IMG/VR virus record: IMGVR_UViG_3300008266_000002
Source: a virus
DNA: 64,000 nt
Direction: 5' to 3' (one strand)
The position numbers and the translations under genes are program-made. Positions within the stretch are counted from its first letter, which is position 1, and each line of letters begins with the position of its first letter. Under the pieces are notes generated by a model that was not told where the DNA came from, searched no databases, and saw only the letters and a list, made by a program, of their open reading frames with translations. Positions 1 through 64,000 of the stretch are shown here, in pieces.

Positions 1-2
1 TT

Positions 3-1208
3 GTAGAGGTAATTAATGCACGACAAGCTGTTTTGGATACTCCTCTAGAGGTAAAGGCGTTTGATAATAGTGGTTTAGGTAGTAGAGAAATAAAACATAA
101 ATATTATCAAGCTGGATTATTTACTGGCAGTTTGACTTATATACCAACTGAGTTTACCTATACGACAAGTTCAGCAGTAAGTGAATCGTATGTTCAGTTT
201 ACGTTTACGGATTTAAAGCCTATTAGTGGAGAAGTTTATAGAATTAGAACATCGACGAAGTTTGGAGACACCGTTGGAGATTATAAGCTTTTAAATGATC
301 AAGTAGTTAAGCCCGTAGAGTATTTAACAGATGCGGAATATCCAAACGGAATTGCACATACTATGCACGATTCTGATTATCGTATGATTGGGCATTTCGT
401 AACTCAGTCAATATTAGAGACATATTGGAACTTTTATTCTGAAATACCAAACGAAGTAGACCTAGTTTCAGGATCTCTGGGAAACCTAATACAATCGGAC
501 TCAGCTTTATTAAACACAAGCTACACACAATCAAAAGTATTTACAACTGCATACGATCAAAACTACAACGAGAATCAGAAATATACGTTAAGTGCGTACA
601 TATCACTAGCACCATATACGGAGTTGGAATTTTATATGATCAGCGATCCACTTAATCTTCATGTGATAACACCATCAATTTTTCCAAAAGCGTTTTTGAA
701 GAGTCCTAATAATGAGAGGACTAGATATGGTGGGGATTATAGCAGGTTTGGAAAATATATTGGAAAAATTACAAATGATAGACCAACTCATAAGTACTAT
801 GGAAGAGTTCTGTTTGATTTTGAAGCTGATAGTGACGGACTTGGAAGTCCGCTTTTCAGAGCGAAAATCGTGGATGAGATGAATATTACTGGAAGCGCGT
901 ATGTAAGCGATATTAGTATAAAACCATACACCCTGAATGGATTTACCCCAACAATTGTTCAATATGCAGTACCTCTTCCAACTGAATTAGTACTAGCTTC
1001 ACAAGTATCGCAATCAATCGATTTTAAGATTGAATACTTAGACTACACAGGACGGCAATCGGAATACACAACCTATGTGGATGATGTTTTATTGAATTTT
1101 AGGGTACAAATTGCATCAAACACATGCCAAGACGATAAGCTGTTTTTTGCGTATGATGCATCTTACTTTAGTATACCAACTCAACCTAAATCATTACCTA
1201 GAACATAA
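3..1208 (+). CDS. Virion structural protein of unknown function, 5'-truncated by the window edge
   Basis: Frame is open from position 3. Beta-rich and full of TGS/SGS/TQS/SQS motifs, like the other structural proteins here. Confidence 0.55.
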   Translation, partial: VEVINARQAVLDTPLEVKAFDNSGLGSREIKHKYYQAGLFTGSLTYIPTEFTYTTSSAVSESYVQFTFTDLKPISGEVYRIRTSTKFGDTVGDYKLLNDQVVKPVEYLTDAEYPNGIAHTMHDSDYRMIGHFVTQSILETYWNFYSEIPNEVDLVSGSLGNLIQSDSALLNTSYTQSKVFTTAYDQNYNENQKYTLSAYISLAPYTELEFYMISDPLNLHVITPSIFPKAFLKSPNNERTRYGGDYSRFGKYIGKITNDRPTHKYYGRVLFDFEADSDGLGSPLFRAKIVDEMNITGSAYVSDISIKPYTLNGFTPTIVQYAVPLPTELVLASQVSQSIDFKIEYLDYTGRQSEYTTYVDDVLLNFRVQIASNTCQDDKLFFAYDASYFSIPTQPKSLPRT

Positions 1209-1209
1209 T

Positions 1210-2613
1210 ATGGGCGCTATAACCAGAGTTTTTGATTTATTTTATAAAAGATTCCAAACAGGTTCTACTGGAACTAATAATAATGATGGTTGGATAGGAA
1301 ATCTTTCAGAACTGTGGTGGGATATTGATAGTACCACACCACTAATATCAAGTTCTTTCCTAAATTACCCAAAAGATCCATCCATATCGTCATCATACCT
1401 TACAACGAGAGATTCAGGTAGCAATCAATTTTATCGTGCTATACCATGGGGTTCTGCTGCTTGTGATTATTTGTGGAATTGTAATGTGCCATCGTGGTCT
1501 TATCATGACTCGTCATCAACAGTGGAAAAACCAGGAGGTGGTGGATCGCGAGCAATTGTGGATCGTTTTTGGACTATAAACACCTTAACAACTGGAAGTT
1601 TCTTCAGATATTATCCTCCAGGAGTTAATAACAGCTTCGGAGTTGCAGGATATCCAGTTACATCTAGTTGGCGCGTATTAGATTTAAAATTTTTTGCAAG
1701 TATGAGTGGTAACACAACATCATCCTTTAGATACTTGCATCAGGCTCAGGGAGAGACAGTATATCCAACATTTGTAGGAAGCCAATACATAGCTTTTGTG
1801 TCACAATCGGAGAGAAGTCAAGAAATAGCATATGATATCACATGGCCTGCTATTACAAGTTTATCGACAGCGTCTGTTGACGGTGGTTATTTTGATCTAG
1901 GGGGTGCTGTAGGAATTACAAGAAGTGCTATTAGTCGCTCTCTCGTAACAATGTCAGTTTATAACTCGGATGTCACAGCTACAGGCATACGAAACATGAC
2001 AGAAGCTCTCAAATCACGAAGACTATTTTTTCCAGTACCAGTTAGCGGAAGTGGAACAACTTTAGGTACAGACTATTGGTTTAAACAAAATACTGGATAC
2101 AATGCAACAGAGGTATTTGATACTAACGGAGGAATTTACAATGTGCAATTTTCATTAAAAAAAGCAAGTGGTTCATATGACATGTATCCTGATAATGATA
2201 TGTTTATGACTGTTTTTATTCACGATGTGCAATCCAATGTACCAGTATTATCAGAACGAGTACCGGGAGCGGCAGGATGGTATCCTCCCGAGAATAATAT
2301 AGTTGTAATAGGTAATGGTTATGGATTAACTCCACAGATGACTTTTGTGGATCAACAATCAGGTTTACAAATTGAACGATTTAATTTCAACGTTATTCAA
2401 TATGGATATCCAGCTCAATTCTGTATTGAAGTAAGTGGTTCTTTGAGTAGCGATAAGTACTTTGGAGTGTTAGTAGATGATTTTCAAATATGTAAAGTGG
2501 GAGTGACGACCGATCCACAATTCATAAAACAACAATCAGTAGCACAAACAACTGTGATATTTACAGGACAGGGTACCGTCGCACCACCATCATTCCCAGC
2601 AGAAGAGTCTTAA
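1210..2613 (+). CDS. Putative virion structural protein, S/T/G-rich
   Basis: ATG at 1210 follows the previous stop directly and is preferred over the track start at 1111. Many [S/T]-x-S motifs. Confidence 0.55.
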   Translation: MGAITRVFDLFYKRFQTGSTGTNNNDGWIGNLSELWWDIDSTTPLISSSFLNYPKDPSISSSYLTTRDSGSNQFYRAIPWGSAACDYLWNCNVPSWSYHDSSSTVEKPGGGGSRAIVDRFWTINTLTTGSFFRYYPPGVNNSFGVAGYPVTSSWRVLDLKFFASMSGNTTSSFRYLHQAQGETVYPTFVGSQYIAFVSQSERSQEIAYDITWPAITSLSTASVDGGYFDLGGAVGITRSAISRSLVTMSVYNSDVTATGIRNMTEALKSRRLFFPVPVSGSGTTLGTDYWFKQNTGYNATEVFDTNGGIYNVQFSLKKASGSYDMYPDNDMFMTVFIHDVQSNVPVLSERVPGAAGWYPPENNIVVIGNGYGLTPQMTFVDQQSGLQIERFNFNVIQYGYPAQFCIEVSGSLSSDKYFGVLVDDFQICKVGVTTDPQFIKQQSVAQTTVIFTGQGTVAPPSFPAEES

Positions 2614-2614
2614 T

Positions 2615-3166
2615 ATGATAGCAAACAAGACAATCCAAAATGTGACTAAACCTTTCCCAATTGTGCAAGCACTAAGAAATGAGCATGCACTAGGAAAAAT
2701 ATTAATTAAAAATGTCTATCAGCAGTGGAAAGGTGAGAGTATTCAGCAAGTGAAACAATTGCATGAGAATAACCCCTATTCATTAAGAATTGGAATGCCA
2801 AAAATAGATGATGAATTGAGAGGAGATGCAATGTATTTTATCTTGCACTACTTATCATACAATCCAATTACAAAGGATATTGAAAAACGTGAATTAATTC
2901 CATATCGTAATATGGAAAAATTATATATTGGTCAATCTATTCAAGAAAAGGAGTATAGTGATTATCGATTGTTTGTTGATGGGAAGGCCGTTATGCAAGA
3001 TCTACACTTAACAAACATAGATCAAAACCAATCGATTACCCAGCTAATAGTAAACCTAACGAATAAAGTTGAAAAACTACAAGCTGAAGTAATAAATTTA
3101 CGTCGTCAACTTAATTCGAGCCATATTTATACACAAGGTACCGTTAACAATGAATTTACTATCTAA
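2615..3166 (+). CDS. Hypothetical protein with C-terminal coiled coil
   Basis: 183-aa ORF in tight operon; heptad pattern in LTNKVEKLQAEVINLRRQL. Confidence 0.5.
   Translation: MIANKTIQNVTKPFPIVQALRNEHALGKILIKNVYQQWKGESIQQVKQLHENNPYSLRIGMPKIDDELRGDAMYFILHYLSYNPITKDIEKRELIPYRNMEKLYIGQSIQEKEYSDYRLFVDGKAVMQDLHLTNIDQNQSITQLIVNLTNKVEKLQAEVINLRRQLNSSHIYTQGTVNNEFTI
3124..3131 (+). promoter_or_regulatory. Putative phage late promoter TATTTATA (first of 16 exact copies noted)
   Basis: Exact copies just upstream of start codons at 3124, 7544, 10761, 19308, 19837, 20577, 25021, 30368, 30694, 35290, 44970, 52845, 54740, 58310, 61219 and 62003. One-mismatch variants at 12640, 16509, 33695, 34162 and 50087. 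Confidence 0.75.
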
Positions 3167-5033
3167 ATATTTAGTCGAAAGTATTATAAAGGAGCTGCAA
3201 TCGAGTGTTGTAGTTTTATTGCCTGGAGGATTTAAGCCACCACATGCAGGACATTTAGAGCTAGCCAAAAGATATGCGAGTCAAGCAAATGTTTCGGAAG
3301 TAAGAGTGCTAATTGGTCCAAAAGAGAGAGATGGAATAACTAGAGATCAAAGTGTTGCAGTGTGGAAGTTATTACTTGGCAACACACCAAATATTGTCGT
3401 AGAAAGTGTAGCTGATGACAACCCAATGAGAGCAGCTTACAAATATATTGAAACGGCAGAACCTGGAACATATGCATTGGGTGCTAGTTCAAAAGGAGAG
3501 GATTATGCAAGAGTAAAAGGCTTTGTTGATGGACATGCTTTAGGTACAAAATATCATAGACCTGGAGTTGAAGTAATTGAGTTATCTGTAGACACAGCTC
3601 CAATATATTATAAGGGAAGAACAGATGGTACAAACGGTAAGGGAATAAGTGCATCAACACTCAGAGCAGACTTAGCTGCGAACGATTATACTAACTTCAA
3701 GACAAACTACCCAAACATACCTGAATCCGTAACGAAAGCAATTTTTAACATATTGACAAAAAAGACCCTCAGTGAAAGGACAATATTGACGGAAGGTGGT
3801 GCTGCTGGTCATATGACACATCCGTACGAAGATTACGATATGTCCTTCAAAGATATGGAAAGTATGATTGATGCAGCTCTAAGTGGAAAAGTAGAATTTG
3901 CTCAAGAAAAGTTGGATGGTCAAAATTTAATGGTCACTTATAAGGATGGAAAAGTAAGAGCAGCAAGAAACAAAGGACATCTAAAGAATGCTGGGGAAAC
4001 TTCATTAACACTGAAGCAAATAGAGGATATGTATGCGGACAGAGGACCAATCCAAACAGCATTTACTGAAGCAATGAGGGATATGGAAACTGCAATTAAT
4101 AGACTGACTCCACAACAAAAACAAGAATTTTTTGGTAACGGCACTAAATTTGTAAACTTTGAAATTTTATATCCGGCAACAGCAAATGTAGTTCCTTATG
4201 GAGCAGCTCAACTAAGACTACATAATATAACAGAATATGACGAAAGTGGTAATGTTGTTAATACGGATACAAATTTAGTAAAGCAATTGGATAGTGCTAT
4301 ACGTCAGGTAGAAGCACAAAATCAAAAAACATATGAAATTCGTGTTACTGATCCAATAACACTGAATAAAACCAAGGACTACGAAAAACAAAAACAAGAA
4401 CTCATTAAGGCTGTTCAGGATATTAAGGCAAAATTCAATTTAAAGGACTCAGACACTTTAGCAACTTATATTAGACGTTGGTGGGAGCGTTTCTTAAAGG
4501 CTAGTGCAAAAGCATATGGTTATGAAATTACACCACAGAATATAGAACAGCTAACTAATCGTTGGGCATTTTCTGACAAGAGTACAAACATCAAAGCCGT
4601 ACGTGATGCCGTAACGAATGATGATTTTAAAAACTGGATAGTGTCATTTGATAAATCTGATTTTGCTACACAAAAGAAAATAGCAATTAAACCATTTGAA
4701 TCTGTTTTCCTTAGATTAGGAGTCAGTGTTCTTAAAAACATATCCCAATTAGTATCACTGAATCCAGATCAAAGTGTCAGACAAATAAGAAAGGATTTAG
4801 ATAATGCAATTACACAAATTAAACAAGCAGCCACCACGAGAGATATGGGGGATGATGACGCATCATTAAAATTCCTTAAACGTGAACTTGAGAAATTAAA
4901 GGATATTGGAGGATTTGATGCCATTGTACCGCTAGAAGGTGTTGTGTTTAAGTATGGGGGTAAGCTATATAAATTAACGGGAGCATTTGCACCAATCAAT
5001 CAAATCATAGGGTATTTAAAATTTGGAAGATAA
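3150..5033 (+). CDS. Two-domain protein: HxGH cytidylyltransferase-like nucleotidyltransferase plus KxDG ligase-like domain
   Basis: N-domain has PGGFKPPHAGH and ISASTLR. C-domain has EGGAAGHMTHP, QEKLDGQN, LEGVVF and YKLTG (ATP-dependent ligase-type motifs). Confidence 0.65.
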   Translation: MNLLSKYLVESIIKELQSSVVVLLPGGFKPPHAGHLELAKRYASQANVSEVRVLIGPKERDGITRDQSVAVWKLLLGNTPNIVVESVADDNPMRAAYKYIETAEPGTYALGASSKGEDYARVKGFVDGHALGTKYHRPGVEVIELSVDTAPIYYKGRTDGTNGKGISASTLRADLAANDYTNFKTNYPNIPESVTKAIFNILTKKTLSERTILTEGGAAGHMTHPYEDYDMSFKDMESMIDAALSGKVEFAQEKLDGQNLMVTYKDGKVRAARNKGHLKNAGETSLTLKQIEDMYADRGPIQTAFTEAMRDMETAINRLTPQQKQEFFGNGTKFVNFEILYPATANVVPYGAAQLRLHNITEYDESGNVVNTDTNLVKQLDSAIRQVEAQNQKTYEIRVTDPITLNKTKDYEKQKQELIKAVQDIKAKFNLKDSDTLATYIRRWWERFLKASAKAYGYEITPQNIEQLTNRWAFSDKSTNIKAVRDAVTNDDFKNWIVSFDKSDFATQKKIAIKPFESVFLRLGVSVLKNISQLVSLNPDQSVRQIRKDLDNAITQIKQAATTRDMGDDDASLKFLKRELEKLKDIGGFDAIVPLEGVVFKYGGKLYKLTGAFAPINQIIGYLKFGR

Positions 5034-5034
5034 T

Positions 5035-5331
5035 ATGAAACTAAAAAAACTATTGGAAAAAAAAGAGGCCATTGCCACATCACCAAGCACAAATATGACT
5101 CTTCATTACGACTCAGGATTTGATAGTGTTGGTGAAGATGGAACACCAGAATTTAACTTTACCATAAGTGTATCATCAACTGGAGGAAAAGAATTCTTTA
5201 GAGGTGTAGCTGATAGTGAAGAAAGTGCAAAAATGGCTGAGGGTGTAAGATTAGAGCTTAGAAGAGCCTTGCGTAGATTTGACAAAAATGTTCAACAAAT
5301 TATCGAAAAATATCACTTACAAGCAAGATGA
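5035..5331 (+). CDS. Hypothetical protein with MKLKKLLE N-terminus
   Basis: ATG 5035 immediately after the upstream stop. Confidence 0.55.
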   Translation: MKLKKLLEKKEAIATSPSTNMTLHYDSGFDSVGEDGTPEFNFTISVSSTGGKEFFRGVADSEESAKMAEGVRLELRRALRRFDKNVQQIIEKYHLQAR

Positions 5332-5834
5332 AAAATTTACATGTTACGACTGGAAAAATTACTACTAAACGTGTTGAAGGAGATGAATGGGAAGAAGGTG
5401 GTAAGTTATGGACTATTAAGAATGGTATAAAGAGAACGGTTACAAAAATGGATCATGCACGAAAAGAGTTTTTAACTCCATTAGCATGTCCAGAATGTGG
5501 ATCCCCAATGAAGCATCATTTAGATGAGAAAATGTGGGCAATACATAAAAGATGTTTCAACTGTGTTATTGATATGGAGCATGAGATTATGAAAGCAGGA
5601 AATTGGGAAGAGTATGAGAAGGGCAAAATATTAGCAAACGCAAATAGTTTTATAAAAGATTTAGAGGAATATGTGCAAGAATTTGTACAAGATCAAACAT
5701 CCAAATCACATGTTACAGAGGATGGTTTAATTGAGAAGTGGAAGGATGCTGATCAAAGTTATTTAAAACAAATTGGTGAAACTGTAATAACTGAAGTAAA
5801 ACAAAACGTTGAAAATTTTGCAAATAATGATTGA
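5328..5834 (+). CDS. Zinc-finger hypothetical protein
   Basis: CPEC...CFNC cysteine pairs. Confidence 0.6.
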   Translation: MKNLHVTTGKITTKRVEGDEWEEGGKLWTIKNGIKRTVTKMDHARKEFLTPLACPECGSPMKHHLDEKMWAIHKRCFNCVIDMEHEIMKAGNWEEYEKGKILANANSFIKDLEEYVQEFVQDQTSKSHVTEDGLIEKWKDADQSYLKQIGETVITEVKQNVENFANND

Positions 5835-6438
5835 TACTGGAATAGTTGTAGCAATAATTACGAGCATTCTTGGGCCCGTAATCGTAGTATTATTGAATAC
5901 AAGATTAAACAAGAAAAAGAAAGGTGGTGATATGGTTGCAGACGCATTAGCAGTCAGCGATAAGATTATGCACAAACTAGATTACATTAAGGATGAGTTT
6001 AAAGCTGATCGAGTTTGGTTAGCTCAATTCCATAACGGTGGTCATTTTTATCCTACTGGAAAATCAATTGCTAAGTTTAGTATGGTGTATGAGATCGTTG
6101 AATCAACAACCAAATCAATCCAAAGCAATTTTCAAAACATCCCAGTGAGTTTATTTAGTAAGCCAATTAATCATCTACTAGAAAAAGAAGTTATTGAGAT
6201 ACCTGATTATAGAGATGAAACGGTTGCAACTTATGGATTAAAATATATTGCTGAAGATGCCGGATCAAAGTCAACATACATGTTTGCAATTAAAACAATC
6301 GACAATAAGTTTATTGGTGTATTAGCCATAGACTTTACAAGAAAGAGAGTGCAATTAGATCACGATCAAATTAACATTATCCATAATCATGCCACTGCAA
6401 TAGGTGGTGTACTGAATACCCACTTACACAAAAACTAA
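5827..6438 (+). CDS. Single-TM protein with GAF-like domain; possible T4 gpT-type holin
   Basis: N-terminal hydrophobic helix IVVAIITSILGPVIVVLL followed by basic residues, then a GAF-like ADRVWLAQFHNG...FIGVLAIDF region. Confidence 0.5.
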   Translation: MIDTGIVVAIITSILGPVIVVLLNTRLNKKKKGGDMVADALAVSDKIMHKLDYIKDEFKADRVWLAQFHNGGHFYPTGKSIAKFSMVYEIVESTTKSIQSNFQNIPVSLFSKPINHLLEKEVIEIPDYRDETVATYGLKYIAEDAGSKSTYMFAIKTIDNKFIGVLAIDFTRKRVQLDHDQINIIHNHATAIGGVLNTHLHKN

Positions 6439-6439
6439 T

Positions 6440-6922
6440 ATGAACGAAGAATCAAAAGGCCTTTGGCATAATATTAGAGCAAAAAGAGCAAGAGGTGAGA
6501 AGCCAGCTCGTAAGGGATCTGAAGCTTATAAAAAGGCAGTGACAGCTGCAAAAAAGATTAATGAGGCTAATGAAGAGGTGACTCTGTGTGAGGTATGTGC
6601 ATTAGCCTTATTAGAAGATATCGTAGCTGGCAAGTATATGCTCTCAGAAGCTGAGTACAAAGGTCGTGAAGTTAAGTTGGGTAAGCCAATGAAGGGTGAC
6701 GTAAAAAAGTATAAAGTTTATGTCAAGAATGATGCTGGTAATGTAGTAAAGGTGAATTTTGGCGATAAAGGACTTTCTATTAAGAGAGATGATCCAGAAC
6801 GTAGAAGATCGTTCAGAGCACGTCACAAATGTTCACAGAAGAAAGATAGAACCTCTGCAGGATATTGGAGTTGTAGAATGTGGTCTAGTAAGCCGGTTAG
6901 TCAAATATTAAAAGGAAAGTAA
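6440..6922 (+). CDS. Basic conserved phage protein, two modules separated by LxE-type sites
   Basis: GLWHNIRAKRARGEK module, then EAEYKGREVKLGKP...VNFGD...SFRARHKC...YWSC module typical of T4-like phages. Confidence 0.6.
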   Translation: MNEESKGLWHNIRAKRARGEKPARKGSEAYKKAVTAAKKINEANEEVTLCEVCALALLEDIVAGKYMLSEAEYKGREVKLGKPMKGDVKKYKVYVKNDAGNVVKVNFGDKGLSIKRDDPERRRSFRARHKCSQKKDRTSAGYWSCRMWSSKPVSQILKGK

Positions 6923-6923
6923 T

Positions 6924-7127
6924 ATGCCATACACTCATAAAAAGGTAGGGGATAAATATTGTGTTTATAAAAAGGACACAGGAAAAAAAGTTGGATGTAC
7001 TGATGGAAACAAAGAGGCCTTGCGAAAGTATTTAGCTGCTCTACATATTCAAGCAAATGAAAATTTACAACCAACCTTGCGTGAAATACTTCGTCAAGAA
7101 ATCCGCAAAATAATAAAATCCTTATGA
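6924..7127 (+). CDS. Small basic hypothetical protein
   Basis: 67 aa; C-terminus LREILRQEIRKII resembles the cassette leader motif. Confidence 0.55.
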   Translation: MPYTHKKVGDKYCVYKKDTGKKVGCTDGNKEALRKYLAALHIQANENLQPTLREILRQEIRKIIKSL

Positions 7128-7537
7128 TAAAATTAGTTGATATATTATTGGAAGCTGAGAAAGGAAAATGCCCACCAGCTACACAAGATATTAGTTTAAA
7201 TCTTAAAAATAGACAGAAGGCTATTGAGGAATATGGTTATGGTCCATTGAATCCTAACGAACCAAATGAAAAATTTTGGAATAAGAAAGTTGAAATGTGG
7301 CAGTTGGATTCGGTTGAGGAAGCTAAGGAGGCTTTATGTGGAAACTGTGCTGCATTTGATATTACTAAAAAAACATTAAATTGTATTGCAATGGGGATTG
7401 GTGATGACGAAGGTAGTGAAGATCCATTCGATGTAATAGAGGCTGGTCAATTGGGTTATTGTAGATTCTTAAAGTTTAAGTGCGCAGCTAAGAGAACTTG
7501 TGATGCTTGGGTAGTTGGAGGACCAATTAAAGATTAA
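7124..7537 (+). CDS. Cys-rich hypothetical protein with HiPIP-like cysteine spacing
   Basis: CGNCAAF...GYCRFLKFKCAAKRTCDAW; N-terminus MIKLVDILLE. Confidence 0.5.
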   Translation: MIKLVDILLEAEKGKCPPATQDISLNLKNRQKAIEEYGYGPLNPNEPNEKFWNKKVEMWQLDSVEEAKEALCGNCAAFDITKKTLNCIAMGIGDDEGSEDPFDVIEAGQLGYCRFLKFKCAAKRTCDAWVVGGPIKD

Positions 7538-7564
7538 TGTGTATATTTATATAAAATAACAAAA

Positions 7565-7981
7565 ATGAAACTTATAAACCTCATACCACTAAAAGAGCTT
7601 GCAGTTGAAGATGTATCGGCAACAGAGCCAGAAATGATCGCAACTCCATACTTTCGTGAATTCCAGACCGTTCATGGATATAGACCAGTGTTTAAATATA
7701 TTGGTAATAAAGGTGACCAAATGATCTTTGTTGCTGACGTAAATGATTTCGGCATGTTGGATATGATTATTACAGATGCAAAATTATTTGCCAAAGTAAC
7801 AGAAAAAGAAGCTACTTTTGGTATAGTTTACACTTTATCGGGTCTTGAGCAGTTTGATGCCACGGTATGTAAGATGAAACAAAAAAACGGTCAAATTGAG
7901 CGTTTAATGTTTGACAATAAAGATAAGAAAAATTTTGATGCTAAAACAACTAATTTCGTTGACTTATTAGATAAACAATAA
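7565..7981 (+). CDS. Hypothetical protein with MKLINLIPLKE leader
   Basis: Preceded by TATTTATA at 7544. Confidence 0.6.
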   Translation: MKLINLIPLKELAVEDVSATEPEMIATPYFREFQTVHGYRPVFKYIGNKGDQMIFVADVNDFGMLDMIITDAKLFAKVTEKEATFGIVYTLSGLEQFDATVCKMKQKNGQIERLMFDNKDKKNFDAKTTNFVDLLDKQ

Positions 7982-8298
7982 TGAAAAAGAACACTGCAAA
8001 AAAATCCTTAATGGAAAATAGTTTACGTCAATTGATTAGAAAAGAAATATATAGATTGATGGAAGCTGAAGAAACTGAAGAGGTGCCTCAAGAAGAGCCT
8101 CAACCAGAAGAAGAGGGAATGAGTGCTGATTTTGAGGAAGCACTTAACTATTTTATCAGAAAGCTGAGAAGTAGTACTGATAATGTGGGTGATGATGATC
8201 TAGTAGAAATGCTTAGTACCATTATAGACACTTTTACATCATCAAACGAGTCAAAATTAAATATACTTAAGCAGGTAAGAAACAACACTGTACGATAA
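7981..8298 (+). CDS. Acidic hypothetical protein with leader-like SLRQLIRKEIYRLME motif
   Basis: Stop/start overlap with neighbours; motif shared with the cassette family. Confidence 0.55.
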   Translation: MKKNTAKKSLMENSLRQLIRKEIYRLMEAEETEEVPQEEPQPEEEGMSADFEEALNYFIRKLRSSTDNVGDDDLVEMLSTIIDTFTSSNESKLNILKQVRNNTVR

Positions 8299-8477
8299 TG
8301 AAAACATCACATATCATTAAACGACTAAAAGAAGATACAGAGTATCAGGAGTTTTTTAAAAAAGCAATGAAAAAATTTGATATTTCGTCACCAGCTGAAT
8401 TAAGTGGTGAAAAGAAAAAGGATTTTTTTAACTACGTAGATACAAACTACAAAGCTAAAACTGAAACACGATTCTAA
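8298..8477 (+). CDS. Small protein of 59 aa, not in the ORF track
   Basis: MKTSHIIKRLKEDTEYQEFFKKAMKKFDISSPAELSGEKKKDFFNYVDTNYKAKTETRF; fills the gap exactly, with TAATG overlaps at both ends. Confidence 0.7.
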   Translation: MKTSHIIKRLKEDTEYQEFFKKAMKKFDISSPAELSGEKKKDFFNYVDTNYKAKTETRF

Positions 8478-8830
8478 TGAAATTGGAACGAGTTATAATT
8501 GTTATACTTGCATCAATCATAGTTGGTTTGTCTGTGTATGTAATATTTTTTGATAAAGGTAAAAATGATTACGTAGACAAATATAAAGACGATAAGGATA
8601 AAATTGACAGCCTTACTGCAAAGATAAGTGATTTACGTAAAGTGCAATTAAAGCAAGATTCCTTGATAAATACTTACGAAAGTCGTATAGTCTATTATAA
8701 ATCAGAAATAAACAAAGTTGATAAAAAGATTGCAACAATACGCAAAGAGTATGAAGATAGGATTAAAGACGCTTATAATTACACTCCTTCTCAACTCGAC
8801 AGCTTTTTCGCAAACCGTTACACAAGATAG
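8477..8830 (+). CDS. Membrane-anchored coiled-coil protein, i-spanin/Rz-like
   Basis: N-terminal TM helix VIIVILASIIVGLSVYVIFF, then a long coiled coil. Confidence 0.5.
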   Translation: MKLERVIIVILASIIVGLSVYVIFFDKGKNDYVDKYKDDKDKIDSLTAKISDLRKVQLKQDSLINTYESRIVYYKSEINKVDKKIATIRKEYEDRIKDAYNYTPSQLDSFFANRYTR

Positions 8831-9167
8831 TTGCGAAACACGCTTGCCGTGTGATATCTCAAGAAGAGTTGTAGTAGACCTTCTTGAAGGAGATTTAGCA
8901 AAAAAGGAATTGGAGCTCTTCCAAGAAAAGCTGCGTCTAACAGACCAAATAGTAAGCTCTCAAAACGACATCATTACTTCCCACAGAATCAAAGTTCAGG
9001 CCTATAATGAGCAAATACGTATGTATGAGCAAAAAGAGGCATTATACAATAGTATTGTTCTTGGATTAGAAAAAGATAAAAAAACTTTAAAGAGAACAGT
9101 CAAGTTTTTAGGAATTTCGGTTGGTGTTGTTACGATCACAACCATAGTTGGATTCTTATTACGCTAA
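8751..9167 (+). CDS. Secreted coiled-coil protein with C-terminal hydrophobic helix, possible spanin partner
   Basis: Signal-peptide-like MKIGLKTLIITLLLNSTAFSQ; overlaps the previous gene; ends FLGISVGVVTITTIVGFLLR. Confidence 0.45.
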   Translation: MKIGLKTLIITLLLNSTAFSQTVTQDSCETRLPCDISRRVVVDLLEGDLAKKELELFQEKLRLTDQIVSSQNDIITSHRIKVQAYNEQIRMYEQKEALYNSIVLGLEKDKKTLKRTVKFLGISVGVVTITTIVGFLLR

Positions 9168-9177
9168 AAGGTTACAT

Positions 9178-10749
9178 ATGCAAGAGAAAAGCTTAAAAGA
9201 CATTATTCGTGAGGAATATGTAAAATGTGCTAAATCAGCATCATACTTTATGAAAAAATATTGTATGATTCAGCACCCAACGAAAGGAAAAATCCCTTTC
9301 CACTTATACCCATATCAAGAAGATACTTTGTTTGAGTTTCAAGAAAACGACAGGGTAATTATTTTAAAATCTAGACAGTTAGGTATCTCAACTTTGATAG
9401 CAGGATATGCATTGTGGATGATACTTTTCCAAAATGATAAAAACTGCTTAGTTGTAGCGATTGATCAAAACACGTCTAAAAACCTTGTGACAAAGGTTAA
9501 GGTAATGTTTGAACACTTACCGAGTTGGCTAAAGATAAAAGCTGTGGAGAGCAATAAACTCTCCATTCGTCTGTCAAATGGATCACAAATTAAAGCTGTA
9601 TCAAGTACTGGAACATCAGGACGTTCGGAAGCATTATCACTAGTCATTATAGACGAGGCTGCATTCGTAGATGGAGCTGAAGAATTATGGGCATCACTAC
9701 AACAAACGTTGTCTACTGGGGGTCAAGGTATATTATTATCAACACCAAATGGTACTGGTAACTTTTTTCATAAAATGTGGACAAAGGCAGAAGGAGGTGA
9801 AAACAAGTTTAAAACTTTAAGACTTCCATGGCAAGTACATCCAGAACGTAATCAAGAATGGAGAGATAGGCAAGATGCCGAATTGGGGCTTAGATTAGCA
9901 GCACAAGAGTGTGACTGTGATTTTAGTACTTCTGGTAATACAGTTGTTTCTCCAGAATTAGTAGCATATTATAGTCAAACATTCGTACAAGAGCCTTTAG
10001 AAAAAAGAGGGTTTGATAATAATTTGTGGATTTGGGAAGTTCCCGACTACACTAAGAACTATATACTAACAGCGGACGTTGCAAGAGGTGATGGAAGCGA
10101 TTATTCGGCATTTCATGTAATGGAAGTTGAGTCGTGTAGACAAGTGGCCGAATATAAAGGTCAGCTAACGACAAAGGATTTTGGTAATTTGCTTGTGGCA
10201 GTAGCAACAGAATATAACGATGCACTACTTGTACCAGAGAATGCTAATGTGGGTTGGGCAACAATACAACAGATAATCGATAGGGGTTATTCAAACCTAT
10301 ATTACACGTACAAGAATGATGTACTTGACTCCGATAAGTTTTTAACAAAGGGATATGATCTCACAAGCAAAACCGATATGGTTGCAGGATTTACAATGAG
10401 CCATAAAACTAGACCGTTAGTTATATCTAAGATGGAGTTGTATATACGTGAAAAAAGCTGTACTATTAGGAGTAAGCGATTACTAGACGAACTTTTTGTA
10501 TTCATTTGGAAAAACGGTAGGGCAGAAGCAGCACAAGGGTATAATGACGACTTGGTAATGAGTTTTGCTCAAGGTTTGTGGGTTAGAGATACGGCTTTAA
10601 AACTTCGACAGGCAGGAATTGAAATCAACAGAGCTGCCTTATCAGGAATTAAATCGTCAGCAACAATCTATAAACCAAGAATGGATAATAATCCATGGCA
10701 GATGCAAGATCAAAAGGGTAATAGTGAGGACCTTAACTGGCTTATATAA
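9178..10749 (+). CDS. terL: Terminase large subunit (T4 gp17-like)
   Basis: LKSRQLGIST Walker A, IIDEAAF Walker B, STPNG motif III, ADVARG and GYNDDLVMS nuclease motifs; ATG 9178 preferred over the track start at 9148. Confidence 0.95.
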   Translation: MQEKSLKDIIREEYVKCAKSASYFMKKYCMIQHPTKGKIPFHLYPYQEDTLFEFQENDRVIILKSRQLGISTLIAGYALWMILFQNDKNCLVVAIDQNTSKNLVTKVKVMFEHLPSWLKIKAVESNKLSIRLSNGSQIKAVSSTGTSGRSEALSLVIIDEAAFVDGAEELWASLQQTLSTGGQGILLSTPNGTGNFFHKMWTKAEGGENKFKTLRLPWQVHPERNQEWRDRQDAELGLRLAAQECDCDFSTSGNTVVSPELVAYYSQTFVQEPLEKRGFDNNLWIWEVPDYTKNYILTADVARGDGSDYSAFHVMEVESCRQVAEYKGQLTTKDFGNLLVAVATEYNDALLVPENANVGWATIQQIIDRGYSNLYYTYKNDVLDSDKFLTKGYDLTSKTDMVAGFTMSHKTRPLVISKMELYIREKSCTIRSKRLLDELFVFIWKNGRAEAAQGYNDDLVMSFAQGLWVRDTALKLRQAGIEINRAALSGIKSSATIYKPRMDNNPWQMQDQKGNSEDLNWLI

Positions 10750-10779
10750 ACTTTCAAGACTATTTATAAATAAACACTA

Positions 10780-12627
10780 ATGGCCGAAAATAAGACACTT
10801 TTTAGCAGATTGAGAAAACTATTCAGTACGGATGTTATTATTCGTAATGTGGGTGGTAATCAACTAAAGGTCATAGACACAGCAAGAATCCAATCAGACG
10901 GCAACATCGTCACAAATAGAAGAATAGATAGATTCTCAAGATTATTTTCTTCTATTCCAGGCTACTCATACCATGCAGGTCAATTACAACTATACACTCG
11001 TTTGGAGTTGTTTAGAGATTATGAGGCAATGGATACAGATAGTATCATCTCCTCAGCATTAGATATATATGCTGACGAATGTACTGCAAAGAATGAGTTT
11101 GGCGATATGCTAACAATCAACTCTGGAAATGCAAAAGTACAGCAGGTGTTACATAACTTATTTTACGATATAATGAATATCGAATTTAACTTATGGCCTT
11201 GGATTAGAAACACAATTAAGTATGGAGATTTTTTCTTACATCTTGACATTGCAGAAGGATTTGGGATCATTAACGTAGATCCAATCTCACCATATGAGAT
11301 GATTCGTGAAGAAAACTTCGATCCAGAAAATCCACATCGAGTTAGGTTTAGAAGAGATTATTCAGCCTTGTCTTCACTTACACACGTAGCCGCAAGTACC
11401 GAAAAGGCACCAACATACGATAATTATGAGATTGCACATTTCCGCTTATTGACGGATACAAACTTCTTGCCTTATGGACGTTCTATTATAGAACCAACTA
11501 GAAAGGTTTGGAAACAAATAACTCTCATGGAAGATGCGATGTTAATACATCGTATTATGCGTGCTCCAGATAAACGCGTTTTCAAAATTGATATTGGAAA
11601 CATACCACCAAGTGAAGTGGATGCGTTTATGGAGGGTATGATTAATAAAATGAAAAAGGTACCTTATGTTGATCCTGAGACTGGTCAATATAATCTCAAA
11701 TACAACATGCAAAACCTACTCGAAGATTTTTATCTTCCGGTGCGTGGCGGAGAAAGTGGCACTACAATCGAGCCACTAGCAGGGATCCAGTTTGACAGTA
11801 TTCAGGATATTGAGTATCTTAGAAATAGACTTTTAGGATCTTTAAAAATTCCAAAAGCGTATTTAGGGTATGAAGAAGATACTACTGGTAAAGCTACATT
11901 AGCCTCTCAAGATTTTCGTTTTGCAAGAACAATCGAACGTGTACAAAAAATTATAACTTCGGAATTATATAAAGTAGCCATTGTACACCTTTACTCTCAA
12001 GGGTTTACGGACGAAGATTTAGTGGATTTTAATTTAAGTTTAACAGCTCCATCTTCAGTATATGAAAAGGAAAAAGTAGAATTATGGACAAGTAAAGTAT
12101 CGCTTGCTGGAGAGATGGTTGATAAAAAATTATTTAGTCGTGCTTGGGTGTATGAAAACTTGTTTGGTATGGCAGAGAACGACTATTTATATGAGCAGAA
12201 TAGAATCATTCAAGATACCAAAGAGCAATTCCGTATTGAACAAATAAAAAATGAAGGAAATGATCCAGTCAAAACAGGACAGTCTTTTGGTACTCCACAT
12301 GATTTAGCACAGTTATACAAGGGTGATAAAGGTGTTCCAAAAGGGTATGATGAAAGAACTTCGGAAATGCCTCCAGGAGGTTGGCCAGGAGCAGGACGTC
12401 CTGAAGAGCCAGGAACACATGGAACGCACGAACATCCACTTGGTTGGGATCCATTAGGAAATAAAGCTATACGTAAGGTTTATGAAGGTTCTAAGAAAAA
12501 AGTGTTATCGGAAAATTTGGTAAAGGAGATTGATAGAAAAAGAGCAGCAATTAAGGAAACTTTTACATCTGCAGATAGTGAGGATTTTAATTTATTAGAC
12601 GAGCGTAACATTTTGCAAGAGGAATAA
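10780..12627 (+). CDS. Portal protein (T4 gp20-like)
   Basis: MEDAMLIHRIMRAPDKRVFKIDIGN and EDFYLPVRGG motifs; follows terminase. Confidence 0.93.
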   Translation: MAENKTLFSRLRKLFSTDVIIRNVGGNQLKVIDTARIQSDGNIVTNRRIDRFSRLFSSIPGYSYHAGQLQLYTRLELFRDYEAMDTDSIISSALDIYADECTAKNEFGDMLTINSGNAKVQQVLHNLFYDIMNIEFNLWPWIRNTIKYGDFFLHLDIAEGFGIINVDPISPYEMIREENFDPENPHRVRFRRDYSALSSLTHVAASTEKAPTYDNYEIAHFRLLTDTNFLPYGRSIIEPTRKVWKQITLMEDAMLIHRIMRAPDKRVFKIDIGNIPPSEVDAFMEGMINKMKKVPYVDPETGQYNLKYNMQNLLEDFYLPVRGGESGTTIEPLAGIQFDSIQDIEYLRNRLLGSLKIPKAYLGYEEDTTGKATLASQDFRFARTIERVQKIITSELYKVAIVHLYSQGFTDEDLVDFNLSLTAPSSVYEKEKVELWTSKVSLAGEMVDKKLFSRAWVYENLFGMAENDYLYEQNRIIQDTKEQFRIEQIKNEGNDPVKTGQSFGTPHDLAQLYKGDKGVPKGYDERTSEMPPGGWPGAGRPEEPGTHGTHEHPLGWDPLGNKAIRKVYEGSKKKVLSENLVKEIDRKRAAIKETFTSADSEDFNLLDERNILQEE

Positions 12628-12652
12628 CTTAAACCGACATATTTATTATTAA

Positions 12653-13510
12653 ATGAAGAAATCAACACACTCAAAAATCAAGAACACAGCAATTCTTTTT
12701 GAATTGTTAACCCGCCAAGTTGCAGCGGACACGATAAAGGGTGTCGAGAAGTCTCCAGCTTTGCTCATTATTAAGGAGTATTTTAAAGCGGATTCTATTC
12801 TCGCAAGGGAACTTGTCCTATATCAAACACTAATAAACGAAAGATACAACACATCCCAAAAAGCTGAATACTTACTTAACACAATTGTTAAGTTGCGTAA
12901 AAAGCTCAATATCCCACAACTTAGAGATCAAAAATATAAACTCATAAGTGAAGTAAAAAAGCACTACGATCTCAAAGATTTTTTTAAGACAAATTTATCG
13001 GAGTATAAATTATATGCTTCAATTTATCGTGTTTTTGAAGGTGTGAGTGTATCTAAAGTGTCGGAAACTGTACAAAGTCGCTTTACTATTATTGAACACC
13101 TTAATCGCAAAAGCAATAATAGACTAACTGAGAGCGCATCTAATTACTCGCAGGATTATTTAAAACAAGATGAAGAGATAAGATTGTTAGCTTACAAACT
13201 TATGATCGATAAGTTTAATGAGAAGTATGCAAATCTATCAGATAAACAAAAGAGTATTTTAAAAGAATATATCAACAATATATCAAATACAAATACATTA
13301 AGAGAGTTTGTAGTAGCTGAGAGTAGATCAATTAACAACGCTATTAAAAAACACATACCCAACGTCAATGACCAAGTAACAGCTATCAAGTTAAATGAGG
13401 TCTGTAATTTAGTTGGTAAGTTAGAAAAAATTAAAACAGTAAAAGAGGATCATGTGCTCTCGCTACTACTTTACCATGAATTGCTAAAGGAGCTAAAATA
13501 TGCAAAATAA
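12653..13510 (+). CDS. Conserved head-module protein, possibly prohead core
   Basis: Lies between portal and protease; helical; KHSKIKNT-type N-terminus. Confidence 0.55.
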   Translation: MKKSTHSKIKNTAILFELLTRQVAADTIKGVEKSPALLIIKEYFKADSILARELVLYQTLINERYNTSQKAEYLLNTIVKLRKKLNIPQLRDQKYKLISEVKKHYDLKDFFKTNLSEYKLYASIYRVFEGVSVSKVSETVQSRFTIIEHLNRKSNNRLTESASNYSQDYLKQDEEIRLLAYKLMIDKFNEKYANLSDKQKSILKEYINNISNTNTLREFVVAESRSINNAIKKHIPNVNDQVTAIKLNEVCNLVGKLEKIKTVKEDHVLSLLLYHELLKELKYAK

Positions 13511-14252
13511 AAAGCTAACAAAAAAAGAACTCGCTGAGTTAAAACTCTATGTGAGAGAGCAGTCAAAAAAGCTCAAAAATGAAGGCAGTACGACTGCTGG
13601 AGTTCCTGGCTATCAAACACCAGCTGCATTCACTGGAAAGGAAGGTGGCGAAGGAGCTGAGAGCTTTGATTATGAGGATGATCAATTTGCGTATTCAGAG
13701 AAAGCTCCAAAAACACATAAGCATTCGATAAAGCTGCATGAAGTGAGTTATAAAGCCTTTAAGCAAGATAATACAGTAAACGAGATACAAAAAGTTAATA
13801 AAAAGATTCTTGAGGTAAACAAAATGCTTCGTGAAATCTCAAGATCATTAGATCATAGCATAAAATTAAAACAAGAATCGGCTTTAGATAATTCGGTATA
13901 CTGGAAACGTACAAACGAGGCTATTTTAAAAATAAACAATAGATTGGCAGAAGTTAGTAAAAAAGCACGTAAACTTGCAAACCTAAAAGAACTTGCTGCA
14001 TCAAGTGTGAAAGCTAAATTAGAGCAACTTTTCAAAAAAGCTGGAATACAAGTAACGCCACAGGACATAGAATACAATCAAGTGGGTACTGAGCATTATG
14101 AGTTTGACGTTTATCTAAACGGAGAGCCATACGCTATAGACTATCAAAATGGTGACCTTACGTTTCAGGATTATGATCAAGAGGTGGTTTTAGGTAATTT
14201 TAATCAGGAAGCTGATCTAATCAAAAACATAGCACAAACTTTTAAACAATGA
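13500..14252 (+). CDS. Head-module hypothetical protein
   Basis: EGSTTAGVPGYQTPAAF motif, coiled coil, several LxE sites. Confidence 0.55.
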   Translation: MQNKKLTKKELAELKLYVREQSKKLKNEGSTTAGVPGYQTPAAFTGKEGGEGAESFDYEDDQFAYSEKAPKTHKHSIKLHEVSYKAFKQDNTVNEIQKVNKKILEVNKMLREISRSLDHSIKLKQESALDNSVYWKRTNEAILKINNRLAEVSKKARKLANLKELAASSVKAKLEQLFKKAGIQVTPQDIEYNQVGTEHYEFDVYLNGEPYAIDYQNGDLTFQDYDQEVVLGNFNQEADLIKNIAQTFKQ

Positions 14253-14866
14253 ATAAGCAAGTAATAGTTGACTACATTGGCTCAATCCAATTCACACCTG
14301 AGCAAATTAATGAATCTATCTCAACAAATGGTGGTAAGTTGATTGTTAGTGGAATTATGCAAAGAGGTAGTACTGGGAATGAAAAAAACTTTAACCAAAA
14401 TGGAAGAAGTTATCCACTACCAATTCTTAGACGTGAGGCGGATAAATATAAAAAAGTTTTTGTAGCTGAACGTAGAGCATTAGGTGAGTTAGATCACCCA
14501 GAATCTTCAGTAGTAAATTTATCTAACGTGTCCCACAATATTGTTGATCTTTGGTGGGATGGTACTGACCTAATGGGTAAGATTGAAATACTAGCAACGC
14601 CTTCAGGAAACATTGCCAAAGAGCTTTTGAGAGCTGGTATTCGTTTAGGTATTAGTTCTAGAGGTATGGGATCTGTGAGAGAGTTAGGAGAAGGAAAGGT
14701 TGAAGTGCAAGATGATTTTGAAATCGTATGTTGGGACTTAGTGTCAAATCCATCAACACAAGGTGCTTTTATGGATAACTTAAATGAGTCTAAGCAAGGA
14801 TTGATAGTTAATAGTAGATACACAAGAGTGAATGCCCTTATTAATGATATAATTTCAATAATGTAA
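14249..14866 (+). CDS. Prohead core protease (T4 gp21-like)
   Basis: NQNGRSYP, ALGELDHP, GISSRGMGS and DLVSNPS motifs. Confidence 0.93.
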   Translation: MNKQVIVDYIGSIQFTPEQINESISTNGGKLIVSGIMQRGSTGNEKNFNQNGRSYPLPILRREADKYKKVFVAERRALGELDHPESSVVNLSNVSHNIVDLWWDGTDLMGKIEILATPSGNIAKELLRAGIRLGISSRGMGSVRELGEGKVEVQDDFEIVCWDLVSNPSTQGAFMDNLNESKQGLIVNSRYTRVNALINDIISIM

Positions 14867-14867
14867 T

Positions 14868-15227
14868 ATGAAACTTAAAAGAATAAAAGAAAGCATTGAT
14901 CAAAAAGCAAACTTAAACGAAAAGGCTGCTTTTCTTCAAGAGGTATCTAAGTTTAATGAGTATGGAAATCAAATCTATCGTACAGAGAATCTACGTGAAG
15001 CTGCTAAAGCAATCAGTCAGATTGTAGAGAATGCGGAAAGAATAGCTCTACAAGAAACTGAAGAATGGTTTGATGAAATCACAGTAAAGCGTAACATGAA
15101 GACGTTAAAGTCCAATAATGAAGCTTTTATGAAAACTGTGAAAGAAGTTACTAAATTACAACAAAGATTAGAATCACTTTACGAAGAAATGGGACATACC
15201 TTATCTCGCTACTATGAAATCAAATAA
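14868..15227 (+). CDS. Helical head-module hypothetical protein
   Basis: Coiled coil ending LESLYEEMGHTLSRYYEI. Confidence 0.55.
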   Translation: MKLKRIKESIDQKANLNEKAAFLQEVSKFNEYGNQIYRTENLREAAKAISQIVENAERIALQETEEWFDEITVKRNMKTLKSNNEAFMKTVKEVTKLQQRLESLYEEMGHTLSRYYEIK

Positions 15228-15660
15228 GACACTCTTAAAAGAATATATTCGCAAAATCGTAGGCAAATATCTTCGTGAAGCTGAAGAAGAAAAGGCTGAT
15301 GATGCAGGTGGAGAAGAGAAAGCTGATACAAATCCGTTTGCAGCTGGTGGGGCTGAGGAAGGTGATGACAAAGCTGCTGAGGAGGAAGGAGATGCAGCTG
15401 CAGAAGATGAGGGTGCTGAGAGTGAAGAAAAGGACACAGAAAAAAAAGCTAAACCAGAGGAGCCAAAAGGAATACCAATTAAATTTGATATAAGTGGTGT
15501 AAAAAAATACAACAAAGCTGGGTTTACAAGTGATAAGGGAATAGTTAAAAGCATAAGTAAGAAGGGGATTATAGTAACAACTCAACCAGATGGAGTTGAT
15601 ATATTAGTAAACTTTGATGATATTACAGAACAAGCTACTAAATTTTTTAAAAGAAAATGA
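15214..15660 (+). CDS. Acidic head-module protein with leader-like LKEYIRKIVGKYLRE
   Basis: Low-complexity E/A/D linker followed by a small beta domain. Confidence 0.55.
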   Translation: MKSNKTLLKEYIRKIVGKYLREAEEEKADDAGGEEKADTNPFAAGGAEEGDDKAAEEEGDAAAEDEGAESEEKDTEKKAKPEEPKGIPIKFDISGVKKYNKAGFTSDKGIVKSISKKGIIVTTQPDGVDILVNFDDITEQATKFFKRK

Positions 15661-16439
15661 GAAGAAGAGATACAATATTGCTTAGCGAGATTGCTAAAAA
15701 AGTAATTACTACGAAAAAGAGTAGAAGGTTATTTGAGAATGTGCAGGGATTAGCTTCAAATGTTCAGAACAAAGTAATGGAACTTGGTAAAGAGGTAAAA
15801 GCTGCTGGTGAAGATATTACAGACGAAGAAGTGCAAGCAGCAATGCTTATGGCAGCATTAGAGGATAATGGAAACTTAGATAAAGTTGATGCACAAGATG
15901 TAGAAACCATTGCACAACAAATTAAAGAAGCTCGTGGATATAGATTAAAAGAAGCTGGAGGAGGAGGATTATTGCAGACTGTTGAGCTAGTAGGTGCTGC
16001 ATTGGGTAACGTAGCATTACTTAATGTGATAGCAAGCACAATGAAAGAGTTAACTGGAAAGGAAATCAATCCAGACCAAATATCTCAAAAAATAAACAAG
16101 GCAATGGGTCCGTTAAAGAAACTAACTGGATTACCTGCAAAAGCAATGGAGAAGTTTTTTGAGTTTGTTACAAAAAAACTAGGTGGTGGAAAAGCTTCAC
16201 AAAAAATAGCTGGATACAGCGGTACAATCGTTATTGTTACAATCTTATTAGCTCTAGGATTATTATTCTTCCCAGTACTAGGTGCATCACCACTAATGGT
16301 ATTTTTATCTTTAACTGGAGTGATTGGAAAGGGCTTTGAGTTAGCAACTTTATGGAAGCATTTAATTGAGGCAATCAAAGATTACAAACAGGAAGGTGGT
16401 GAAGGTGCTGAAACACTTCCAAACCTACAACCAGCGTAA
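15657..16439 (+). CDS. Head-module protein with hydrophobic helices, possible internal/ejected protein
   Basis: LFE, IKE and LKE sites in the N-terminal half; long hydrophobic stretch TIVIVTILLALGLLFFPVLGASPLMVFLSLTGVIG. Confidence 0.5.
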   Translation: MRRRDTILLSEIAKKVITTKKSRRLFENVQGLASNVQNKVMELGKEVKAAGEDITDEEVQAAMLMAALEDNGNLDKVDAQDVETIAQQIKEARGYRLKEAGGGGLLQTVELVGAALGNVALLNVIASTMKELTGKEINPDQISQKINKAMGPLKKLTGLPAKAMEKFFEFVTKKLGGGKASQKIAGYSGTIVIVTILLALGLLFFPVLGASPLMVFLSLTGVIGKGFELATLWKHLIEAIKDYKQEGGEGAETLPNLQPA

Positions 16440-16470
16440 ATTAACAAAAATTTAAAACTTTTTTATACTT

Positions 16471-16494
16471 AACCCGTCCTAAAAAACGGGTTTT
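16471..16494 (+). terminator. Rho-independent terminator
   Basis: AACCCGT-N8-ACGGGTT followed by TT. Confidence 0.6.
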
Positions 16495-16508
16495 GGTATT
16501 TGATGTAA

Positions 16509-16613
16509 TATGTATAACTAAATACACTATCCAACCTATTATAGTGTCCGTAAATATTTTAAATATTATAGCTCCCTAATAGCTGTAGGACGTTCAAAAA
16601 TAAGGAAAACAAA
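16509..16613 (+). promoter_or_regulatory. Late-promoter variant TATGTATA and structured 5' leader of the scaffold/capsid operon
   Basis: Hairpins ACACTAT/ATAGTGT (16524-16547) and TATAGCT/AGCTGTA (16567-16587). Confidence 0.45.
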
Positions 16614-17573
16614 ATGAACAAATTACTTAAAGATGCAATCGCAGATGCAAAGGCAGTGCGTGAAACCGCTCTAGCAAATGCAAAAGCAGCTCTTGAAGAG
16701 GCGTTCGCTCCAAAACTACAATCCATGCTTTCCCACAAAATTAAGGAAGAAATGGAAGGTGACGAAGAGGAAGTTGAAACGACTCCAGAAGAGCCAACCG
16801 ATGAGGTTAAAAAGATGAAGAAAATGGCTGGCGTAATGTCTGAAGAAGATGAAGACGACGACATGGGTTCTGAAGAAGATTACTCAGATGAGGACATGGG
16901 TTCAGAGGAAGATTATTCTGATGAAGACATGGGTTCTGATGAGGATTATTCTGACGAAGAAGAGGTTTCTGATGAAGATCTTGAAGAAATTCTAAGAGAA
17001 CTTGAAGGCGAAGAAATGGACACAGATGAGTCTGAAGATCCTGAAATGTACGACATTATGGAAATGGAAGACGAAGATGAAGATGAGGACCTGATGGAAA
17101 TGGAAGACGAAGATGAGGAAGAAGTTGACATCAACGAAATCATCAAAGCTCTAAGAGAAGAAGAAGGTGAAGATGAAGATTCATCTGAAGCTGAAGAAAG
17201 AGCTGAGAAAGCTGAAGAAGAACTTGAAGAAGCTTACAAAGTTGTTAAATTCTTACGTTCCAAATTGAATGAAGTAAACTTACTTAACGCTAAACTTTTG
17301 TTTGTAAACAAATTGTTCAGAAAAGGTCAGCTTACTGAAACTCAAAAAGTTAAGATCATTGAAACTTTCGATCGTGCTAAAAATGTACGTGAAGCTAAAT
17401 TGATCTATGCTACATTATCTGAATCAGTTAACAAAACTGCTTCTAAACCAGTTGCTAAAAAAACAAAAATGATGGAAGGTTTTGCTTCCGCTCCACAGAA
17501 GAAAACTCAAATCATTTCTGAAAGTAACAATGTATTCAATCGTTTCAAAACCCTTGTGGATTATAACAAATAA
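16614..17573 (+). CDS. Prohead scaffolding/core protein
   Basis: Very acidic, directly upstream of the MCP; AIADAKAVRETALANAKAALEEAF N-terminus and LNEVNLLNAKLL C-terminal motif. Confidence 0.8.
   Translation: MNKLLKDAIADAKAVRETALANAKAALEEAFAPKLQSMLSHKIKEEMEGDEEEVETTPEEPTDEVKKMKKMAGVMSEEDEDDDMGSEEDYSDEDMGSEEDYSDEDMGSDEDYSDEEEVSDEDLEEILRELEGEEMDTDESEDPEMYDIMEMEDEDEDEDLMEMEDEDEEEVDINEIIKALREEEGEDEDSSEAEERAEKAEEELEEAYKVVKFLRSKLNEVNLLNAKLLFVNKLFRKGQLTETQKVKIIETFDRAKNVREAKLIYATLSESVNKTASKPVAKKTKMMEGFASAPQKKTQIISESNNVFNRFKTLVDYNK
16860..16958 (+). repeat. 3 x 33-bp tandem repeat encoding DMGS(E/D)EDYSDE within the scaffold gene
   Basis: gacatgggttc...gatta(c/t)tc(a/t)ga(t/c)ga(g/a) occurs three times. 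Confidence 0.85.
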
Positions 17574-17599
17574 TTAAAAAACAAAAAAACCTTTAGAAA

Positions 17600-19222
17600 A
17601 TGAACTTATTCGAAAACATCAAGGAGACCAACAGGGGTGCGGAAGTAAGACCTCTGATTAACAAATGGTCTAAAACTGGTCTTTTGGAAGGTCTTAAAGG
17701 CAACAATGAAAAATCAACTGTTGCTATCCTTCTTGAAAACCAAGCAAAACAATTACTAAAAGAGGGATCTGTATCTTCTGCAGGTACTGGCGCAGCTGGA
17801 TACGAGCAGTATCACGGTGTAGCTCTTCCTCTTGTACGCAGGATCTTTGCTGAGATCGCAGCTAAAGAATTCGTTTCTGTACAACCAATGAACCTTCCTT
17901 CTGGTCTAGTATTCTACTTAGACTTCAAGTATGGTACAAACAAACAACCATTTGGTTATTCTCCAACTGGTAGAAACCAGGTAGGTACTCTTCAAGGGAT
18001 AACTACTGGAAGTGGTTCTCCTAAAGACGGTCTTTATGGTGCTGGTAGATTTGGTTACTCTATGAACCTCGTTGCTACTGGTAGCCAAACATTCACAACC
18101 GGTTCTGCAACTGCAGCATCTGTAAACTATGATGGCGACTTCACTGGTTCCCTTTCAAACTACAGAACGCTTACAATTTCTAACTTCTTCGTGAACGCTG
18201 GTGCAAATGCCGATCCATATGCAGTGCGTTCTTTTATTCCACAATCAGCTTCTTTTGCATTAACAGCGGGTACAGACTACTTCCCAGCGTTCACACAAAA
18301 ATCAGGCAACGACCTTATTTTCTTAGTATCGGCTTCAGCTGCAGGTTCTGGTTCAACAATGGCGAGCTCCGCTGTAAGTTTCTCAATTCAACCAACTAAT
18401 GATGGTCGTTCAGATTTTGAAAGCACTGGAGTAACAGCAAACAACCGTTCACTTGATACAAACCTTAACATCCCTGAAATTGAATTACAAATGCGTTCAA
18501 TTCCAGTAACTGCTAAGACTCGTAAGTTGAAAGCAAGCTGGACACCTGAATTTGCACAAGACCTTAACGCATACCACTCTGTAGATGCTGAGGCAGAATT
18601 AACAGCTATGTTGTCTGAGTATGTTTCAATGGAAATTGACCTTGAAATTTTAGACATGCTGATTTCTGCAGCTGACACTACTGAATACTGGTCTGCAAAG
18701 GTTGGTCAAGAGTGGAATCCTGGTACAAGTACGTTTGTTGCTTCTCAGTTCACTGGTCAAGCATACATCCAAGGTACGTGGTTTGCAACTCTTGGTACTA
18801 AGCTTCAAAAAGTGAGTAACCAAATCCATGCCAAGACTCTTAGAGGTGGTGCTAACTTCTTAGTATGTTCTCCAACAGTTTCTACAATCCTTGAGTCAAT
18901 CCCAGGATATGCAGCTGACGGTGATGGTACTAAGATGAAATATGCAATGGGTGTACAAAAAGTAGGTGCTATGACTAGCCGCTACGAAGTATACAAAAAC
19001 CCTTACATGCAAGAAAACACAGTATTAATGGGATTCCGTGGTAACCAATTCCTTGAGACAGGTGCGGTTTATGCTCCATATATTCCATTGATGCTTACTC
19101 CTCTTGTATACGATCCTAACAACTTCATTCCAAGACGTGGTGTAATGACCCGTTACGCGAAAGTTGTAACTCGTCCTGAGTTCTACGGTAAAGTATACGT
19201 AGGTGATTTAGGTGTAGTGTAA
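17600..19222 (+). CDS. Major capsid protein (T4 gp23-like)
   Basis: VQPMNLPSGLVFYL, TAKTRKLKASWTPEFAQDL, YAPYIPL and GVMTRYA motifs. Confidence 0.95.
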   Translation: MNLFENIKETNRGAEVRPLINKWSKTGLLEGLKGNNEKSTVAILLENQAKQLLKEGSVSSAGTGAAGYEQYHGVALPLVRRIFAEIAAKEFVSVQPMNLPSGLVFYLDFKYGTNKQPFGYSPTGRNQVGTLQGITTGSGSPKDGLYGAGRFGYSMNLVATGSQTFTTGSATAASVNYDGDFTGSLSNYRTLTISNFFVNAGANADPYAVRSFIPQSASFALTAGTDYFPAFTQKSGNDLIFLVSASAAGSGSTMASSAVSFSIQPTNDGRSDFESTGVTANNRSLDTNLNIPEIELQMRSIPVTAKTRKLKASWTPEFAQDLNAYHSVDAEAELTAMLSEYVSMEIDLEILDMLISAADTTEYWSAKVGQEWNPGTSTFVASQFTGQAYIQGTWFATLGTKLQKVSNQIHAKTLRGGANFLVCSPTVSTILESIPGYAADGDGTKMKYAMGVQKVGAMTSRYEVYKNPYMQENTVLMGFRGNQFLETGAVYAPYIPLMLTPLVYDPNNFIPRRGVMTRYAKVVTRPEFYGKVYVGDLGVV

Positions 19223-19244
19223 TTTGAATAAACACTAAATCAAA

Positions 19245-19274
19245 GGCCCTCCTCTCTGAGGGGGGTTTTTTTTT
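19245..19274 (+). terminator. Rho-independent terminator after the MCP
   Basis: GC-rich CCCTCC...GAGGGGG stem followed by a T9 tract. Confidence 0.75.
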
Positions 19275-19336
19275 AATATCTGTTGCAAGTTTAAAATAAT
19301 AGTCGGATATTTATATAAAATTAAAATTCATAAAAA

Positions 19337-19768
19337 ATGAAAAGTAACGAATTAAGAAAATTAATCAGACAAGAAGTAAAATCCTTATTAAAGGAAGAGA
19401 TTACTCCACAGTCATCTCCACAAGAAATATTGGATTATGCTAACGATATGAAAGCAAAAATAGCAGCGAAGATTGATGCTGCTGTCAAGACACTCAAATT
19501 GCAAGTAAAGGCCAAAAAAGAGGATTGGTTTGCCGGAAGTCCTAAGACATTAACTATTAACGGACAAAAAGTGCAAACTATGCCAGGAGAGGAATTGCAA
19601 CTACATAGAGTAGGAGGGGTGGGTCAACTAAAACAGTTAATGAAGACATACAAAGTCTTTCCAGAGTATGTAAATCGAATACTCATAGCCATGTCAGAGG
19701 GTGATCAGGAAAACGTAGAATACTTCTACGACATGTTGATGAACGCAATGAAGCGAGTGGGACTCTAA
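19337..19768 (+). CDS. Leader-tagged cassette protein 1 (MKSNELRKLIRQEVKSLLKE)
   Basis: Own TATTTATA at 19308; flanked by hairpins. Confidence 0.7.
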   Translation: MKSNELRKLIRQEVKSLLKEEITPQSSPQEILDYANDMKAKIAAKIDAAVKTLKLQVKAKKEDWFAGSPKTLTINGQKVQTMPGEELQLHRVGGVGQLKQLMKTYKVFPEYVNRILIAMSEGDQENVEYFYDMLMNAMKRVGL

Positions 19769-19801
19769 CACAAAAACAAAAAAGCTGGCTTTTAAAATTT
19801 A

Positions 19802-19830
19802 AACCCTCCTTAGTGAGGGTTTTTCTTTTT
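19802..19830 (+). terminator. Terminator hairpin with CTTAGT loop
   Basis: AACCCTC-CTTAGT-GAGGGTT plus T tract. Confidence 0.8.
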
Positions 19831-19867
19831 AGACTCTATTTATAGGAAACAAACCAGTTATTAGTTT

Positions 19868-20551
19868 ATGGACCAACCTCAACGAGTAAGTAATCTCGAA
19901 AAAAGAAAACCCAAAGCTCCTATCAAGTATAAGATTGATCTTAATGAAGAGCAAAAAATTGCAAAAGCAACAATCTACAACAATCCGGTAGTATTATTGA
20001 AAGGAATGGCTGGGAGTGGTAAAACATTAGTAGCTTGTCAAACAGCTCTCGATATGTTTCATAAGAGGGAGATTGAAAAAATTATTATCACACGACCTAC
20101 AGTAGCAAAAGAGGATATTGGATTTTTACCAGGCGACTTAAAAGAAAAAATGGATCCATGGTTGGCACCAATTTATGCTAACCTATATATGCTCTATAAT
20201 AAACAATCCATAGATAAACTGGTTGAAGATGGATTGATAGAGATTGTTCCTTTTGCCTTTATGAGAGGTCGTACGTTTCCAAACATGTTTGTGTTAGTGG
20301 ATGAGTGTCAAAATATCACACATGGTCAAACAGAAATGATGATTGGTCGTTTAGGTAAGGGTGGCAAGATGGTATTCTGTGGAGATTTAGCCCAAATAGA
20401 TCTCAAGAATAAGAAAGACTCAGGTATTGGTTTTTTTGTGAGATTAGAGGAGCAGGTGAAGGGTGTGAAGATAGTATCACTAAAAACAAACCATAGACAT
20501 GAGATCGTCGAAGAGGTTCTAAAAGTATATTCGGACTACAGAGACCTCTAA
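19868..20551 (+). CDS. phoH: PhoH-family ATPase
   Basis: GMAGSGKT, IGFLPGDLKEK, FMRGRTF, DECQN and GDLAQID motifs. Confidence 0.93.
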   Translation: MDQPQRVSNLEKRKPKAPIKYKIDLNEEQKIAKATIYNNPVVLLKGMAGSGKTLVACQTALDMFHKREIEKIIITRPTVAKEDIGFLPGDLKEKMDPWLAPIYANLYMLYNKQSIDKLVEDGLIEIVPFAFMRGRTFPNMFVLVDECQNITHGQTEMMIGRLGKGGKMVFCGDLAQIDLKNKKDSGIGFFVRLEEQVKGVKIVSLKTNHRHEIVEEVLKVYSDYRDL

Positions 20552-20604
20552 TTGAATTTTAATTGGTAAAGCCTACTATTTATATGTAAACAACTACGTA
20601 GAAT

Positions 20605-21786
20605 ATGGCTAACATACCAATCTGGCCTGGATCCAGTTCATTTACTACATTATCAGCATCCTTCTACACAGGATCAACTACAACTAGACCAACTCCATTT
20701 GGATACTACGATGGTGATGCTACGTTTAAATTAGAAGCGGATAAGGTAGCTGATTGGTGTGCTAGAAGATTGGGTTACCCAATCATGGATGTAGAATTAC
20801 AAGACATTAACTTTTTTGCAGCATTTGAGGAAGCAGTAACAGAATTTAGTACTCAAGTTAACATGAACAATGCAAAGGACTACATGTTAACATTAATTGG
20901 TACTCCAGTCACAAATCAACTTAGTCAAAAACCCGTAACACCTAATCTTGGTCGTACAATTACTATGGCTAAAGGTTATGGTAGTGAAGCTGGTAGTGGT
21001 GGTACAGTAGACTGGAAAAAAGGATATGTGGATCTAGTGCCAGGATCACAAAGCTATGATTTGGATGCATTGTGGGCTAATGTTAGTGAGTCTGGAAAAG
21101 AGATAGAGATCAAGAGAGTTTATCACGACTTTACTCCAGCTATTGTAAGATACTTTGACCCTTATGTTGGAACTGGTGCTGGTACTCAGCAATTATTAGA
21201 TAGCTTTGGATGGGGATCTTATTCACCAGCTGTATCGTTCCTAGTAATGCCACTATATGCAGACTTATTAAGAATGCAGGCTATCGAATTAAATGATACT
21301 ATAAGAAAATCAAATTACTCATTTGAGCTTAGAAATAATAAACTTAATTTGTTTCCAATTCCAACTCTACCATACAAGATGTGGTTTGAGTATATTGTTG
21401 TGGATGATAGAAATGCACCAGTTTCAGGAAGCTCTACTGGATCAATCAGCGATTTAAGTAACGTACCTTATAGTAGAATTCAGTTTGGCAGCATAAAGGA
21501 TATAGGCATTCAGTGGATATATAAATACACACTAGCGCTTGTGAAAGAAATGCTGGGTTTAGTTCGTAGCAAGTATTCAGTTGTTCCTATTCCAGGTGCA
21601 GAAACAACATTAAATGGAACAGACCTAATGTCACAAGGGAGAGAAGATAAGACAGCATTAATAACAGAGTTGCAGACATTACTACAAGGTATGACACGTC
21701 AAGGTCAGATGGAGCAAGAGGTGGCAGTTGCAACAGCACTACAAACACAATTATCAAAAGTACCTCTTTACATATACGTTAAATAA
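20605..21786 (+). CDS. Neck/head-completion protein (T4 gp13-like)
   Basis: RRLGYPIMDVEL; YTLALVKEMLGLVRSKY...IPGAETTLNG. Confidence 0.8.
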   Translation: MANIPIWPGSSSFTTLSASFYTGSTTTRPTPFGYYDGDATFKLEADKVADWCARRLGYPIMDVELQDINFFAAFEEAVTEFSTQVNMNNAKDYMLTLIGTPVTNQLSQKPVTPNLGRTITMAKGYGSEAGSGGTVDWKKGYVDLVPGSQSYDLDALWANVSESGKEIEIKRVYHDFTPAIVRYFDPYVGTGAGTQQLLDSFGWGSYSPAVSFLVMPLYADLLRMQAIELNDTIRKSNYSFELRNNKLNLFPIPTLPYKMWFEYIVVDDRNAPVSGSSTGSISDLSNVPYSRIQFGSIKDIGIQWIYKYTLALVKEMLGLVRSKYSVVPIPGAETTLNGTDLMSQGREDKTALITELQTLLQGMTRQGQMEQEVAVATALQTQLSKVPLYIYVK

Positions 21787-22289
21787 TGGCACTATTTGGA
21801 TCATCGAGGGATATTAGCTTTATCAAAAAGATAAACAACGAGTTGTTGGATGATATTATTCAACAAGAGGTTGATTACTATGAATATGCACTGAAGCATA
21901 CTAAATCAAAAGATACGCCTAATCTATATGGAGAGGCATCTGCACAGAAAACATACTATGCTCCAGTTCGAGTAACTTGTTTATTGGAGAGAGGTGATCA
22001 AACATATATACAAGATGATCAGTTTGGTATTGATGTAACCCAAACATACACATTCAGATTTCTTAAACCAAAACTTAGAGAGGTGGGTTTAGTGCCACAG
22101 GGTGGTGATATTATTGAAGTTAGAGGGTCTTATTATGAAATTGATCAAGTAAACGAAAATCAATTTGTGTTAGGAAGAGATAATGATTATGGAAAAAATG
22201 TAGGTTCAGAGTTTGGAGAGAGTTTAAGTATTATTTGCATAGCACACTACACAAGAGTTTCAAGACTACAAATAGAAAGATCTAGATAA
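21786..22289 (+). CDS. Neck/head-closure protein (T4 gp14-like)
   Basis: Gene position; NLYGEA...FGID...PQGGDII...YEI pattern. Confidence 0.65.
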   Translation: MALFGSSRDISFIKKINNELLDDIIQQEVDYYEYALKHTKSKDTPNLYGEASAQKTYYAPVRVTCLLERGDQTYIQDDQFGIDVTQTYTFRFLKPKLREVGLVPQGGDIIEVRGSYYEIDQVNENQFVLGRDNDYGKNVGSEFGESLSIICIAHYTRVSRLQIERSR

Positions 22290-23479
22290 TGTACACAAGA
22301 AAACGACTACCAAAATCACAATACGAACTAAGTCAAGGTGATATTAACCGAGACTTTGAGCGTGATAATGATGTCCGCAGAGATGATGATACTCTGAAGG
22401 AATTGTCAGTGGGTTTGTACGATATTGATTATGCAATCAAATACTATTTTGAGGAAGTGATCAAACCAGAGGTAGAGGAGTTTGGCAATAAAATTAAAGT
22501 ACCGGTAATGTATGGGTCACCAGAAAAATGGAAAAACATACAAGGAGATGGGTACTTTAGAGATAAGAATGGAAAAATACTATCACCACTTATCTCTTAT
22601 AGAAGAACAAACATAACTAAAAATAGAAATCTATCAAGTAAGGTAGATGCAAACTTCCCACAAATATATTACAATCAGGAAGTTAAGTATACACAGATAA
22701 ACAAATACGATCAGTTTAGTAAATTAACAAATTCTAAACCGATCAAGACTTATATCAACACAGTTGTTCCAGATTATATTGATGTTTCCTATGAGGTAGT
22801 GATTTGGACTGATTACATAGAGCAAATGAACGGTCTTGTGGAATCGCTAATCTATACAGAAGGAGCTTATTGGGGAGATACGGAAAGTTTCAAATTCAGA
22901 ACAAAGATAGACAACTGGACAAATACAACTGACCTACTACAAGATGCAGATCGTATTGTAAGAACAAATTTTGAACTTACTATTTTTGGACATATTGTAC
23001 CAGATGTTTTAGTTAAACAACTTAGCAAAAAACAATCTAACAAAACATTCGATACACGTCAGGTTGTGTTTGAGATTACTCCAGATGCAGATCCATCCGT
23101 ATTTCAAGAAAAGGATCAAGCTGTGGTGGGAGGAGCGATATTTACAACTCCAACCGTTACAACATCAATTAATCCACTATCGCTTGTTAATGCATCAACT
23201 GTGGTATACCTAAACACAAACAAAGCAATACAAGCTACTACAGTGACGGTACCAAATACAGCATATTTTAATGGATCATTCTTAGCAGCTCCAAGCGGGT
23301 TACCAACTACTAGCATAAATAATTTCAGTTTCTTTGTTAATGGTCAATATATAGAACCTTCTGCATTAGTAAGTTTCACAGAGAGTGCTGGGGTATGTAC
23401 TTTAGTTATTGATCCAGCGCAATTAGGTTTCACACTAGCATTAACGGATGAAATTGTAGCAATAGGAAAATTCGCATAA
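22289..23479 (+). CDS. Tail terminator/sheath stabiliser (T4 gp15-like) with C-terminal extension
   Basis: KVPVMYGSPEKW and PDYIDVSYEVVIWT motifs; follows the neck genes. Confidence 0.65.
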   Translation: MYTRKRLPKSQYELSQGDINRDFERDNDVRRDDDTLKELSVGLYDIDYAIKYYFEEVIKPEVEEFGNKIKVPVMYGSPEKWKNIQGDGYFRDKNGKILSPLISYRRTNITKNRNLSSKVDANFPQIYYNQEVKYTQINKYDQFSKLTNSKPIKTYINTVVPDYIDVSYEVVIWTDYIEQMNGLVESLIYTEGAYWGDTESFKFRTKIDNWTNTTDLLQDADRIVRTNFELTIFGHIVPDVLVKQLSKKQSNKTFDTRQVVFEITPDADPSVFQEKDQAVVGGAIFTTPTVTTSINPLSLVNASTVVYLNTNKAIQATTVTVPNTAYFNGSFLAAPSGLPTTSINNFSFFVNGQYIEPSALVSFTESAGVCTLVIDPAQLGFTLALTDEIVAIGKFA

Positions 23480-23480
23480 A

Positions 23481-24119
23481 ATGGCTTTATTTAGAGGTGA
23501 TCAAATATCGGGTAGTGTTGCATCAGCGAGTTTGGCTAATACAGCATCGTATGTCCAAACAGCTCAAACTGCAAGTTATGCATTAAATGCAGTGAGTAGT
23601 AGTTTTTCTTCTACAGCATCGTTTGCTGTAACAGCTTCCTACTCACTAAATGCAGGAACTACTATAGATACGGGTTCCTTTGTGCTTACCTCTTCTTTTA
23701 CAAATTACACTGGCTCAACAACAAGTCAATTTGCAGGAACTGCATCATTTGCTAGTACTGCGTCTTTTGTAAGAGTAGCCCAAACAGCTTCGTATGTGTT
23801 AAATGCAGTGAGTGCTTCTTTTGCAACAACATCATCGTATGCATTTACGTCTGTGAGTAGTAGCTTTGCAACAACAGCCAGCTATGCTCCTCCAACATTT
23901 CCATTTACAGGAAGTGCTATAGTTTCTGGATCGTTAGTGGTAACTGGTTCAACAAACATAGCTGGAAATTCTGGTACGACTTTGTTTTCAAGTAATGCAG
24001 ATACGTTAATCATAACTGGATCGCTTTTATTGACGGGATCGATGAATGTAGTTGGTCTAATCACTGGAACAGCATCATTCGCAATAAGTGCGAGCTATAT
24101 AGATGGAGGTTTTTACTAA
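23481..24119 (+). CDS. TASY/SASF-repeat fibre-like virion protein
   Basis: Tandem TASYA/TASFA/SSSF repeats; ends IDGGFY. Confidence 0.6.
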   Translation: MALFRGDQISGSVASASLANTASYVQTAQTASYALNAVSSSFSSTASFAVTASYSLNAGTTIDTGSFVLTSSFTNYTGSTTSQFAGTASFASTASFVRVAQTASYVLNAVSASFATTSSYAFTSVSSSFATTASYAPPTFPFTGSAIVSGSLVVTGSTNIAGNSGTTLFSSNADTLIITGSLLLTGSMNVVGLITGTASFAISASYIDGGFY

Positions 24120-25012
24120 TGCCTATATCATTAATCAATATAAACAATCAAGGAAGAATAAATCTTCAGAATAATGGAACTGGTCAAATCTACGCATTAG
24201 TTTCATCAACACCATCTGTAGCGGTAACGGGATCTCCATGGCAGCAAATAGATACTATCACATCATACTTACGTAACTACGTTTCTGATTTTAGAAATCC
24301 GCAATTTTACATATATCGATTGGATGGTAATCAATATCAAATTAATGATGCCGGAAATGATATGTTTGATGGTGGAAACTACACAATTCCTGCATTACGA
24401 AACGGAACACAATACACAGCGTCATCAACGGTAGCAATACCCCCAGCACTTTCATATCTATCTCAGTCCGCTACACTGACTGATACAAATTATTATTTTG
24501 CGTCTTTTGGTTATTCACAATCGGCTGGGCCACTGACAACAAGTCCGCAAAGCCCTATTTATCATCCACTAACAATGATTGGAGCACGTAGTGGATCAGG
24601 ACCAATAGGATGGCAGAAAGCTGGTAATATTGGAGCAGATGGAGCAGGTAGTATAGCAACAGGCAGTGTGTATACTGGTTCTACTGTTAATGGATTTACC
24701 ACATACGCGTATTATAGACAAACGTATGGAGAAGGCTCAGATCCAAATATTTGTGATGTATATATGTTATTTGGACATCCAAATTGGAACTCTGATTTTG
24801 GAAATGTTGTATGGTCAGTAAACCTAAATAGAGGACTTCAAGGCGCAGCTTTGTACTCAACTGGATCAGCATCAAATCTATTAGCAGTAACAACCTTATT
24901 AAGTAGAACGGGAAGTACAGCTAATTCACCAAGTTTACCAATAAGCGCAAGTGATATTACAAACGTTGTTAACAATTTCACACTTCGTATTAAGGAAGCG
25001 TTATCCTTTTAA
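24119..25012 (+). CDS. Putative virion/fibre-associated protein
   Basis: 297 aa, G/S/T/Y-rich, between fibre genes. Confidence 0.5.
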   Translation: MPISLININNQGRINLQNNGTGQIYALVSSTPSVAVTGSPWQQIDTITSYLRNYVSDFRNPQFYIYRLDGNQYQINDAGNDMFDGGNYTIPALRNGTQYTASSTVAIPPALSYLSQSATLTDTNYYFASFGYSQSAGPLTTSPQSPIYHPLTMIGARSGSGPIGWQKAGNIGADGAGSIATGSVYTGSTVNGFTTYAYYRQTYGEGSDPNICDVYMLFGHPNWNSDFGNVVWSVNLNRGLQGAALYSTGSASNLLAVTTLLSRTGSTANSPSLPISASDITNVVNNFTLRIKEALSF

Positions 25013-25032
25013 CTTGAAGATATTTATAGTAA

Positions 25033-26970
25033 ATGCCAGATAGAATATTACATAAGAGAAACCTAACATCGGGAAATATTCCTACCACAGCATCGCTGGA
25101 GGTGGGGGAGTTAGCTATAAATGTGGCTGATGGAAAGGTTCATCTACGAAGATCGGGTAGTGGAAATAATGACATAGTGTCGCTAGTCACTGCCAATACA
25201 GTAACTACTGGATCAATAACAGCCACATCATTTACTGGAAGCTTATTTGGAACAAGTAGTTGGGCCAGCAGCGCAACGACTTCATCTTACGCTATACAAG
25301 CTCTCAGTAGTTCATATGCAATAGTAGCTTTGAGTAGTAGTATAGCTAATACAGCATCTTACGCAGTATTAGCTCAGAGTGCGACATCAAGTTCCTATGC
25401 AGCAACCTCATCTTATGTTAATACACTAAATCAGGATGTTACTATTTCGGGATCTTTGGCGGTTATTGGCAACTCCGTATTTTATGGATCCTCATCGTTT
25501 TTATACATAACTGCATCGCAATTAGCAATAAGCTCATCATTTATATCAGTAAACATATTTGAACCGCTTGAAAGATTTGGTGGTTTGAAGGTATACGATT
25601 CTGGATCATCTAATGCGACTGCATCGTTAGCTTGGGATTCGCAGCATAATCACTGGGTATACCAAAATGTGAGTGGATCTACTTACACTGGTGGCATGTT
25701 ACTTTCAGGTCCAAGAAACACTGGATCTTTGGGAGATGAGCCAAATTTAACAAAATGGTTTATACCAAGAAGCGATGGAGGAGATCACTTAGACGATTCT
25801 CAAATTTTTACTAGTGGATCCACAACAATCGTAACTGGATCATTAACAGTCACTCAGGGGATAACTGGAAGCTTATATGGAACAAGTAGTTGGGCTCTCA
25901 ATGCACAAACAGCTTCCTATGTAGAGTCAGCTCAAACAGCATCATACATACTTAATGCGGTCTCAGCATCTTTTGCACAAACAGCTTCGTATCTTTTAGG
26001 GTATATTTCACCATTCCCATTTAGTGGTAGTGCGCAAATAACTGGAAGTTTAGGAGTAACTGGATCATTTATTATTGCAGACGGATCAAACATAGTAATT
26101 GATTCGGTAAATAGAGTACTAAAAGATTCTAGTGGCATTAATTCAATAAGCTGGAATAGTAGAAGACTAGCAGACACAAATGCCACCACTTCAATTGACT
26201 GGGATCAGAAAAAACTTAATGATGGTAGTGATGTAACATCCATCAACTGGGAATCTAGAAGACAAAACGATAATACGGGAGTATCAGCAGTCGATTGGGG
26301 TCAGCGACAATTAACAGATGCAGTTGGATCAATATCAACCGACTGGTCATCAAGGATTCACTACGATAGTACCACAATAGGTAGTATTAATTGGGAAGCA
26401 AGACAGTTACTAGACTCTACTGAAACATTGGTGCTGGATTGGAATAACAAAACATTGACTGCTAGTTTACATGGAACTGCAAGCTGGGCAGAAAGTGTTA
26501 CTACATCATCATACGCTCTAACAGCGTCCTTTGTGAATTTACTCAACCAGAGTGTAATAATCACAGGCAGTCTTACCGTTGGATCAGGATCAATTGGTGT
26601 AGGTGAAAATACACTGGTAATAGGACCAGCACCCAATGGAGGTATAGGAGAAGGAGGTCAGATATTATTGTCTGCAGTAGGTGGTACCTACACATCTGCT
26701 TCAATGATAGACAACTATCAAAACAGATTTAGAATACTAAGAGGTACGAACGCAGGTAGCGATGCTGAGATAGCTAGTTTGAATATGAGTACAGGTCAGT
26801 TAATATTAAATAAATACACAGGGTCTGGCGCATTTCCAGGCACGGCAGCTGCCAATTTAGCAGTAGATACTAGCGGTAATGTTATTACAGTAACACCTGG
26901 AGCGTCAAGCACCGCTACTTTCAATTACGGATTATCATATGCAATAGCAAATTCACAACAATTATTTTAA
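25033..26970 (+). CDS. Tail fibre protein
   Basis: N-terminal KR..SG.IP....LEVGELAINVADGK attachment-type motif, TAS/TGS repeats, 16-aa Trp repeat block. Confidence 0.7.
   Translation: MPDRILHKRNLTSGNIPTTASLEVGELAINVADGKVHLRRSGSGNNDIVSLVTANTVTTGSITATSFTGSLFGTSSWASSATTSSYAIQALSSSYAIVALSSSIANTASYAVLAQSATSSSYAATSSYVNTLNQDVTISGSLAVIGNSVFYGSSSFLYITASQLAISSSFISVNIFEPLERFGGLKVYDSGSSNATASLAWDSQHNHWVYQNVSGSTYTGGMLLSGPRNTGSLGDEPNLTKWFIPRSDGGDHLDDSQIFTSGSTTIVTGSLTVTQGITGSLYGTSSWALNAQTASYVESAQTASYILNAVSASFAQTASYLLGYISPFPFSGSAQITGSLGVTGSFIIADGSNIVIDSVNRVLKDSSGINSISWNSRRLADTNATTSIDWDQKKLNDGSDVTSINWESRRQNDNTGVSAVDWGQRQLTDAVGSISTDWSSRIHYDSTTIGSINWEARQLLDSTETLVLDWNNKTLTASLHGTASWAESVTTSSYALTASFVNLLNQSVIITGSLTVGSGSIGVGENTLVIGPAPNGGIGEGGQILLSAVGGTYTSASMIDNYQNRFRILRGTNAGSDAEIASLNMSTGQLILNKYTGSGAFPGTAAANLAVDTSGNVITVTPGASSTATFNYGLSYAIANSQQLF
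26143..26457 (+). repeat. 7 x 16-aa repeat (SIxWxxRxLxD) in the fibre
   Basis: SISWNSRRLAD, SIDWDQKKLND, SINWESRRQND, AVDWGQRQLTD, STDWSSRIHYD, SINWEARQLLD, VLDWNNKTL. Confidence 0.85.
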
Positions 26971-26981
26971 AAATATAAATT

Positions 26982-27395
26982 ATGGCAGCGAATACAGCAC
27001 CAATTTTTACAGCAACACCAAGTATTCAATGGACAGACTCCATGTCAATTGCAAATACAACAAAGGACATGACAACTGGCTCAGCATATCTTACCTTTAC
27101 AGCTGGTGTAAGTGGCAGCTTTGTTCAAAGACTAAGATTTCGTACATTAGGAACAAATGTAGCGTCAGTTGCAAGAGTATGGATCAATAATGGACAAAGT
27201 ACTGCATCCTTTACTAATAATACATTATGGGACGAATTATCACTTCCAGCTACAACGGTAACAGAAACAGCAGCACAATCAAATTATGAATTACCATTGA
27301 ATTTTGCATTACCAAGCAACTACAGACTATACATCACTTTAGGTACTGGAGTAGCAGCTGGTTGGGATGCAATTGCGGTTGGTGGAGATTACTAA
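26982..27395 (+). CDS. Fibre-associated small beta protein
   Basis: MAANTAPIF...GGDY; lies between the fibre and the glycine-rich genes. Confidence 0.55.
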   Translation: MAANTAPIFTATPSIQWTDSMSIANTTKDMTTGSAYLTFTAGVSGSFVQRLRFRTLGTNVASVARVWINNGQSTASFTNNTLWDELSLPATTVTETAAQSNYELPLNFALPSNYRLYITLGTGVAAGWDAIAVGGDY

Positions 27396-27407
27396 AACAA
27401 TAATAAA

Positions 27408-27581
27408 ATGTATACATACAACTTGTGTGAATTTGAATATGGGTATACGGGTCAATTCTATCAACGAAGTGATTTGTATGGAAATCCAAGCTATGTTGAT
27501 TTAGACGGTAACGAAATACAATTAACGGGTATTTATGGATATCGTATTATTGGATCAAATGTAACACCATCTTGGGCTTAA
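27408..27581 (+). CDS. Small protein of 57 aa, not in the ORF track
   Basis: MYTYNLCEFEYGYTGQFYQRSDLYGNPSYVDLDGNEIQLTGIYGYRIIGSNVTPSWA; A-rich upstream region; fills the gap. Confidence 0.6.
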   Translation: MYTYNLCEFEYGYTGQFYQRSDLYGNPSYVDLDGNEIQLTGIYGYRIIGSNVTPSWA

Positions 27582-27594
27582 ACATTCACTAGTT

Positions 27595-28497
27595 ATGATC
27601 GATCATAATCACTTAGCAAACTTAGATAATAATGTAGCAATCTTCTATGCCAATGGAAGTAATGGCTGGCAGACATGGCAAAAGCCAAGAGGCTGTAAGT
27701 TTGTATGGACGATGGTTATAGGAGGAGGAGGTGGTGGTGGTGGTGGCCAATCAGGTACTGGAGTTGGTAGAACTGGAGGAGGAGGTGGTGCATCATCAGG
27801 AATTGCAAAAGGAATGTTTTTAGCAAATAGCTTACCGGATACATTATATGTCTTAGTGGGTATAGGAGGTAGTGGTGGAATACCAAATGGTAACGGTACG
27901 GGAGGTAGTTTATCATACATATCAATAGAACCAAACACAACAGCAGCAAACGTCTTATTAATACATAACTCAACCAACTCAGGACCAGGACAAAGCAATG
28001 GTACTGTAGGAGGAATTGGTGGTGGTGCAAACTTAACTCAACAACTTCTTAATTATCTGGGTGTAAATCAATTCACTCCAAATGGTGTAAATGGTGCGAC
28101 TGGTGGTACTAATGTTGGAGGGGCTGGTTCCAATGTAAATTCGGCAAATTTAACAACCGGAGGAGCAGGTGGTGGTGGTTCAAGTGCTGCAAACGTAAAC
28201 GGTGCTGGTGGAAACGTAACAATGGCAGGTAGTTTTCCTACACTAACGGGAGGAGCAGCTGGAGGAACAAATCACGGACAAAATGGGTTTAGTTCACTAC
28301 TACCAGGTAAAATATTAACAAATAAAACTGGCTTTATATTAACTGGTGGATCAGGAGGAGGGGCTAATGGAGCTGGAGTTGGAGGCAATGGAGGAGATGG
28401 AGCGTTTGGATGTGGGGGTGGTGGCGGTGGTGCTGGTACTACTGGAGGCTCAGGCGGAAGAGGAGGAGATGGATTAGTAATTATAATTTCATACTGA
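27595..28497 (+). CDS. Glycine-rich adhesin-like protein, paralog 1
   Basis: WQTWQKPRGCKF..GGGGGGG...GCGGGGGGAG...GGDGLVIIISY. Confidence 0.65.
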   Translation: MIDHNHLANLDNNVAIFYANGSNGWQTWQKPRGCKFVWTMVIGGGGGGGGGQSGTGVGRTGGGGGASSGIAKGMFLANSLPDTLYVLVGIGGSGGIPNGNGTGGSLSYISIEPNTTAANVLLIHNSTNSGPGQSNGTVGGIGGGANLTQQLLNYLGVNQFTPNGVNGATGGTNVGGAGSNVNSANLTTGGAGGGGSSAANVNGAGGNVTMAGSFPTLTGGAAGGTNHGQNGFSSLLPGKILTNKTGFILTGGSGGGANGAGVGGNGGDGAFGCGGGGGGAGTTGGSGGRGGDGLVIIISY

Positions 28498-28498
28498 T

Positions 28499-29416
28499 AT
28501 GAACGATTATTATAATTTAACAAACGATTATTATAATACCCAAGTGTTTTTTGCACAAGGAACAAATATATGGCAAACTTGGGAAAAGCCAAGAGGCTGT
28601 AAGTTTGTGAGTATTTTTATGCTAGGTGGTGGTGGAGGTGGGTCGGGAGGCAGATTGGCTCTTGGATTAGGATCACAGAAAGGTGGCGGTGGTGGTGGCG
28701 CTAGTAGTGCTGTTACAAGATTACTTGTACCAGCGTTTCTAGTACCAGATAGATTATCTGTATTTGTAGGGATTGGAGGTACCGGTACCGGTAGTGGAGG
28801 TGGATTAGCGTCTGGTGGTACAAACTCATACATTGGTTTGGATAGTAGTTTAGTGATAACACGTACCAATTTACTAGCTAGTAGTACGTCAAATAATGGT
28901 GGAGGAAATTTTAGTGTTGCAGGTAGTGGTAATGCAGTTAGTGCATTCTCTGAAGCTGTTTTAAGTGGTGGTGGAATATTAAGCTCCGTAGCAGGATTAG
29001 GTGGAGGAGCTGGTGGTGCTAGTGGTTTTCCAGGTACAAGTATATCAATGTCAGCGGCCACAGTAACAAGTGGAGGAGCTGGAGGAGGATCAACATCAGG
29101 ATCAATTAACGATACATTTTTTGTAGGGGGAGATATAATTGGTAATGGTTTTATTCCAACTTTGAGTGGGGGTGCCGTTGGAGGAGGAGATGGTCTTAAC
29201 GGTTTTACAAATTTTGTACCATCCTCTTTGTTAACGGCTAATGCTCCTTTATTCTTTACTGGAGGCTCAGGTGGGGGTGCTCATGGATCAGGGGTTGGAG
29301 GAAGAGGGGGAAATGGATCTTACGGTTGTGGGGGAGGAGGGGGAGGTACCGGAACTACTGCGGGAGGAGCTGGTGGTAGAGGTGGTGATGGTTTAGTAAT
29401 AATAACATGCTGGTAA
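28499..29416 (+). CDS. Glycine-rich adhesin-like protein, paralog 2
   Basis: WQTWEKPRGCKF...GGDGLVIITCW. Confidence 0.65.
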   Translation: MNDYYNLTNDYYNTQVFFAQGTNIWQTWEKPRGCKFVSIFMLGGGGGGSGGRLALGLGSQKGGGGGGASSAVTRLLVPAFLVPDRLSVFVGIGGTGTGSGGGLASGGTNSYIGLDSSLVITRTNLLASSTSNNGGGNFSVAGSGNAVSAFSEAVLSGGGILSSVAGLGGGAGGASGFPGTSISMSAATVTSGGAGGGSTSGSINDTFFVGGDIIGNGFIPTLSGGAVGGGDGLNGFTNFVPSSLLTANAPLFFTGGSGGGAHGSGVGGRGGNGSYGCGGGGGGTGTTAGGAGGRGGDGLVIITCW

Positions 29417-29420
29417 CACA

Positions 29421-30344
29421 ATGATAGGCTTTTACGATTTACCAAACAACAATAATAACGTATACGTCTTCTATGCAGCAACATCTGGTAGTTGGCAAAC
29501 TTGGCAAAAACCAAAAGGATGCAAGTACGCACAATTCCTAGTGATAGGCGGAGGCGGAGGAGGTGGTGCTGGTGGATCTGCAGCATTAAACACATCTAGA
29601 TCAGGTGGTGCTGGAGGAGGTAGTTCTGGAGTAAGTAGACTATTCGTTCCTTTATCAAGTATACCAGATGTATTGTATATACAAGTTGGGGTTGGTGGAT
29701 TAGGAGGAACAGCGACTGGTGCTACAGGAAATGCCGGAGGAGTGGGTACGCTTTCATATGTGAGTATTTTACCAGACCTTGCTGTTGCAAATAGTTTAAT
29801 AAGAAGTGGTAATGCTAATGCAGGTGGGGGTAATGGTGGAAGTGGATTAGGAAGTAGTAATGCTACAGCAGGAATTGCAAGCACAGTATTTACAGTAGTA
29901 AATGGATTATTATCACATATTGGACATTCAGCTTTTGTTGCTGGTCAAGCTGGTGGTGGTGGTGGAAATATAAACCAATCTGGTACAGCAATCACACTTG
30001 CAGGTATAACAAGTGGAGGAGCTGGAGCGGCTGGAGTGAGTACCACAAACCGTAATGGAGCTAATATAACGGGAGCTGGATTTGTACCAACTGTCAATGG
30101 AGGTAATCCAACAACCTTGTCTCAAGCTGATAGTGGTTTTAATTCATTTAACGCTAAACTACTAAACCAAAGATTACCATTGTTTTTTACTGGAGGTGCT
30201 GGAGGTTATTCAATCAATACAACAACTGGAGGTAATGGTGGAAACGGAGCATTTGGTTGTGGAGGAGGAGGGGGAGGAGCAGGCATCACCGGTGGAAAAG
30301 GAGGAGATGGAGGAAACGGATTAGTAATAATAACATGCTGGTAA
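29421..30344 (+). CDS. Glycine-rich adhesin-like protein, paralog 3
   Basis: WQTWQKPKGCKY...GGNGLVIITCW. Confidence 0.65.
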   Translation: MIGFYDLPNNNNNVYVFYAATSGSWQTWQKPKGCKYAQFLVIGGGGGGGAGGSAALNTSRSGGAGGGSSGVSRLFVPLSSIPDVLYIQVGVGGLGGTATGATGNAGGVGTLSYVSILPDLAVANSLIRSGNANAGGGNGGSGLGSSNATAGIASTVFTVVNGLLSHIGHSAFVAGQAGGGGGNINQSGTAITLAGITSGGAGAAGVSTTNRNGANITGAGFVPTVNGGNPTTLSQADSGFNSFNAKLLNQRLPLFFTGGAGGYSINTTTGGNGGNGAFGCGGGGGGAGITGGKGGDGGNGLVIITCW

Positions 30345-30391
30345 TACAATCCAGCCAAATCAGTGCATATTTATACTAAATAACAAGTTAT

Positions 30392-30664
30392 ATGGAATCA
30401 ATAAAGTTTACACCCGAAGAGTTAGATGAGATTAAAGTTATTCAAGAAAAGTATAACGTAATAGGAATCCAACTCGTACAATTAAAATTAGCAATTAAGA
30501 ACACACAGTCTTACTTACAGTCGTTACAGCAACAAGAAGCTACCCTAGAAGACGAAATTGTCAAAGTCAATACTGAAGAAAAGGCACTAGCAGAAAAGTT
30601 GGATGGTAAATATGGAGCAGGTTCATTAGATTTAGAAACTGGACAATTTACACCAAAAGCTTAA
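30392..30664 (+). CDS. Small coiled-coil protein
   Basis: Own TATTTATA at 30368; ends KYGAGSLDLETGQFTPKA. Confidence 0.6.
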   Translation: MESIKFTPEELDEIKVIQEKYNVIGIQLVQLKLAIKNTQSYLQSLQQQEATLEDEIVKVNTEEKALAEKLDGKYGAGSLDLETGQFTPKA

Positions 30665-30727
30665 AAAAACAAAGGTTTCAGGTTATACTGTGATATTTAT
30701 ATTCAAATTGATAAACTATAAAACAAA

Positions 30728-33109
30728 ATGGCTGAAAGAATAGTATCACCTGGCGTATTTACCAACGAGAGAGACCTCTCATTCCTTCCTGCTGGTATAG
30801 CAGCGATTGGAGCTGCAATCATTGGTCCTACAATTAAAGGACCTGCATTCGTACCAACTGTAGTAACATCTTTCGATGACTTTATTGCTAAGTTTGGTGG
30901 CTTGAGTGAAGAAACATATGTACCTTATGCTGTAAAAAGCTACCTTGGTAGTGCAAGTACTGTAACTGTAGTTAGAGTGCTTTCTGAAGGTGGATACAAT
31001 GCAGACGCAGTACAAATTATCCACACAACTGGATCTACTAGTAGATTAGTTGGTGTAATCATGCCAACTACAACTATCGGTAGTTCTACTGGAAAAGGAT
31101 ACACAGCTTCTGATTTCACAGCTTTCACAGGACAAAGTGTGACTGGATCTTTTGGATTCCAACTTTCTGGATCTGGTGTAAGTGCTCAAAACCTAACTGC
31201 ATCTGCAAATCCTTCCAATGTTAACTCTTTTGCTAATGTACTTGGTACTTCAGTAAAAGGTGCTAAGAACGGATACATGTATGTTTGGTTTAGTGATTTC
31301 TTAGCAACTGGTGCTGGTTTATCAGGATCTGTATCTTTTGTATCACAATCCGCAAATGCAAAAGTAGATTTGTCTGGATCATCTGGAGCTTACAGCCCAG
31401 CTTCAACTCCATGGATTCAAACACAGATAATTGGTAATCAAAAATTAAACCTATTCAAATTCCACACACTTGCTGATGGTACTGATACAAATACATCAGT
31501 AAAAGTGAGTGTTATTAATAATACCCTACCAGGTGTAGATCCAGGTTCAGATTATGGTAATTTTACTATTGTAGTACGTGACTATGCTGATACAGATCAA
31601 AGACCATTAATCTTAGAAACATACAATGGTGTTAATTTAGACCCAGATTCTTCTAACTACATTGCAAGAAGAATAGGTGATAAATCATACAGTGTAAGTT
31701 CAGCAGGTGTTGTAACAGTAACTGGCGACTATGATAATATTTCAAAATATGTTAGAGTAGAGGTTGATTCTGCTGTATCTGCAAAAGCAATCACAACTGC
31801 AGCAAAACCATTTGGATTCAATGCAGTAGTACAACCAGTATCTTCAAGCTACACATTCCCAACAGCGTCTTTTGTAACTCAGCTTACTCAAATCAATAAC
31901 GCTTACAACAAAAAAGCTTATTACGGATGGAACTGGTCAGTTGAAGACAACGAAAATTATCTAAAACCTCTTGCAAAAGGAACAACTACAGTAGGAAGTG
32001 CATTTAACCTTGATGAGTGTTTTATTCACCCAAGTGCATCTAAATTAAATACCAACTCTACTTTTGTAGGTGGTTCAAGTATATCAGGTTCAACATTTGC
32101 AGGACTAGATGTAAGCACCTTCTTAAAATTCACAGTACCTTTCCAAGGTGGATTTGATGGAATGGATCCGGCAATCGCTAAGAATGTAGGTGCAAACATC
32201 ACTTCTACTAACTTGTTTGGTATGAATTGTTCAAGTGCAACAGCAGCTGGAACAGTAGGATACACTAAAGCACTTAACGTAATCAGCAATGCTGACGAGT
32301 TTGATGTTAATTTGATAGTAACACCTGGTGCCACAATCGCAGATCACTCAGCTATCATAAATAAAGCAATTGAAGTTGCTGAAGATAGAGGTGATGCATT
32401 TGTAATCGCAGATCCAGTTATCCAAGGACGTAATCTTGCAACTGCAGTAGCAGCTGTAGTAGATAGTGGAATTGATTCTAACTACGCTGGTACTTACTGG
32501 CCATGGGTTAAGATCATTGATTCTAACAAAAACAAACCAGTTTGGGTACCACCAAGTGTAGTTGTACCAAGAGTAATGGCTTACAATGACTCAGTAGCTT
32601 ACGAATGGTTTGCTCCTGCAGGTCTTAATAGAGGTGGTATTGGTGAAGCTGTTGATGTAGAATTGAAACTTACACAAGCTGACAGAAACGATCTTTATGA
32701 GAATAAGATCAATGCAATTGCAACATTCCCTAACCAAGGAGTTTGTATCTGGGGTCAGAAAACATTACAAGCTAAACCATCAGCTCTTGATAGAATCAAT
32801 GTAAGACGTTTAATGATCACTTTGAAAAAGTACATTGCATCTGCAAGCCGTTATTTAGTATTCGAAAACAATACAACAGCTACTCGTCAAAGATTCTTGA
32901 ATATTGTGACTCCTTACTTAGAAACAGTAAAAGCTCGTCAAGGATTGTATGCGTTCAGAGTTGTAATGGATGAAACAAACAATACTCCAGACGTAATCGA
33001 CAGAAACATTATGTATGGTCAAATATACTTACAGCCTGCAAAAGCTGCTGAATTTATCATTCTTGACTTTAATATTCTTCCAACTGGAGCATCTTTTGAA
33101 AACGCTTAA
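30728..33109 (+). CDS. Contractile tail sheath protein (gp18-like)
   Basis: SPGVFTNERD, WFAPAGLNRG, WGQKTL and DRINVRRL motifs. Confidence 0.95.
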   Translation: MAERIVSPGVFTNERDLSFLPAGIAAIGAAIIGPTIKGPAFVPTVVTSFDDFIAKFGGLSEETYVPYAVKSYLGSASTVTVVRVLSEGGYNADAVQIIHTTGSTSRLVGVIMPTTTIGSSTGKGYTASDFTAFTGQSVTGSFGFQLSGSGVSAQNLTASANPSNVNSFANVLGTSVKGAKNGYMYVWFSDFLATGAGLSGSVSFVSQSANAKVDLSGSSGAYSPASTPWIQTQIIGNQKLNLFKFHTLADGTDTNTSVKVSVINNTLPGVDPGSDYGNFTIVVRDYADTDQRPLILETYNGVNLDPDSSNYIARRIGDKSYSVSSAGVVTVTGDYDNISKYVRVEVDSAVSAKAITTAAKPFGFNAVVQPVSSSYTFPTASFVTQLTQINNAYNKKAYYGWNWSVEDNENYLKPLAKGTTTVGSAFNLDECFIHPSASKLNTNSTFVGGSSISGSTFAGLDVSTFLKFTVPFQGGFDGMDPAIAKNVGANITSTNLFGMNCSSATAAGTVGYTKALNVISNADEFDVNLIVTPGATIADHSAIINKAIEVAEDRGDAFVIADPVIQGRNLATAVAAVVDSGIDSNYAGTYWPWVKIIDSNKNKPVWVPPSVVVPRVMAYNDSVAYEWFAPAGLNRGGIGEAVDVELKLTQADRNDLYENKINAIATFPNQGVCIWGQKTLQAKPSALDRINVRRLMITLKKYIASASRYLVFENNTTATRQRFLNIVTPYLETVKARQGLYAFRVVMDETNNTPDVIDRNIMYGQIYLQPAKAAEFIILDFNILPTGASFENA

Positions 33110-33133
33110 TAATTATAATAAAAGACAAGTAGC

Positions 33134-33622
33134 ATGGCAAACTTAATAGAAAATAACGAAATATTTTACACCCCGTACGAGCCAAAAGTACAGAATAGGT
33201 TTATCCTTCAAATTGATGGTATTCCTTCTTTCTTATGCAAAAAGGTTTCTCGTCCTACTTTAGAGTGTGGTGAGGTTGTATTAGACCACATTAACATTAT
33301 CCGTAAGTTAAAAGGAAAGTGTAAATGGAGTGATATCACACTTACAATGTACGATGCAATTGTACCTTCAGGTGCTCAAGCAGTAATGGAGTGGGTACGT
33401 ACTTCTCATGAATCTGTAACTGGTCGTGATGGATATGCAGACTTCTACAAGAAGAATTTTGATATCTTTGTACTTGGTCCGGTAGGTGATAAAATTGAGA
33501 ACTGGAAAGTTTGGGGAGCTTATATCAAAACAGCTGCCTTTGGTGACTTGGATTGGTCAACTGAAACTCAAGTTGAGATCACATTAACACTAGGCTTAGA
33601 CTACTGCGTACTAGAATACTAA
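33134..33622 (+). CDS. Tail tube protein (gp19-like)
   Basis: Follows the sheath; EPKVQNRF, KGKCKWSDITLT and FGDLDW motifs. Confidence 0.88.
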   Translation: MANLIENNEIFYTPYEPKVQNRFILQIDGIPSFLCKKVSRPTLECGEVVLDHINIIRKLKGKCKWSDITLTMYDAIVPSGAQAVMEWVRTSHESVTGRDGYADFYKKNFDIFVLGPVGDKIENWKVWGAYIKTAAFGDLDWSTETQVEITLTLGLDYCVLEY

Positions 33623-33643
33623 TCAAAACCAAATTTTTTATAA

Positions 33644-33676
33644 AAAAGCCAACCAAAAAGTTGGCTTTTGTTTTTT
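33644..33676 (+). terminator. Terminator hairpin GCCAAC/GTTGGC
   Basis: AAAAGCCAAC-CAAAAA-GTTGGCTTTT. Confidence 0.8.
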
Positions 33677-33719
33677 AATTGTGGATCTTTAGTATATTAA
33701 TAATTAAAACAGCAAGAAA

Positions 33720-34091
33720 ATGAAACTATCACAAGTCAAACGTATTATAAAGGAAGAAATAAAAAAAGCTGTAAAAGAAGCTTATGACCTACCAACTCAA
33801 ACCACACCAGAACAATTTGTACAAGCAGTAACAGATATGCTACCGGAATTAAGAAAGCAAGTAGACGCTGCTGCAAGTGCAGTAAAAGTAGTCTATGTAG
33901 AAAATAGTGAACGATATGCTGCAAAACATACTCACGGAACAGAGTTAAAAGTACAATATGATGGTATCAAACAAGCTAACAAACTTGCAAATGCCTATAA
34001 TGAGATTCTATTTTACTTAGATGGTTATGCAAAACAACCATCTGATCGCTATGAAGAAAAAATTAGAGCTGCGGTAGCAACACTAAAATAA
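33720..34091 (+). CDS. Leader-tagged cassette protein 2 (MKLSQVKRIIKEEIKKAVKE)
   Basis: Inserted between tube and chaperone; TATTAATA at 33695; the same hairpin stem on both sides. Confidence 0.7.
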   Translation: MKLSQVKRIIKEEIKKAVKEAYDLPTQTTPEQFVQAVTDMLPELRKQVDAAASAVKVVYVENSERYAAKHTHGTELKVQYDGIKQANKLANAYNEILFYLDGYAKQPSDRYEEKIRAAVATLK

Positions 34092-34118
34092 TATTGTAAA
34101 GTGTGAAAATTAGTAGAA

Positions 34119-34152
34119 AAAGCCAACCATAAAAAGTTGGCTTTCTTTTTTT
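34119..34152 (+). terminator. Terminator hairpin GCCAAC/GTTGGC
   Basis: AAAGCCAAC-CATAAAAA-GTTGGCTTT plus T tract. Confidence 0.8.
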
Positions 34153-34191
34153 ATTTTGTTATATTTATTTTAAATAAAAGTTACTAATCCT

Positions 34192-35061
34192 ATGACAAAA
34201 GTTGTAAACGATGATTATCCAGTAAATCGTCAACTCTCTGATGAAGAGATCAAAGCCAAATTCCTACAAGATTCTGTGAACACTGGTACGATTAGCAATG
34301 CGAAATCAGATGTTCCTACCGAAATGATTGCACTTCCCTCTAAAGGTTATTTTTATCCAGAAGGACATCCATTAGCAAGTGGATATATTGAGATGAAATA
34401 TATGACAGCACGAGAGGAGGATATACTATCATCTCAAAGCTTAATTAAAAGTGGTACTGTAATTGATAAACTACTTCAATCGCTTATCGTTACCAAGATT
34501 AATTACAATGACCTATTGACTATTGATAAGAATGCTGTGTTTATTGCAGCTCGTATCTTAGCTTATGGTCCTGATTATGAAGTAGAGATTGCATGTCCAA
34601 GCTGTGGTGAAAAATCAAAACACGTTATTGATCTTCAACAATTTGAAGAAAAGATTATTAACTGGGACACTTTCACAAAAGGACAGACTACTCATAATTT
34701 CACTCTTCCAGCTTGCAAAAAGCAACTAACGTTAAAGTTTTTAACACACGGAGATGAAAAAGCGATCGAAGAGTCCGTCAAAGCACAAAAACGATTAACT
34801 AAGTTGACTGGAGTTGATCCTGAATTAAGTACTCGTTTAAAGCACTTGATAGTTGGTGTAGATGGGAATACAGACAGAACAGCAATCAATAACTTTGTAG
34901 ATAACATGTTATCACGTGATAGTTTAGCATTAAGATCATACCTAAAAGAGGTGACTCCAGATATCGATACAACATTTTCGTTTATGTGTCCAAGCTGTGG
35001 TTATGAGCAGGAAAAGATGACAATGCCAATCAACGTCAACTTTTTTTGGCCTGGGGTCTGA
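34192..35061 (+). CDS. Tail assembly chaperone / baseplate hub assembly protein (T4 gp26-like)
   Basis: LPSKG..Y, MTAREEDIL, two CPSCG motifs, ends FFWPGV; upstream of the tape measure. Confidence 0.75.
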   Translation: MTKVVNDDYPVNRQLSDEEIKAKFLQDSVNTGTISNAKSDVPTEMIALPSKGYFYPEGHPLASGYIEMKYMTAREEDILSSQSLIKSGTVIDKLLQSLIVTKINYNDLLTIDKNAVFIAARILAYGPDYEVEIACPSCGEKSKHVIDLQQFEEKIINWDTFTKGQTTHNFTLPACKKQLTLKFLTHGDEKAIEESVKAQKRLTKLTGVDPELSTRLKHLIVGVDGNTDRTAINNFVDNMLSRDSLALRSYLKEVTPDIDTTFSFMCPSCGYEQEKMTMPINVNFFWPGV

Positions 35062-35254
35062 GTACAGACCCATGCTGCAAGACCAGATCTTTGATCTAAT
35101 GTACTATGGAAAGATGGGATGGACATATACTGAGCTGTATAATCTTCCAGTACATTTACGAAGATACTTTTACCTCAAGTTAGCTGATACTCGCAAAAAA
35201 GAAAACGAAGCTGAAAAAGAAGCTTATGATAAAGCGAAATCAGGAAAAAGATAA
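35042..35254 (+). CDS. gp51/gpT-like chaperone C-terminal segment, probably reached by frameshift (an in-frame ATG also exists at 35072)
   Basis: The +1 frame from the T7 run reads FFGLGSEYRPMLQDQIFDLMYYGKMGWTYTELYNLPVHLRRYF. Confidence 0.6.
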   Translation, partial: FFGLGSEYRPMLQDQIFDLMYYGKMGWTYTELYNLPVHLRRYFYLKLADTRKKENEAEKEAYDKAKSGKR

Positions 35255-35255
35255 G

Positions 35256-35282
35256 AGCCAACCTAGTGTTGGCTTTCCTTTT
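35256..35282 (+). terminator. Terminator hairpin with CTAGT loop
   Basis: AGCCAAC-CTAGT-GTTGGCT plus T-rich tail. Confidence 0.8.
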
Positions 35283-35312
35283 GTATAGATATTTATATGA
35301 AAACGTTGTAAA

Positions 35313-35636
35313 ATGACTGATAAACAATTGCGCGAAAAGCTTCGCAAAATAATACAGCAAGAATATCATAACTATAGAATCGAGGAAGGTATTGTTAATT
35401 GGATGATTGACAAAGTTGGACAATTTGGTACAAACTTACTAAAAAGTAAGACAGAGTATACTCTAGCAAGGATATACAAAGATCCTGAGTTCCGCAAGCT
35501 CAGTAAGCAATTTGGAATGAAGGAAGATGAATTTGTTCAAAGAGCAACAAAGCTCATCAAGCAAGATCCTAAAAAATTTGCTGATATATTAGCATATGAT
35601 GTTAGAAAGGGTGCATTTGGTAAATACTTCAAATAG
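35313..35636 (+). CDS. Leader-tagged cassette protein 3 (variant leader QLREKLRKIIQQE...IEE)
   Basis: Own TATTTATA at 35290; sits between chaperone and tape measure. Confidence 0.6.
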   Translation: MTDKQLREKLRKIIQQEYHNYRIEEGIVNWMIDKVGQFGTNLLKSKTEYTLARIYKDPEFRKLSKQFGMKEDEFVQRATKLIKQDPKKFADILAYDVRKGAFGKYFK

Positions 35637-35642
35637 AAAAGA

Positions 35643-38267
35643 TTGAAAGCAGATGATTTTATCCCAAAGGATTTAGCCGCAACTGTTGCAAAAGCAGTTG
35701 AGGAAGGTATACGTTCTGGAGCTAAAAGAGGTTTTAGTGGTGGAGATTTTCTACAAGATCTAAAAGATCAAATGGAAGAAATACAAAAAGACCAAAAAGC
35801 CACTGAGTTTAATGAGAAGGTTAGGAAGATAGTGGCTGGGGGTATGTTATCGACTAAGCAGGCAGAGTTAGAGGTGCTAAAAGACCAACATATTGAAACT
35901 AACAACTCATTAATAACAGAATATCAAAGAAACGCCGCTGTCATAGAGAGATTGATGTTACTTGCAGAGGAGATGGGTAACATGAGCCGCTTTTACCAGT
36001 TTCAAGAAAAACTAACTGCTCTGCAAGGTGATATAGACGGACTAGTAGCACAGAATGAGCAAATCAAGGATAATACCAAACAAATGCAGGACTTGCTTAA
36101 ACAGCAAGAGGAATCAAACGAAGCGCTAGAGAAATCAGCAGAAATCAATCAAAAAATCGCAAACGCCAGTGAATGGTTGAAAAAATACCAAGAAGGGTGG
36201 GAAAATATTCAAGACATCTTAAAAACCCCAGAACTTGCAAAAGCGGTTTTCTTAGATGCTGTAATAGATAAGCTAGGCGAAGCTTATGAGAGCTTTGAGA
36301 GTTTTCGAAAGATGGGACTTACAGCAGGTCAGGCAGTAGGCGCACAATTCAAGTCAATGGACATTATGAGCTTGTTGGGTCTATCGGATACGAAAGGAGT
36401 CTTGCAGGGAGTGGTAGAGGAGTATGGTAACATAAACGCATTAAGTAAAGAGACTGTTAGCGATCTTGGAATGATGGCCCATCATTTTGGAATAGCTGGT
36501 CAAGAGGCATTAAAGGTAAATGCCGCTTTATCACAAATGCCAGGTGAAACAGCTAAAACAGCAGCACATGCAATGGAGCATGTAGGCCACATGGCAGAAC
36601 TAGAGGGTATAGCACCAGCCAAGATTATGAGGGATATGGCTGAACAAACAGAAACAATGGCGTTGTACAGCAAAGGTGGTGCGGAGGGATTTGGTAAAGC
36701 TGCGATTGAGTTGCATAAAATGGGTATTGAAATAGGTACTGCTGCCAAAATGGCGGAAGGATTGCTTGATTTTGAAAATAGTATTAATAAGCAGATGGAA
36801 GCATCTGTGCTATTAGGAAGAGAAATAAATCTAGATAAAGCACGAGAGCTTAGCTTGCTTGGCGATTTAGAGGGAGCTACAAAGGAGGTGTTAAAGAATG
36901 TGGGTGGTGCTGCTGAATTTGATAGGATGAATGTAATGGAGAAGAAGGCATTAGCAGAAGCAGCTGGATTAACAGTGGCAGAATTGCAAAAAACAATCGA
37001 CGCGCAAGAGGAGTCAAATAAATATTTTGGAGAAGGAGCAACTTTAGGAGAGCGAGCATTAGGAACAATATTGGAGTATGGTGGTGCTGCCGCAGGATTT
37101 CTGAAAGAAAATGGAGAATTGCTGTTAGCAGGTACTCAGTTTATATTGGACGGAAACTTAGCAAAAATGGCTGGGTATGCTGCAGATGCAGCCTTTTGGG
37201 TAAAGGAAAAAGCTCACATGTTGTGGAAGTTTGGAATGCAGAAGATTATGGGTAAGGGTGCGCAGAGTGTAAAAGATGTGGCAGGAGATAAAACTGAATT
37301 ACCTAAGACAGATACTGTCAGCGATGCTAGCAAAAAGATGGGTGGTGGGGGAATGGTGAAAGAGTTTAAGAAAAATATGCAGGAGTTAGCGGAAGGCTTT
37401 AAAGCAATGGGACAGCCTGATGTACGTAGTGGTGTTATTAACACTCTTATTGCGGGACCAGCGTTATTAATCGCCGTACCTGCAATACCGTTCTTACTGT
37501 TTATGGGAAAAGTTGATTTAAAGTCCCTTGAACAAAATTTTACAAGCCTGGCAACGGGTTTGAAAGAAATGGGTGGTACGTTCATCGGTTCTGCTGCATT
37601 AGTGGCGTTTGCAGTAGCAGGTACGTTAGCAATACCATCGTTAATATTTCTAGGAGGGTTAGCACTGATAGGTAAGGGAGCTGAGTTGGGATTAAAGGCT
37701 TTGGGAAGGGGGTTAGTAGCATTAGGAACTCCGGCAACCGCGGTAGCAGCCCTTATTGGTATTGGATTGATAGCAGCGTTGGGTGTTGCTATGATACCAT
37801 TTGCATATGCTTTAAGTTTGGTAACCCCGTTAGTTGAAGCTTTTGGTAATATAATAGTTGGTGTGTTAGCATCGGTACCACCTATCATAACGGCAATTGC
37901 GGATGGATTTGTCACAATGTTTACTACAGTATCACAGAACATAGGAGCATTACTAGCCTTAGGCCCTGCTCTAATGATGATAGGTACGGGATTGAGCATT
38001 ATGTCATTGGCGGGTATAGGTGCGTTACCAATCATAGGAGCTCTAGCCGGCTTAGCTGTAGTAGCACCAGCACTAACTGGACTTGGAGCGTCATTGGGTG
38101 GATTGTTTGGAGGTGGTGAAGGTGAGAAAGAAGATAAAATGGATACTTTGATTGCAGAAATAAGAGAGTTAAAAGTAATAGCATCTCAAGGTGGTCAAGT
38201 TAGTATGGATGGTAAAAAGGTTGGTGAGGTTATACGTTTAGGATTAAACTCAGCAGGTATAAGATAA
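35643..38267 (+). CDS. Tape measure protein
   Basis: 874 aa, helical and A/G-rich with hydrophobic C-terminal repeats; LLDFENSI...LLGREINLDKARE; canonical position. Confidence 0.85.
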   Translation: MKADDFIPKDLAATVAKAVEEGIRSGAKRGFSGGDFLQDLKDQMEEIQKDQKATEFNEKVRKIVAGGMLSTKQAELEVLKDQHIETNNSLITEYQRNAAVIERLMLLAEEMGNMSRFYQFQEKLTALQGDIDGLVAQNEQIKDNTKQMQDLLKQQEESNEALEKSAEINQKIANASEWLKKYQEGWENIQDILKTPELAKAVFLDAVIDKLGEAYESFESFRKMGLTAGQAVGAQFKSMDIMSLLGLSDTKGVLQGVVEEYGNINALSKETVSDLGMMAHHFGIAGQEALKVNAALSQMPGETAKTAAHAMEHVGHMAELEGIAPAKIMRDMAEQTETMALYSKGGAEGFGKAAIELHKMGIEIGTAAKMAEGLLDFENSINKQMEASVLLGREINLDKARELSLLGDLEGATKEVLKNVGGAAEFDRMNVMEKKALAEAAGLTVAELQKTIDAQEESNKYFGEGATLGERALGTILEYGGAAAGFLKENGELLLAGTQFILDGNLAKMAGYAADAAFWVKEKAHMLWKFGMQKIMGKGAQSVKDVAGDKTELPKTDTVSDASKKMGGGGMVKEFKKNMQELAEGFKAMGQPDVRSGVINTLIAGPALLIAVPAIPFLLFMGKVDLKSLEQNFTSLATGLKEMGGTFIGSAALVAFAVAGTLAIPSLIFLGGLALIGKGAELGLKALGRGLVALGTPATAVAALIGIGLIAALGVAMIPFAYALSLVTPLVEAFGNIIVGVLASVPPIITAIADGFVTMFTTVSQNIGALLALGPALMMIGTGLSIMSLAGIGALPIIGALAGLAVVAPALTGLGASLGGLFGGGEGEKEDKMDTLIAEIRELKVIASQGGQVSMDGKKVGEVIRLGLNSAGIR

Positions 38268-38268
38268 T

Positions 38269-40713
38269 ATGGCACAAATATTTAAAACAATTAGCTTAGA
38301 GGAGAGATTAAGGGCGAGTACCTATAATCAGCTTCCACAAAAACCACAACCAGTCAATCAGGGTGAAGGAATAATCAAGCTTCCTACCCCACCTAACCAA
38401 TCACAACCTGCTCAATTAAAGATAACAATTGATGCACAAGAAAAAAACAGTGCCATCTTAAAGGATATTGCGAGAACAGCTGGTGTACAAATATTACCAA
38501 CCATAGCAACATTCCAAAACACTGGATTGACTAGATTTGCTATACCACTAGCCAACACACAATTCAGAACAAATATAAACTTAGCAGATAGATTAGCACA
38601 ACCTGATTTAGGAACAACAAGACACCTACCTCAGTTTTTCTTAGCAGATTTTTATACTGACTACATAACAATATCTAGATTTGGTATCTTTAATCATACT
38701 AGTAATATAATTGTTTCACAGCCGGTAGGAACTCCAAATCAAGGAGGACTTAATCCAGTTAACATTGTATTTACACCAAATCATACATCCAACATACAGC
38801 CACTAGTACCAATTGGTGACTTTATATTGCAGCAAGGAGGATTGTTTAGTAACGGGACTTATACATCCATTGCACAAATAAGTTTAACACCAAGTGATTT
38901 TATCTTGTTGCAAGGTGGGGTACTTATTGGTTCGAGTTATGGATCGATTACAAACGTATCATTCCCAACTCAGGATGTTATACTTCAGCAGGGAGCTTAT
39001 TTTAGTAATGGTGTATATCAATCATTTATAGCACCAACTAGTCCAACAGCAGTCGGATTTGTGTTGCAGGGATATGGTGTGGTACCAACTCAACCGATAT
39101 CCTTACAGTCTGTTTATGCTTTGCAAGGAATAATCATAACACAGAATCAACTACAGAGTGGTATTAACATAACGACACCAATCACTATACCAACTCAAGT
39201 ACCTGCAAGCATTGTAATCAACTCTCCTATAGCAACACCAAACCAAGGTGGATTAGATCCAACCCCAATCACATTTGAGCCAGATAGATCGTCTCCAGTG
39301 TTAAGAGTGTTAGGATATGCTGCACAAAGGGCGTTAGCATTTTTTACACCTAGAGTTGTTCATGGTAGTGCTGATTTACGTAACGACAACTTTGGAGAGC
39401 AAATTATACTAGGATCTACTATTGACGTGTACTCACTTGGTAACGTACTTAGTATTAATCCAGACCTCGTAATATATGTTGATAGTTTAAAAACAAATGA
39501 TGGGAATGGCTCAGCAGCATTAAACTATAAATATGAAAACACTGGCCAACCATATGAAGTAAAGATTGGTAATATAGGAGTCTATCCAAATTATCGATCT
39601 AATAAGTTTGAACGAAATGATGCAGGTGTATTATTAAACACCACTCAAGATGAAGCTACATTACTAGACCTTGAAATTGAGGTCACTGAGATGCATCAGA
39701 CAAACAAATATAATCCAAACAGATTACCTGGTGATGCAGGTCCTATCGAAATAGGATATAGAGGATCACTTGCACAATATAGAACACTAGCTTATGATCA
39801 AATAGCTACTCGAGCTGCAAACAGCCGCACTAACCAAAATCAATCGGATTTTAGATCGGAGTTATCGGCAAATGTGAGAGGAGCAGATGGTAATTTAGTA
39901 GGTGAAACGGGGGTTAATGAAGAAGCTCAAGTAGCCTATGATAGGTTAGGTGGCGATACCTATCCAGAAGTACGAGAGGGTTTTGATAAGAGTGTTGGAA
40001 GAAACTCAGGACTTTATAAGACATTGAATTACGATCAGATTGTAAATCGATCGATGAAAAGTGCTCCAAACAACTTACAAGAGGATTTTCGATTATCGAT
40101 TGATAATGGGATTGGAGTAGATGGAACAACTGGAGGAAAACCTCAAGACAGAGGCGTATCAAAGTATGTAGATAATCGTTCTGGATTCACAAACGGCAAA
40201 ATCGATAATTCAGATGCACCTAATGACTTAGTGACATTAAAAATAGGCTCATTAGCTTTTAGAGCATTTATCACTACATTTAGTGATAGCTTTACAATTA
40301 ACTGGAATGATGTAAACTATGTTGGTCGTCAAGACACACTCAAGGCATTTAAAGGAGTAACAAGAGGAGGTAGTATCGGATTCAAAGTAGCTGCATTCAA
40401 TCCTACTGATCTAAGCAATCAATACAGAAAACTTAATCAGCTAGTAAAGGAAGTAGCTGTTGGACGTCCAACTCAAAATAACTATATTTTAGGACCATTA
40501 ACAACAATAACAGTAGGTAGATGGTTTAAAAATACACCCGTAGTAATGAACTCGCTTAAGTTTGACGTACAGATAGCTGATTACTCTTGGGATCTTGACA
40601 AAGGAGTACCACACTTAATAGATGTCTCAATGGACTTTGCTGTATTGGGAGATGTTAATGGAAGTCCTCTAAATGCAAATACAAACAACTACTTTAATTA
40701 TATTGGACAATGA
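38269..40713 (+). CDS. Baseplate/tail-tube initiator-like protein with long repetitive N-terminus
   Basis: C-terminal FRAFITTFSDSF...WNDVNYVGR tube-like domain; QGG repeats. Confidence 0.55.
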   Translation: MAQIFKTISLEERLRASTYNQLPQKPQPVNQGEGIIKLPTPPNQSQPAQLKITIDAQEKNSAILKDIARTAGVQILPTIATFQNTGLTRFAIPLANTQFRTNINLADRLAQPDLGTTRHLPQFFLADFYTDYITISRFGIFNHTSNIIVSQPVGTPNQGGLNPVNIVFTPNHTSNIQPLVPIGDFILQQGGLFSNGTYTSIAQISLTPSDFILLQGGVLIGSSYGSITNVSFPTQDVILQQGAYFSNGVYQSFIAPTSPTAVGFVLQGYGVVPTQPISLQSVYALQGIIITQNQLQSGINITTPITIPTQVPASIVINSPIATPNQGGLDPTPITFEPDRSSPVLRVLGYAAQRALAFFTPRVVHGSADLRNDNFGEQIILGSTIDVYSLGNVLSINPDLVIYVDSLKTNDGNGSAALNYKYENTGQPYEVKIGNIGVYPNYRSNKFERNDAGVLLNTTQDEATLLDLEIEVTEMHQTNKYNPNRLPGDAGPIEIGYRGSLAQYRTLAYDQIATRAANSRTNQNQSDFRSELSANVRGADGNLVGETGVNEEAQVAYDRLGGDTYPEVREGFDKSVGRNSGLYKTLNYDQIVNRSMKSAPNNLQEDFRLSIDNGIGVDGTTGGKPQDRGVSKYVDNRSGFTNGKIDNSDAPNDLVTLKIGSLAFRAFITTFSDSFTINWNDVNYVGRQDTLKAFKGVTRGGSIGFKVAAFNPTDLSNQYRKLNQLVKEVAVGRPTQNNYILGPLTTITVGRWFKNTPVVMNSLKFDVQIADYSWDLDKGVPHLIDVSMDFAVLGDVNGSPLNANTNNYFNYIGQ

Positions 40714-41009
40714 TAAGCAGATACGAAAATATACCAACAACAACAAACGAAACTAACAAACGTGTTACAAGGTTTGTGTTGTATCCACCAATACCAAGAG
40801 ATGTATCTGACATATATTTAATGACAACTCCAGGCGATAGGTTAGACTTATTAGCTAAAAAATACTATGGTGATGTTGGATACTGGTGGATAATTGCAGA
40901 GGCAAATGCAATTGGTAAGGGTAATATGGCTATTCCAGTTGGAATGCAATTAAGAGTGCCAACTCAAACATCACAAATTATTAGAGACTACGAAAACCTA
41001 AACAGATAA
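40710..41009 (+). CDS. LysM-like baseplate wedge protein (gp53/tail X-like)
   Basis: GDRLDLLAKKYYGDVGYWWIIAEAN...GMQLRVP. Confidence 0.8.
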   Translation: MISRYENIPTTTNETNKRVTRFVLYPPIPRDVSDIYLMTTPGDRLDLLAKKYYGDVGYWWIIAEANAIGKGNMAIPVGMQLRVPTQTSQIIRDYENLNR

Positions 41010-41012
41010 GTT

Positions 41013-43067
41013 ATGCAAAATCCATTTGGTAAAAAACCAATTCCTAGTAGTGTTGTAACAGAACTAGAACGTAGAGGTACTAGAGCTGGAATAGATTGGA
41101 ATGCAAAAAGGTTTCCTTGGGTAGTACTTACAAGTCTATGTAGTGAGTGTCCTGATAATGGGCAGTTTACTGTATTATCAAGCACTAAAGGAGCCTTGTA
41201 TGAACCAGGATTTGTACGACCACTACCAACTATACAATCGGTAGATGTCAAGAAGCAGGGTGAGTTAGGAACAACAAAAAGAGCTACTATCAAAATAACA
41301 GCTTATACTGACCAACAGCTTATAGGATTACAAAAATGTTTCTTTTTACCAGGAATGGGTGTTCGTATTGAATGGGGTTGGTCAATTGATACCCAAAACA
41401 GACCAGCACCAGCAACTGTAGGAGATAGAAACTTTAGTGATGCGCGTGCAATTTGCGAGATGAAAAAGAAAGAAAAAAATTCACCACATTACTCAGGATT
41501 GCAAGGGATTGTAGCAAACTTTGGTTATTCACTGACAACTGATAATTACTGGGATTGTACGCTGGAAGTAATTGCAGCAGCCGAATCAGTGAGTGGTGCA
41601 AAAGTGAATACATATAATTGTGGTTGTAAGAGGGAGAATGAAGTAAATAACGAACAAAACAAAAAAGAAAAAGTTACTAGAGTAGAATCCGACATCCAAG
41701 CTCACCTAAGAGACTTGCAAGAAAATTACGATTCCACTAGTGGAAAATATAGAAGTGAGTTCGCACCATATGTGAATGGTACTAATATAATCATTCAGAG
41801 AAGGTATATGAAAAATATGCCACAAAGAAATGAGGCAGGGGAAGAAGCTTCTGTTGGTTTTTGGAGAGGTTGGGGCGAGTATTTTACAGAGAAAGTGTCT
41901 TATGAGTCTTATATATCATGGGGAACATTGGAAGCAATGATCAACTACTTGGTAATGGATCTTAGCAAGGAACGAATAAAGACAAAGTTTCTTGGACAAG
42001 TCTCAAGTGGTGGAATCACATTACCATGGCATCCAGCAGTTACTTCAGCAGATCCAAAGATTTGTTTTATTCGAGGTACTGAATATTGGGACGAAACAAG
42101 TGTATTTGAAAAAGGAGATTCGGCACCAGAAGGAGTAGTCAGTGTGGGTAATGGAAGAGGTGTTCGATTAGATAATATTATGTTAAACGTAATATTTGTC
42201 TTAGGAGAGCTTCGCGCAGCAGAGCAAAGTGATGGTAGTCTAATAAGCTTTTTGACGAATGTCTTAAACAAGATAAGTGATGCTTGCGGTAATTTGTGGG
42301 CTTTTGAAGTTGTGTCTACAACAGAATCTTGTGAAGACGTTGGTAATGATAAACCACCAACCATAGCTTGTATTGATATTAAGACCTACGAAGCAGCAGG
42401 ACCGTTAACAATTAACACAACAGCATTTGGGAATGGTGGTGGTGCATCGATTGTCAGAGATTTCAAGTTGGATATGAAAATGACAGAGGCAATGAAAACA
42501 CAAGCACTCTACTCCAATGGACCAATTGCAAAAGCAAAAAGTCCAAGTGGTGGTAATTGTGATGGGGATGTGTTTAAGGCATTCAACTCAGATACAGGAC
42601 GAGCGTATAATCTTGCAAAAGGAAAACCAACTCAAGAAACAGCAAGTAGCGACTGTGGATCTAGCAATAAAGGAGAGGTACAATCGTCAGAGGATCTCAG
42701 CTATAATGGAGTGTTTGCAAAGCTAAAAGAAAAAGGACCGGCTGCTGCAAATGTAACGGCATGTAAGTCCTTACTTATAGAAGCTTATAATGTAACACCA
42801 TCTCAGTTTTCCGGATGGAGAAATTCAGGTGGGAATATAACTTCTGGAGGCAAAAGAGATCATTGTAAAGGAGTACCACTTCCATTCGATTTTAGTTTTA
42901 CAATTGATGGAATAGGTGGTTTGCAATTTGGACAGATGGTTGTTAGTGATCGTATTCCACCACAAATTACAAGAAACTTTGAATGGCAAGTAACAACTGT
43001 AGAACATTCCATCACAGTAAATGATTGGACAACAACTGTGAACACAGTATGTAGATTTAAAGGATAG
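41013..43067 (+). CDS. Baseplate hub-like protein
   Basis: Follows the LysM gene; PGMGVRIEWGWS and FTIDGIGGLQFGQ...VEHSITVNDWTTTV hub-type termini. Confidence 0.6.
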   Translation: MQNPFGKKPIPSSVVTELERRGTRAGIDWNAKRFPWVVLTSLCSECPDNGQFTVLSSTKGALYEPGFVRPLPTIQSVDVKKQGELGTTKRATIKITAYTDQQLIGLQKCFFLPGMGVRIEWGWSIDTQNRPAPATVGDRNFSDARAICEMKKKEKNSPHYSGLQGIVANFGYSLTTDNYWDCTLEVIAAAESVSGAKVNTYNCGCKRENEVNNEQNKKEKVTRVESDIQAHLRDLQENYDSTSGKYRSEFAPYVNGTNIIIQRRYMKNMPQRNEAGEEASVGFWRGWGEYFTEKVSYESYISWGTLEAMINYLVMDLSKERIKTKFLGQVSSGGITLPWHPAVTSADPKICFIRGTEYWDETSVFEKGDSAPEGVVSVGNGRGVRLDNIMLNVIFVLGELRAAEQSDGSLISFLTNVLNKISDACGNLWAFEVVSTTESCEDVGNDKPPTIACIDIKTYEAAGPLTINTTAFGNGGGASIVRDFKLDMKMTEAMKTQALYSNGPIAKAKSPSGGNCDGDVFKAFNSDTGRAYNLAKGKPTQETASSDCGSSNKGEVQSSEDLSYNGVFAKLKEKGPAAANVTACKSLLIEAYNVTPSQFSGWRNSGGNITSGGKRDHCKGVPLPFDFSFTIDGIGGLQFGQMVVSDRIPPQITRNFEWQVTTVEHSITVNDWTTTVNTVCRFKG

Positions 43068-43069
43068 AT

Positions 43070-43642
43070 ATGGCAAAGGATAAAAATTATAGTGAATTTT
43101 CCTCAGGACGTAATGACAACCTATACAAATATACAAAAGGTGGTCAGTTCAGTCTTGATGGAGTTGAGTATATTGGAGAGTATCACTTTCTAGGTAAAAC
43201 AGCCAAAACAGGACCTACACCAACTCCAGACGCTAGAATTTTGCAAAGATTGTATCGTGTGCAAGATCACTACATATACGATCGTAATTTTGATTTTGAT
43301 GTAAAAGTCCTAACCTTTGTAGAACCTCGCCCATATCTATACACTCCTAAAGAACAAGCATATGTTGTTGGTAGTGATATAAGATACTTTGTAGAAAAAA
43401 TAGAAGATTCAGAAAGCTATGCTATCGAGATAGATCAAGCACAATATGACAATATTGGAAAGGAAAGGGGTATTGATAACGGTATTTATACGTTTGCATC
43501 AATTAACTGGAAGTTAACCGGACGAAGACAAGACATCATTGACCATAATGAAACTCAACTCTATAAGGCATCAGCAACTGTCCCCAGTATCAACTATGCA
43601 GTAAGAAACTTTTTAGAATTTGCTCGCATCACTTTAGTTTGA
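43070..43642 (+). CDS. Hypothetical baseplate-region protein
   Basis: YTKGGQFSLDGVEYIGEYH motif; last gene of the tail operon. Confidence 0.55.
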   Translation: MAKDKNYSEFSSGRNDNLYKYTKGGQFSLDGVEYIGEYHFLGKTAKTGPTPTPDARILQRLYRVQDHYIYDRNFDFDVKVLTFVEPRPYLYTPKEQAYVVGSDIRYFVEKIEDSESYAIEIDQAQYDNIGKERGIDNGIYTFASINWKLTGRRQDIIDHNETQLYKASATVPSINYAVRNFLEFARITLV

Positions 43643-43668
43643 TTTCTGGTATTAAGTTAGTATGTTTA
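43638..43668 (+). promoter_or_regulatory. Bacteroidota-type sigma70 promoter
   Basis: TTTG-N19-TATGTTTA. Confidence 0.55.
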
Positions 43669-43672
43669 TCAC

Positions 43673-44962
43673 ATGATTATAGATAGCATACAACAACTTA
43701 AGGATTTCAATTACCACTCAGTATTTTTGTATCCTATTGTTAGGGATTCTAGATTACATAATAGTCAAAACTCAATTATAGGTTTTGTTGTTGTGGATCT
43801 TGATTCTAGAAATTGTATTACTATAAGCAATGGTCATCCTGAGGGTGTGTTTCATACCAATGACTTATCGTTCCTAGCAAACAGTCAAGTGTATTGTTAC
43901 AATACAGCAGCATTTAGATATAATGGTTTAGATGTCTCAAAGTTTATTGATGTTGATATGCAATATTACTTATACTCTAATGCTGGCTATTCACAAGATA
44001 CACCACCTATCATCTCACATTACACAAGACAATTTAACCAGTGTTATCGTATTAACGAGCTTATTCCATTATACAAGCATGAACAATTTGTATTGGATAT
44101 GGTTGATCAGTGTTGGGTAAAGAATACTCAAAATGGATTATTATTTTATCAACATGAATTATTATCTGTATTTCATACTATAGAGCGAAATGGAATAAAG
44201 GTTGATGTTGAAAAGTTCAGTCAAAGATTTGGTAAAACCCTGAGTCTACAAAACGATAAATGCTACACTCAGTATAATTACTACACAACTACTGGACGTC
44301 CAAGTAATAGATTTGGAGGGATTAACTTTGCAGCATTAAATAAAACTGATGATACGAGAGAAGCATTTATATCAAGATATTCAGATGGATTATTAGTGGA
44401 GATGGACTTTAACTCCTACCATCCAAGACTTATAGCTCAGTTGATAGGTTATGATTTTGGAGATGATAATGTCTATGAGCACTTAGCAACTTATTACCAT
44501 AATACATCCAACCCATCAAAGGAACAGATTGAAAGTGCAAAGGAGGCTACCTTTAGACAGCTATATGGAGGAATACAGCAACAATACTTACATATTCCCT
44601 TTTTTGCAAAGACTAACGACATGGCAAAGTATTTGTGGAATCAAGCTGAGACTACTGGGTATATTGAAAGTCCAATATCAAGAAGAAGGTTAATGCTACA
44701 TAATTATCAGGACATCAACATGTACGTGCTATTTAATTACTTTATTCAGATGTACGAAACAGAGCATAATGTATTAATTCTAAGCAAGTTGTTTGGACAA
44801 TTAGACCCAGAAATATTGCCAATTTTATATACATACGATAGTATTTTGTTTGATTTACCGCAGCATAAGTACGAAACACTAAAACACACTCTGAAAGAAA
44901 ATATCCCAAACATCTTTCCATACAAACTAAAAAGTGGTCATAATTATGCTAGTTTAGTTTAA
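43673..44962 (+). CDS. Short family-A DNA polymerase-like protein with no recognisable intact exonuclease
   Basis: TTTGRPSN, motif A EMDFNSYHPRL, motif B AKEATFRQLYG, motif C YTYDSILFD. Confidence 0.75.
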   Translation: MIIDSIQQLKDFNYHSVFLYPIVRDSRLHNSQNSIIGFVVVDLDSRNCITISNGHPEGVFHTNDLSFLANSQVYCYNTAAFRYNGLDVSKFIDVDMQYYLYSNAGYSQDTPPIISHYTRQFNQCYRINELIPLYKHEQFVLDMVDQCWVKNTQNGLLFYQHELLSVFHTIERNGIKVDVEKFSQRFGKTLSLQNDKCYTQYNYYTTTGRPSNRFGGINFAALNKTDDTREAFISRYSDGLLVEMDFNSYHPRLIAQLIGYDFGDDNVYEHLATYYHNTSNPSKEQIESAKEATFRQLYGGIQQQYLHIPFFAKTNDMAKYLWNQAETTGYIESPISRRRLMLHNYQDINMYVLFNYFIQMYETEHNVLILSKLFGQLDPEILPILYTYDSILFDLPQHKYETLKHTLKENIPNIFPYKLKSGHNYASLV

Positions 44963-44989
44963 TAAAGACTATTTATAAGAAAACTTGTG

Positions 44990-45178
44990 ATGAAGAAATC
45001 CGATCTAATTAGAATTATAAGAGAAGAGGTATCTACCGTAATTAAAGAGTTATCGCAGGCCGAAAAAGCAGCTAACATAAAATCCAAAATGGCTGATGTA
45101 GAGGCAAAAAAGGTAGCATTGAAACATGCACAAGACGAGCTTAAAAAAATTCAGGCAGGAGTAGTAGACGAGAAATAA
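44990..45178 (+). CDS. Leader-tagged cassette protein 4 (MKKSDLIRIIREEVSTVIKE)
   Basis: TATTTATA at 44970; short coiled-coil payload. Confidence 0.65.
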   Translation: MKKSDLIRIIREEVSTVIKELSQAEKAANIKSKMADVEAKKVALKHAQDELKKIQAGVVDEK

Positions 45179-45555
45179 TGAAGCCACAATTACTATGCAC
45201 ATTCACATACTTAGATAGATTAACTAATAGCATTGGTCAAATCTATAAAGCATATAATGCAGATGACGTATCAAACATGAAATGTTATTTTTATGTTGAA
45301 TTACCAACAAATATTATATGCGTCTACAATGTAACAACAAACGAGAGAAGATTAAAGGATACAATATCAATAAACAGAAAAAAAGAATCAAATACATTCT
45401 ATAGCATAAATGCACTCAACAGCCTAATTAGATTATCCAATGATGGGATCTTAGATAAAAACTTTAGAGTTGATTGGTCCAAGTATGTAGATACATTATT
45501 ACTGGCTGACGGTGATTATAATTGTAGAATGATACAAATAAAAGAATTGCAATAA
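45178..45555 (+). CDS. Conserved phage hypothetical protein
   Basis: QLLCTF...RKKESNTFYSINALN motif. Confidence 0.6.
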   Translation: MKPQLLCTFTYLDRLTNSIGQIYKAYNADDVSNMKCYFYVELPTNIICVYNVTTNERRLKDTISINRKKESNTFYSINALNSLIRLSNDGILDKNFRVDWSKYVDTLLLADGDYNCRMIQIKELQ

Positions 45556-45557
45556 AG

Positions 45558-45661
45558 TTTGCATTTCACAAATAGGTTAAGTATATTTAAAGAGCAAGAC
45601 TAGTAAGGGAAGAAAAATTTAGGCACAGAGTTGTCAGTATCAAAAAAAGTCCCTATATTTA
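45558..45661 (+). promoter_or_regulatory. Tandem Bacteroidota-type promoters upstream of SSB
   Basis: TTTG(45558)-N20-TATATTTA(45582) and GTTG(45630)-N20-TATATTTA(45654). Confidence 0.65.
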
Positions 45662-45697
45662 AGTCTATTATTAATTAATTTTTAAACCAGTATTGTT

Positions 45698-46474
45698 ATG
45701 GCAGTAAATCTAGATGCAATCAAATCAAGATTGCAACAATTGCAACAAGCCAGTAATGGCGGAGGTGGAAACAGAGCAAATGACTCAATTTGGAAACCAC
45801 CAGTAGGAAAGTCTCAAATTCGTATTGTCCCTTACGCATTTGACAAAAACAATCCTTTCCAAGAACTTTATTTTCATTATGAAATCGGTAAGCGTACAAT
45901 GGTCTCTCCAATGTCATTTGGAAAACCAGATCCTATTGTAGAGTTTGCAGAGAAGTTAAAAAAATCAGGAGACAAAGATGATTGGAAGTTAGGTAAGAAG
46001 ATTGAACCAAAGTTTAGAGTTTATGCTCCAGTAATCGTTAGAGGTGCAGAACATGAGGGAGTCAAATTCTGGGCTTTTGGAAAACAAATCTACACTGAGC
46101 TTTTAAGCGTTATTGCAGATCCTGATTATGGAGACATTACTGATTTGATGAATGGACGTGACCTTACAGTAGAGCATATTGCTGCTGAAAAAGAAGGTGC
46201 ATTCCCATCATTTACAGTACGTGTTAAACCAAACCAATCACCAGCTACAACTGATAAAGAGATTGCTGAAATGATTGTTAAGAATCAAAAGAATCTTAAA
46301 GAGCTTTTTGTTGAGATGAGTTATGATGAGATGACTGAAGCTTTACAAAAATGGTTGGATCCATCAACAGACTCAACGGATGGTACAAAAGCTACAACAC
46401 CAATAACTGGAGCAACAACTGCAACAAAAGCAGATGACATCTCTTCAGCATTCGATTCACTTTTTAATTCTTAA
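45698..46474 (+). CDS. Single-stranded DNA-binding protein (T4 gp32-like)
   Basis: WKP..GKSQIRIVP and DITDLMNGRDL motifs; acidic/hydrophobic tail DDISSAFDSLF. Confidence 0.85.
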   Translation: MAVNLDAIKSRLQQLQQASNGGGGNRANDSIWKPPVGKSQIRIVPYAFDKNNPFQELYFHYEIGKRTMVSPMSFGKPDPIVEFAEKLKKSGDKDDWKLGKKIEPKFRVYAPVIVRGAEHEGVKFWAFGKQIYTELLSVIADPDYGDITDLMNGRDLTVEHIAAEKEGAFPSFTVRVKPNQSPATTDKEIAEMIVKNQKNLKELFVEMSYDEMTEALQKWLDPSTDSTDGTKATTPITGATTATKADDISSAFDSLFNS

Positions 46475-46479
46475 AAATT

Positions 46480-47628
46480 ATGGCAAAGCAGGTTAAAGCA
46501 ACTCCTGAAGAGATTTCAGGAAGGGACGAACTAGCCTCCCTACTAGCGGATAGCTTAAACAAAAAGTTCAAAGACTTTAAAGCTGCTCATTTTCTAGATG
46601 GTCAGCAAGAAACTCCAACAGACTTAACTGAATGGGTTGGAACTGGATCTTCATTACTGGACTTAGCAATCTCAAACAGACCTGATGGTGGATTTCCAGT
46701 AGGTCGTATTATAGAGCTGCAAGGAATGGAGGCATCTGGAAAAAGTTTAATTGTAGCTCATACATTAGCGAATACACAAAAGAAAGGTGGATTGGCTGTG
46801 TATATTGATACAGAGAATGCATTGAGTGAGGAGTTTTTGAGAGCAGTAGGTGTTGATGTAGCTAACATGTTGTATGTCCCACTTGAAACTATTGAAGATG
46901 CATTTGAAGCAATTGAGAACATTATTGAGACCGTTCGCAAGAGTTCAAAGAACAGACTTGTAACAATAGCTCTCGATTCTGTTTCAGCTGCAACAACTAA
47001 GATTGAGCAAGATGCTGACTATGACAAAGATGGTTGGGCAACTGCAAAAGCAATCGTAATGTCAAAGGCTATGCGTAAGATTACTAACATCATTGCAAAG
47101 CAAAGAGTATTACTAGTGTGTACATCACAGTTACGTGAAAAGATGGGAGTTATGTTTGGTGACAAATACACAACATCAGGTGGTAAGGCTTTGGGTTTTC
47201 ATGCAAGTTGTAGAATTAGATTGAAGGGTGTAGGTAAGTTAAAAAGTGGATCAGGAAAGACTGAACAGATTATTGGAGTACAAACAGAAGCTCAAGTAAT
47301 CAAGAATCGTATGGGACCTCCTTTCAAGAAAGCTACATTTGATATCTATTTCAACTCTGGAATTGATGACTACAATAGCTGGTTAACATTAATGAAAGAC
47401 TATGGAGTAATCAAACAATCAGGAGCTTACTACACTTTAGTGAACGAGGAAACTGGAGAAGAGATTCGTTTCATGTCTAAAGATTGGAAAGGCATGTTAG
47501 CAAATGATGAGTATTTAAAGGACTATTGTTACAGACGTATCTGCGATATCTTTGTAATGAAATATCGTGAACAAGACCAGATTGATCCAGATGACATATC
47601 TGTTGATGATGGTGATTTATTAGACTAA
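46480..47628 (+). CDS. recA: RecA/UvsX recombinase
   Basis: GRIIELQGMEASGKS, YIDTENA, TSGGKALGFHASCRI and KNRMGPPF motifs. Confidence 0.93.
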   Translation: MAKQVKATPEEISGRDELASLLADSLNKKFKDFKAAHFLDGQQETPTDLTEWVGTGSSLLDLAISNRPDGGFPVGRIIELQGMEASGKSLIVAHTLANTQKKGGLAVYIDTENALSEEFLRAVGVDVANMLYVPLETIEDAFEAIENIIETVRKSSKNRLVTIALDSVSAATTKIEQDADYDKDGWATAKAIVMSKAMRKITNIIAKQRVLLVCTSQLREKMGVMFGDKYTTSGGKALGFHASCRIRLKGVGKLKSGSGKTEQIIGVQTEAQVIKNRMGPPFKKATFDIYFNSGIDDYNSWLTLMKDYGVIKQSGAYYTLVNEETGEEIRFMSKDWKGMLANDEYLKDYCYRRICDIFVMKYREQDQIDPDDISVDDGDLLD

Positions 47629-47629
47629 T

Positions 47630-48673
47630 ATGGTGAACAAATATCAAGCGTTAATCAATGAACTAAAGTTACGTCAGAATGAAGTTGAGACTGTCAGCAA
47701 AAACTCAAGAGTGTTGATAGTTGATGGTCTCAACACCTTCATCAGAGCGTATGCAGCAAGCCCCGTTACTAATGGTGATGGAGAACATGTAGGAGGAATC
47801 TCAGGATTTTTACTCAGTGTTGGGCATGCAATAAAAGCTATCAATCCAACTAGACTAGTGATAGTGTTTGATGGTAAAGATGGAGCTGCAAGACGTAGAT
47901 CGCTTTATCCTGACTACAAGTCTAATCGCAAAGTTAAGATAAGATTGAATAGATCGGAGACAGTTGATAAGGAGGATAATCAATTACAACAGCTGATGAG
48001 ACTTGTGGAGTATTTGGATATCATGCCAGTAACAACGATTGTTGTGGATAAGGCTGAAGCAGATGATGTTATTGCTTATTTAGCAAATGATTACTTGGCA
48101 GCCAAGGACAGTCATGTATTTGTAATGTCATCCGACAAAGACTTTATGCAGTTGGTTGATGATAGAGTTCACGTTTGGAGTCCAACTAAAAAACAGTTAT
48201 TCTACACTCAGGATGTGTTAGAAGCGTTTGGGATTCATCCTAAAAACTTTGCATTATTCCGATCCCTTATTGGAGACGATAGTGATAACATTCCTGGTGT
48301 CAATGGTCTAGGACATACTACTGTGATGAGTAAGTTTCCTAAACTATCAACAGATCCTATGTCAATTGATGAGTTCTTTGATTACGCTAATCAACTCGCT
48401 CAAGACAACAAGGCTAAGATTTTTACTAAGGTGATTGAGGCTGAACAGGATGTGCGATTATTCTACGATATTATTCAGTTGGGAGTGAGTAATATTAACA
48501 TGAGCAATAAAATGAAAATTATCGAGATGATGGAAAAACCAATTAGTAAATTGGCTAAGATAAAATTCCATACAATGCTCATTGAAGATCGCATGACTAC
48601 TGCTATTAAGAATGTCGAAATGTGGTTAAAAGAAATAACTACAAAATTAGATCAACATACCTTGGAAGATTAA
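47630..48673 (+). CDS. 5'-3' exonuclease / RNase H (FEN-like)
   Basis: IVDGLN, VFDG, YPDYKSNR, EADD, SSDKD and GDDSDNIPGV motifs. Confidence 0.92.
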   Translation: MVNKYQALINELKLRQNEVETVSKNSRVLIVDGLNTFIRAYAASPVTNGDGEHVGGISGFLLSVGHAIKAINPTRLVIVFDGKDGAARRRSLYPDYKSNRKVKIRLNRSETVDKEDNQLQQLMRLVEYLDIMPVTTIVVDKAEADDVIAYLANDYLAAKDSHVFVMSSDKDFMQLVDDRVHVWSPTKKQLFYTQDVLEAFGIHPKNFALFRSLIGDDSDNIPGVNGLGHTTVMSKFPKLSTDPMSIDEFFDYANQLAQDNKAKIFTKVIEAEQDVRLFYDIIQLGVSNINMSNKMKIIEMMEKPISKLAKIKFHTMLIEDRMTTAIKNVEMWLKEITTKLDQHTLED

Positions 48674-48692
48674 AAAAAAGTTAGTAAGGTTA
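48661..48692 (+). promoter_or_regulatory. Possible Bacteroidota-type promoter
   Basis: CTTG-N20-TAAGGTTA. Confidence 0.35.
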
Positions 48693-48696
48693 CATT

Positions 48697-50067
48697 ATGG
48701 AAGTTCAAGATACATTACAATTTTACGGATCAGCTTTTCAAAATAAGGTTCTATGCTCTCTAATGAAAGATAGACCTTTCCTACAGCAAGTACATGATAT
48801 TATAGATCCAAAGTTCTTTTCATCAGAGTCAGCACAATGGTTAGCAAAAACCATTTTAACATACTTTGATCAATATAAATCACCACCCACTTTAGAAGTA
48901 TTAAAGGTGGAAACTGATAGAGTTGATATAGACCTATTGAAAACAACAATCGTTGAAAACATTAGAGAGGTTCTGAAGTATGCTGATTCAGAAGATGCTC
49001 AATATATTAAAGATAAAACTCTAGACTTTTGTAAAAACCAAAAGTTAAAAGCTGCTATCTTGAAATCTGTTGAGTTGCTCAAGTCTGGAAAATATGACGA
49101 GATCAAGTCTAATGTTGATGAGGCTATGAAAGCAGGAACAGATCGTAATATAGGTCACGAGTATATTGACGATGTTGCATTGCGATTTGTGGAGAACAAA
49201 CGTAATACCATAGAAACTCCTTGGGATGTTATCAATGAGATAATGGACGGAGGATTAGGTTCCGGAGAGATGGGTGTATTTGTTGCTCCTGCAGGTATCG
49301 GAAAATCTATGGCATTAGTCAACATAGCAGCATATGCAGCTAAGAAAGGACTAAACGTAGTGTACTATACTCTTGAACTTTCGGAAACTTACGTAGGTGC
49401 TCGTTTTGACTCTCACTACTCAGGTATTCCTTCTCAGGATTTGAAGTATCATCAGGAGGAAGTACTACAAGCGATTAAGGGAGTAAATGGTAAACTGATT
49501 ATCAAATACTACCCAACAAAGACTGCAACGGTCAATTCAATCGCAGCACACCTTGACAAATGTATAATGCAAGGCGTGAAACCAGATATCATTTTAGTTG
49601 ACTACGCTGACTTGCTAAGAGATACTGGTATAAAAGGTGCTGTCAGAAATGACATCATGCTTGGTAACATTTATGAGGAGTTAAGAGGCTTAGCGGGTAC
49701 TTACGGAGTTCCACTTTACACTGCATCACAAGCAAACAGATCAGCTTTAGAAGAGGATGTAATCGAAGCAGATAAGATTGCTGAATCGTATGCTAAAGTA
49801 ATGGTTGCAGACTTTGTAGTATCACTATCAAGAAAGACAGCTGATAAGTTGAGTGGTACTGGAAGATGGCACGTTATTAAAAATCGCTTTGGTCCAGATG
49901 GACTAACTTTTCCAAGCAAAATGAATATGGCAGCTGCAAAGATTGACATTTATGCTGAGAATACTGTTCTTGGTAAGGAAGCTAAAATCATGATGCAGAG
50001 TGAAGATGAAGTTGTAAGAAAAGCGTTAGCCAATAAATTTAATGAATTAAACACCTTATTTAAGTAA
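48697..50067 (+). CDS. Replicative DnaB/gp41-like helicase
   Basis: APAGIGKS, YTLELSE, VDYADL, TASQANR and KNRFG motifs. Confidence 0.92.
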   Translation: MEVQDTLQFYGSAFQNKVLCSLMKDRPFLQQVHDIIDPKFFSSESAQWLAKTILTYFDQYKSPPTLEVLKVETDRVDIDLLKTTIVENIREVLKYADSEDAQYIKDKTLDFCKNQKLKAAILKSVELLKSGKYDEIKSNVDEAMKAGTDRNIGHEYIDDVALRFVENKRNTIETPWDVINEIMDGGLGSGEMGVFVAPAGIGKSMALVNIAAYAAKKGLNVVYYTLELSETYVGARFDSHYSGIPSQDLKYHQEEVLQAIKGVNGKLIIKYYPTKTATVNSIAAHLDKCIMQGVKPDIILVDYADLLRDTGIKGAVRNDIMLGNIYEELRGLAGTYGVPLYTASQANRSALEEDVIEADKIAESYAKVMVADFVVSLSRKTADKLSGTGRWHVIKNRFGPDGLTFPSKMNMAAAKIDIYAENTVLGKEAKIMMQSEDEVVRKALANKFNELNTLFK

Positions 50068-50132
50068 AAAATCGTGTTATGTTAGATATTTATCTTTTTA
50101 ACAAACAATCCCAAAAACAAAATTTTTAATTT

Positions 50133-51992
50133 ATGATGACAATATCCAACGAGATCTTGAGTGAAATCACCGTCTTCATGAAGTACGCTAAGTACTTACC
50201 AGACTTACAGAGACGTGAGACATGGACGGAATTAGTTACAAGAAACAAAGAAATGCACCTCAAAAAGTATCCACAATTGGCAGAAGAGATTGAGGAGGTG
50301 TATAAAATGGTTTATGGTAAAAAAATATTACCTTCAATGCGTTCCATGCAATTTGCTGGAAAGCCTATTGAGGTAAGTCCAAACAGAATTTATAACTGTG
50401 CTTACATGCCGATTGATGATTATCGTGCATTTGGTGAGGCTATGTTTTTGCTTTTGGGAGGTACAGGTGTTGGTTACTCAGTACAGAAACACCATGTAGA
50501 CCAGTTACCAGAAATTCGTAAACCAAGTGCAAAACGCACAAAGAGGTTTTTAATTGCGGACTCTATTGAAGGATGGGCAGATGCAGTTAAGGCATTAATT
50601 AAAAGCTACTTCACTGGAACATCACGTATTGATTTTGACTTTAGTGACATACGTCCTAAAGGAGCACGTTTAGTTACTTCAGGTGGTAAAGCGCCAGGAG
50701 CACAGCCCTTAAAAGAGTGTTTAATTAAAGTACAGGGTATTCTAGATGCAAAGGAGGATGGTGACAAACTATCACCAATTGAAGTGCATGATATGGTTTG
50801 TCATATTGCAGATGCAGTATTGGCAGGTGGTATTCGTAGAGCAGCTTTGATCAGTTTATTTAGTGCTGATGATGATGAGATGATTTCTTGCAAGTCTGGA
50901 GCTTGGTGGGAAAATAATCCACAAAGAGGCAGAGCAAACAACTCAGCCGTATTGGTAAGACATAAGGTTACAAAAGAATTCTTCATGGATCTTTGGAAGC
51001 GTGTTGAGTTATCAGGAGCTGGTGAGCCAGGAATCTATTTAACGAATGATAAAGATTGGGGTACCAATCCATGTTGTGAGATTGCACTGAGACCATTCCA
51101 GTTCTGTAACTTATGTGAAGTAAATGTATCCGATATTGAATCACAAGATGATTTGAATGCTCGTGTGAAGGCTGCTGCATTTATTGGAACATTGCAAGCT
51201 GGTTATACAAACTTCCATTACTTGCGTGATGTATGGAGACGTACTACAGAAAAGGAAGCGTTAATTGGAGTATCAATGACTGGTATTGGATCAGGTACTG
51301 TGTTGGGTTATAACATGAAAGAGGCTGCAAGAATAGTAAAAGAAGAAAATATTCGTGTGGCTGAATTGATTGGTATTAATAAATCAGCTCGTACGACTAC
51401 AGTGAAGCCAGCTGGTACAACTTCTCTAGCTCTTGGTACATCTTCTGGAATACACGCATGGCACAATGATTATTATATCAGAAGAATAAGAGTAGGTAAA
51501 AACGAAGCTATTTATGATTACTTAGCTAACAACCATCCAGAGTTAATTGAAGATGAGTATTTTAGACCACATGATACTGCAGTGATTAGTATTCCACAAA
51601 AAGCACCAGAAGGAGCTATTTTAAGAACAGAGTCTCCATTCCAACTATTAGAGCGTATTAAAAAAGTGCATCTAGAGTGGGTTAAGCCAGGACATAGATC
51701 TGGAAGTAACACCCACAACGTGTCTGCTACAGTATCGTTGAAAGCAGAAGAGTGGGACTTAGCTGGTGAATGGATGTGGGAAAATAGAGATCATTATAAT
51801 GGACTATCGGTACTTCCTTACGATGGAGGTTCTTATATTCAAAGTCCATTTGAAGATTGTACAGAGGAGAAATACGAAGAGATGATGAAGTATTTGCATA
51901 ATATTGATTTATCTCAAGTGGTAGAGTTAGATGATGCTACAGACTTGAAAGGCGAATTAGCTTGTGCAGGTGGTGCATGTGAAATTAAATAA
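50133..51992 (+). CDS. nrdJ: Class II (adenosylcobalamin-dependent) ribonucleotide reductase
   Basis: TNPCCEI, TVKPAGT and C-terminal CAGGAC; no beta-subunit gene nearby. Confidence 0.88.
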   Translation: MMTISNEILSEITVFMKYAKYLPDLQRRETWTELVTRNKEMHLKKYPQLAEEIEEVYKMVYGKKILPSMRSMQFAGKPIEVSPNRIYNCAYMPIDDYRAFGEAMFLLLGGTGVGYSVQKHHVDQLPEIRKPSAKRTKRFLIADSIEGWADAVKALIKSYFTGTSRIDFDFSDIRPKGARLVTSGGKAPGAQPLKECLIKVQGILDAKEDGDKLSPIEVHDMVCHIADAVLAGGIRRAALISLFSADDDEMISCKSGAWWENNPQRGRANNSAVLVRHKVTKEFFMDLWKRVELSGAGEPGIYLTNDKDWGTNPCCEIALRPFQFCNLCEVNVSDIESQDDLNARVKAAAFIGTLQAGYTNFHYLRDVWRRTTEKEALIGVSMTGIGSGTVLGYNMKEAARIVKEENIRVAELIGINKSARTTTVKPAGTTSLALGTSSGIHAWHNDYYIRRIRVGKNEAIYDYLANNHPELIEDEYFRPHDTAVISIPQKAPEGAILRTESPFQLLERIKKVHLEWVKPGHRSGSNTHNVSATVSLKAEEWDLAGEWMWENRDHYNGLSVLPYDGGSYIQSPFEDCTEEKYEEMMKYLHNIDLSQVVELDDATDLKGELACAGGACEIK

Positions 51993-51994
51993 TA

Positions 51995-52195
51995 ATGGCT
52001 AAAAAGGATTGGATATATGATCAGTATGTGAAGGAGCTTGCAAAACCAAAGCTCCTTCCAACTGATTATTATTATAACGAAAACGGTCTAATGGTAATGA
52101 CCGAATCTTATCACCTACGTAGAGGTTATTGTTGTAGCAATAACTGCAAGCATTGCCCCTACAAAAATAAAACACAACAAAATGATATTAAATGA
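51995..52195 (+). CDS. Small Cys-rich protein (DUF5522-like)
   Basis: HLRRGYCCSNNCKHCPY. Confidence 0.7.
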   Translation: MAKKDWIYDQYVKELAKPKLLPTDYYYNENGLMVMTESYHLRRGYCCSNNCKHCPYKNKTQQNDIK

Positions 52196-52445
52196 AACAA
52201 AAGGGAGCTTAGTTGAACAGCTCCAACAAAAGTTTGGTATCGCTGTAACTGGCGAGTATGATCAAATGACAAGAGTGGCTATTATTGGTTGGCAGCTAGA
52301 AAGAGCCTTACCAGCGACTGGTGCTATTGATGAATCCATGTGGATTGAAATTTTTGGAAGTCTTCCACAAGTAGAACAAGAAGAAAAAGTTACAACTAAA
52401 AAATCTAGAAAAAATGATAGTGAGGTTCAAGAAACTGAGTCCTAA
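52182..52445 (+). CDS. Hypothetical protein
   Basis: 87-aa ORF overlapping both neighbours. Confidence 0.5.
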   Translation: MILNETKGSLVEQLQQKFGIAVTGEYDQMTRVAIIGWQLERALPATGAIDESMWIEIFGSLPQVEQEEKVTTKKSRKNDSEVQETES

Positions 52446-52842
52446 CGCAGTTACTCCAAGTTATGCAAAACCTGGTGATGCAGGATTGGATTTAACAGCT
52501 ATTTCAATGCAAGTTGTGGATCAAGGAGTTTATGGTTATGTTGAGTATGGTACTGGAATAGCTGTTGAAATTCCACAAGGTTATGTAGGATTAATATATC
52601 CAAGAAGTTCAATCAGTAACACAGGAATGATGTTGAGTAATAGTGTAGGTGTTGTTGATTCTGGTTATAGAGGTGAGATCAAGTTTCGATTCAAATGGGT
52701 TAATCATACAGCAATGTATAACCTTGGAGATCGTATTGGTCAAATGATTATAGTACCATATCCAACCATTCAACTTGAAGAAGTGCTTGAGTTAAGCTCT
52801 AGTGAAAGAGGCAATGGAGGATTCGGTTCTTCAGGATCGTAG
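52414..52842 (+). CDS. dut: Trimeric dUTPase
   Basis: All five motifs present: GDAGLDL, PRSS, GVVDSGYRGEI, RIGQ, RGNGGFGSSG. Confidence 0.95.
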   Translation: MIVRFKKLSPNAVTPSYAKPGDAGLDLTAISMQVVDQGVYGYVEYGTGIAVEIPQGYVGLIYPRSSISNTGMMLSNSVGVVDSGYRGEIKFRFKWVNHTAMYNLGDRIGQMIIVPYPTIQLEEVLELSSSERGNGGFGSSGS

Positions 52843-52868
52843 ACTATTTATATATAAAATATATAACA

Positions 52869-53414
52869 ATGCAATACCCTACCTCAAAAGTTCAAAATGT
52901 AGTGTCACAACCAGCTCAAACATTACTACCAAAAACATTACCAGATAATCTCGTGAGCATGCTTAATAGTGCTATTGGAGAAGAATACGCTGCTCATTAT
53001 TATTACAGACATGCATCAAACTGGTGTCAAGGAGTTGGATACACAAAGGCAGCAGCCTTCTTTGCATCTGAGGCATCTGCAGAATTAGAGCATGCTGAAG
53101 GAATACAAAAGTATTTAGTTGACTGGAATTGTACCCCAGCAATACCACCTATCAAGTTTTCTGGTGAATTTGCAAGTCTTATTGATGTTGTAAACAAAGC
53201 ATACGATCTTGAGTTTGACTTAGGTGAAAAGTATAACACAATGTCAGCTGAAATTTTCAACTTACACTTACCTACATTTGATTTCTTACAACATTATAGA
53301 ACAATTCAAACCGAATCAATAGCAGAGTTTTCAGACTTATTGAATGCTGCTCAGCTTATTGATCCATCAAACAAACTTGACTTACTCCATTATGAAGAGA
53401 GATACTTCGGTTAA
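52869..53414 (+). CDS. Ferritin-like protein
   Basis: EEYAAHYY, ELEHA, LE and Q..E ferroxidase-type pattern; TATTTATA at 52845. Confidence 0.85.
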   Translation: MQYPTSKVQNVVSQPAQTLLPKTLPDNLVSMLNSAIGEEYAAHYYYRHASNWCQGVGYTKAAAFFASEASAELEHAEGIQKYLVDWNCTPAIPPIKFSGEFASLIDVVNKAYDLEFDLGEKYNTMSAEIFNLHLPTFDFLQHYRTIQTESIAEFSDLLNAAQLIDPSNKLDLLHYEERYFG

Positions 53415-54711
53415 TAATAGCATAATTGATTTAGACTTGCATCTCAGTCGTCTTCCTCAAAAGGAGATTGTTACAGAGATCAAAAGACCAACACTACAAC
53501 CTGTCAATGTTGATTGGAATAATATCCTCACAGAATGGTCATATAGACTTCCAAAAGGGTATCCTACTATTGAAGATGGTAGAATAACGGACGAACAAGA
53601 GCTTGCAGTGCTTCGTGAAATCTTGCAGGAGTATGGAATAAAGGAAATCCCAGCTCTTATGATCAATGAAGTGAGGACTACCAAAAAAGCTCTAACGTTA
53701 GAAATATCCAAAGATGATCTAAAACAATTAATTGATAAACTTCCAGATGACTTTTCAGCAAATCAACTACAAAAACTTTATAATAGAATAAGTGCGTTTG
53801 GTACGTTTAAACCAATAAGAAAAGCATTGCAGGCAAAGGGTTTTAAGTCGGCCGTTGATAAATCTGGTAAGGTTAGGTTCGATATGCCAAAGGCAATTGC
53901 GAGTCAGCTACAACTCATGATTGAAGAACTTCCTACCGAGATGTATCAGGACTTCGTTGATTATATAACCACTGGCGATCAAGTTGTATTCCCAACAAAC
54001 CAAAGAACGGGCAATATTAATAATCTACTATCGGACACGGGAGTGGCGGAAGAAGTAACTGCTACCTTAGCAAGGTATACGGGACAGGATGAAGGAAAGA
54101 AGGGAGTCGGTATGGCTGAAATCATGTTAGCACTATCCTTTAAAAACATAAGAAAACCACCAGGAGCTGGTGATTTAGAAATCGACGATCGAAAGTTTGA
54201 AGTGAAGGGTTTCAGTGCCAGACTTGGAGGAACAGGTCCTTATTTATCCAAAGAAGGAATTGCAAAGCTCTCAGAATTGGGGATGACCTTACAATCTGAC
54301 GCTAAGCTCACGTATAAAGGAATCACTGATCGTACTCCCATAATAATGTCCATTGCTGGAAAGGACGATCCAAAAAAGATCAAAGAATTGTTTGCGTATT
54401 TGCTTACTCAAGTTGGTATCCCACAAAAGTTTGCAACCCACTCCGCGAATCTCGTAAGGGATTGGAATAAGCCATCCGAAATTAATACAGCGTGGGGTTT
54501 AGGAAATTTTATGACTTATGCAGAAAGGGATGACTTTAGTGCTTTCATAGCTGCCGATTATGGTACATCTGGTGCTAACAAGGGAAATTACGTATATGTT
54601 CAGGGAAGTCCAGAAGAAATGGCGACTCAATTGTTTGACGCTGAGGTGCCTTTTGAAGGTTTTAACTTCAAATCAAACACATATCCTCGAATAGTATACA
54701 AAAAACAATAA
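53392..54711 (+). CDS. PD-(D/E)xK restriction-endonuclease-like protein with ILTEWSYR..KGYP N-terminal module
   Basis: GMAEIML...GDLEIDDRKFEVKG; ATG 53392 preferred over 53344, start uncertain. Confidence 0.55.
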   Translation: MKRDTSVNNSIIDLDLHLSRLPQKEIVTEIKRPTLQPVNVDWNNILTEWSYRLPKGYPTIEDGRITDEQELAVLREILQEYGIKEIPALMINEVRTTKKALTLEISKDDLKQLIDKLPDDFSANQLQKLYNRISAFGTFKPIRKALQAKGFKSAVDKSGKVRFDMPKAIASQLQLMIEELPTEMYQDFVDYITTGDQVVFPTNQRTGNINNLLSDTGVAEEVTATLARYTGQDEGKKGVGMAEIMLALSFKNIRKPPGAGDLEIDDRKFEVKGFSARLGGTGPYLSKEGIAKLSELGMTLQSDAKLTYKGITDRTPIIMSIAGKDDPKKIKELFAYLLTQVGIPQKFATHSANLVRDWNKPSEINTAWGLGNFMTYAERDDFSAFIAADYGTSGANKGNYVYVQGSPEEMATQLFDAEVPFEGFNFKSNTYPRIVYKKQ

Positions 54712-54784
54712 AGGTTGTGTACTATACTTCAAAGGTGTATATTTATATATAAATTATATTATATATCATAAACAATAGCTAAGA

Positions 54785-55570
54785 ATGAAACTATCTCAAT
54801 TCAGACGCCTTATAAAGGAAGAAATTAAAAAAGTACTAAAAGAGGCTGCAAACCCCAAAGTAATAGCAGCTATTAATAAAAATAAAGCAGCACTCACAGC
54901 AGCTATTAAAAACCGATTAGCTAATGATTGGGATGAGGAGGCTTCTGACGCTGTAGAAGCTTTGCTGAAAAAAACAGCATTAGAAGCTGGCTTACCTAAA
55001 GCCTATGTCAACAAGTATCCTTGGATGGAGAACTATGCAGTACCTGATGAGAGTACTGTTGCAAAGGATCTTAGCAACTTACAAGGACATTTTGAAGATG
55101 CCCTTAATGATCCTGATATTATGACTGCTACGGCAAAATCGGGGTCTAATACACAACAGACTCGTGATGTGTATATGAAGGCAGCTAGTCAAGGCGTATA
55201 TCATCTTGGTCTAAGCTTCCAACCTGCAATTAAGAAGAGGGTAGAAGATGCTATAACTCGCGGATCTAATCTTAAGGAATGGTTAGATACTGAGTTCATT
55301 GTCGTAAAGGATGGACCAAAAACCTATGCAGTTTTTATGCCTGTAGGTAGGACAAATGATCCAGTTGGAGTTGTAGAACTTAGGAATAGCAAAATCGGGG
55401 CAGATGTAAATGACAACAGCATCAAAAGCAAGTTAGTTGCAAAAATAACACGAGCAGGACTTGGAGATTTTAATACAAGAAACAAATTGTTTAGCCTTCA
55501 GAATCCAGCAAAAACTGGAGAGGTACAAGTGCCAGATGCCTCTCAAATACAAAGCGAGCTTAGTCGATAA
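54785..55570 (+). CDS. Leader-tagged cassette protein 5 (MKLSQFRRLIKEEIKKVLKE)
   Basis: TATTTATA at 54740; CTTAGT-loop hairpin downstream. Confidence 0.7.
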   Translation: MKLSQFRRLIKEEIKKVLKEAANPKVIAAINKNKAALTAAIKNRLANDWDEEASDAVEALLKKTALEAGLPKAYVNKYPWMENYAVPDESTVAKDLSNLQGHFEDALNDPDIMTATAKSGSNTQQTRDVYMKAASQGVYHLGLSFQPAIKKRVEDAITRGSNLKEWLDTEFIVVKDGPKTYAVFMPVGRTNDPVGVVELRNSKIGADVNDNSIKSKLVAKITRAGLGDFNTRNKLFSLQNPAKTGEVQVPDASQIQSELSR

Positions 55571-55608
55571 GTGAATCAACACGTAAAAAAACGATAAAAA
55601 ATAAAAAG

Positions 55609-55655
55609 AAAACCAACCTTAGTGTTGGTTTTTTGTTTTAAAGGGTGTATCTTTA
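55609..55655 (+). terminator. CTTAGT-loop terminator overlapping a Bacteroidota-type promoter
   Basis: AAAACCAAC-CTTAGT-GTTGGTTTT; GTTG(55624)-N20-TATCTTTA(55648). Confidence 0.75.
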
Positions 55656-55680
55656 AGGTACACAAAAAACAAGTTACAAC

Positions 55681-56130
55681 ATGGGAAAATTTAATTGGTG
55701 GCATCGATTCAAAAAGAAAAAACCTCTATCTAAAAAAGATGCCTTTAGAGGTAAGTCCTTCCTATTACAACAAATCGAACACGGAGATTTTGACTTCAGT
55801 GATTATCGTAGACAGGCTCTATACGAGCTAGAACTATGTGAACAAGAAAAAACTAAAGTAAAGAGCACTTGGGTTGCTAGTGAATTATCTCTCAAAGAAA
55901 AGTTGGATGAGATTGATCGTAAGTACAACAAACGCTACAAGTTGTTGATGCAAGACTATGATGATGAGGAGACTCGATTACTATCTGAACTAAAAAGAAG
56001 ATTGGTGTCTGAGTTTGGTATTGATTGTTGGAACGAAGTCGTAGAGTTAGACCCAGAACAAAATCTCGAACAATTTTATCGCAACTATCAAAAGATGGCA
56101 CTTTCAATAAGAGAAATGTTGGAAGTGTGA
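55681..56130 (+). CDS. Hypothetical protein
   Basis: FNWWHRF...IEHGDF motif plus coiled coil. Confidence 0.6.
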   Translation: MGKFNWWHRFKKKKPLSKKDAFRGKSFLLQQIEHGDFDFSDYRRQALYELELCEQEKTKVKSTWVASELSLKEKLDEIDRKYNKRYKLLMQDYDDEETRLLSELKRRLVSEFGIDCWNEVVELDPEQNLEQFYRNYQKMALSIREMLEV

Positions 56131-56149
56131 TTTATTTTACCTATATTCA
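56118..56149 (+). promoter_or_regulatory. Bacteroidota-type promoter upstream of queD
   Basis: GTTG-N20-TATATTCA. Confidence 0.5.
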
Positions 56150-56167
56150 AAGAAAATTAATTTATTT

Positions 56168-56632
56168 ATGACTTATCAATCAACAAAACTATTTGACGGA
56201 TTTAGTACAGTGTTTCGTCAATGGGCTGCAGAAGGAACACACTGTAAGTATCTACACGGTTATGATGTAGAAATTAAAGTTACATTTGAGGGAGAACTTG
56301 ACCATCGTAATTGGGTATGGGACTTTGGAGGAATGAAAAGAGCAAAAGGTACAATCGATGGTATCAATCCTAAGACATGGTTTGATTACATGTTTGATCA
56401 TACTACTGTTATCGCTCCAGATGATCCTGAGTTACCAATCTTTGAAGAGCTGCACAGAAAAGGAGTAATACAACTTCGCATATTGGAAGGACCAGTAGGA
56501 GCAGAGAAGTTTGCAAAGTTTGTATATGACAAAGTAAACGCATTTGTGCAACAAGAAACAGATGGTCGTGTAAGAGTAGTAGAAGTAGAATTTTTTGAAA
56601 ACAAAAGAAATAGTGCAATTTATAAACCTTAA
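56168..56632 (+). CDS. queD: 6-carboxy-5,6,7,8-tetrahydropterin synthase
   Basis: HCKYLHGY, WVWDFG, FDHT, GAEKFA and E.FEN motifs. Confidence 0.9.
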   Translation: MTYQSTKLFDGFSTVFRQWAAEGTHCKYLHGYDVEIKVTFEGELDHRNWVWDFGGMKRAKGTIDGINPKTWFDYMFDHTTVIAPDDPELPIFEELHRKGVIQLRILEGPVGAEKFAKFVYDKVNAFVQQETDGRVRVVEVEFFENKRNSAIYKP

Positions 56633-56636
56633 TATT

Positions 56637-56855
56637 ATGGAACAACAAACATTTTCACTTTATGAGTATCTTGGACAGGCAGCTGGATCAACTCTAGGAA
56701 AGCAAGTATATGAAGCTGCAGTAACTAAAGGAGTGCAAGTAACAACCCACAATGTCAGTACAAGAACGTACTCAGGTAAAATTCTAAGATACCCTAAAGA
56801 ATTCTTAGATGAGTATTTCGCAAAATTATATGTCGATACAATGATGTATCGCTAA
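56637..56855 (+). CDS. Small conserved hypothetical protein
   Basis: SLYEYLGQAAG...YSGKILRYPKEFLDEYF; ATG 56637 preferred. Confidence 0.6.
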   Translation: MEQQTFSLYEYLGQAAGSTLGKQVYEAAVTKGVQVTTHNVSTRTYSGKILRYPKEFLDEYFAKLYVDTMMYR

Positions 56856-56877
56856 TTGATCAGTTTAATAATAAAAT

Positions 56878-57660
56878 ATGAAACCAGGTAGAATAACAGA
56901 TTATAATAAAAAACTTCCAATCGTTGAACTTTACTATTGTGTACAGAGTGAAGCTTCACGTGCAGGATATCCTACTGTAGCAATAAGAACCACAGGCTGT
57001 ACTCACAGATGTTGGTTCGGTGAAGGAGGATGGTGTGATAGTTGGTATACAAGTATCCATCCAGAGAAAGGAGGATTCACATTCAATGACATCGTAAAGA
57101 TGTATGATGATAGACCAGATGTAAAAGAGATGATGTTAACTGGTGGATCACCAACTATGCATGCTGACTTAGTAAATGAATTGACTCACTTCGCACATGA
57201 GAGAGGTATTATCATTACAATTGAAACGGAAGGTAGTCATTTTATTGAAACAGATTATCCAATTGATTTAATTTCACTATCACCTAAGTTTAGTAACTCT
57301 GTTCCTAAGTTAGGAGTGCTAACTCCAAAAGGTGTTGTGGTAGATCAGAAAATGATTGATCAACATAACAAGCTAAGACTTAATAAAGAGGCTATCAAGC
57401 AAACCTTAGCTTATCATAAAGACTACCATTACAAACCAGTATGCAATCCAGTAGAGATGCCTGAAGTATGGAACGAGATCGAAGAGTTTAGAATTGAGAT
57501 GGGTATTCCTAAAAACAAAACTTGGATAATGCCTCCAGGTGACAATCGTCAAGAGCTTATTAGAGTGTATCCAATGGTTATTGATTTTTGTACTGAGAAT
57601 GGTTATAATTTCACCGGTCGTGAGCATATCATCGCTTACGATACTAAAAGAGGAGTGTAA
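56878..57660 (+). CDS. queE: 7-carboxy-7-deazaguanine synthase (radical SAM)
   Basis: VQSE, RTTGCTHRCWFGEGGWCDS, LTGGSP, IETEG and SLSPK motifs. Confidence 0.9.
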   Translation: MKPGRITDYNKKLPIVELYYCVQSEASRAGYPTVAIRTTGCTHRCWFGEGGWCDSWYTSIHPEKGGFTFNDIVKMYDDRPDVKEMMLTGGSPTMHADLVNELTHFAHERGIIITIETEGSHFIETDYPIDLISLSPKFSNSVPKLGVLTPKGVVVDQKMIDQHNKLRLNKEAIKQTLAYHKDYHYKPVCNPVEMPEVWNEIEEFRIEMGIPKNKTWIMPPGDNRQELIRVYPMVIDFCTENGYNFTGREHIIAYDTKRGV

Positions 57661-57661
57661 T

Positions 57662-57838
57662 ATGCACGAAGTACTTCACATTATAGGTTTGTGTCCAGAT
57701 AGTATGGCACACTTTGATTTATTAGATTTAATTGTTGCAAACAATCCAATTATTGGGTATCTTAATGTTATTAACTTTCAAAATATAAAATACAATGTTA
57801 TTAAACGCTTATCAGGTAGAGGATCTACTACAAACTAA
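57662..57838 (+). CDS. Small hypothetical protein
   Basis: ATG right after the queE stop (MHEVLHIIGLCPDS...). Confidence 0.4.
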   Translation: MHEVLHIIGLCPDSMAHFDLLDLIVANNPIIGYLNVINFQNIKYNVIKRLSGRGSTTN

Positions 57839-58277
57839 TGGCAAAGGGGCAAAAGCTCAAGTAGGCTATGACCTAACACTTAAAGGAGTAAAAAAGATTA
57901 ATGGTGGGATGGTATTGAGTGACAAGACAGAGGTTGATCAATATACTGAAGTATCACCAATCGTATCAGGTACTGGAAAGTTTTTATACAAACTAGAGCC
58001 AGGAACTTATAGCTTAACTTTTGAACAAGGTGTTAAGTTAGATAATAATCATACTGCATTCATTAGACATCGCTCTAGTGTACTGCGTTGCGGTGGTATT
58101 ATTACAAGTGGAGTTTACGATCCGGGTTTTGAAGTGGATGAAATGGGTGGTGTATTAATTGCAACCCAAACTATATTAATTGAGAAAGGTGCCAGAGTAG
58201 CTCAGATCATTATTATGGAAAATAATCCAGCTGAATTATACGATGGTCAATGGCAAAAAGGTAAGGATTTAAAATAA
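57795..58277 (+). CDS. dCTP-deaminase/dUTPase-fold protein (second trimeric dUTPase-fold gene)
   Basis: GYDLTL, RSS, GVYDPGF, RVAQI and YDGQWQ motifs. Confidence 0.8.
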   Translation: MLLNAYQVEDLLQTNGKGAKAQVGYDLTLKGVKKINGGMVLSDKTEVDQYTEVSPIVSGTGKFLYKLEPGTYSLTFEQGVKLDNNHTAFIRHRSSVLRCGGIITSGVYDPGFEVDEMGGVLIATQTILIEKGARVAQIIIMENNPAELYDGQWQKGKDLK

Positions 58278-58339
58278 GAAAAGCGTTGGTTTCTAAAACA
58301 AAAGGGTGATATTTATATAGAAACAAATCACACTCAAAC

Positions 58340-58894
58340 ATGAAATTATCACAATTCAAAAAACTCATTAGAGAGGAGATTCAAAAAGTCCTTAGAGAAG
58401 GTCAAGAAACAACATTATCCCAACTGCAGGTTGGTGATAAGTTTAGTATTCTTGAGGATGCATTAGTAGTACCAGCCAACACAGGATATAGTAGTACTTA
58501 TAACCTATCCTATTCAAAGTACAAAGATTTAATCTTCGAAGTAGTTAAACTCAACCCAAAAACTATGGTATGCATACCATACAATAAGGATGGAAAGTAT
58601 CCAGATAATGTTGCAGAGAAACTTAACGATCCATATGGGACTTGGCATGTCGCTGGTAAAACACGACAAGATCTACAACCTCCAATATTGCCATCATCAG
58701 TAGTACTTAATACGGCGAATCTTAACATGTCAGACTCGGCTGTAGCAGATATTATCACAAAACAAAATGCATGGGAAAATGGAGAACGTCCAAAATATGA
58801 CTTTAAGGATAACTTTGAAGGACCAACTTACAATAAAATATTGTTAGTACAATTTGCACCCCACAAAAAAGATGCGCGAGTAATGACAAAATAA
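58340..58894 (+). CDS. Leader-tagged cassette protein 6 (MKLSQFKKLIREEIQKVLRE)
   Basis: TATTTATA at 58310; interrupts the deazaguanine cluster. Confidence 0.7.
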   Translation: MKLSQFKKLIREEIQKVLREGQETTLSQLQVGDKFSILEDALVVPANTGYSSTYNLSYSKYKDLIFEVVKLNPKTMVCIPYNKDGKYPDNVAEKLNDPYGTWHVAGKTRQDLQPPILPSSVVLNTANLNMSDSAVADIITKQNAWENGERPKYDFKDNFEGPTYNKILLVQFAPHKKDARVMTK

Positions 58895-58898
58895 AAAG

Positions 58899-58937
58899 AA
58901 AAAGGCTTGCTTCGGTAAGCCTTTTTTTGTATCTTTA
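58899..58937 (+). terminator. UUCG-tetraloop terminator overlapping a Bacteroidota-type promoter
   Basis: AAAAAGGCTTGC-TTCG-GTAAGCCTTTTT; CTTG(58906)-N20-TATCTTTA(58930). Confidence 0.8.
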
Positions 58938-58964
58938 AGTTATAATATAAAACACAATAAGGTT

Positions 58965-59306
58965 ATGAAAAAATTTATTGAAGTAAGACTAGACATTGAA
59001 GGTCTTCACAACTGGCCAGATTGTAATCTGCCTCATGTAGAATACCTCAAGTATCCACACAGACACACGTTTGTTATTCATTGTAGAGTAGAAGTCTCTC
59101 ATGGAAATCGTGACGTTGAGTTTATCGATTTCAAACACAATATTAAACAATTTATTGCAAAACGTTGGTATGATCCAACTTATGGCTGTTGTAACTTTGG
59201 TTCAATGAGCTGTGAAATGATCGCAGAAACTTTATTAGATCAATTTGGACTCTGTAGATGTTCAGTGTCTGAAGATAATGAATTTTGGGGGATTGTAGAG
59301 CTATGA
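58965..59306 (+). CDS. QueD-like T-fold protein (DpdL-like, putative CDG decarboxylase)
   Basis: EGLHNW, LKYPHRHTF (LxxxHRHxF instead of QueD CxxxHGH), SCEMIAE and VSEDNE motifs. Confidence 0.65.
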   Translation: MKKFIEVRLDIEGLHNWPDCNLPHVEYLKYPHRHTFVIHCRVEVSHGNRDVEFIDFKHNIKQFIAKRWYDPTYGCCNFGSMSCEMIAETLLDQFGLCRCSVSEDNEFWGIVEL

Positions 59307-59770
59307 TACAAACAAAGAAGGTAGTACTACTATTTGGAAAGATTTGCAGTGGTAAAAGCACATATGCAGATGCATTATGTTTTGTCACTAAAGCAAAGCG
59401 CATTACAGTGTCAGATATTGTAAAAAGAATATCAGGCAAAGCAACTCGAAGTGAATTACAAGACACAGCTCATATGGATCAACTCATAACACATGAGCTT
59501 GCTGCTGAATGTAAAAAGTATGATAAGGTTATTGTGGATGGCATTAGACAGGTTAGTATTGTGGAAGGTATGATAAACTATTTTGGTGCAGAGAACATTG
59601 ACATGGTTTGGTTAGAGGTTCCAGACGAAGTACGTAGACATAGATTCTATAGTAGGTCAGTATCAAAGGATGATATTACATTTGAGGAGGCCGATAAAAG
59701 AGATGAGAAATTAGGGCTGTTAGAGTTGCAAAATACACTAAAAAGTTCCTATATTGTTATAAATAATTAA
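59303..59770 (+). CDS. P-loop nucleoside monophosphate kinase-like protein
   Basis: GKICSGKST, IVDGIRQ and lid-type R..R...R; ATG 59303 overlaps the previous stop. Confidence 0.75.
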   Translation: MIQTKKVVLLFGKICSGKSTYADALCFVTKAKRITVSDIVKRISGKATRSELQDTAHMDQLITHELAAECKKYDKVIVDGIRQVSIVEGMINYFGAENIDMVWLEVPDEVRRHRFYSRSVSKDDITFEEADKRDEKLGLLELQNTLKSSYIVINN

Positions 59771-59784
59771 ACAAATAAAGTTAT

Positions 59785-60426
59785 ATGCAACTACTAAAAA
59801 AGGCTAATGGTAACCTTCCTCGTACGGATGAGGAGAAAAAACAAATGATTGATAAAGCTGCAGAGTATTATGGTCAGTTTCTAAATGCATTAGGATTTGA
59901 TTGGGCAGCTGATCCACACTCAGCCAATACTCCAAGAAGAGTGGCTAAAGCATGGGTTAATGACTTAATTGCTGGATCTATAAATGAGGAGCCGGAGATC
60001 ACAGCTTTCCCTAATGATGAGGGATATACTGGATTAATTTGTCAGACTAGAATACCAGTTATGAGTATGTGTGCTCATCATAATCTAACATTCTCAGGAG
60101 TAGCTCATGTAGCTTATTTGCCAGGTAAAGAGAAGAATGATATGGTAGTTGGATTGAGTAAGCTTAATCGTATTGTTGATTTCTATTCTCGTAGACCAAA
60201 TATTCAAGAGTCTCTTACAAAACAAATTCACGATCATATTGATAGACTGTGTATTGGTAATAGAGGTGTCGCTGTTGTTATTGAATCACAGCACAATTGT
60301 GTGAAGTGTAGAGGTATTAAGCAAGACTCAGTAATGAAAACTTCACAGATGTCTGGATACTTCTGGACTAATGAAATTGGCACTCGCCAGGAATTTTTTA
60401 ACTTAATCGATCAAAGTAGATATTAG
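59785..60426 (+). CDS. folE: GTP cyclohydrolase I
   Basis: TPRRVAK, SMCAHH, GLSKLNR, RPNIQE and HNCVKCRG motifs. Confidence 0.95.
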   Translation: MQLLKKANGNLPRTDEEKKQMIDKAAEYYGQFLNALGFDWAADPHSANTPRRVAKAWVNDLIAGSINEEPEITAFPNDEGYTGLICQTRIPVMSMCAHHNLTFSGVAHVAYLPGKEKNDMVVGLSKLNRIVDFYSRRPNIQESLTKQIHDHIDRLCIGNRGVAVVIESQHNCVKCRGIKQDSVMKTSQMSGYFWTNEIGTRQEFFNLIDQSRY

Positions 60427-60427
60427 T

Positions 60428-61216
60428 ATGGACTTTTACGTTATATCACCAGTCAGTAACTTAGAACCAATGAAGTTGGGAGATAGGATATTTGTACTCG
60501 CTCACTTGTGGGTACAATTTCCTGAATACAGAGAGTTTATTCTGCAACGAAAGGCAGAAGGAGCTTTCATTACATTAGACAACTCAGCTGCTGAAAGAGC
60601 TTTAGTAACTGAGGATGTACTGATACAAATTTGCCATGAACTCAAGCCTAACGAAGTTATTGCACCTGACGTACTGTTTGATAAAGACGCTACGATCAAA
60701 AACGCAATGAGCTTTGCTGAAAGGTTAGTGGGTGAAGGTCTTGAAGATACTGTGGAGATGTTCTTCTGTCCGCAAGGGAAAACAAAGCAGGATTGGCTAG
60801 AGTGTTACTTGTGGGGATTAACTCAAAAGTATATTCACACAATCGGCTTTTCTAAGATTGCAATTCCACAAGCATGGTTGGATAACTGGAAAGATGATCA
60901 GGGTATTAAAGAAGCTCGTCACATGGCGTATGATTATCTCAAAGAGCGTAATCTGTTATTGAAGCCAATTCACTGTCTTGGTCAGGGAGATCCAACTGAG
61001 TTTGCTTATTATGATCATCCAATGATGAGAAGTACAGATTCAGTGTATCCGATCCTAGCTGCAACATTAGGACAAGACTTTACAAAGGATCATACTACGA
61101 GAACTCCAACACCACACAACTTTCTAGAGACGTGCGATATGTCGATGGTTGATGTTGGCATCATTAAGAGAAATGTAGCGTTCTTGAGAGAGCAATGCCA
61201 CTCAATTAAAAACTAG
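60428..61216 (+). CDS. TGT/DpdA-like TIM-barrel transglycosylase
   Basis: TLDNSAAE, APDVL, CPQG, HCLG and RSTDS match the DS/D/QG/HxLG/DS order of TGT-family enzymes; follows folE. Confidence 0.6.
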   Translation: MDFYVISPVSNLEPMKLGDRIFVLAHLWVQFPEYREFILQRKAEGAFITLDNSAAERALVTEDVLIQICHELKPNEVIAPDVLFDKDATIKNAMSFAERLVGEGLEDTVEMFFCPQGKTKQDWLECYLWGLTQKYIHTIGFSKIAIPQAWLDNWKDDQGIKEARHMAYDYLKERNLLLKPIHCLGQGDPTEFAYYDHPMMRSTDSVYPILAATLGQDFTKDHTTRTPTPHNFLETCDMSMVDVGIIKRNVAFLREQCHSIKN

Positions 61217-61239
61217 TATATTTATACTAAAAAGATTTA

Positions 61240-61944
61240 ATGAAGATATCACAACTAAAAAAGCTTATTCGAGAGGTTGTTCGTAATGAACTGGGGCTGG
61301 ATGAAAAACTAGCACTTAAAAGCTATACTGAATATGCCAAATTAGTTACTCAAGCCTATGTAGATGCACCACCTTACGAGTCGTCAGCTGTGAGTCATTG
61401 GAATGCTCTAAGAACTTCAAACTACACTTGGTGGAAACGTCTTATTAGTGAGGTAGAGGTAATTTTTGTTAGTGGAGAATCTAAATACAAGAATAAACCA
61501 AGCACACTTAGTATTGCAGGAAAAGCGTATCCACTAGAGTATTTGCAAGGAGGGCAACCTTATGATACAGCATCTCAGATGGCCAACTCCTATAAAAATG
61601 AAGGAAAGCTGTATATATCAATTGACTACTCTGATCACCCATTATGGTCTGTAGAGGATAATATTGTTTTTCGTACAGTGCATGATTATATTGTACATAT
61701 TAGAGGTGGATTTGAATTTGGGCTTAAAGGGGAGTTGGGGTCATATAACCTACACGCTAAGTTAGCACCAAAGGCTGCATTGCCTGCTCTGTTTACAGAA
61801 ATTGTTGGTCAAGCTGCTTATGCAGTAACAAATGGAGATTTTCCATCCCAACAGAAGATTGCCATACTTCCTGGGTTTAATTATCTGAATGTGGGTGAGG
61901 TAGAGGGCTACGATATTAAAGATAAAACCTTAGTTAAGAAATAA
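61240..61944 (+). CDS. Leader-tagged cassette protein 7 with HDxxxH/E putative metal-binding domain
   Basis: MKISQLKKLIREVVRNELGLDE leader; FRTVHDYIVH...GE...H...ALFTE; TATTTATA at 61219. Confidence 0.65.
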   Translation: MKISQLKKLIREVVRNELGLDEKLALKSYTEYAKLVTQAYVDAPPYESSAVSHWNALRTSNYTWWKRLISEVEVIFVSGESKYKNKPSTLSIAGKAYPLEYLQGGQPYDTASQMANSYKNEGKLYISIDYSDHPLWSVEDNIVFRTVHDYIVHIRGGFEFGLKGELGSYNLHAKLAPKAALPALFTEIVGQAAYAVTNGDFPSQQKIAILPGFNYLNVGEVEGYDIKDKTLVKK

Positions 61945-61985
61945 AACACGCCCCCAGACAAAAAAGAGCCAACCTAGTGTTGGCT
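61943..61985 (+). repeat. 43-bp direct repeat, copy 1, containing the CTAGT-loop terminator
   Basis: aaaacacgcccccagacaaaaaagagccaacctagtgttggct. Confidence 0.9.
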
Positions 61986-62036
61986 ATTTTTAATTAGAGG
62001 TATATATTTATAAGTAAATTACAAACATAAACAAAA

Positions 62037-62294
62037 ATGAAAACCTCAGAATTTAGAAAATTAATCCGCGAAGAAGTTCGTAAAGTATTAAAAGAAGATA
62101 ACACTGCAGACTTAAATGCTCTCGAACAAAAATTAAGGAGCCATGATTGGTATTACATGTATAGTGATGATCATAGTGCTTATCTAGAGGGCTCACAAGA
62201 AGCTTCTGATATTCAAGCTTTAGTGGATAAATTAGGTGAAGAGGGTAGAGAGCTTTATCAGCAAGCTTTTGATAAACACTTCAAACGATCCTAG
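62037..62294 (+). CDS. Leader-tagged cassette protein 8 (MKTSEFRKLIREEVRKVLKE)
   Basis: TATTTATA at 62003; payload with HDWYYMYSDD motif; bracketed by the direct repeats. Confidence 0.7.
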   Translation: MKTSEFRKLIREEVRKVLKEDNTADLNALEQKLRSHDWYYMYSDDHSAYLEGSQEASDIQALVDKLGEEGRELYQQAFDKHFKRS

Positions 62295-62306
62295 ATGAGA
62301 TTTTAA

Positions 62307-62349
62307 AAAACACGCCCCCAGACAGAAAATAGCCAACCTAGTGTTGGCT
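62307..62349 (+). repeat. 43-bp direct repeat, copy 2 (41/43 identical to copy 1)
   Basis: aaaacacgcccccagacagaaaatagccaacctagtgttggct. Confidence 0.9.
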
Positions 62350-62374
62350 TTTTGATTTTTTAGTAGTATATTTA
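62343..62374 (+). promoter_or_regulatory. Bacteroidota-type promoter of polA, with its -33 element inside the hairpin arm
   Basis: GTTG(62343)-N20-TATATTTA(62367). Confidence 0.6.
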
Positions 62375-62394
62375 GGTTATAAAAATAACAACAC

Positions 62395-64000
62395 ATGAGC
62401 AAAAGTTACAAGATTATTACAGATCAAGCTGGTGTAGTAGAGTTAGCTAACTACATCAAGAACGGAAACATTATTGCGTACGATATCGAGACCACCAGTG
62501 TCAATCCAAGAACGGGAATGATCATTGGTTTCTCTGTATCTGCAAACATCGATGAAGGGTATTACTTTCCAACCAGATATTGGGATAATGAGAGTCAAGC
62601 TCTTATAGATTCCTACATCGGAGGTAAGAAGTGTGATGATATAGCTAAACAACTGATCACCTTACTCAAAGGTAAAAAGCTGGTCATGCATAACGGATCA
62701 TTCGATATTCGATTCACTAAAAACTTTTATGGTATTGACTTGAGAGAGGATCTATATTGTGATACGATGTTACTTACACACACTCTTCGAGAGGATGGTC
62801 CTTTCGGTTTGAAGCCATTAGCAATAGAATTACAACACGAGTTAGGAATCAATGCTGAGAAGGAAGCCAACGAAGAGCAGGTCTTAATGAAAGAGAATAT
62901 CAAAAAGAATGGTGGTAGTACTTCAAAAGAAAACTATGAAATCTACAAAGCTGATATGGAATTGCTAGGAAACTATGCAGCAGCCGATACAGACTTGACT
63001 CTACGATTGATGACATACTTTCTGCCAATTCTTAAAGAACAAGAGTTGTGGGATTTCTTTTTTGTGGATGAGGTAATGCCACTCTACAAGACAGTAACAA
63101 TACAGATGGAAGAGACTGGTACTGAGCTTGACATGGAATTGATTCGCAAGACTAAGAATGATATCACAAAGGATCTTGAAAGGTTAGAACGTGAGATCAT
63201 CGATGACCTTATGGCTATTCCAGAAGTTAAACAATGGGTTATGTTTAAAGCCACAAAAGCGTTCCCACCAAAGAAGAGAGGTCGATATGCATTAGCCATC
63301 AATCAAATAGAAGCTGTCAATCGTAAAGGTGTTGTGGATTTTCTTGCCACTGGAGACGAAAGCTATCTCGATCCAAGAGATGCAGTGAAGGTTAGTCTCG
63401 ATTTGTGGAAAGAAAAAGAGGGTAGCTATCTTAACATCAGTAGTAAACAACAGTTAGGAGATATTGTATTCAAGTATCTTAAAATCAAACCTCTCAGTCA
63501 AACTCGTAAAGGTACAGATCAATTTAATGACGATATGATCGAGCACTTGAGTAAAAGTTACGAATGGGCTGCTAAGCTACGAGACTATAACAAGCTAAAT
63601 AAGATCAACTCAGCCTACATTGATCGTTTCTTGGATGGTAATGAGGATGGAAGATACTATTGGTATTTCAAGCAACATGGGACTACTTCAGGTCGTTTTA
63701 GCTCAGATTGTCAACAAATGCCTCGTGTATTAGAAGAAGGTGAGGTGAGTGATTTAGTATTAAGATACAACAACATTCTAAGAAGTTTCTTGAAAGCTGA
63801 GGATGGTCGTAGGTTTATTATTTGTGACCAATCATCTCTAGAACCAAGAGTGTTTGCTTCAGTAAGTAATGACCCTAACCTAATTAATGTATTCTTAGAC
63901 AATGAGGATCTTTATAGTAGAGTAGCTATACAAGCATTCAAACTAAAAGGAATGTCGGCTAAGAAGAACGATGAGAACTATGTCAAGAAGGTTAGACCTG
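62395..64000 (+). CDS. polA: Family A DNA polymerase with 3'-5' exonuclease, 3'-truncated by the window and absent from the ORF track
   Basis: MSKSYKII...; ExoI AYDIETTS, ExoII HNGSFD, ExoIII YAAADT, HGTTSGRFSS, motif A ICDQSSLEPRV. Confidence 0.92.
   Translation, partial: MSKSYKIITDQAGVVELANYIKNGNIIAYDIETTSVNPRTGMIIGFSVSANIDEGYYFPTRYWDNESQALIDSYIGGKKCDDIAKQLITLLKGKKLVMHNGSFDIRFTKNFYGIDLREDLYCDTMLLTHTLREDGPFGLKPLAIELQHELGINAEKEANEEQVLMKENIKKNGGSTSKENYEIYKADMELLGNYAAADTDLTLRLMTYFLPILKEQELWDFFFVDEVMPLYKTVTIQMEETGTELDMELIRKTKNDITKDLERLEREIIDDLMAIPEVKQWVMFKATKAFPPKKRGRYALAINQIEAVNRKGVVDFLATGDESYLDPRDAVKVSLDLWKEKEGSYLNISSKQQLGDIVFKYLKIKPLSQTRKGTDQFNDDMIEHLSKSYEWAAKLRDYNKLNKINSAYIDRFLDGNEDGRYYWYFKQHGTTSGRFSSDCQQMPRVLEEGEVSDLVLRYNNILRSFLKAEDGRRFIICDQSSLEPRVFASVSNDPNLINVFLDNEDLYSRVAIQAFKLKGMSAKKNDENYVKKVRP

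What the first reader, a model, noticed from the sequence alone, without database searches (positions are those of the whole stretch)
19308..62349. Dispersed late-promoter + shared leader + variable payload cassettes: a candidate modular capsid-cargo delivery system
Seen in sequence: eight stand-alone genes (19337, 33720, 35313, 44990, 54785, 58340, 61240, 62037) start with a related ~20-aa amphipathic leader. Examples are MKSNELRKLIRQEVKSLLKE, MKLSQVKRIIKEEIKKAVKE, MKKSDLIRIIREEVSTVIKE, MKLSQFRRLIKEEIKKVLKE, MKLSQFKKLIREEIQKVLRE, MKISQLKKLIREVVRNELGLDE and MKTSEFRKLIREEVRKVLKE; 35313 is a looser variant. After the leader the payloads are mostly unrelated. Each gene has its own TATTTATA (one TATTAATA) motif, the same motif that precedes portal, neck and sheath, even when the gene sits inside replication or DNA-modification operons. 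Each leader ends in (L/I/V)-x-E. Established: the T4 gp21 prohead protease cleaves after (L/I)-x-E, and T4 internal proteins enter the head via a short cleaved N-terminal capsid-targeting sequence and are then injected. This phage encodes a gp21 homolog and its MCP has LLKE|G at the expected site. Inference: the leader is a portable packaging tag. Any gene that acquires the promoter and tag becomes a head-packaged, injected effector, for example anti-defence or host takeover. The result would be an exchangeable, genome-wide effector repertoire.
Basis: partly seen in the sequence, partly recalled or inferred. Interest (0 to 1): 0.9.

Follow-up and report, generated by a model that had tools for sequence, protein, structure and literature searches.

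The report
Shared capsid-loading leader on phage proteins
An uncultured freshwater T4-like phage puts the same 20-residue N-terminal tag, which ends in the cutting motif of its head-maturation protease, on seven unrelated small late proteins scattered through the genome. This is most likely a longer version of the tag phage T4 uses to load proteins into its capsid, and it marks hundreds of unknown proteins in metagenomes.

Summary
Seven of the eight genes (19337, 33720, 44990, 54785, 58340, 61240, 62037) start with one 20-residue amphipathic leader, always at Met1 and never elsewhere in the window. Gene 35313 is only a loose relative. All eight have a TATTTATA-type motif 17-45 nt upstream, and most have their own terminator.

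- The leader ends in (L/I/V)-x-E, as does the conserved maturation site of the major capsid protein.
- The genome encodes a gp21-type protease.
- In relatives, proteins with this leader sit inside the head-core module.
- Orthologous payloads carry the long leader, a short T4-like leader or other leaders, but keep the hydrophobic-x-Glu junction.
- An exhaustive search finds 796 protein clusters with the leader, nearly all at residue 1. In a separate set of 119 leader proteins the payloads fall into at least 54 unrelated groups.
- Terminator/promoter repeats bound the cassettes, as PeSL elements do in T4-type phages.

Virion presence, cleavage, late timing and injection are untested. This is a new variant of the T4 capsid-targeting system, not a new principle. 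This scan has already noted comparable leaders of other sequence on other phage genomes.

The parts
19308..19315 (+). TATTTATA promoter-like motif of leader gene 19337
19337..19768 (+). Leader gene, 143 aa. Homologs in relatives lie between the protease and the g14868 homolog in the head module.
33648..33665 (+). Terminator hairpin GCCAACC..GTTGGC upstream of the 33720 cassette
33695..33702 (+). TATTAATA variant of the promoter motif
33720..34091 (+). Leader gene, 123 aa, inserted between tail tube and baseplate hub. The slot is empty in the relative G002.
34122..34141 (+). Terminator hairpin downstream of 33720. It is part of a 42-nt direct repeat with the upstream hairpin and its T-run.
35257..35273 (+). 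Terminator hairpin before 35313
35290..35297 (+). TATTTATA motif of 35313
35313..35636 (+). Loose leader variant, 107 aa. Not a member by profile (E = 8), but it has the same hairpin and promoter context.
44970..44977 (+). TATTTATA motif of 44990
44990..45178 (+). Leader gene, 62 aa
54740..54747 (+). TATTTATA motif of 54785
54785..55570 (+). Leader gene, 261 aa. Homologs at 45% identity carry a short 9-aa leader instead. A terminator-like hairpin follows at 55609-55632.
58310..58317 (+). TATTTATA motif of 58340
58340..58894 (+). Leader gene, 184 aa, inside the 7-deazaguanine cluster. A terminator follows at 58897-58928.
61219..61226 (+). TATTTATA motif of 61240
61240..61944 (+). Leader gene, 234 aa. 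The payload is a widespread phage-only domain of unmatched fold. Homologs have hypervariable leaders and a conserved (L/I/V)-x-E junction.
61943..62010 (+). Left copy of a 68-nt direct repeat (hairpin, T-run and promoter) that flanks the 62037 cassette
62037..62294 (+). Leader gene, 85 aa; its leader is closest to the metagenome-wide consensus
62307..62374 (+). Right copy of the 68-nt direct repeat (82% identical)
14249..14866 (+). gp21-type prohead protease, the presumed processing enzyme
15214..15660 (+). Acidic head-core protein with a leader-like N-terminus that ends L-R-E|A. Its ortholog in L011 carries a long-type leader.
16614..17573 (+). Acidic scaffold-like protein directly upstream of the capsid gene. 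It has 14 (L/I)-x-E sites (z = 2.8) and is the presumed docking partner; that role is inferred only.
17600..19222 (+). gp23-type major capsid protein. It has clade-invariant L-L-E46|N and (V/I/L)-x-E55|(A/S/G) sites where the mature T4 gp23 begins.

Best explanation
The 20-residue leader is a prohead-core targeting propeptide, a long and highly conserved counterpart of the 10-residue T4 capsid-targeting sequence.

INFERRED MECHANISM. Each cassette is transcribed from the same (A/C)TATTTATA-N3-AA promoter type as the portal, neck and sheath genes, and so with the structural genes. The amphipathic helix (residues 3-17) docks the new protein onto the assembling scaffold core. The capsid shell closes around it. 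The gp21-type protease then cuts after (L/I/V)-x-E at residue 20, in a flexible linker, and possibly also after I-R-E at residue 12. The payload is left free inside the head and leaves with the DNA at infection.

CASSETTE MOBILITY. The genes are self-contained units of terminator hairpin, promoter, leader and payload. Repeated hairpin/promoter sequences bound them, which lets recombination move or exchange them. This would explain why they lie in tail, replication and DNA-modification regions and are patchy between relatives.

SHOWN VERSUS INFERRED. Shown here: the shared leader, its strictly N-terminal position, the junction motif, the protease homolog, the promoter motif, the cassette repeats, the leader swaps and the head-module location in relatives. 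Inferred: docking, cleavage, packaging, ejection and any function in the host.
For: (1) The leader occurs only at Met1. This holds for 7/7 genes in the window, all 34 profile hits that include model position 1 in relatives, 117/119 proteins and 122/130 representatives.
(2) The junction fits the T4 gp21 rule L/I-x-E (PMC9026906). Position 18 is L/I/V in 119/119, position 20 is E in 117/119 and position 21 is Ala in 56%.
(3) The capsid protein of 70 clade members has an invariant (V/I/L)-x-E55 followed by A/S/G, and an invariant LLE46. Both lie where the mature T4 gp23 N-terminus aligns.
(4) A gp21 homolog is present. The head-core proteins 12653, 14868 and 16614 are enriched in (L/I)-x-E sites, z 2.8-3.4.
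(5) In relatives, long-leader proteins are encoded inside the head module. 19337 homologs follow the protease in L008 and L045. The g15214 ortholog in L011 has a long-type leader. The C-terminal domain of g13500 is a separate ORF with the leader in L011, exactly where the window's fused protein has an internal L-K-E.
(6) Leaders are swapped on orthologous payloads. In the 61240 family (121 sequences) the leaders are hypervariable, and some resemble T4's own tag, yet P3 is hydrophobic in 118/121 and P1 is Glu in 120/121. In the 54785 family the leader is either long or a 9-aa short type. The ortholog of window gene 8298 in L001 has the long leader added in front.
(7) AlphaFold2 of 61240 (pLDDT 92.5) gives a helix at 3-17, then a low-confidence linker that holds the L-D-E site, then a compact domain.
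(8) The promoter motif is shared with the structural genes and enriched on leader genes, p = 2e-4. It also precedes portal and g12653 in relatives.
(9) Selection acts on the protein: 54% of same-residue codon pairs differ synonymously.
Against: No direct evidence exists.
- No virion proteome, N-terminal mapping or expression timing is available for this phage or any relative. RNA contigs did not cover the leader genes.
- The leader is twice as long as the T4 tag and far more conserved: 81% identity between proteins with unrelated payloads. T4 targeting needs little sequence specificity, so the leader may have another or an additional partner.
- (L/I/V)-x-E is short and common in K/E-rich helices.
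- In the 61240 family the Glu is followed by conserved residues and could belong to the folded domain.
- Leader-like N-termini also occur on a conserved gene just upstream of the gp25-type baseplate gene in immuto and L106. This does not fit a head-only role.
- Two complete or isolate relatives show no long leader: the 178-kb G003 and Microcystis phage Mel-JY01.
Confidence: 0.6

Rival explanations
1. The leader does target proteins to the prohead, but they are assembly or core accessory proteins. Like T4 gp67, gp68 and gp22, they would be degraded or expelled during maturation. They would not be cargo injected to act on the host.
For: Several leader proteins are small helical proteins encoded inside the head module of relatives. 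Head-core proteins of this phage carry the same kind of leader. No payload matches a known effector or enzyme family.
Against: The 61240 payload is a compact 210-residue domain with invariant His, Asp and Glu residues. It looks like an enzyme rather than a scaffold. Payload diversity of at least 54 unrelated groups, with patchy presence, is not what an essential assembly factor would show. Payloads carry few internal (L/I)-x-E sites, whereas core proteins carry many.
Confidence: 0.17
2. The leader is an address or recognition helix for a partner other than the capsid core. Candidates are a modifying enzyme, a chaperone, a baseplate or tail assembly hub, or a host structure. The Glu-ended junction would then be incidental.
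For: The leader is conserved over all 20 residues at 81% identity across unrelated payloads. This points to a specific partner that reads the whole helix, unlike the loosely specified T4 tag. Leader-like proteins sit in baseplate and tail modules. An earlier case in this scan (e1-127136) found a shared phage N-terminal tag better explained as an enzyme recognition site.
Against: No candidate partner enzyme was seen next to the cassettes; their neighbours are unrelated tail, replication and queuosine genes. The hydrophobic-x-Glu junction survives leader swaps, which an incidental feature would not. Head-module location in relatives and the match to the capsid maturation site also argue against it.
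Confidence: 0.13
3. The conserved 5' coding stretch is a nucleic-acid feature. It could be an A-rich translation-initiation region for hosts that lack Shine-Dalgarno use. Or it could be part of the recombining promoter cassette, kept similar by gene conversion, with no role for the peptide.
For: The leader codons are A-rich. The cassettes are bounded by repeated regulatory DNA: a 68-nt repeat at 82% identity and five copies of one hairpin.
Against: Nucleotide identity among the leaders is only 60%, and 54% of same-residue codon pairs differ synonymously. The conserved pattern is a hydrophobic stripe plus a Glu junction, which are protein features. The flanking repeats end before the ATG. The leader also occurs inside operons without its own promoter.
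Confidence: 0.04

Closest known systems
T4 capsid-targeting sequence (CTS) of internal proteins IPI, IPII and IPIII (and the Alt propeptide), removed by prohead protease gp21
   Same: It is an N-terminal tag on otherwise unrelated small proteins. It ends in hydrophobic-x-Glu and sits in a genome with a gp21 homolog and a gp23-type capsid that has the same kind of site. T-even internal proteins are already described as a diverse set sharing only the CTS (PMC3012670, PMC9026906). Some leaders on 61240-family homologs closely resemble the T4 tag.
   Different: The leader is 20 residues rather than 10, and is a clear amphipathic helix with a hydrophobic stripe. It cannot be aligned to the T4 tag. 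It is far more conserved, and it marks 796 protein clusters rather than a handful of proteins. The genes are dispersed single cassettes, not one locus. Function is untested here, whereas in T4 it is shown by fusions and genetics.
PeSL composite terminator/promoter cassettes that mediate modular shuffling in T4-type phages (PMC2839356, PMC4122927)
   Same: A stem-loop terminator followed by a promoter is repeated at the borders of variable genes. Direct repeats of this unit flank single genes (62037, 33720), and the slots are empty in relatives.
   Different: The promoter here is the motif shared with the structural genes, so it is presumably late, not early. The hairpin sequence is unrelated. 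Recombination at these repeats is inferred from the layout and was not seen between near-identical genomes.
Processed inner-body and ejection proteins of phiKZ-like and SPN3US-like giant phages (summarised in PMC9026906; also PMC5694885)
   Same: Many head-internal proteins carry propeptides that a gp21-related protease cuts after Glu. Paralogous and fused forms occur.
   Different: Those proteases use S/A/G-x-E. Here P3 is L/I/V, as in T4. Giant-phage propeptides are not one conserved 20-residue tag.

Membership tests
T4-type capsid-targeted, gp21-processed head proteins | Tag lies at the extreme N-terminus of otherwise unrelated proteins | tested here: met
   The leader is at residue 1 in 117/119 and 122/130 proteins. 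Payloads fall into 54 unrelated groups.
T4-type capsid-targeted, gp21-processed head proteins | Tag ends in the gp21 consensus (L/I)-x-E | tested here: met
   P3 is L/I/V in 119/119 and P1 is E in 117/119; the junction is kept when leaders are swapped.
T4-type capsid-targeted, gp21-processed head proteins | gp21-family prohead protease and gp23-type capsid protein with a matching maturation site in the same genome | tested here: met
   for the protease (5JBL, E 4e-14). for the capsid sites at residues 46 and 55.
T4-type capsid-targeted, gp21-processed head proteins | Sequence similarity of the tag to the T4 CTS | tested here: inconclusive
   The 20-aa leader cannot be aligned to the 10-aa T4 tag. 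Short leaders in the same genome, and on homologs of the same payloads, resemble it. The T4 tag sequence is from my own knowledge.
T4-type capsid-targeted, gp21-processed head proteins | Protein is present in virions with the tag removed | not testable with these tools
   No proteome of this phage or of a relative was found.
T4-type capsid-targeted, gp21-processed head proteins | Expression together with the head genes (late) | tested here: inconclusive
   The promoter motif is shared with portal, neck and sheath. There is no timing data, and RNA contigs did not cover the genes.
T4-type capsid-targeted, gp21-processed head proteins | Ejection into the host with the DNA | not testable with these tools
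   Needs experiment.
PeSL-type mobile regulatory cassettes | Composite terminator stem-loop plus promoter repeated at the borders of variable genes | tested here: met
   five copies of one hairpin against 0.01 expected, a 68-nt repeat around 62037 and a 42-nt repeat around 33720.
PeSL-type mobile regulatory cassettes | The promoter is an early promoter | tested here: not met
   The motif is the one in front of portal, neck and sheath, so it is of structural-gene type. This is a resemblance in layout, not membership.
PeSL-type mobile regulatory cassettes | Insertions and deletions between relatives map to the repeats | tested here: inconclusive
   The MCP-PhoH slot is empty in L001 and L008, and the tube-hub slot is empty in G002. 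These relatives are too distant (55-82% capsid identity) to map breakpoints.

The most novel reading that the evidence does not exclude
The 20-residue leader is a high-specificity address read along its whole length by a conserved prohead-core receptor. It would then act as a sequence-predictable 'secretion signal' of a large clade of aquatic Bacteroidota-type T4-like phages. The roughly 800 leader-tagged protein clusters, all of unknown function, would be a ready catalogue of proteins injected with the DNA, such as anti-defence or takeover factors. Late terminator/promoter cassettes would shuffle them between genomes.
Probability: 0.3. Interest if true: 0.8.

Novelty: new variant of a known kind. 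Interest (0 to 1): 0.6.

Why it matters
If the leader works as proposed, one short profile would pick out the capsid cargo of a large group of uncultured freshwater and marine phages. That is about 800 protein clusters with no known family. Internal proteins are where T4 keeps anti-restriction and host-modifying factors, so this set would be a focused place to look for new counter-defence proteins.

The idea is testable. The cultured Flavobacterium phage immuto carries four such genes. The leader could also serve as a packaging tag for loading foreign proteins into phages of Bacteroidota, as the T4 tag does in E. coli.

The principle itself is established in T4, and this scan has already flagged comparable leaders in other phage lineages.

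Tried and rejected
- Complex prediction of the leader (62037, residues 1-36) with the scaffold alignment gave no answer: score 0.00 and controls not run. It counts neither for nor against binding.
- RNA contigs of four metatranscriptome runs laid on 44000-63999 covered only pieces of SSB, UvsX, helicase and QueE. They did not cover the leader genes, so they say nothing about expression or timing.
- No whole genome is held for the window, and megablast found no near-identical phage record.
- tblastn of the 22-aa leader against 50,697 phage records gave one weak hit, in an uncultured 484-kb phage. A related cyanophage-like leader variant gave none. tblastn of the 61240 protein gave none.
- Pfam and PHROGs gave no significant family for any of the eight proteins, apart from families of unknown function.
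- Fold searches with the 61240 model found nothing: Foldseek against PDB gave no hit at E <= 0.001, VIA-align gave a best Z of 3.1, and the Atlas returned only viral hypothetical clusters.
- Atlas look-ups of the 54785 and 58340 payloads were uninformative.
- Full-text search for the leader sequence found no paper.
- A membrane-anchor or signal-peptide reading was rejected, because the leader is highly charged with 4-5 Glu.
- A reading as recent DNA duplication was rejected on synonymous codon differences.


Full report
WHAT THE WINDOW IS. All long ORFs lie on the + strand. The window holds the morphogenesis and replication regions of a T4-like myovirus:
- large terminase at 9148, portal at 10780, gp21-type protease at 14249, gp23-type capsid protein at 17600;
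- PhoH at 19868, neck protein at 20605, sheath at 30728, tube at 33134, baseplate hub at 34192;
- SSB, UvsX, helicase and ribonucleotide reductase;
- a 7-deazaguanine cluster and a DNA polymerase.
The capsid protein is 53% identical to those of Flavobacterium phage immuto and Microcystis phage Mel-JY01, and 37% identical to that of Rhodothermus phage RM378. IMG/VR holds hundreds of relatives, the closest at 82%. Near-identical DNA occurs mainly in freshwater metagenomes from several studies.

CHECK OF THE OBSERVATION. Seven genes begin with one 20-residue leader. Regex scans of all six frames find it only at these seven start codons. A profile scores them at E 5e-11 to 2e-8, and scores 35313 at E = 8. 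Payloads are unrelated by BLASTP.

The leaders are 60% identical in DNA and 53% in protein. In 54% of positions where two leaders share a residue, the codons differ. Selection therefore acts on the peptide, not on the DNA.

TATTTATA is three-fold over-represented: 22 copies against 7.8 expected. Eighteen copies are on the + strand, and 16 of these lie 12-45 nt before a gene start. The extended consensus is (A/C)TATTTATA-N3-AA in 16/16 sites. Six of seven leader genes have the exact motif, against 10 of 69 other genes (p = 2e-4). The motif precedes portal, neck and sheath here, and portal and the next gene in seven relatives.

Most leader genes also have their own terminator. One hairpin, GCCAACC..GTTGGC, occurs five times against 0.01 expected, always beside a leader gene. 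A 68-nt direct repeat of hairpin, T-run and promoter flanks gene 62037, and a 42-nt repeat flanks 33720.

THE LEADER IN RELATIVES AND METAGENOMES. An iterated profile finds the leader in many related loci. Every hit that includes model position 1 lies at Met1 and on the capsid-gene strand.
- A complete 157-kb relative (G002) has six dispersed leader genes, five with an ATATTTAT-type motif upstream.
- The cultured phage immuto has four, mostly a 12-13-residue version.
- A complete 178-kb relative and Mel-JY01 have none.
Against 5.8 billion proteins, 117 of the 119 leader proteins examined have the leader at residue 1. Their payloads fall into 54 groups unrelated by BLASTP, yet the leaders of unrelated proteins are 81% identical. 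None has a Pfam domain.

An exhaustive search of 1.84 billion representatives gives 796 clusters at E <= 0.001. The leader is at residue 1 in 122 of the 130 newly returned hits. About a dozen are fusion proteins with two or three leaders.

EVIDENCE THAT LINKS THE LEADER TO HEAD MATURATION.
(a) The junction. Position 18 is always L/I/V, position 20 is Glu in 117/119 and position 21 is Ala in 56%. The T4 protease cuts after L/I-x-E, classically at a Glu-Ala bond (PMC9026906).
(b) The capsid protein. In 70 clade members it has an invariant L-L-E46 and an invariant (V/I/L)-x-E55 followed by A/S/G. Alignment to mature T4 gp23 places the T4 mature N-terminus at about residue 46.
(c) The protease. 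It is a clear gp21 homolog (5JBL, E 4e-14).
(d) The head-core proteins. The acidic scaffold-like protein 16614 and the core proteins 12653 and 14868 carry two to three times more (L/I)-x-E sites than shuffled versions. This is expected of multi-site substrates such as T4 gp22.
(e) Head-module small proteins of this phage. Genes 3150, 5035, 7124, 7565, 8298 and 14868 carry short leaders of 8-15 residues that end in (L/I)-x-E, much like the T4 tag. Genes 7981 and 15214 carry longer ones that resemble the 20-residue leader.
(f) Position in relatives. Homologs of 19337 lie directly after the protease in L008 and L045. The ortholog of 15214 in L011 has a long-type leader. In L011 the C-terminal domain of the 13500 protein is a separate ORF that starts with the long leader, exactly where the fused protein in the window has an internal L-K-E.
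(g) Leader swaps. In the 61240 family (121 sequences) the leader varies from 4 to about 30 residues. It includes forms close to the T4 tag and forms like the capsid protein's own N-terminus. The junction is nevertheless hydrophobic at P3 in 118 sequences and Glu at P1 in 120. In the 54785 family, close relatives have the long leader and homologs at 45% identity have a 9-residue short leader. The ortholog of window gene 8298 in L001 has the long leader added in front of its short one.
(h) Structure. The AlphaFold2 model of 61240 (pLDDT 92.5) shows a helix at 3-17, a low-confidence linker that holds the cut motif, and then a compact domain.

CASSETTE BEHAVIOUR. The slot between the capsid gene and PhoH holds 19337 in the window, nothing in L001 and L008, and other genes in L011. 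The tube-hub slot holds 33720 here and nothing in G002. Together with the flanking terminator/promoter repeats, this resembles the PeSL-mediated shuffling described for T4-type phages (PMC2839356, PMC4122927). The difference is that the promoter here is the structural-gene motif.

WHAT REMAINS OPEN. Nothing here shows packaging, cleavage, timing or ejection. The complex prediction gave no answer and the RNA contigs were uninformative. The payloads are all of unknown function. The best-studied one, 61240, has a confident model with no match among solved structures and invariant His, Asp and Glu residues. That suggests an enzyme and no more.

The leader's extreme conservation over 20 residues goes beyond what the T4 tag needs. 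It may reflect a specific receptor, or a second function. Leader-like N-termini on a conserved gene next to the gp25-type baseplate gene in immuto and L106 do not fit a head-only role.

VERDICT. The most likely reading, which I put at 0.6, is a head-targeting, protease-removed propeptide on mobile late cassettes. The further claim that the payloads are injected effectors is plausible by analogy with T4 IPI and Alt, but it is untested.

This is a new variant of the T4 capsid-targeting system. The leader sequence does not appear in the searchable literature. This scan has already reported comparable leaders of other sequence in other phage lineages, and in two neighbouring regions of this same genome.

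Noticed in passing
window 3150-8477 and 14868-15660: Small and large genes of the head region (3150, 5035, 7124, 7565, 8298, 14868) begin with short 8-15-residue leaders that end in (L/I)-x-E, much like the T4 tag. Genes 7981 and 15214 have longer, intermediate forms. Gene 3150 (627 aa) has a cytidylyltransferase-like HxGH motif just after its leader, so a sizeable enzyme may also be packaged.
   Followed up: partly
window 61240-61944: The payload belongs to a phage-only family with at least 169 homologs. Residues R145, H148, D149, H153, E165, N170 and H172 are invariant. The AlphaFold2 model is confident and has no match among solved structures. It is probably an uncharacterised enzyme.
   Followed up: partly
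proteins P0133, P0244, P0245, P0260, P0262, P0349 (metagenomes): These proteins contain two or three copies of the leader, each internal copy still starting with Met-Lys. They look like fused neighbouring leader genes, or polyproteins meant to be cut apart.
   Followed up: partly
L011 2849-3633 versus window 13500-14252: The 13500 head-module protein is one ORF in the window, with an internal L-K-E at the domain border. In L011 it is two ORFs, and the second starts with the long leader.
   Followed up: yes
window 27595-30344: Three tandem paralogous genes of 300-307 aa share a conserved N-terminal motif (W-Q-T-W-x-K-P-x-G-C-K). They lie between the neck/fibre genes and the sheath gene.
   Followed up: no
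window 15657-16439: This head-module protein, between the protease and the scaffold, has a long hydrophobic, probably membrane-spanning C-terminal region. That is unusual for a prohead core gene.
   Followed up: no
window 55609-55632, 58897-58928, 19243-19275: Strong intrinsic-terminator hairpins close the 54785 and 58340 cassettes and the capsid gene. The one at 55609 has a core related to the GCCAACC..GTTGGC family.
   Followed up: partly
L106 18010-18450; MW353176.1 81481-81900: A conserved gene directly upstream of the gp25-type baseplate gene starts with a leader-like helix followed by a Pro/Thr/Lys-rich stretch. No counterpart was looked for in the window.
   Followed up: no

Follow-up and report, generated by a model that had tools for sequence, protein, structure and literature searches.

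The region from position 56168 to the end of the window (the whole 64,000-nucleotide stretch of viral DNA analysed here) is shown by its gene content to be a module of the phiST type, which serves to replace dG by 2'-deoxy-7-deazaguanosine throughout the genome, since its genes are orthologous to those of Cellulophaga phage phiST, in whose DNA dG is fully replaced by 7-deazaguanine, with no dG and only dDG (Cui, Hutinet et al., NAR 2023, PMC10516641). Going by this orthology, the module itself is already known from phiST, and the present locus is a further member. The kinase gene linked to it suggests, without proving it, that the modified G is built as a free nucleotide before replication rather than swapped into finished DNA, and we give such a pre-replicative route in the nucleotide pool a probability of roughly 45%.

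Gene content and relation to known modules

The module is embedded in a block of genes for replication and nucleotide metabolism, in an uncultured ~160-kb phage (Table 1). All the genes named by the sequence-only reading (queD, queE, folE, a QueD-like, a TGT/DpdA-like, a kinase, a dUTPase-fold gene, and polA) lie where it had placed them, on the plus strand. Its statement that the window lacks queC and queF also holds, as tblastn with phage queries found neither of them, nor DpdN or a phosphoribosyltransferase (PRTase), in the window. In the same line, neither QueC nor a canonical TGT was found in four relatives that are 96-100% complete.

Table 1. Genes of the 7-deazaguanine module and its surroundings in the window.
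Feature	Position	Strand	Evidence and remarks
Canonical trimeric dUTPase	52414..52842	+	PF00692 3.6e-24
QueD	56168..56632	+	PF01242 (PTPS) 1.4e-13; phrog_2389 4.9e-39; 6-carboxytetrahydropterin synthase; CKYLHGY variant of CxxxHGH motif
QueE, radical-SAM 7-carboxy-7-deazaguanine synthase	56878..57660	+	phrog_2076 9.7e-48; TIGR03365 4e-14
Second dUTPase/DCD-fold enzyme	57795..58277	+	PF22769 1.5e-11; NF002598 4e-24
184-aa ORF	58340..58894	+	no Pfam, PHROG or NCBIfam match
DpdL (QueD paralogue)	58965..59306	+	phrog_17812 1.2e-22; phiST gp040, 37% identity, E 4e-25
P-loop NMP-kinase-like protein	59303..59770 (alternative start 59285)	+	AAA_33 1.2e-9; phiST gp041, 35% identity
FolE (GTP cyclohydrolase I)	59785..60426	+	PF01227 7.7e-45
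DpdA3-type transglycosylase, 262 aa	60428..61216	+	phiST gp042, 38% identity; TGT fold, Z 17
234-aa ORF	61240..61944	+	phrog_3170
PolA, N-terminal part, continues past window end	62395..64000	+	PF00476 4.7e-28; PF01612 6.9e-14

The gene set reported for phiST comprises FolE, QueD, QueE, the MazG-like gp039, DpdL (gp040), an 'ATPase' (gp041), and DpdA3 (gp042) (PMC10516641). The window carries the same set of enzymes, QueC being absent from both. For the orthologues of DpdL, the kinase, and DpdA3, identity amounts to 35-38%, and for those of QueD and QueE to 63% and 64%, respectively. Both DpdL proteins carry the LxxxHRHxF motif, and the CxxxHGY variant of the QueD motif is common to the window and the phiST clade. 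The window differs from phiST in that the FolE gene separates the kinase from DpdA3 and an unrelated ORF of 184 aa has been inserted. Its dNTPase has a trimeric dUTPase/DCD fold instead of being MazG-like, and its backbone of ~160 kb carries PolA, whereas that of phiST measures 78 kb and encodes a polymerase of the Pol III alpha type.

Complete replacement has been measured in three published phages, phiST, CP220, and immuto, and in all three a P-loop NMP-kinase-like gene and an NTP hydrolase gene lie at most ~1.5 kb from DpdA3, which adjoins such genes in the window as it does in immuto and CP220. Besides, the DNA encoding QueD and QueE in the window is closest to that of Flavobacterium phage immuto (74% identity). 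However, DpdA3 of the window, which shares 44% identity with that of MA9V-3 and 38% with phiST gp042, is only 24-27% identical to those of immuto (gp206, 24%) and the Campylobacter phages (27%; 26% for CP220). In addition, the kinases of immuto and CP220 belong to another family, AAA_28 (31-33% identity between them), both phages lack DpdL, and immuto possesses QueC, QueF, and DpdN.

The second QueD-like protein, to which an LxxxHRHxF motif had been ascribed, indeed carries LKYPHRHTF, and the motif recurs in 48 of 48 relatives. As for the link between DpdL and CDG decarboxylation, put forward in the sequence-only reading, it does exist in print, but as a prediction, DpdL being a published candidate CDG decarboxylase (PMC10516641). 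When DpdA3 and DpdL were expressed in E. coli, no dDG was obtained (PMC10516641), a failure that fits missing components.

The kinase and its partners

By sequence, the kinase of the window is the orthologue of phiST gp041 (CGPG_00066 of the phiST paper, matched via gene order), for which that study found no counterpart in other 7-deazaguanine phages (PMC10516641). All 25 clade loci whose flanks were long enough contain it, as does each lineage that has DpdL, and it was found only together with DpdL and DpdA3; the co-occurrence with the cluster in relatives, on which the pre-replicative idea had been staked, is thus observed, the kinase being present wherever DpdL and DpdA3 are. Conversely, when viral loci in IMG/VR were anchored on the kinase, all 60 testable ones had DpdA3 at 0.4-2.6 kb downstream, and in 62 of 65 DpdL was either fused to the kinase or encoded upstream of it; these kinase-anchored loci span nine DpdA3 clusters (clustering at 60% identity). 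Among 50,697 isolated-phage records, only six contain the kinase, namely those with DpdA3 and DpdL. Against the nucleotide-pool route, this co-occurrence is partly the inheritance of one cassette, and the kinase tracks DpdL, to which it can be fused, more than DpdA3 as such. Of the fusions, 11 of the best 150 kinase cluster representatives are of the DpdL-kinase type, accounting for all 11 proteins of at least 270 aa in that set. In complete relatives, the single kinase copy is the sole NMP-kinase-like gene found, with no thymidylate or guanylate kinase.

The assignment as an NMP-kinase-like gene is further supported by the fold of the predicted structure (pLDDT 88), whose best match is the AMP-bound adenylate-kinase-related protein 3lw7 from Sulfolobus (TM 0.75), followed by adenylate and UMP/CMP kinases; the top matches are nearly all NMP kinases, the first polynucleotide kinase appearing at rank 42. 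These data bear on the published model, in which DpdA3 would exchange G in finished dsDNA, the P-loop protein would be an ATPase helper (a DpdB analogue) or a housekeeping protein, and the DCD-fold enzyme would serve ordinary pool upkeep. This is the view of the authors of the DpdA3 family, and bacterial DpdA was published to be inactive on DNA unless its partner DpdB hydrolyses ATP, which provides a possible role for the P-loop neighbour. However, the latter has an NMP-kinase fold of 155 residues in which invariant arginines occupy the places of the NMP-binding and LID arginines, it has no DNA-binding domain, it is unrelated to the ParB-like DpdB, and, among the best 150 representatives, it is fused to DpdL but never to DpdA3. 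We consider the published model to be rather unlikely for this module.

The recurrent fusion and the matching phyletic pattern of the two genes could also mean that DpdL and the P-loop protein jointly make the free base, with an ATP-dependent step that would yield 7-deazaguanine from CDG or from a pterin intermediate. In that case, the P-loop protein would have no part in supplying nucleotides for the DNA; the lack of dDG with DpdL alone and DpdA3 in E. coli (PMC10516641) would agree with this. Such a joint synthesis is nevertheless very improbable, given that decarboxylation does not need ATP and that the ligands of the closest structures are AMP, UMP, or CMP. Moreover, we know of no P-loop NMP-kinase fold that phosphorylates carboxylates or bases.

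The transglycosylase and the dNTPase slot

The protein encoded at 60428, proposed as TGT/DpdA-like from the sequence, proves to be so, both by its identity to phiST DpdA3 and by its model (pLDDT 94.2), which superimposes on the Z. mobilis TGT over 234 residues (Z 17, rmsd 3.3 Å). The TIM-barrel TGT fold, the Asp nucleophile motif, and the base-stacking Leu of TGT and of bacterial DpdA (Salmonella Montevideo) are kept: L236 and the nucleophile D256 of Salmonella DpdA are matched by the HxLG and SxDS motifs, respectively, and D51, D81, Q116, H182, L184, G185, S202, and D204 are invariant. This retention of the catalytic residues of a DNA-acting enzyme favours exchange in finished DNA. Unlike bacterial DpdA and TGT, DpdA3 has ~260 residues instead of 386-436 and no conserved Cys/His zinc ligands; its neighbour is an NMP-kinase fold and not a ParB-like DpdB partner. 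It also has no counterpart of the 128-residue Ins8, the DNA-binding insertion of bacterial DpdA, which argues against post-replicative exchange. DpdA3 is, by its sequence and predicted structure, a minimal TGT barrel with its catalytic residues kept.

In favour of post-replicative exchange, neither kinase nor dNTPase was found within 7 kb in the divergent DpdA3-like lineages 2, 8, 11, and 12, and roughly one in three DpdA3 lineages is without these partners. To our knowledge, every characterised enzyme of the TGT superfamily acts on a polynucleotide, which counts against a nucleotide-pool route, whereas every complete base replacement whose route we know of is pre-replicative, which counts against the post-replicative model.

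The DCD-fold enzyme of the cluster is an extra one, because the window also encodes a canonical dUTPase; its description as a 'second' dUTPase-fold gene was therefore correct. Its sequence suggests a dNTP pyrophosphatase and candidate dGTPase. The best solved relative is 9w59, a probable dUTPase, and 32 family members share RSS, D109, F112, R134/Q137, and Y149/G151/Q152 without exception. A dCTP deaminase was rejected, the hydrolase motifs being kept and A, G, or T standing where DCD has its catalytic Glu. The gene, which 24 of 25 clade loci contain, stands where phiST has its MazG-like gene, and the two are unrelated. Across lineages, the dNTPase role is filled by unrelated folds at the same cluster position: a DCD fold in the window, MA9V-3, and lineages 3 and 5, MazG in phiST and part of lineage 5, PRA-PH in immuto, and an HD domain in CP220. 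The post-replicative model gives these interchangeable enzymes no role. No recognisable dNTPase was found within 8 kb in 26 of the 65 kinase-anchored loci, and the HD plus P-loop protein of CP220 resembles end-healing enzymes, both of which count against the nucleotide-pool reading.

A possible route in the nucleotide pool

In the pre-replicative route, FolE, QueD, and QueE convert GTP to 7-carboxy-7-deazaguanine (CDG), an established chemistry, and the pathway would stop there since QueC is absent. The extra DCD-fold enzyme would hydrolyse dGTP to dGMP, thereby removing the competitor and supplying the acceptor, and DpdA3 would swap guanine for the deaza base on the free guanine deoxynucleotide. 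DpdL would strip the carboxyl group, either from the free base before the exchange or from the nucleotide after it; in the latter case, DpdL and the kinase would perform consecutive steps, fitting their fusion. The dedicated NMP kinase would phosphorylate 7-deaza-dGMP, which the host guanylate kinase may handle poorly, the host NDP kinase would yield the triphosphate, and any replicative polymerase would incorporate it. We infer the order from dGMP to 7-deaza-dGMP and then to the kinase. Taken together, the linkage, fusion, and fold of the kinase, the minimal DpdA3, and the interchangeable dNTPases support the pre-replicative idea at the level of sequences and structure models.

In T4 hmC synthesis (dCTPase gp56, dCMP hydroxymethylase gp42, and dNMP kinase gp1) and in Z-genome phages (MazZ, PurZ, and DatZ), a dNTP hydrolase keeps out the canonical nucleotide while providing the monophosphate, which undergoes modification at that level and then phosphorylation by a kinase, with complete replacement as the outcome. 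By analogy, the present module may follow the same logic, although its modifying enzyme is not homologous. The modification here would be a base exchange, for which we know of no precedent at the nucleotide level.

The free nucleotide might otherwise arise by salvage, a phage or host PRTase turning 7-deazaguanine into a ribonucleotide that would pass through the cluster kinase, the RNR, and the polymerase, with DpdA3 only mopping up residual G. A class II RNR is indeed encoded 5 kb upstream in the window, and the clusters of immuto and of lineages 3, 7, and 10 include a PRTase (PF00156). In the clade to which the window belongs, 7 of 34 loci have one as well, shortly before the DCD-fold gene. 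However, DpdA3 is universal across loci whereas the PRTase is not, the clusters of the window, phiST, and MA9V-3 being devoid of it, and this enzyme could equally recycle the released guanine, so that salvage appears improbable.

The phage PolA, initially proposed to incorporate the modified nucleotide, is neither a specific nor a conserved partner: DpdA3 is followed by its gene in immuto and in lineages 0, 2, 8, 11, and 12. This is not the case in phiST, which uses the Pol III alpha-type polymerase, nor in CP220, whose annotated neighbourhood is T4-like. The 234-aa ORF, found in no other locus (singleton cluster), is not a conserved part of the module either. It belongs to the same N-terminal motif family as the 184-aa ORF, which shares this motif with three other ORFs, is absent from relatives, where the DCD-fold gene abuts DpdL, and is probably an inserted cassette gene rather than a conserved part of the module.

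Gene cluster and its relation to phage phiST

The final 8 kb of the window form a single co-directional gene run, and the genes lying 5' of it, which code for gp32, RecA, a 5'-3' exonuclease, a DnaB-like helicase, a class II ribonucleotide reductase, and a ferritin-like protein, place this cluster in a block of replication and nucleotide metabolism. A canonical dUTPase is also encoded 5' of the cluster (52414-52842), so that the dUTPase-fold gene found within it is a second one, as the sequence-only reading had proposed. FolE, QueD, and QueE are all encoded in the window and QueC is not; tblastn with phage QueC and QueF queries returned zero matches there, in line with the absence of both genes noted earlier. 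A queC gene located elsewhere in the genome was looked for in relatives, and neither QueC (PF06508) nor a canonical TGT was detected in four genomes of this clade that are 96-100% complete.

Features of the gene cluster at the end of the window
Feature	Coordinates	Strand	Remark
QueD	56168-56632	+	
QueE	56878-57660	+	
dUTPase/DCD-fold protein	57795-58277	+	
184-aa ORF	58340-58894	+	no matches
113-aa QueD paralogue (DpdL)	58965-59306	+	LKYPHRHTF
P-loop kinase-like protein	59303-59770	+	
FolE	59785-60426	+	
262-aa protein (DpdA3)	60428-61216	+	without Pfam match
234-aa ORF	61240-61944	+	
85-aa ORF	62037-62294	+	
PolA	62395 onward	+	continues past window end

By DNA, the closest isolated phages are the Flavobacterium phage immuto and the Cellulophaga phage phiST, with similarity in QueD/QueE only (73-74%). 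The phiST genes stand in the order QueD, QueE, FolE, a MazG-like pyrophosphatase, a 115-aa protein, a 165-aa 'ATPase', a 259-aa protein, and a polymerase, and these last three small proteins are the orthologues of the 113-aa protein, the kinase-like protein, and the 262-aa protein of the window (37%, 35%, and 38% identity, respectively). In phiST DNA, dG is undetectable and 2'-deoxy-7-deazaguanosine (dDG) is found instead (Cui, Hutinet et al., PMC10516641). The same authors named the 115-aa protein (gp040) DpdL, a candidate decarboxylase of 7-carboxy-7-deazaguanine (CDG) in which LxxxHRHxF replaces CxxxHGH, and the 259-aa protein (gp042) DpdA3 (PMC10516641). The QueD-like protein previously singled out for its LxxxHRHxF motif is therefore the counterpart of gp040. 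Based on the LKYPHRHTF motif of this DpdL and on the lack of QueC in the window and the four relatives, the module represents, at the sequence level, a further example of the phiST type, and full replacement by dDG is the best prediction for the DNA of the window phage.

The kinase and the dNTP hydrolases of the cluster

The P-loop protein carries a Walker A motif (GKICSGKST) whose G17 and K18 are invariant, as are R49, G80/R82/Q83 (R82 lying in GIRQ), and R114; the three arginines resemble R36, R88, and R123 of adenylate kinase by motif only. Its model (pLDDT 88) finds its nearest structural neighbour in 3lw7, an adenylate-kinase-related protein of Sulfolobus with bound AMP (TM 0.75). NMP kinases account for nearly all of the top matches listed, with 3lw7 and 3h0k at the head (TM 0.71-0.75) and adenylate and UMP/CMP kinases after them. 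With its Walker A motif and its modelled NMP-kinase fold of the adenylate/UMP-CMP type, the protein is thus a predicted NMP kinase. A polynucleotide kinase acting in nick repair is disfavoured, the C. thermocellum Pnk appearing first at rank 42 with about 40 NMP kinases ahead of it, although P-loop kinases are all alike and this ranking stops short of an exclusion. Besides, beta-elimination leaves a 5'-phosphate, and a kinase is then unneeded.

When 70 DpdA3 loci were grouped at 60% identity into 13 lineages, the distribution of the kinase family coincided exactly with that of DpdL, comprising lineages 0, 1, 3, 5, 6, 9, and weakly 7, and it was present in all 25 window-clade loci having sufficient flank. 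The reverse co-occurrence test, a kinase-anchored scan of viral contigs, yielded 65 loci: DpdA3 follows the kinase by 0.4-2.6 kb in 60/60 of those whose contigs continue for more than 2.7 kb downstream, and DpdL lies upstream of the kinase or is fused to it in 62, the three exceptions being contig ends. The co-occurrence of kinase and cluster in relatives, which had been put forward as a check, is thereby borne out. Only six of 50,697 records of isolated phages contain the kinase, those of the phiST group and of the Chryseobacterium phage MA9V-3. Complete relatives have a single copy of it, and neither a thymidylate kinase nor a guanylate kinase was found in them. Lineage 3 encodes DpdL and the kinase as a single protein. 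Whereas a word-index search for longer fused forms gave nothing, an exhaustive profile search, covering 1.84 billion representatives, revealed DpdL-kinase fusions as 11 of the 11 proteins of at least 270 aa among the best 150, in which no other fusion partner was seen. These data show that the kinase invariably accompanies DpdL and DpdA3 and is, in many cases, fused to DpdL. A gene whose phiST representative, the kinase-like CGPG_00066, had no homologues found in other 7-deazaguanine phages (PMC10516641) is now tied to DpdL and DpdA3. The module is moreover abundant in environmental phages: the metagenome search recovered 539 DpdA3 proteins, and 116 clusters of the kinase reached E <= 1e-30.

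Concerning the DCD-fold enzyme, R93-S94-S95 (phosphate-binding), D109 (the catalytic Asp of motif III), and R134 and Q137 (RxAQ) are invariant in 32 family members, and its match to NF002598 (4e-24) falls under the curated cut-off. A role as dCTP deaminase could be ruled out, since the catalytic Glu of the deaminase 4xjc aligns to G119, in a column that holds A, G, or T in 32/32 family members. The retained RSS, motif III Asp, and RxAQ, together with the lost Glu, point to a predicted hydrolase that is additional to the normal dUTPase. This cluster position is occupied by other folds elsewhere. phiST has a MazG-like enzyme there that is unrelated to the one in the window, immuto and its relative L071 have one of the PRA-PH/MazG type, and the Campylobacter phage CP220 has an HD domain, while both the DCD fold and a MazG-like enzyme are encountered at that position within lineage 5 itself. 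This shows that a dNTP hydrolase, whatever its fold, is retained in the cluster of most of these lineages. Its linkage is nevertheless weaker than that of the kinase: no recognisable dNTPase-type gene lies within 8 kb in 26 of the 65 kinase-anchored loci, and in the one complete genome of the group lacking a nearby dNTPase, FolE and a DCD-fold gene are located elsewhere.

The Bacteroides phage SJC03 (locus L072, 6001-7483) encodes a paralogue of the DCD-fold enzyme, at 40% identity, directly upstream of a gene with an IMPDH/GMP-reductase domain; a canonical dUTPase is encoded 4 kb upstream. It is a second guanine-nucleotide context for the family. No DpdA3 was detected in these phages, and the paralogue may serve a different guanine-nucleotide pathway, for instance towards deoxyinosine.

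DpdA3 and the route to the modified base

The protein encoded at 60428, first read as TGT/DpdA-like, lived up to that reading: it is 38% identical to phiST gp042 over 256 residues (E 7e-61), and a model built with a 25-sequence alignment (pLDDT 94.2) adopts the TIM-barrel fold of TGT. This model matches the Z. mobilis TGT with a Foldseek E of 2e-8 and, by VIA-align, a Z of 17.2 and an rmsd of 3.3 A over 234 residues, so that the predicted structure independently confirms the HHpred-based DpdA3 assignment of PMC10516641. Against solved structures, the single sequence gave noise only, and the profile gave a weak match to Salmonella DpdA (E 0.12) that served motif alignment only; in it, SxD204S aligns to the nucleophile D256 and HxL184G to the base-stacking L236. 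Thirteen columns are invariant in the 25 sequences (P8, L24, Y34, L50, D51, D81, Q116, R164, H182, L184, G185, S202, and D204), and D51, D81, and Q116 would correspond, by motif order only, to D102, D156, and Q203 of TGT. The catalytic aspartates (general acid/base and nucleophile) and the base-recognition residues are accordingly all conserved (D51, D81, Q116, L184, D204).

The zinc subdomain of TGT/DpdA (CxCxxC...H) has no equivalent, no Cys or His being conserved after D204 in the 25 sequences; this loss is a property of the DpdA3 subfamily and no reason for excluding the window protein from it. About 58 residues remain after the nucleophile. In bacterial DpdA, by contrast, a 128-residue Ins8 makes up 30% of the protein and holds the DNA wedge residue, and DpdA3 is without counterpart to it. 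The short C-terminal part of the model, the missing zinc ligands, and the missing Ins8 make a substrate smaller than DNA plausible, although they prove nothing. The pI is acidic (4.5-6.7) in 12 of 13 lineages, which is not decisive for DNA versus nucleotide binding. Some DpdA3 proteins are longer, and intein-bearing forms or enzyme fusions were ruled out for them: in five proteins of 463-490 aa (P0123-P0127), a LAGLIDADG homing endonuclease of about 206 residues precedes an intact DpdA3, and is a fused or read-through endonuclease gene with no intein within the enzyme.

To our knowledge, a canonical base is rarely replaced completely and, where the route is known, replacement always proceeds via the nucleotide pool, the DpdA3 phages being the stated exception. 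A pool-level pathway, whose probability is put at roughly 0.45, would explain the universal parts of the module most economically. An interchangeable dGTP pyrophosphatase would convert dGTP to dGMP, DpdA3 would exchange the base on the free guanine deoxynucleotide, DpdL would decarboxylate it either before or after this exchange, and the dedicated kinase would then phosphorylate 7-deaza-dGMP. DpdA3 would thereby be the first member of the TGT superfamily to act on a free guanine deoxynucleotide, and such a route, if true, would provide an enzymatic source of 7-deaza-dGTP. No paper demonstrating or rejecting it was found in the literature searched.

A post-replicative origin has been proposed for all 7-deazaguanine DNA modifications (PMC10516641), and exchange at the DNA level, in which the P-loop protein would assist as an ATPase, is the main rival. 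Such a helper would recall bacterial DpdA, which requires DpdB and ATP; yet the P-loop protein has an NMP-kinase fold, it is fused to DpdL and not to DpdA3, and the dNTPases of the cluster are interchangeable, which makes this alternative the less likely of the two. That DpdL and the kinase both act in the synthesis of the base itself is very improbable. A salvage through a phosphoribosyltransferase (PRTase) and the ribonucleotide reductase also appears improbable, if slightly less so; neither a PRTase nor DpdN is encoded in the window. Finally, DpdA3 and DpdL gave zero product in E. coli (PMC10516641), a failed reconstitution for which the linkage to the kinase and the dNTPase offers an explanation.

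Locus variants and additional ORFs

In CP220 (dADG), DpdA3 lies between an HD and AAA_33 protein and an AAA_28 kinase, and in immuto (fdPreQ1) the locus comprises PRTase, FolE, PRA-PH, DpdA3, DpdN, an AAA_28 kinase, QueF, and PolA, the two AAA_28 kinases being 31-33% identical. Taken with the phiST locus, a kinase and an NTP hydrolase therefore accompany DpdA3 in all three phages with measured complete replacement. By contrast, neither a kinase nor a hydrolase was detected with the DpdA3-like genes of lineages 2, 8, 11, and 12, which are short and divergent and lie next to PolA. The earlier idea of PolA as a specific partner did not hold, as polymerase types vary among DpdA3 phages.

In 7 of 34 window-clade loci (L009, L012, L018, L020, L022, L023, L028), an inserted PRTase (PF00156) immediately precedes the DCD-fold gene; the PRTase is constant in lineages 3, 7, and 10 (L038, L039, L071) and in immuto (L073, 13924-14319). 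In lineages 3 and 5 (L038, 7997-9094; L050, 8716-9861), an ATP-dependent DNA ligase gene separates the kinase from DpdA3, and in phiST a ligase closely follows the polymerase. In an 18-locus clade of lineage 1, a bare DpdL-kinase-DpdA3 set is followed by a glycosyltransferase-like gene (L043, 10789-11460, and relatives), with FolE, QueD, QueE, and any dNTPase elsewhere; in the only complete genome, of 217 kb, about 35 kb separate FolE from this set. A non-orthologous FolE2 (PF02649) replaces FolE in lineage 7 (L039, 8578-9429), and a flavodoxin, presumably the reductant of the radical-SAM QueE, lies between QueE and FolE in a phiST relative (L055, 7335-7838).

In MA9V-3, whose published description leaves DNA modification unmentioned, DpdL forms residues 187-292, the C-terminal third of a 293-aa protein (L002, 5647-6528). 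Its N-terminal 186 residues have zero Pfam matches and zero similarity to the 184-aa ORF of the window, which ruled out that this ORF is the domain fused to DpdL there. The 184-aa ORF is absent from relatives, and it shares with those at 54785-55570, 61240-61944, and 62037-62294 an N-terminal stretch of about 20 residues, MK[LIT]S[QE][FL][KR][KR]LI[KR]E..., the four being otherwise unrelated. A copy of [TG]ATATTTATA stands 25-45 nt ahead of every one of them, and all four resemble cassette insertions that carry a promoter of their own and have an N-terminal tag in common. The exact TATATTTATA is present in 4 copies in the window against 0.6 expected, the fourth (7542) preceding an ORF at 7565-7981.
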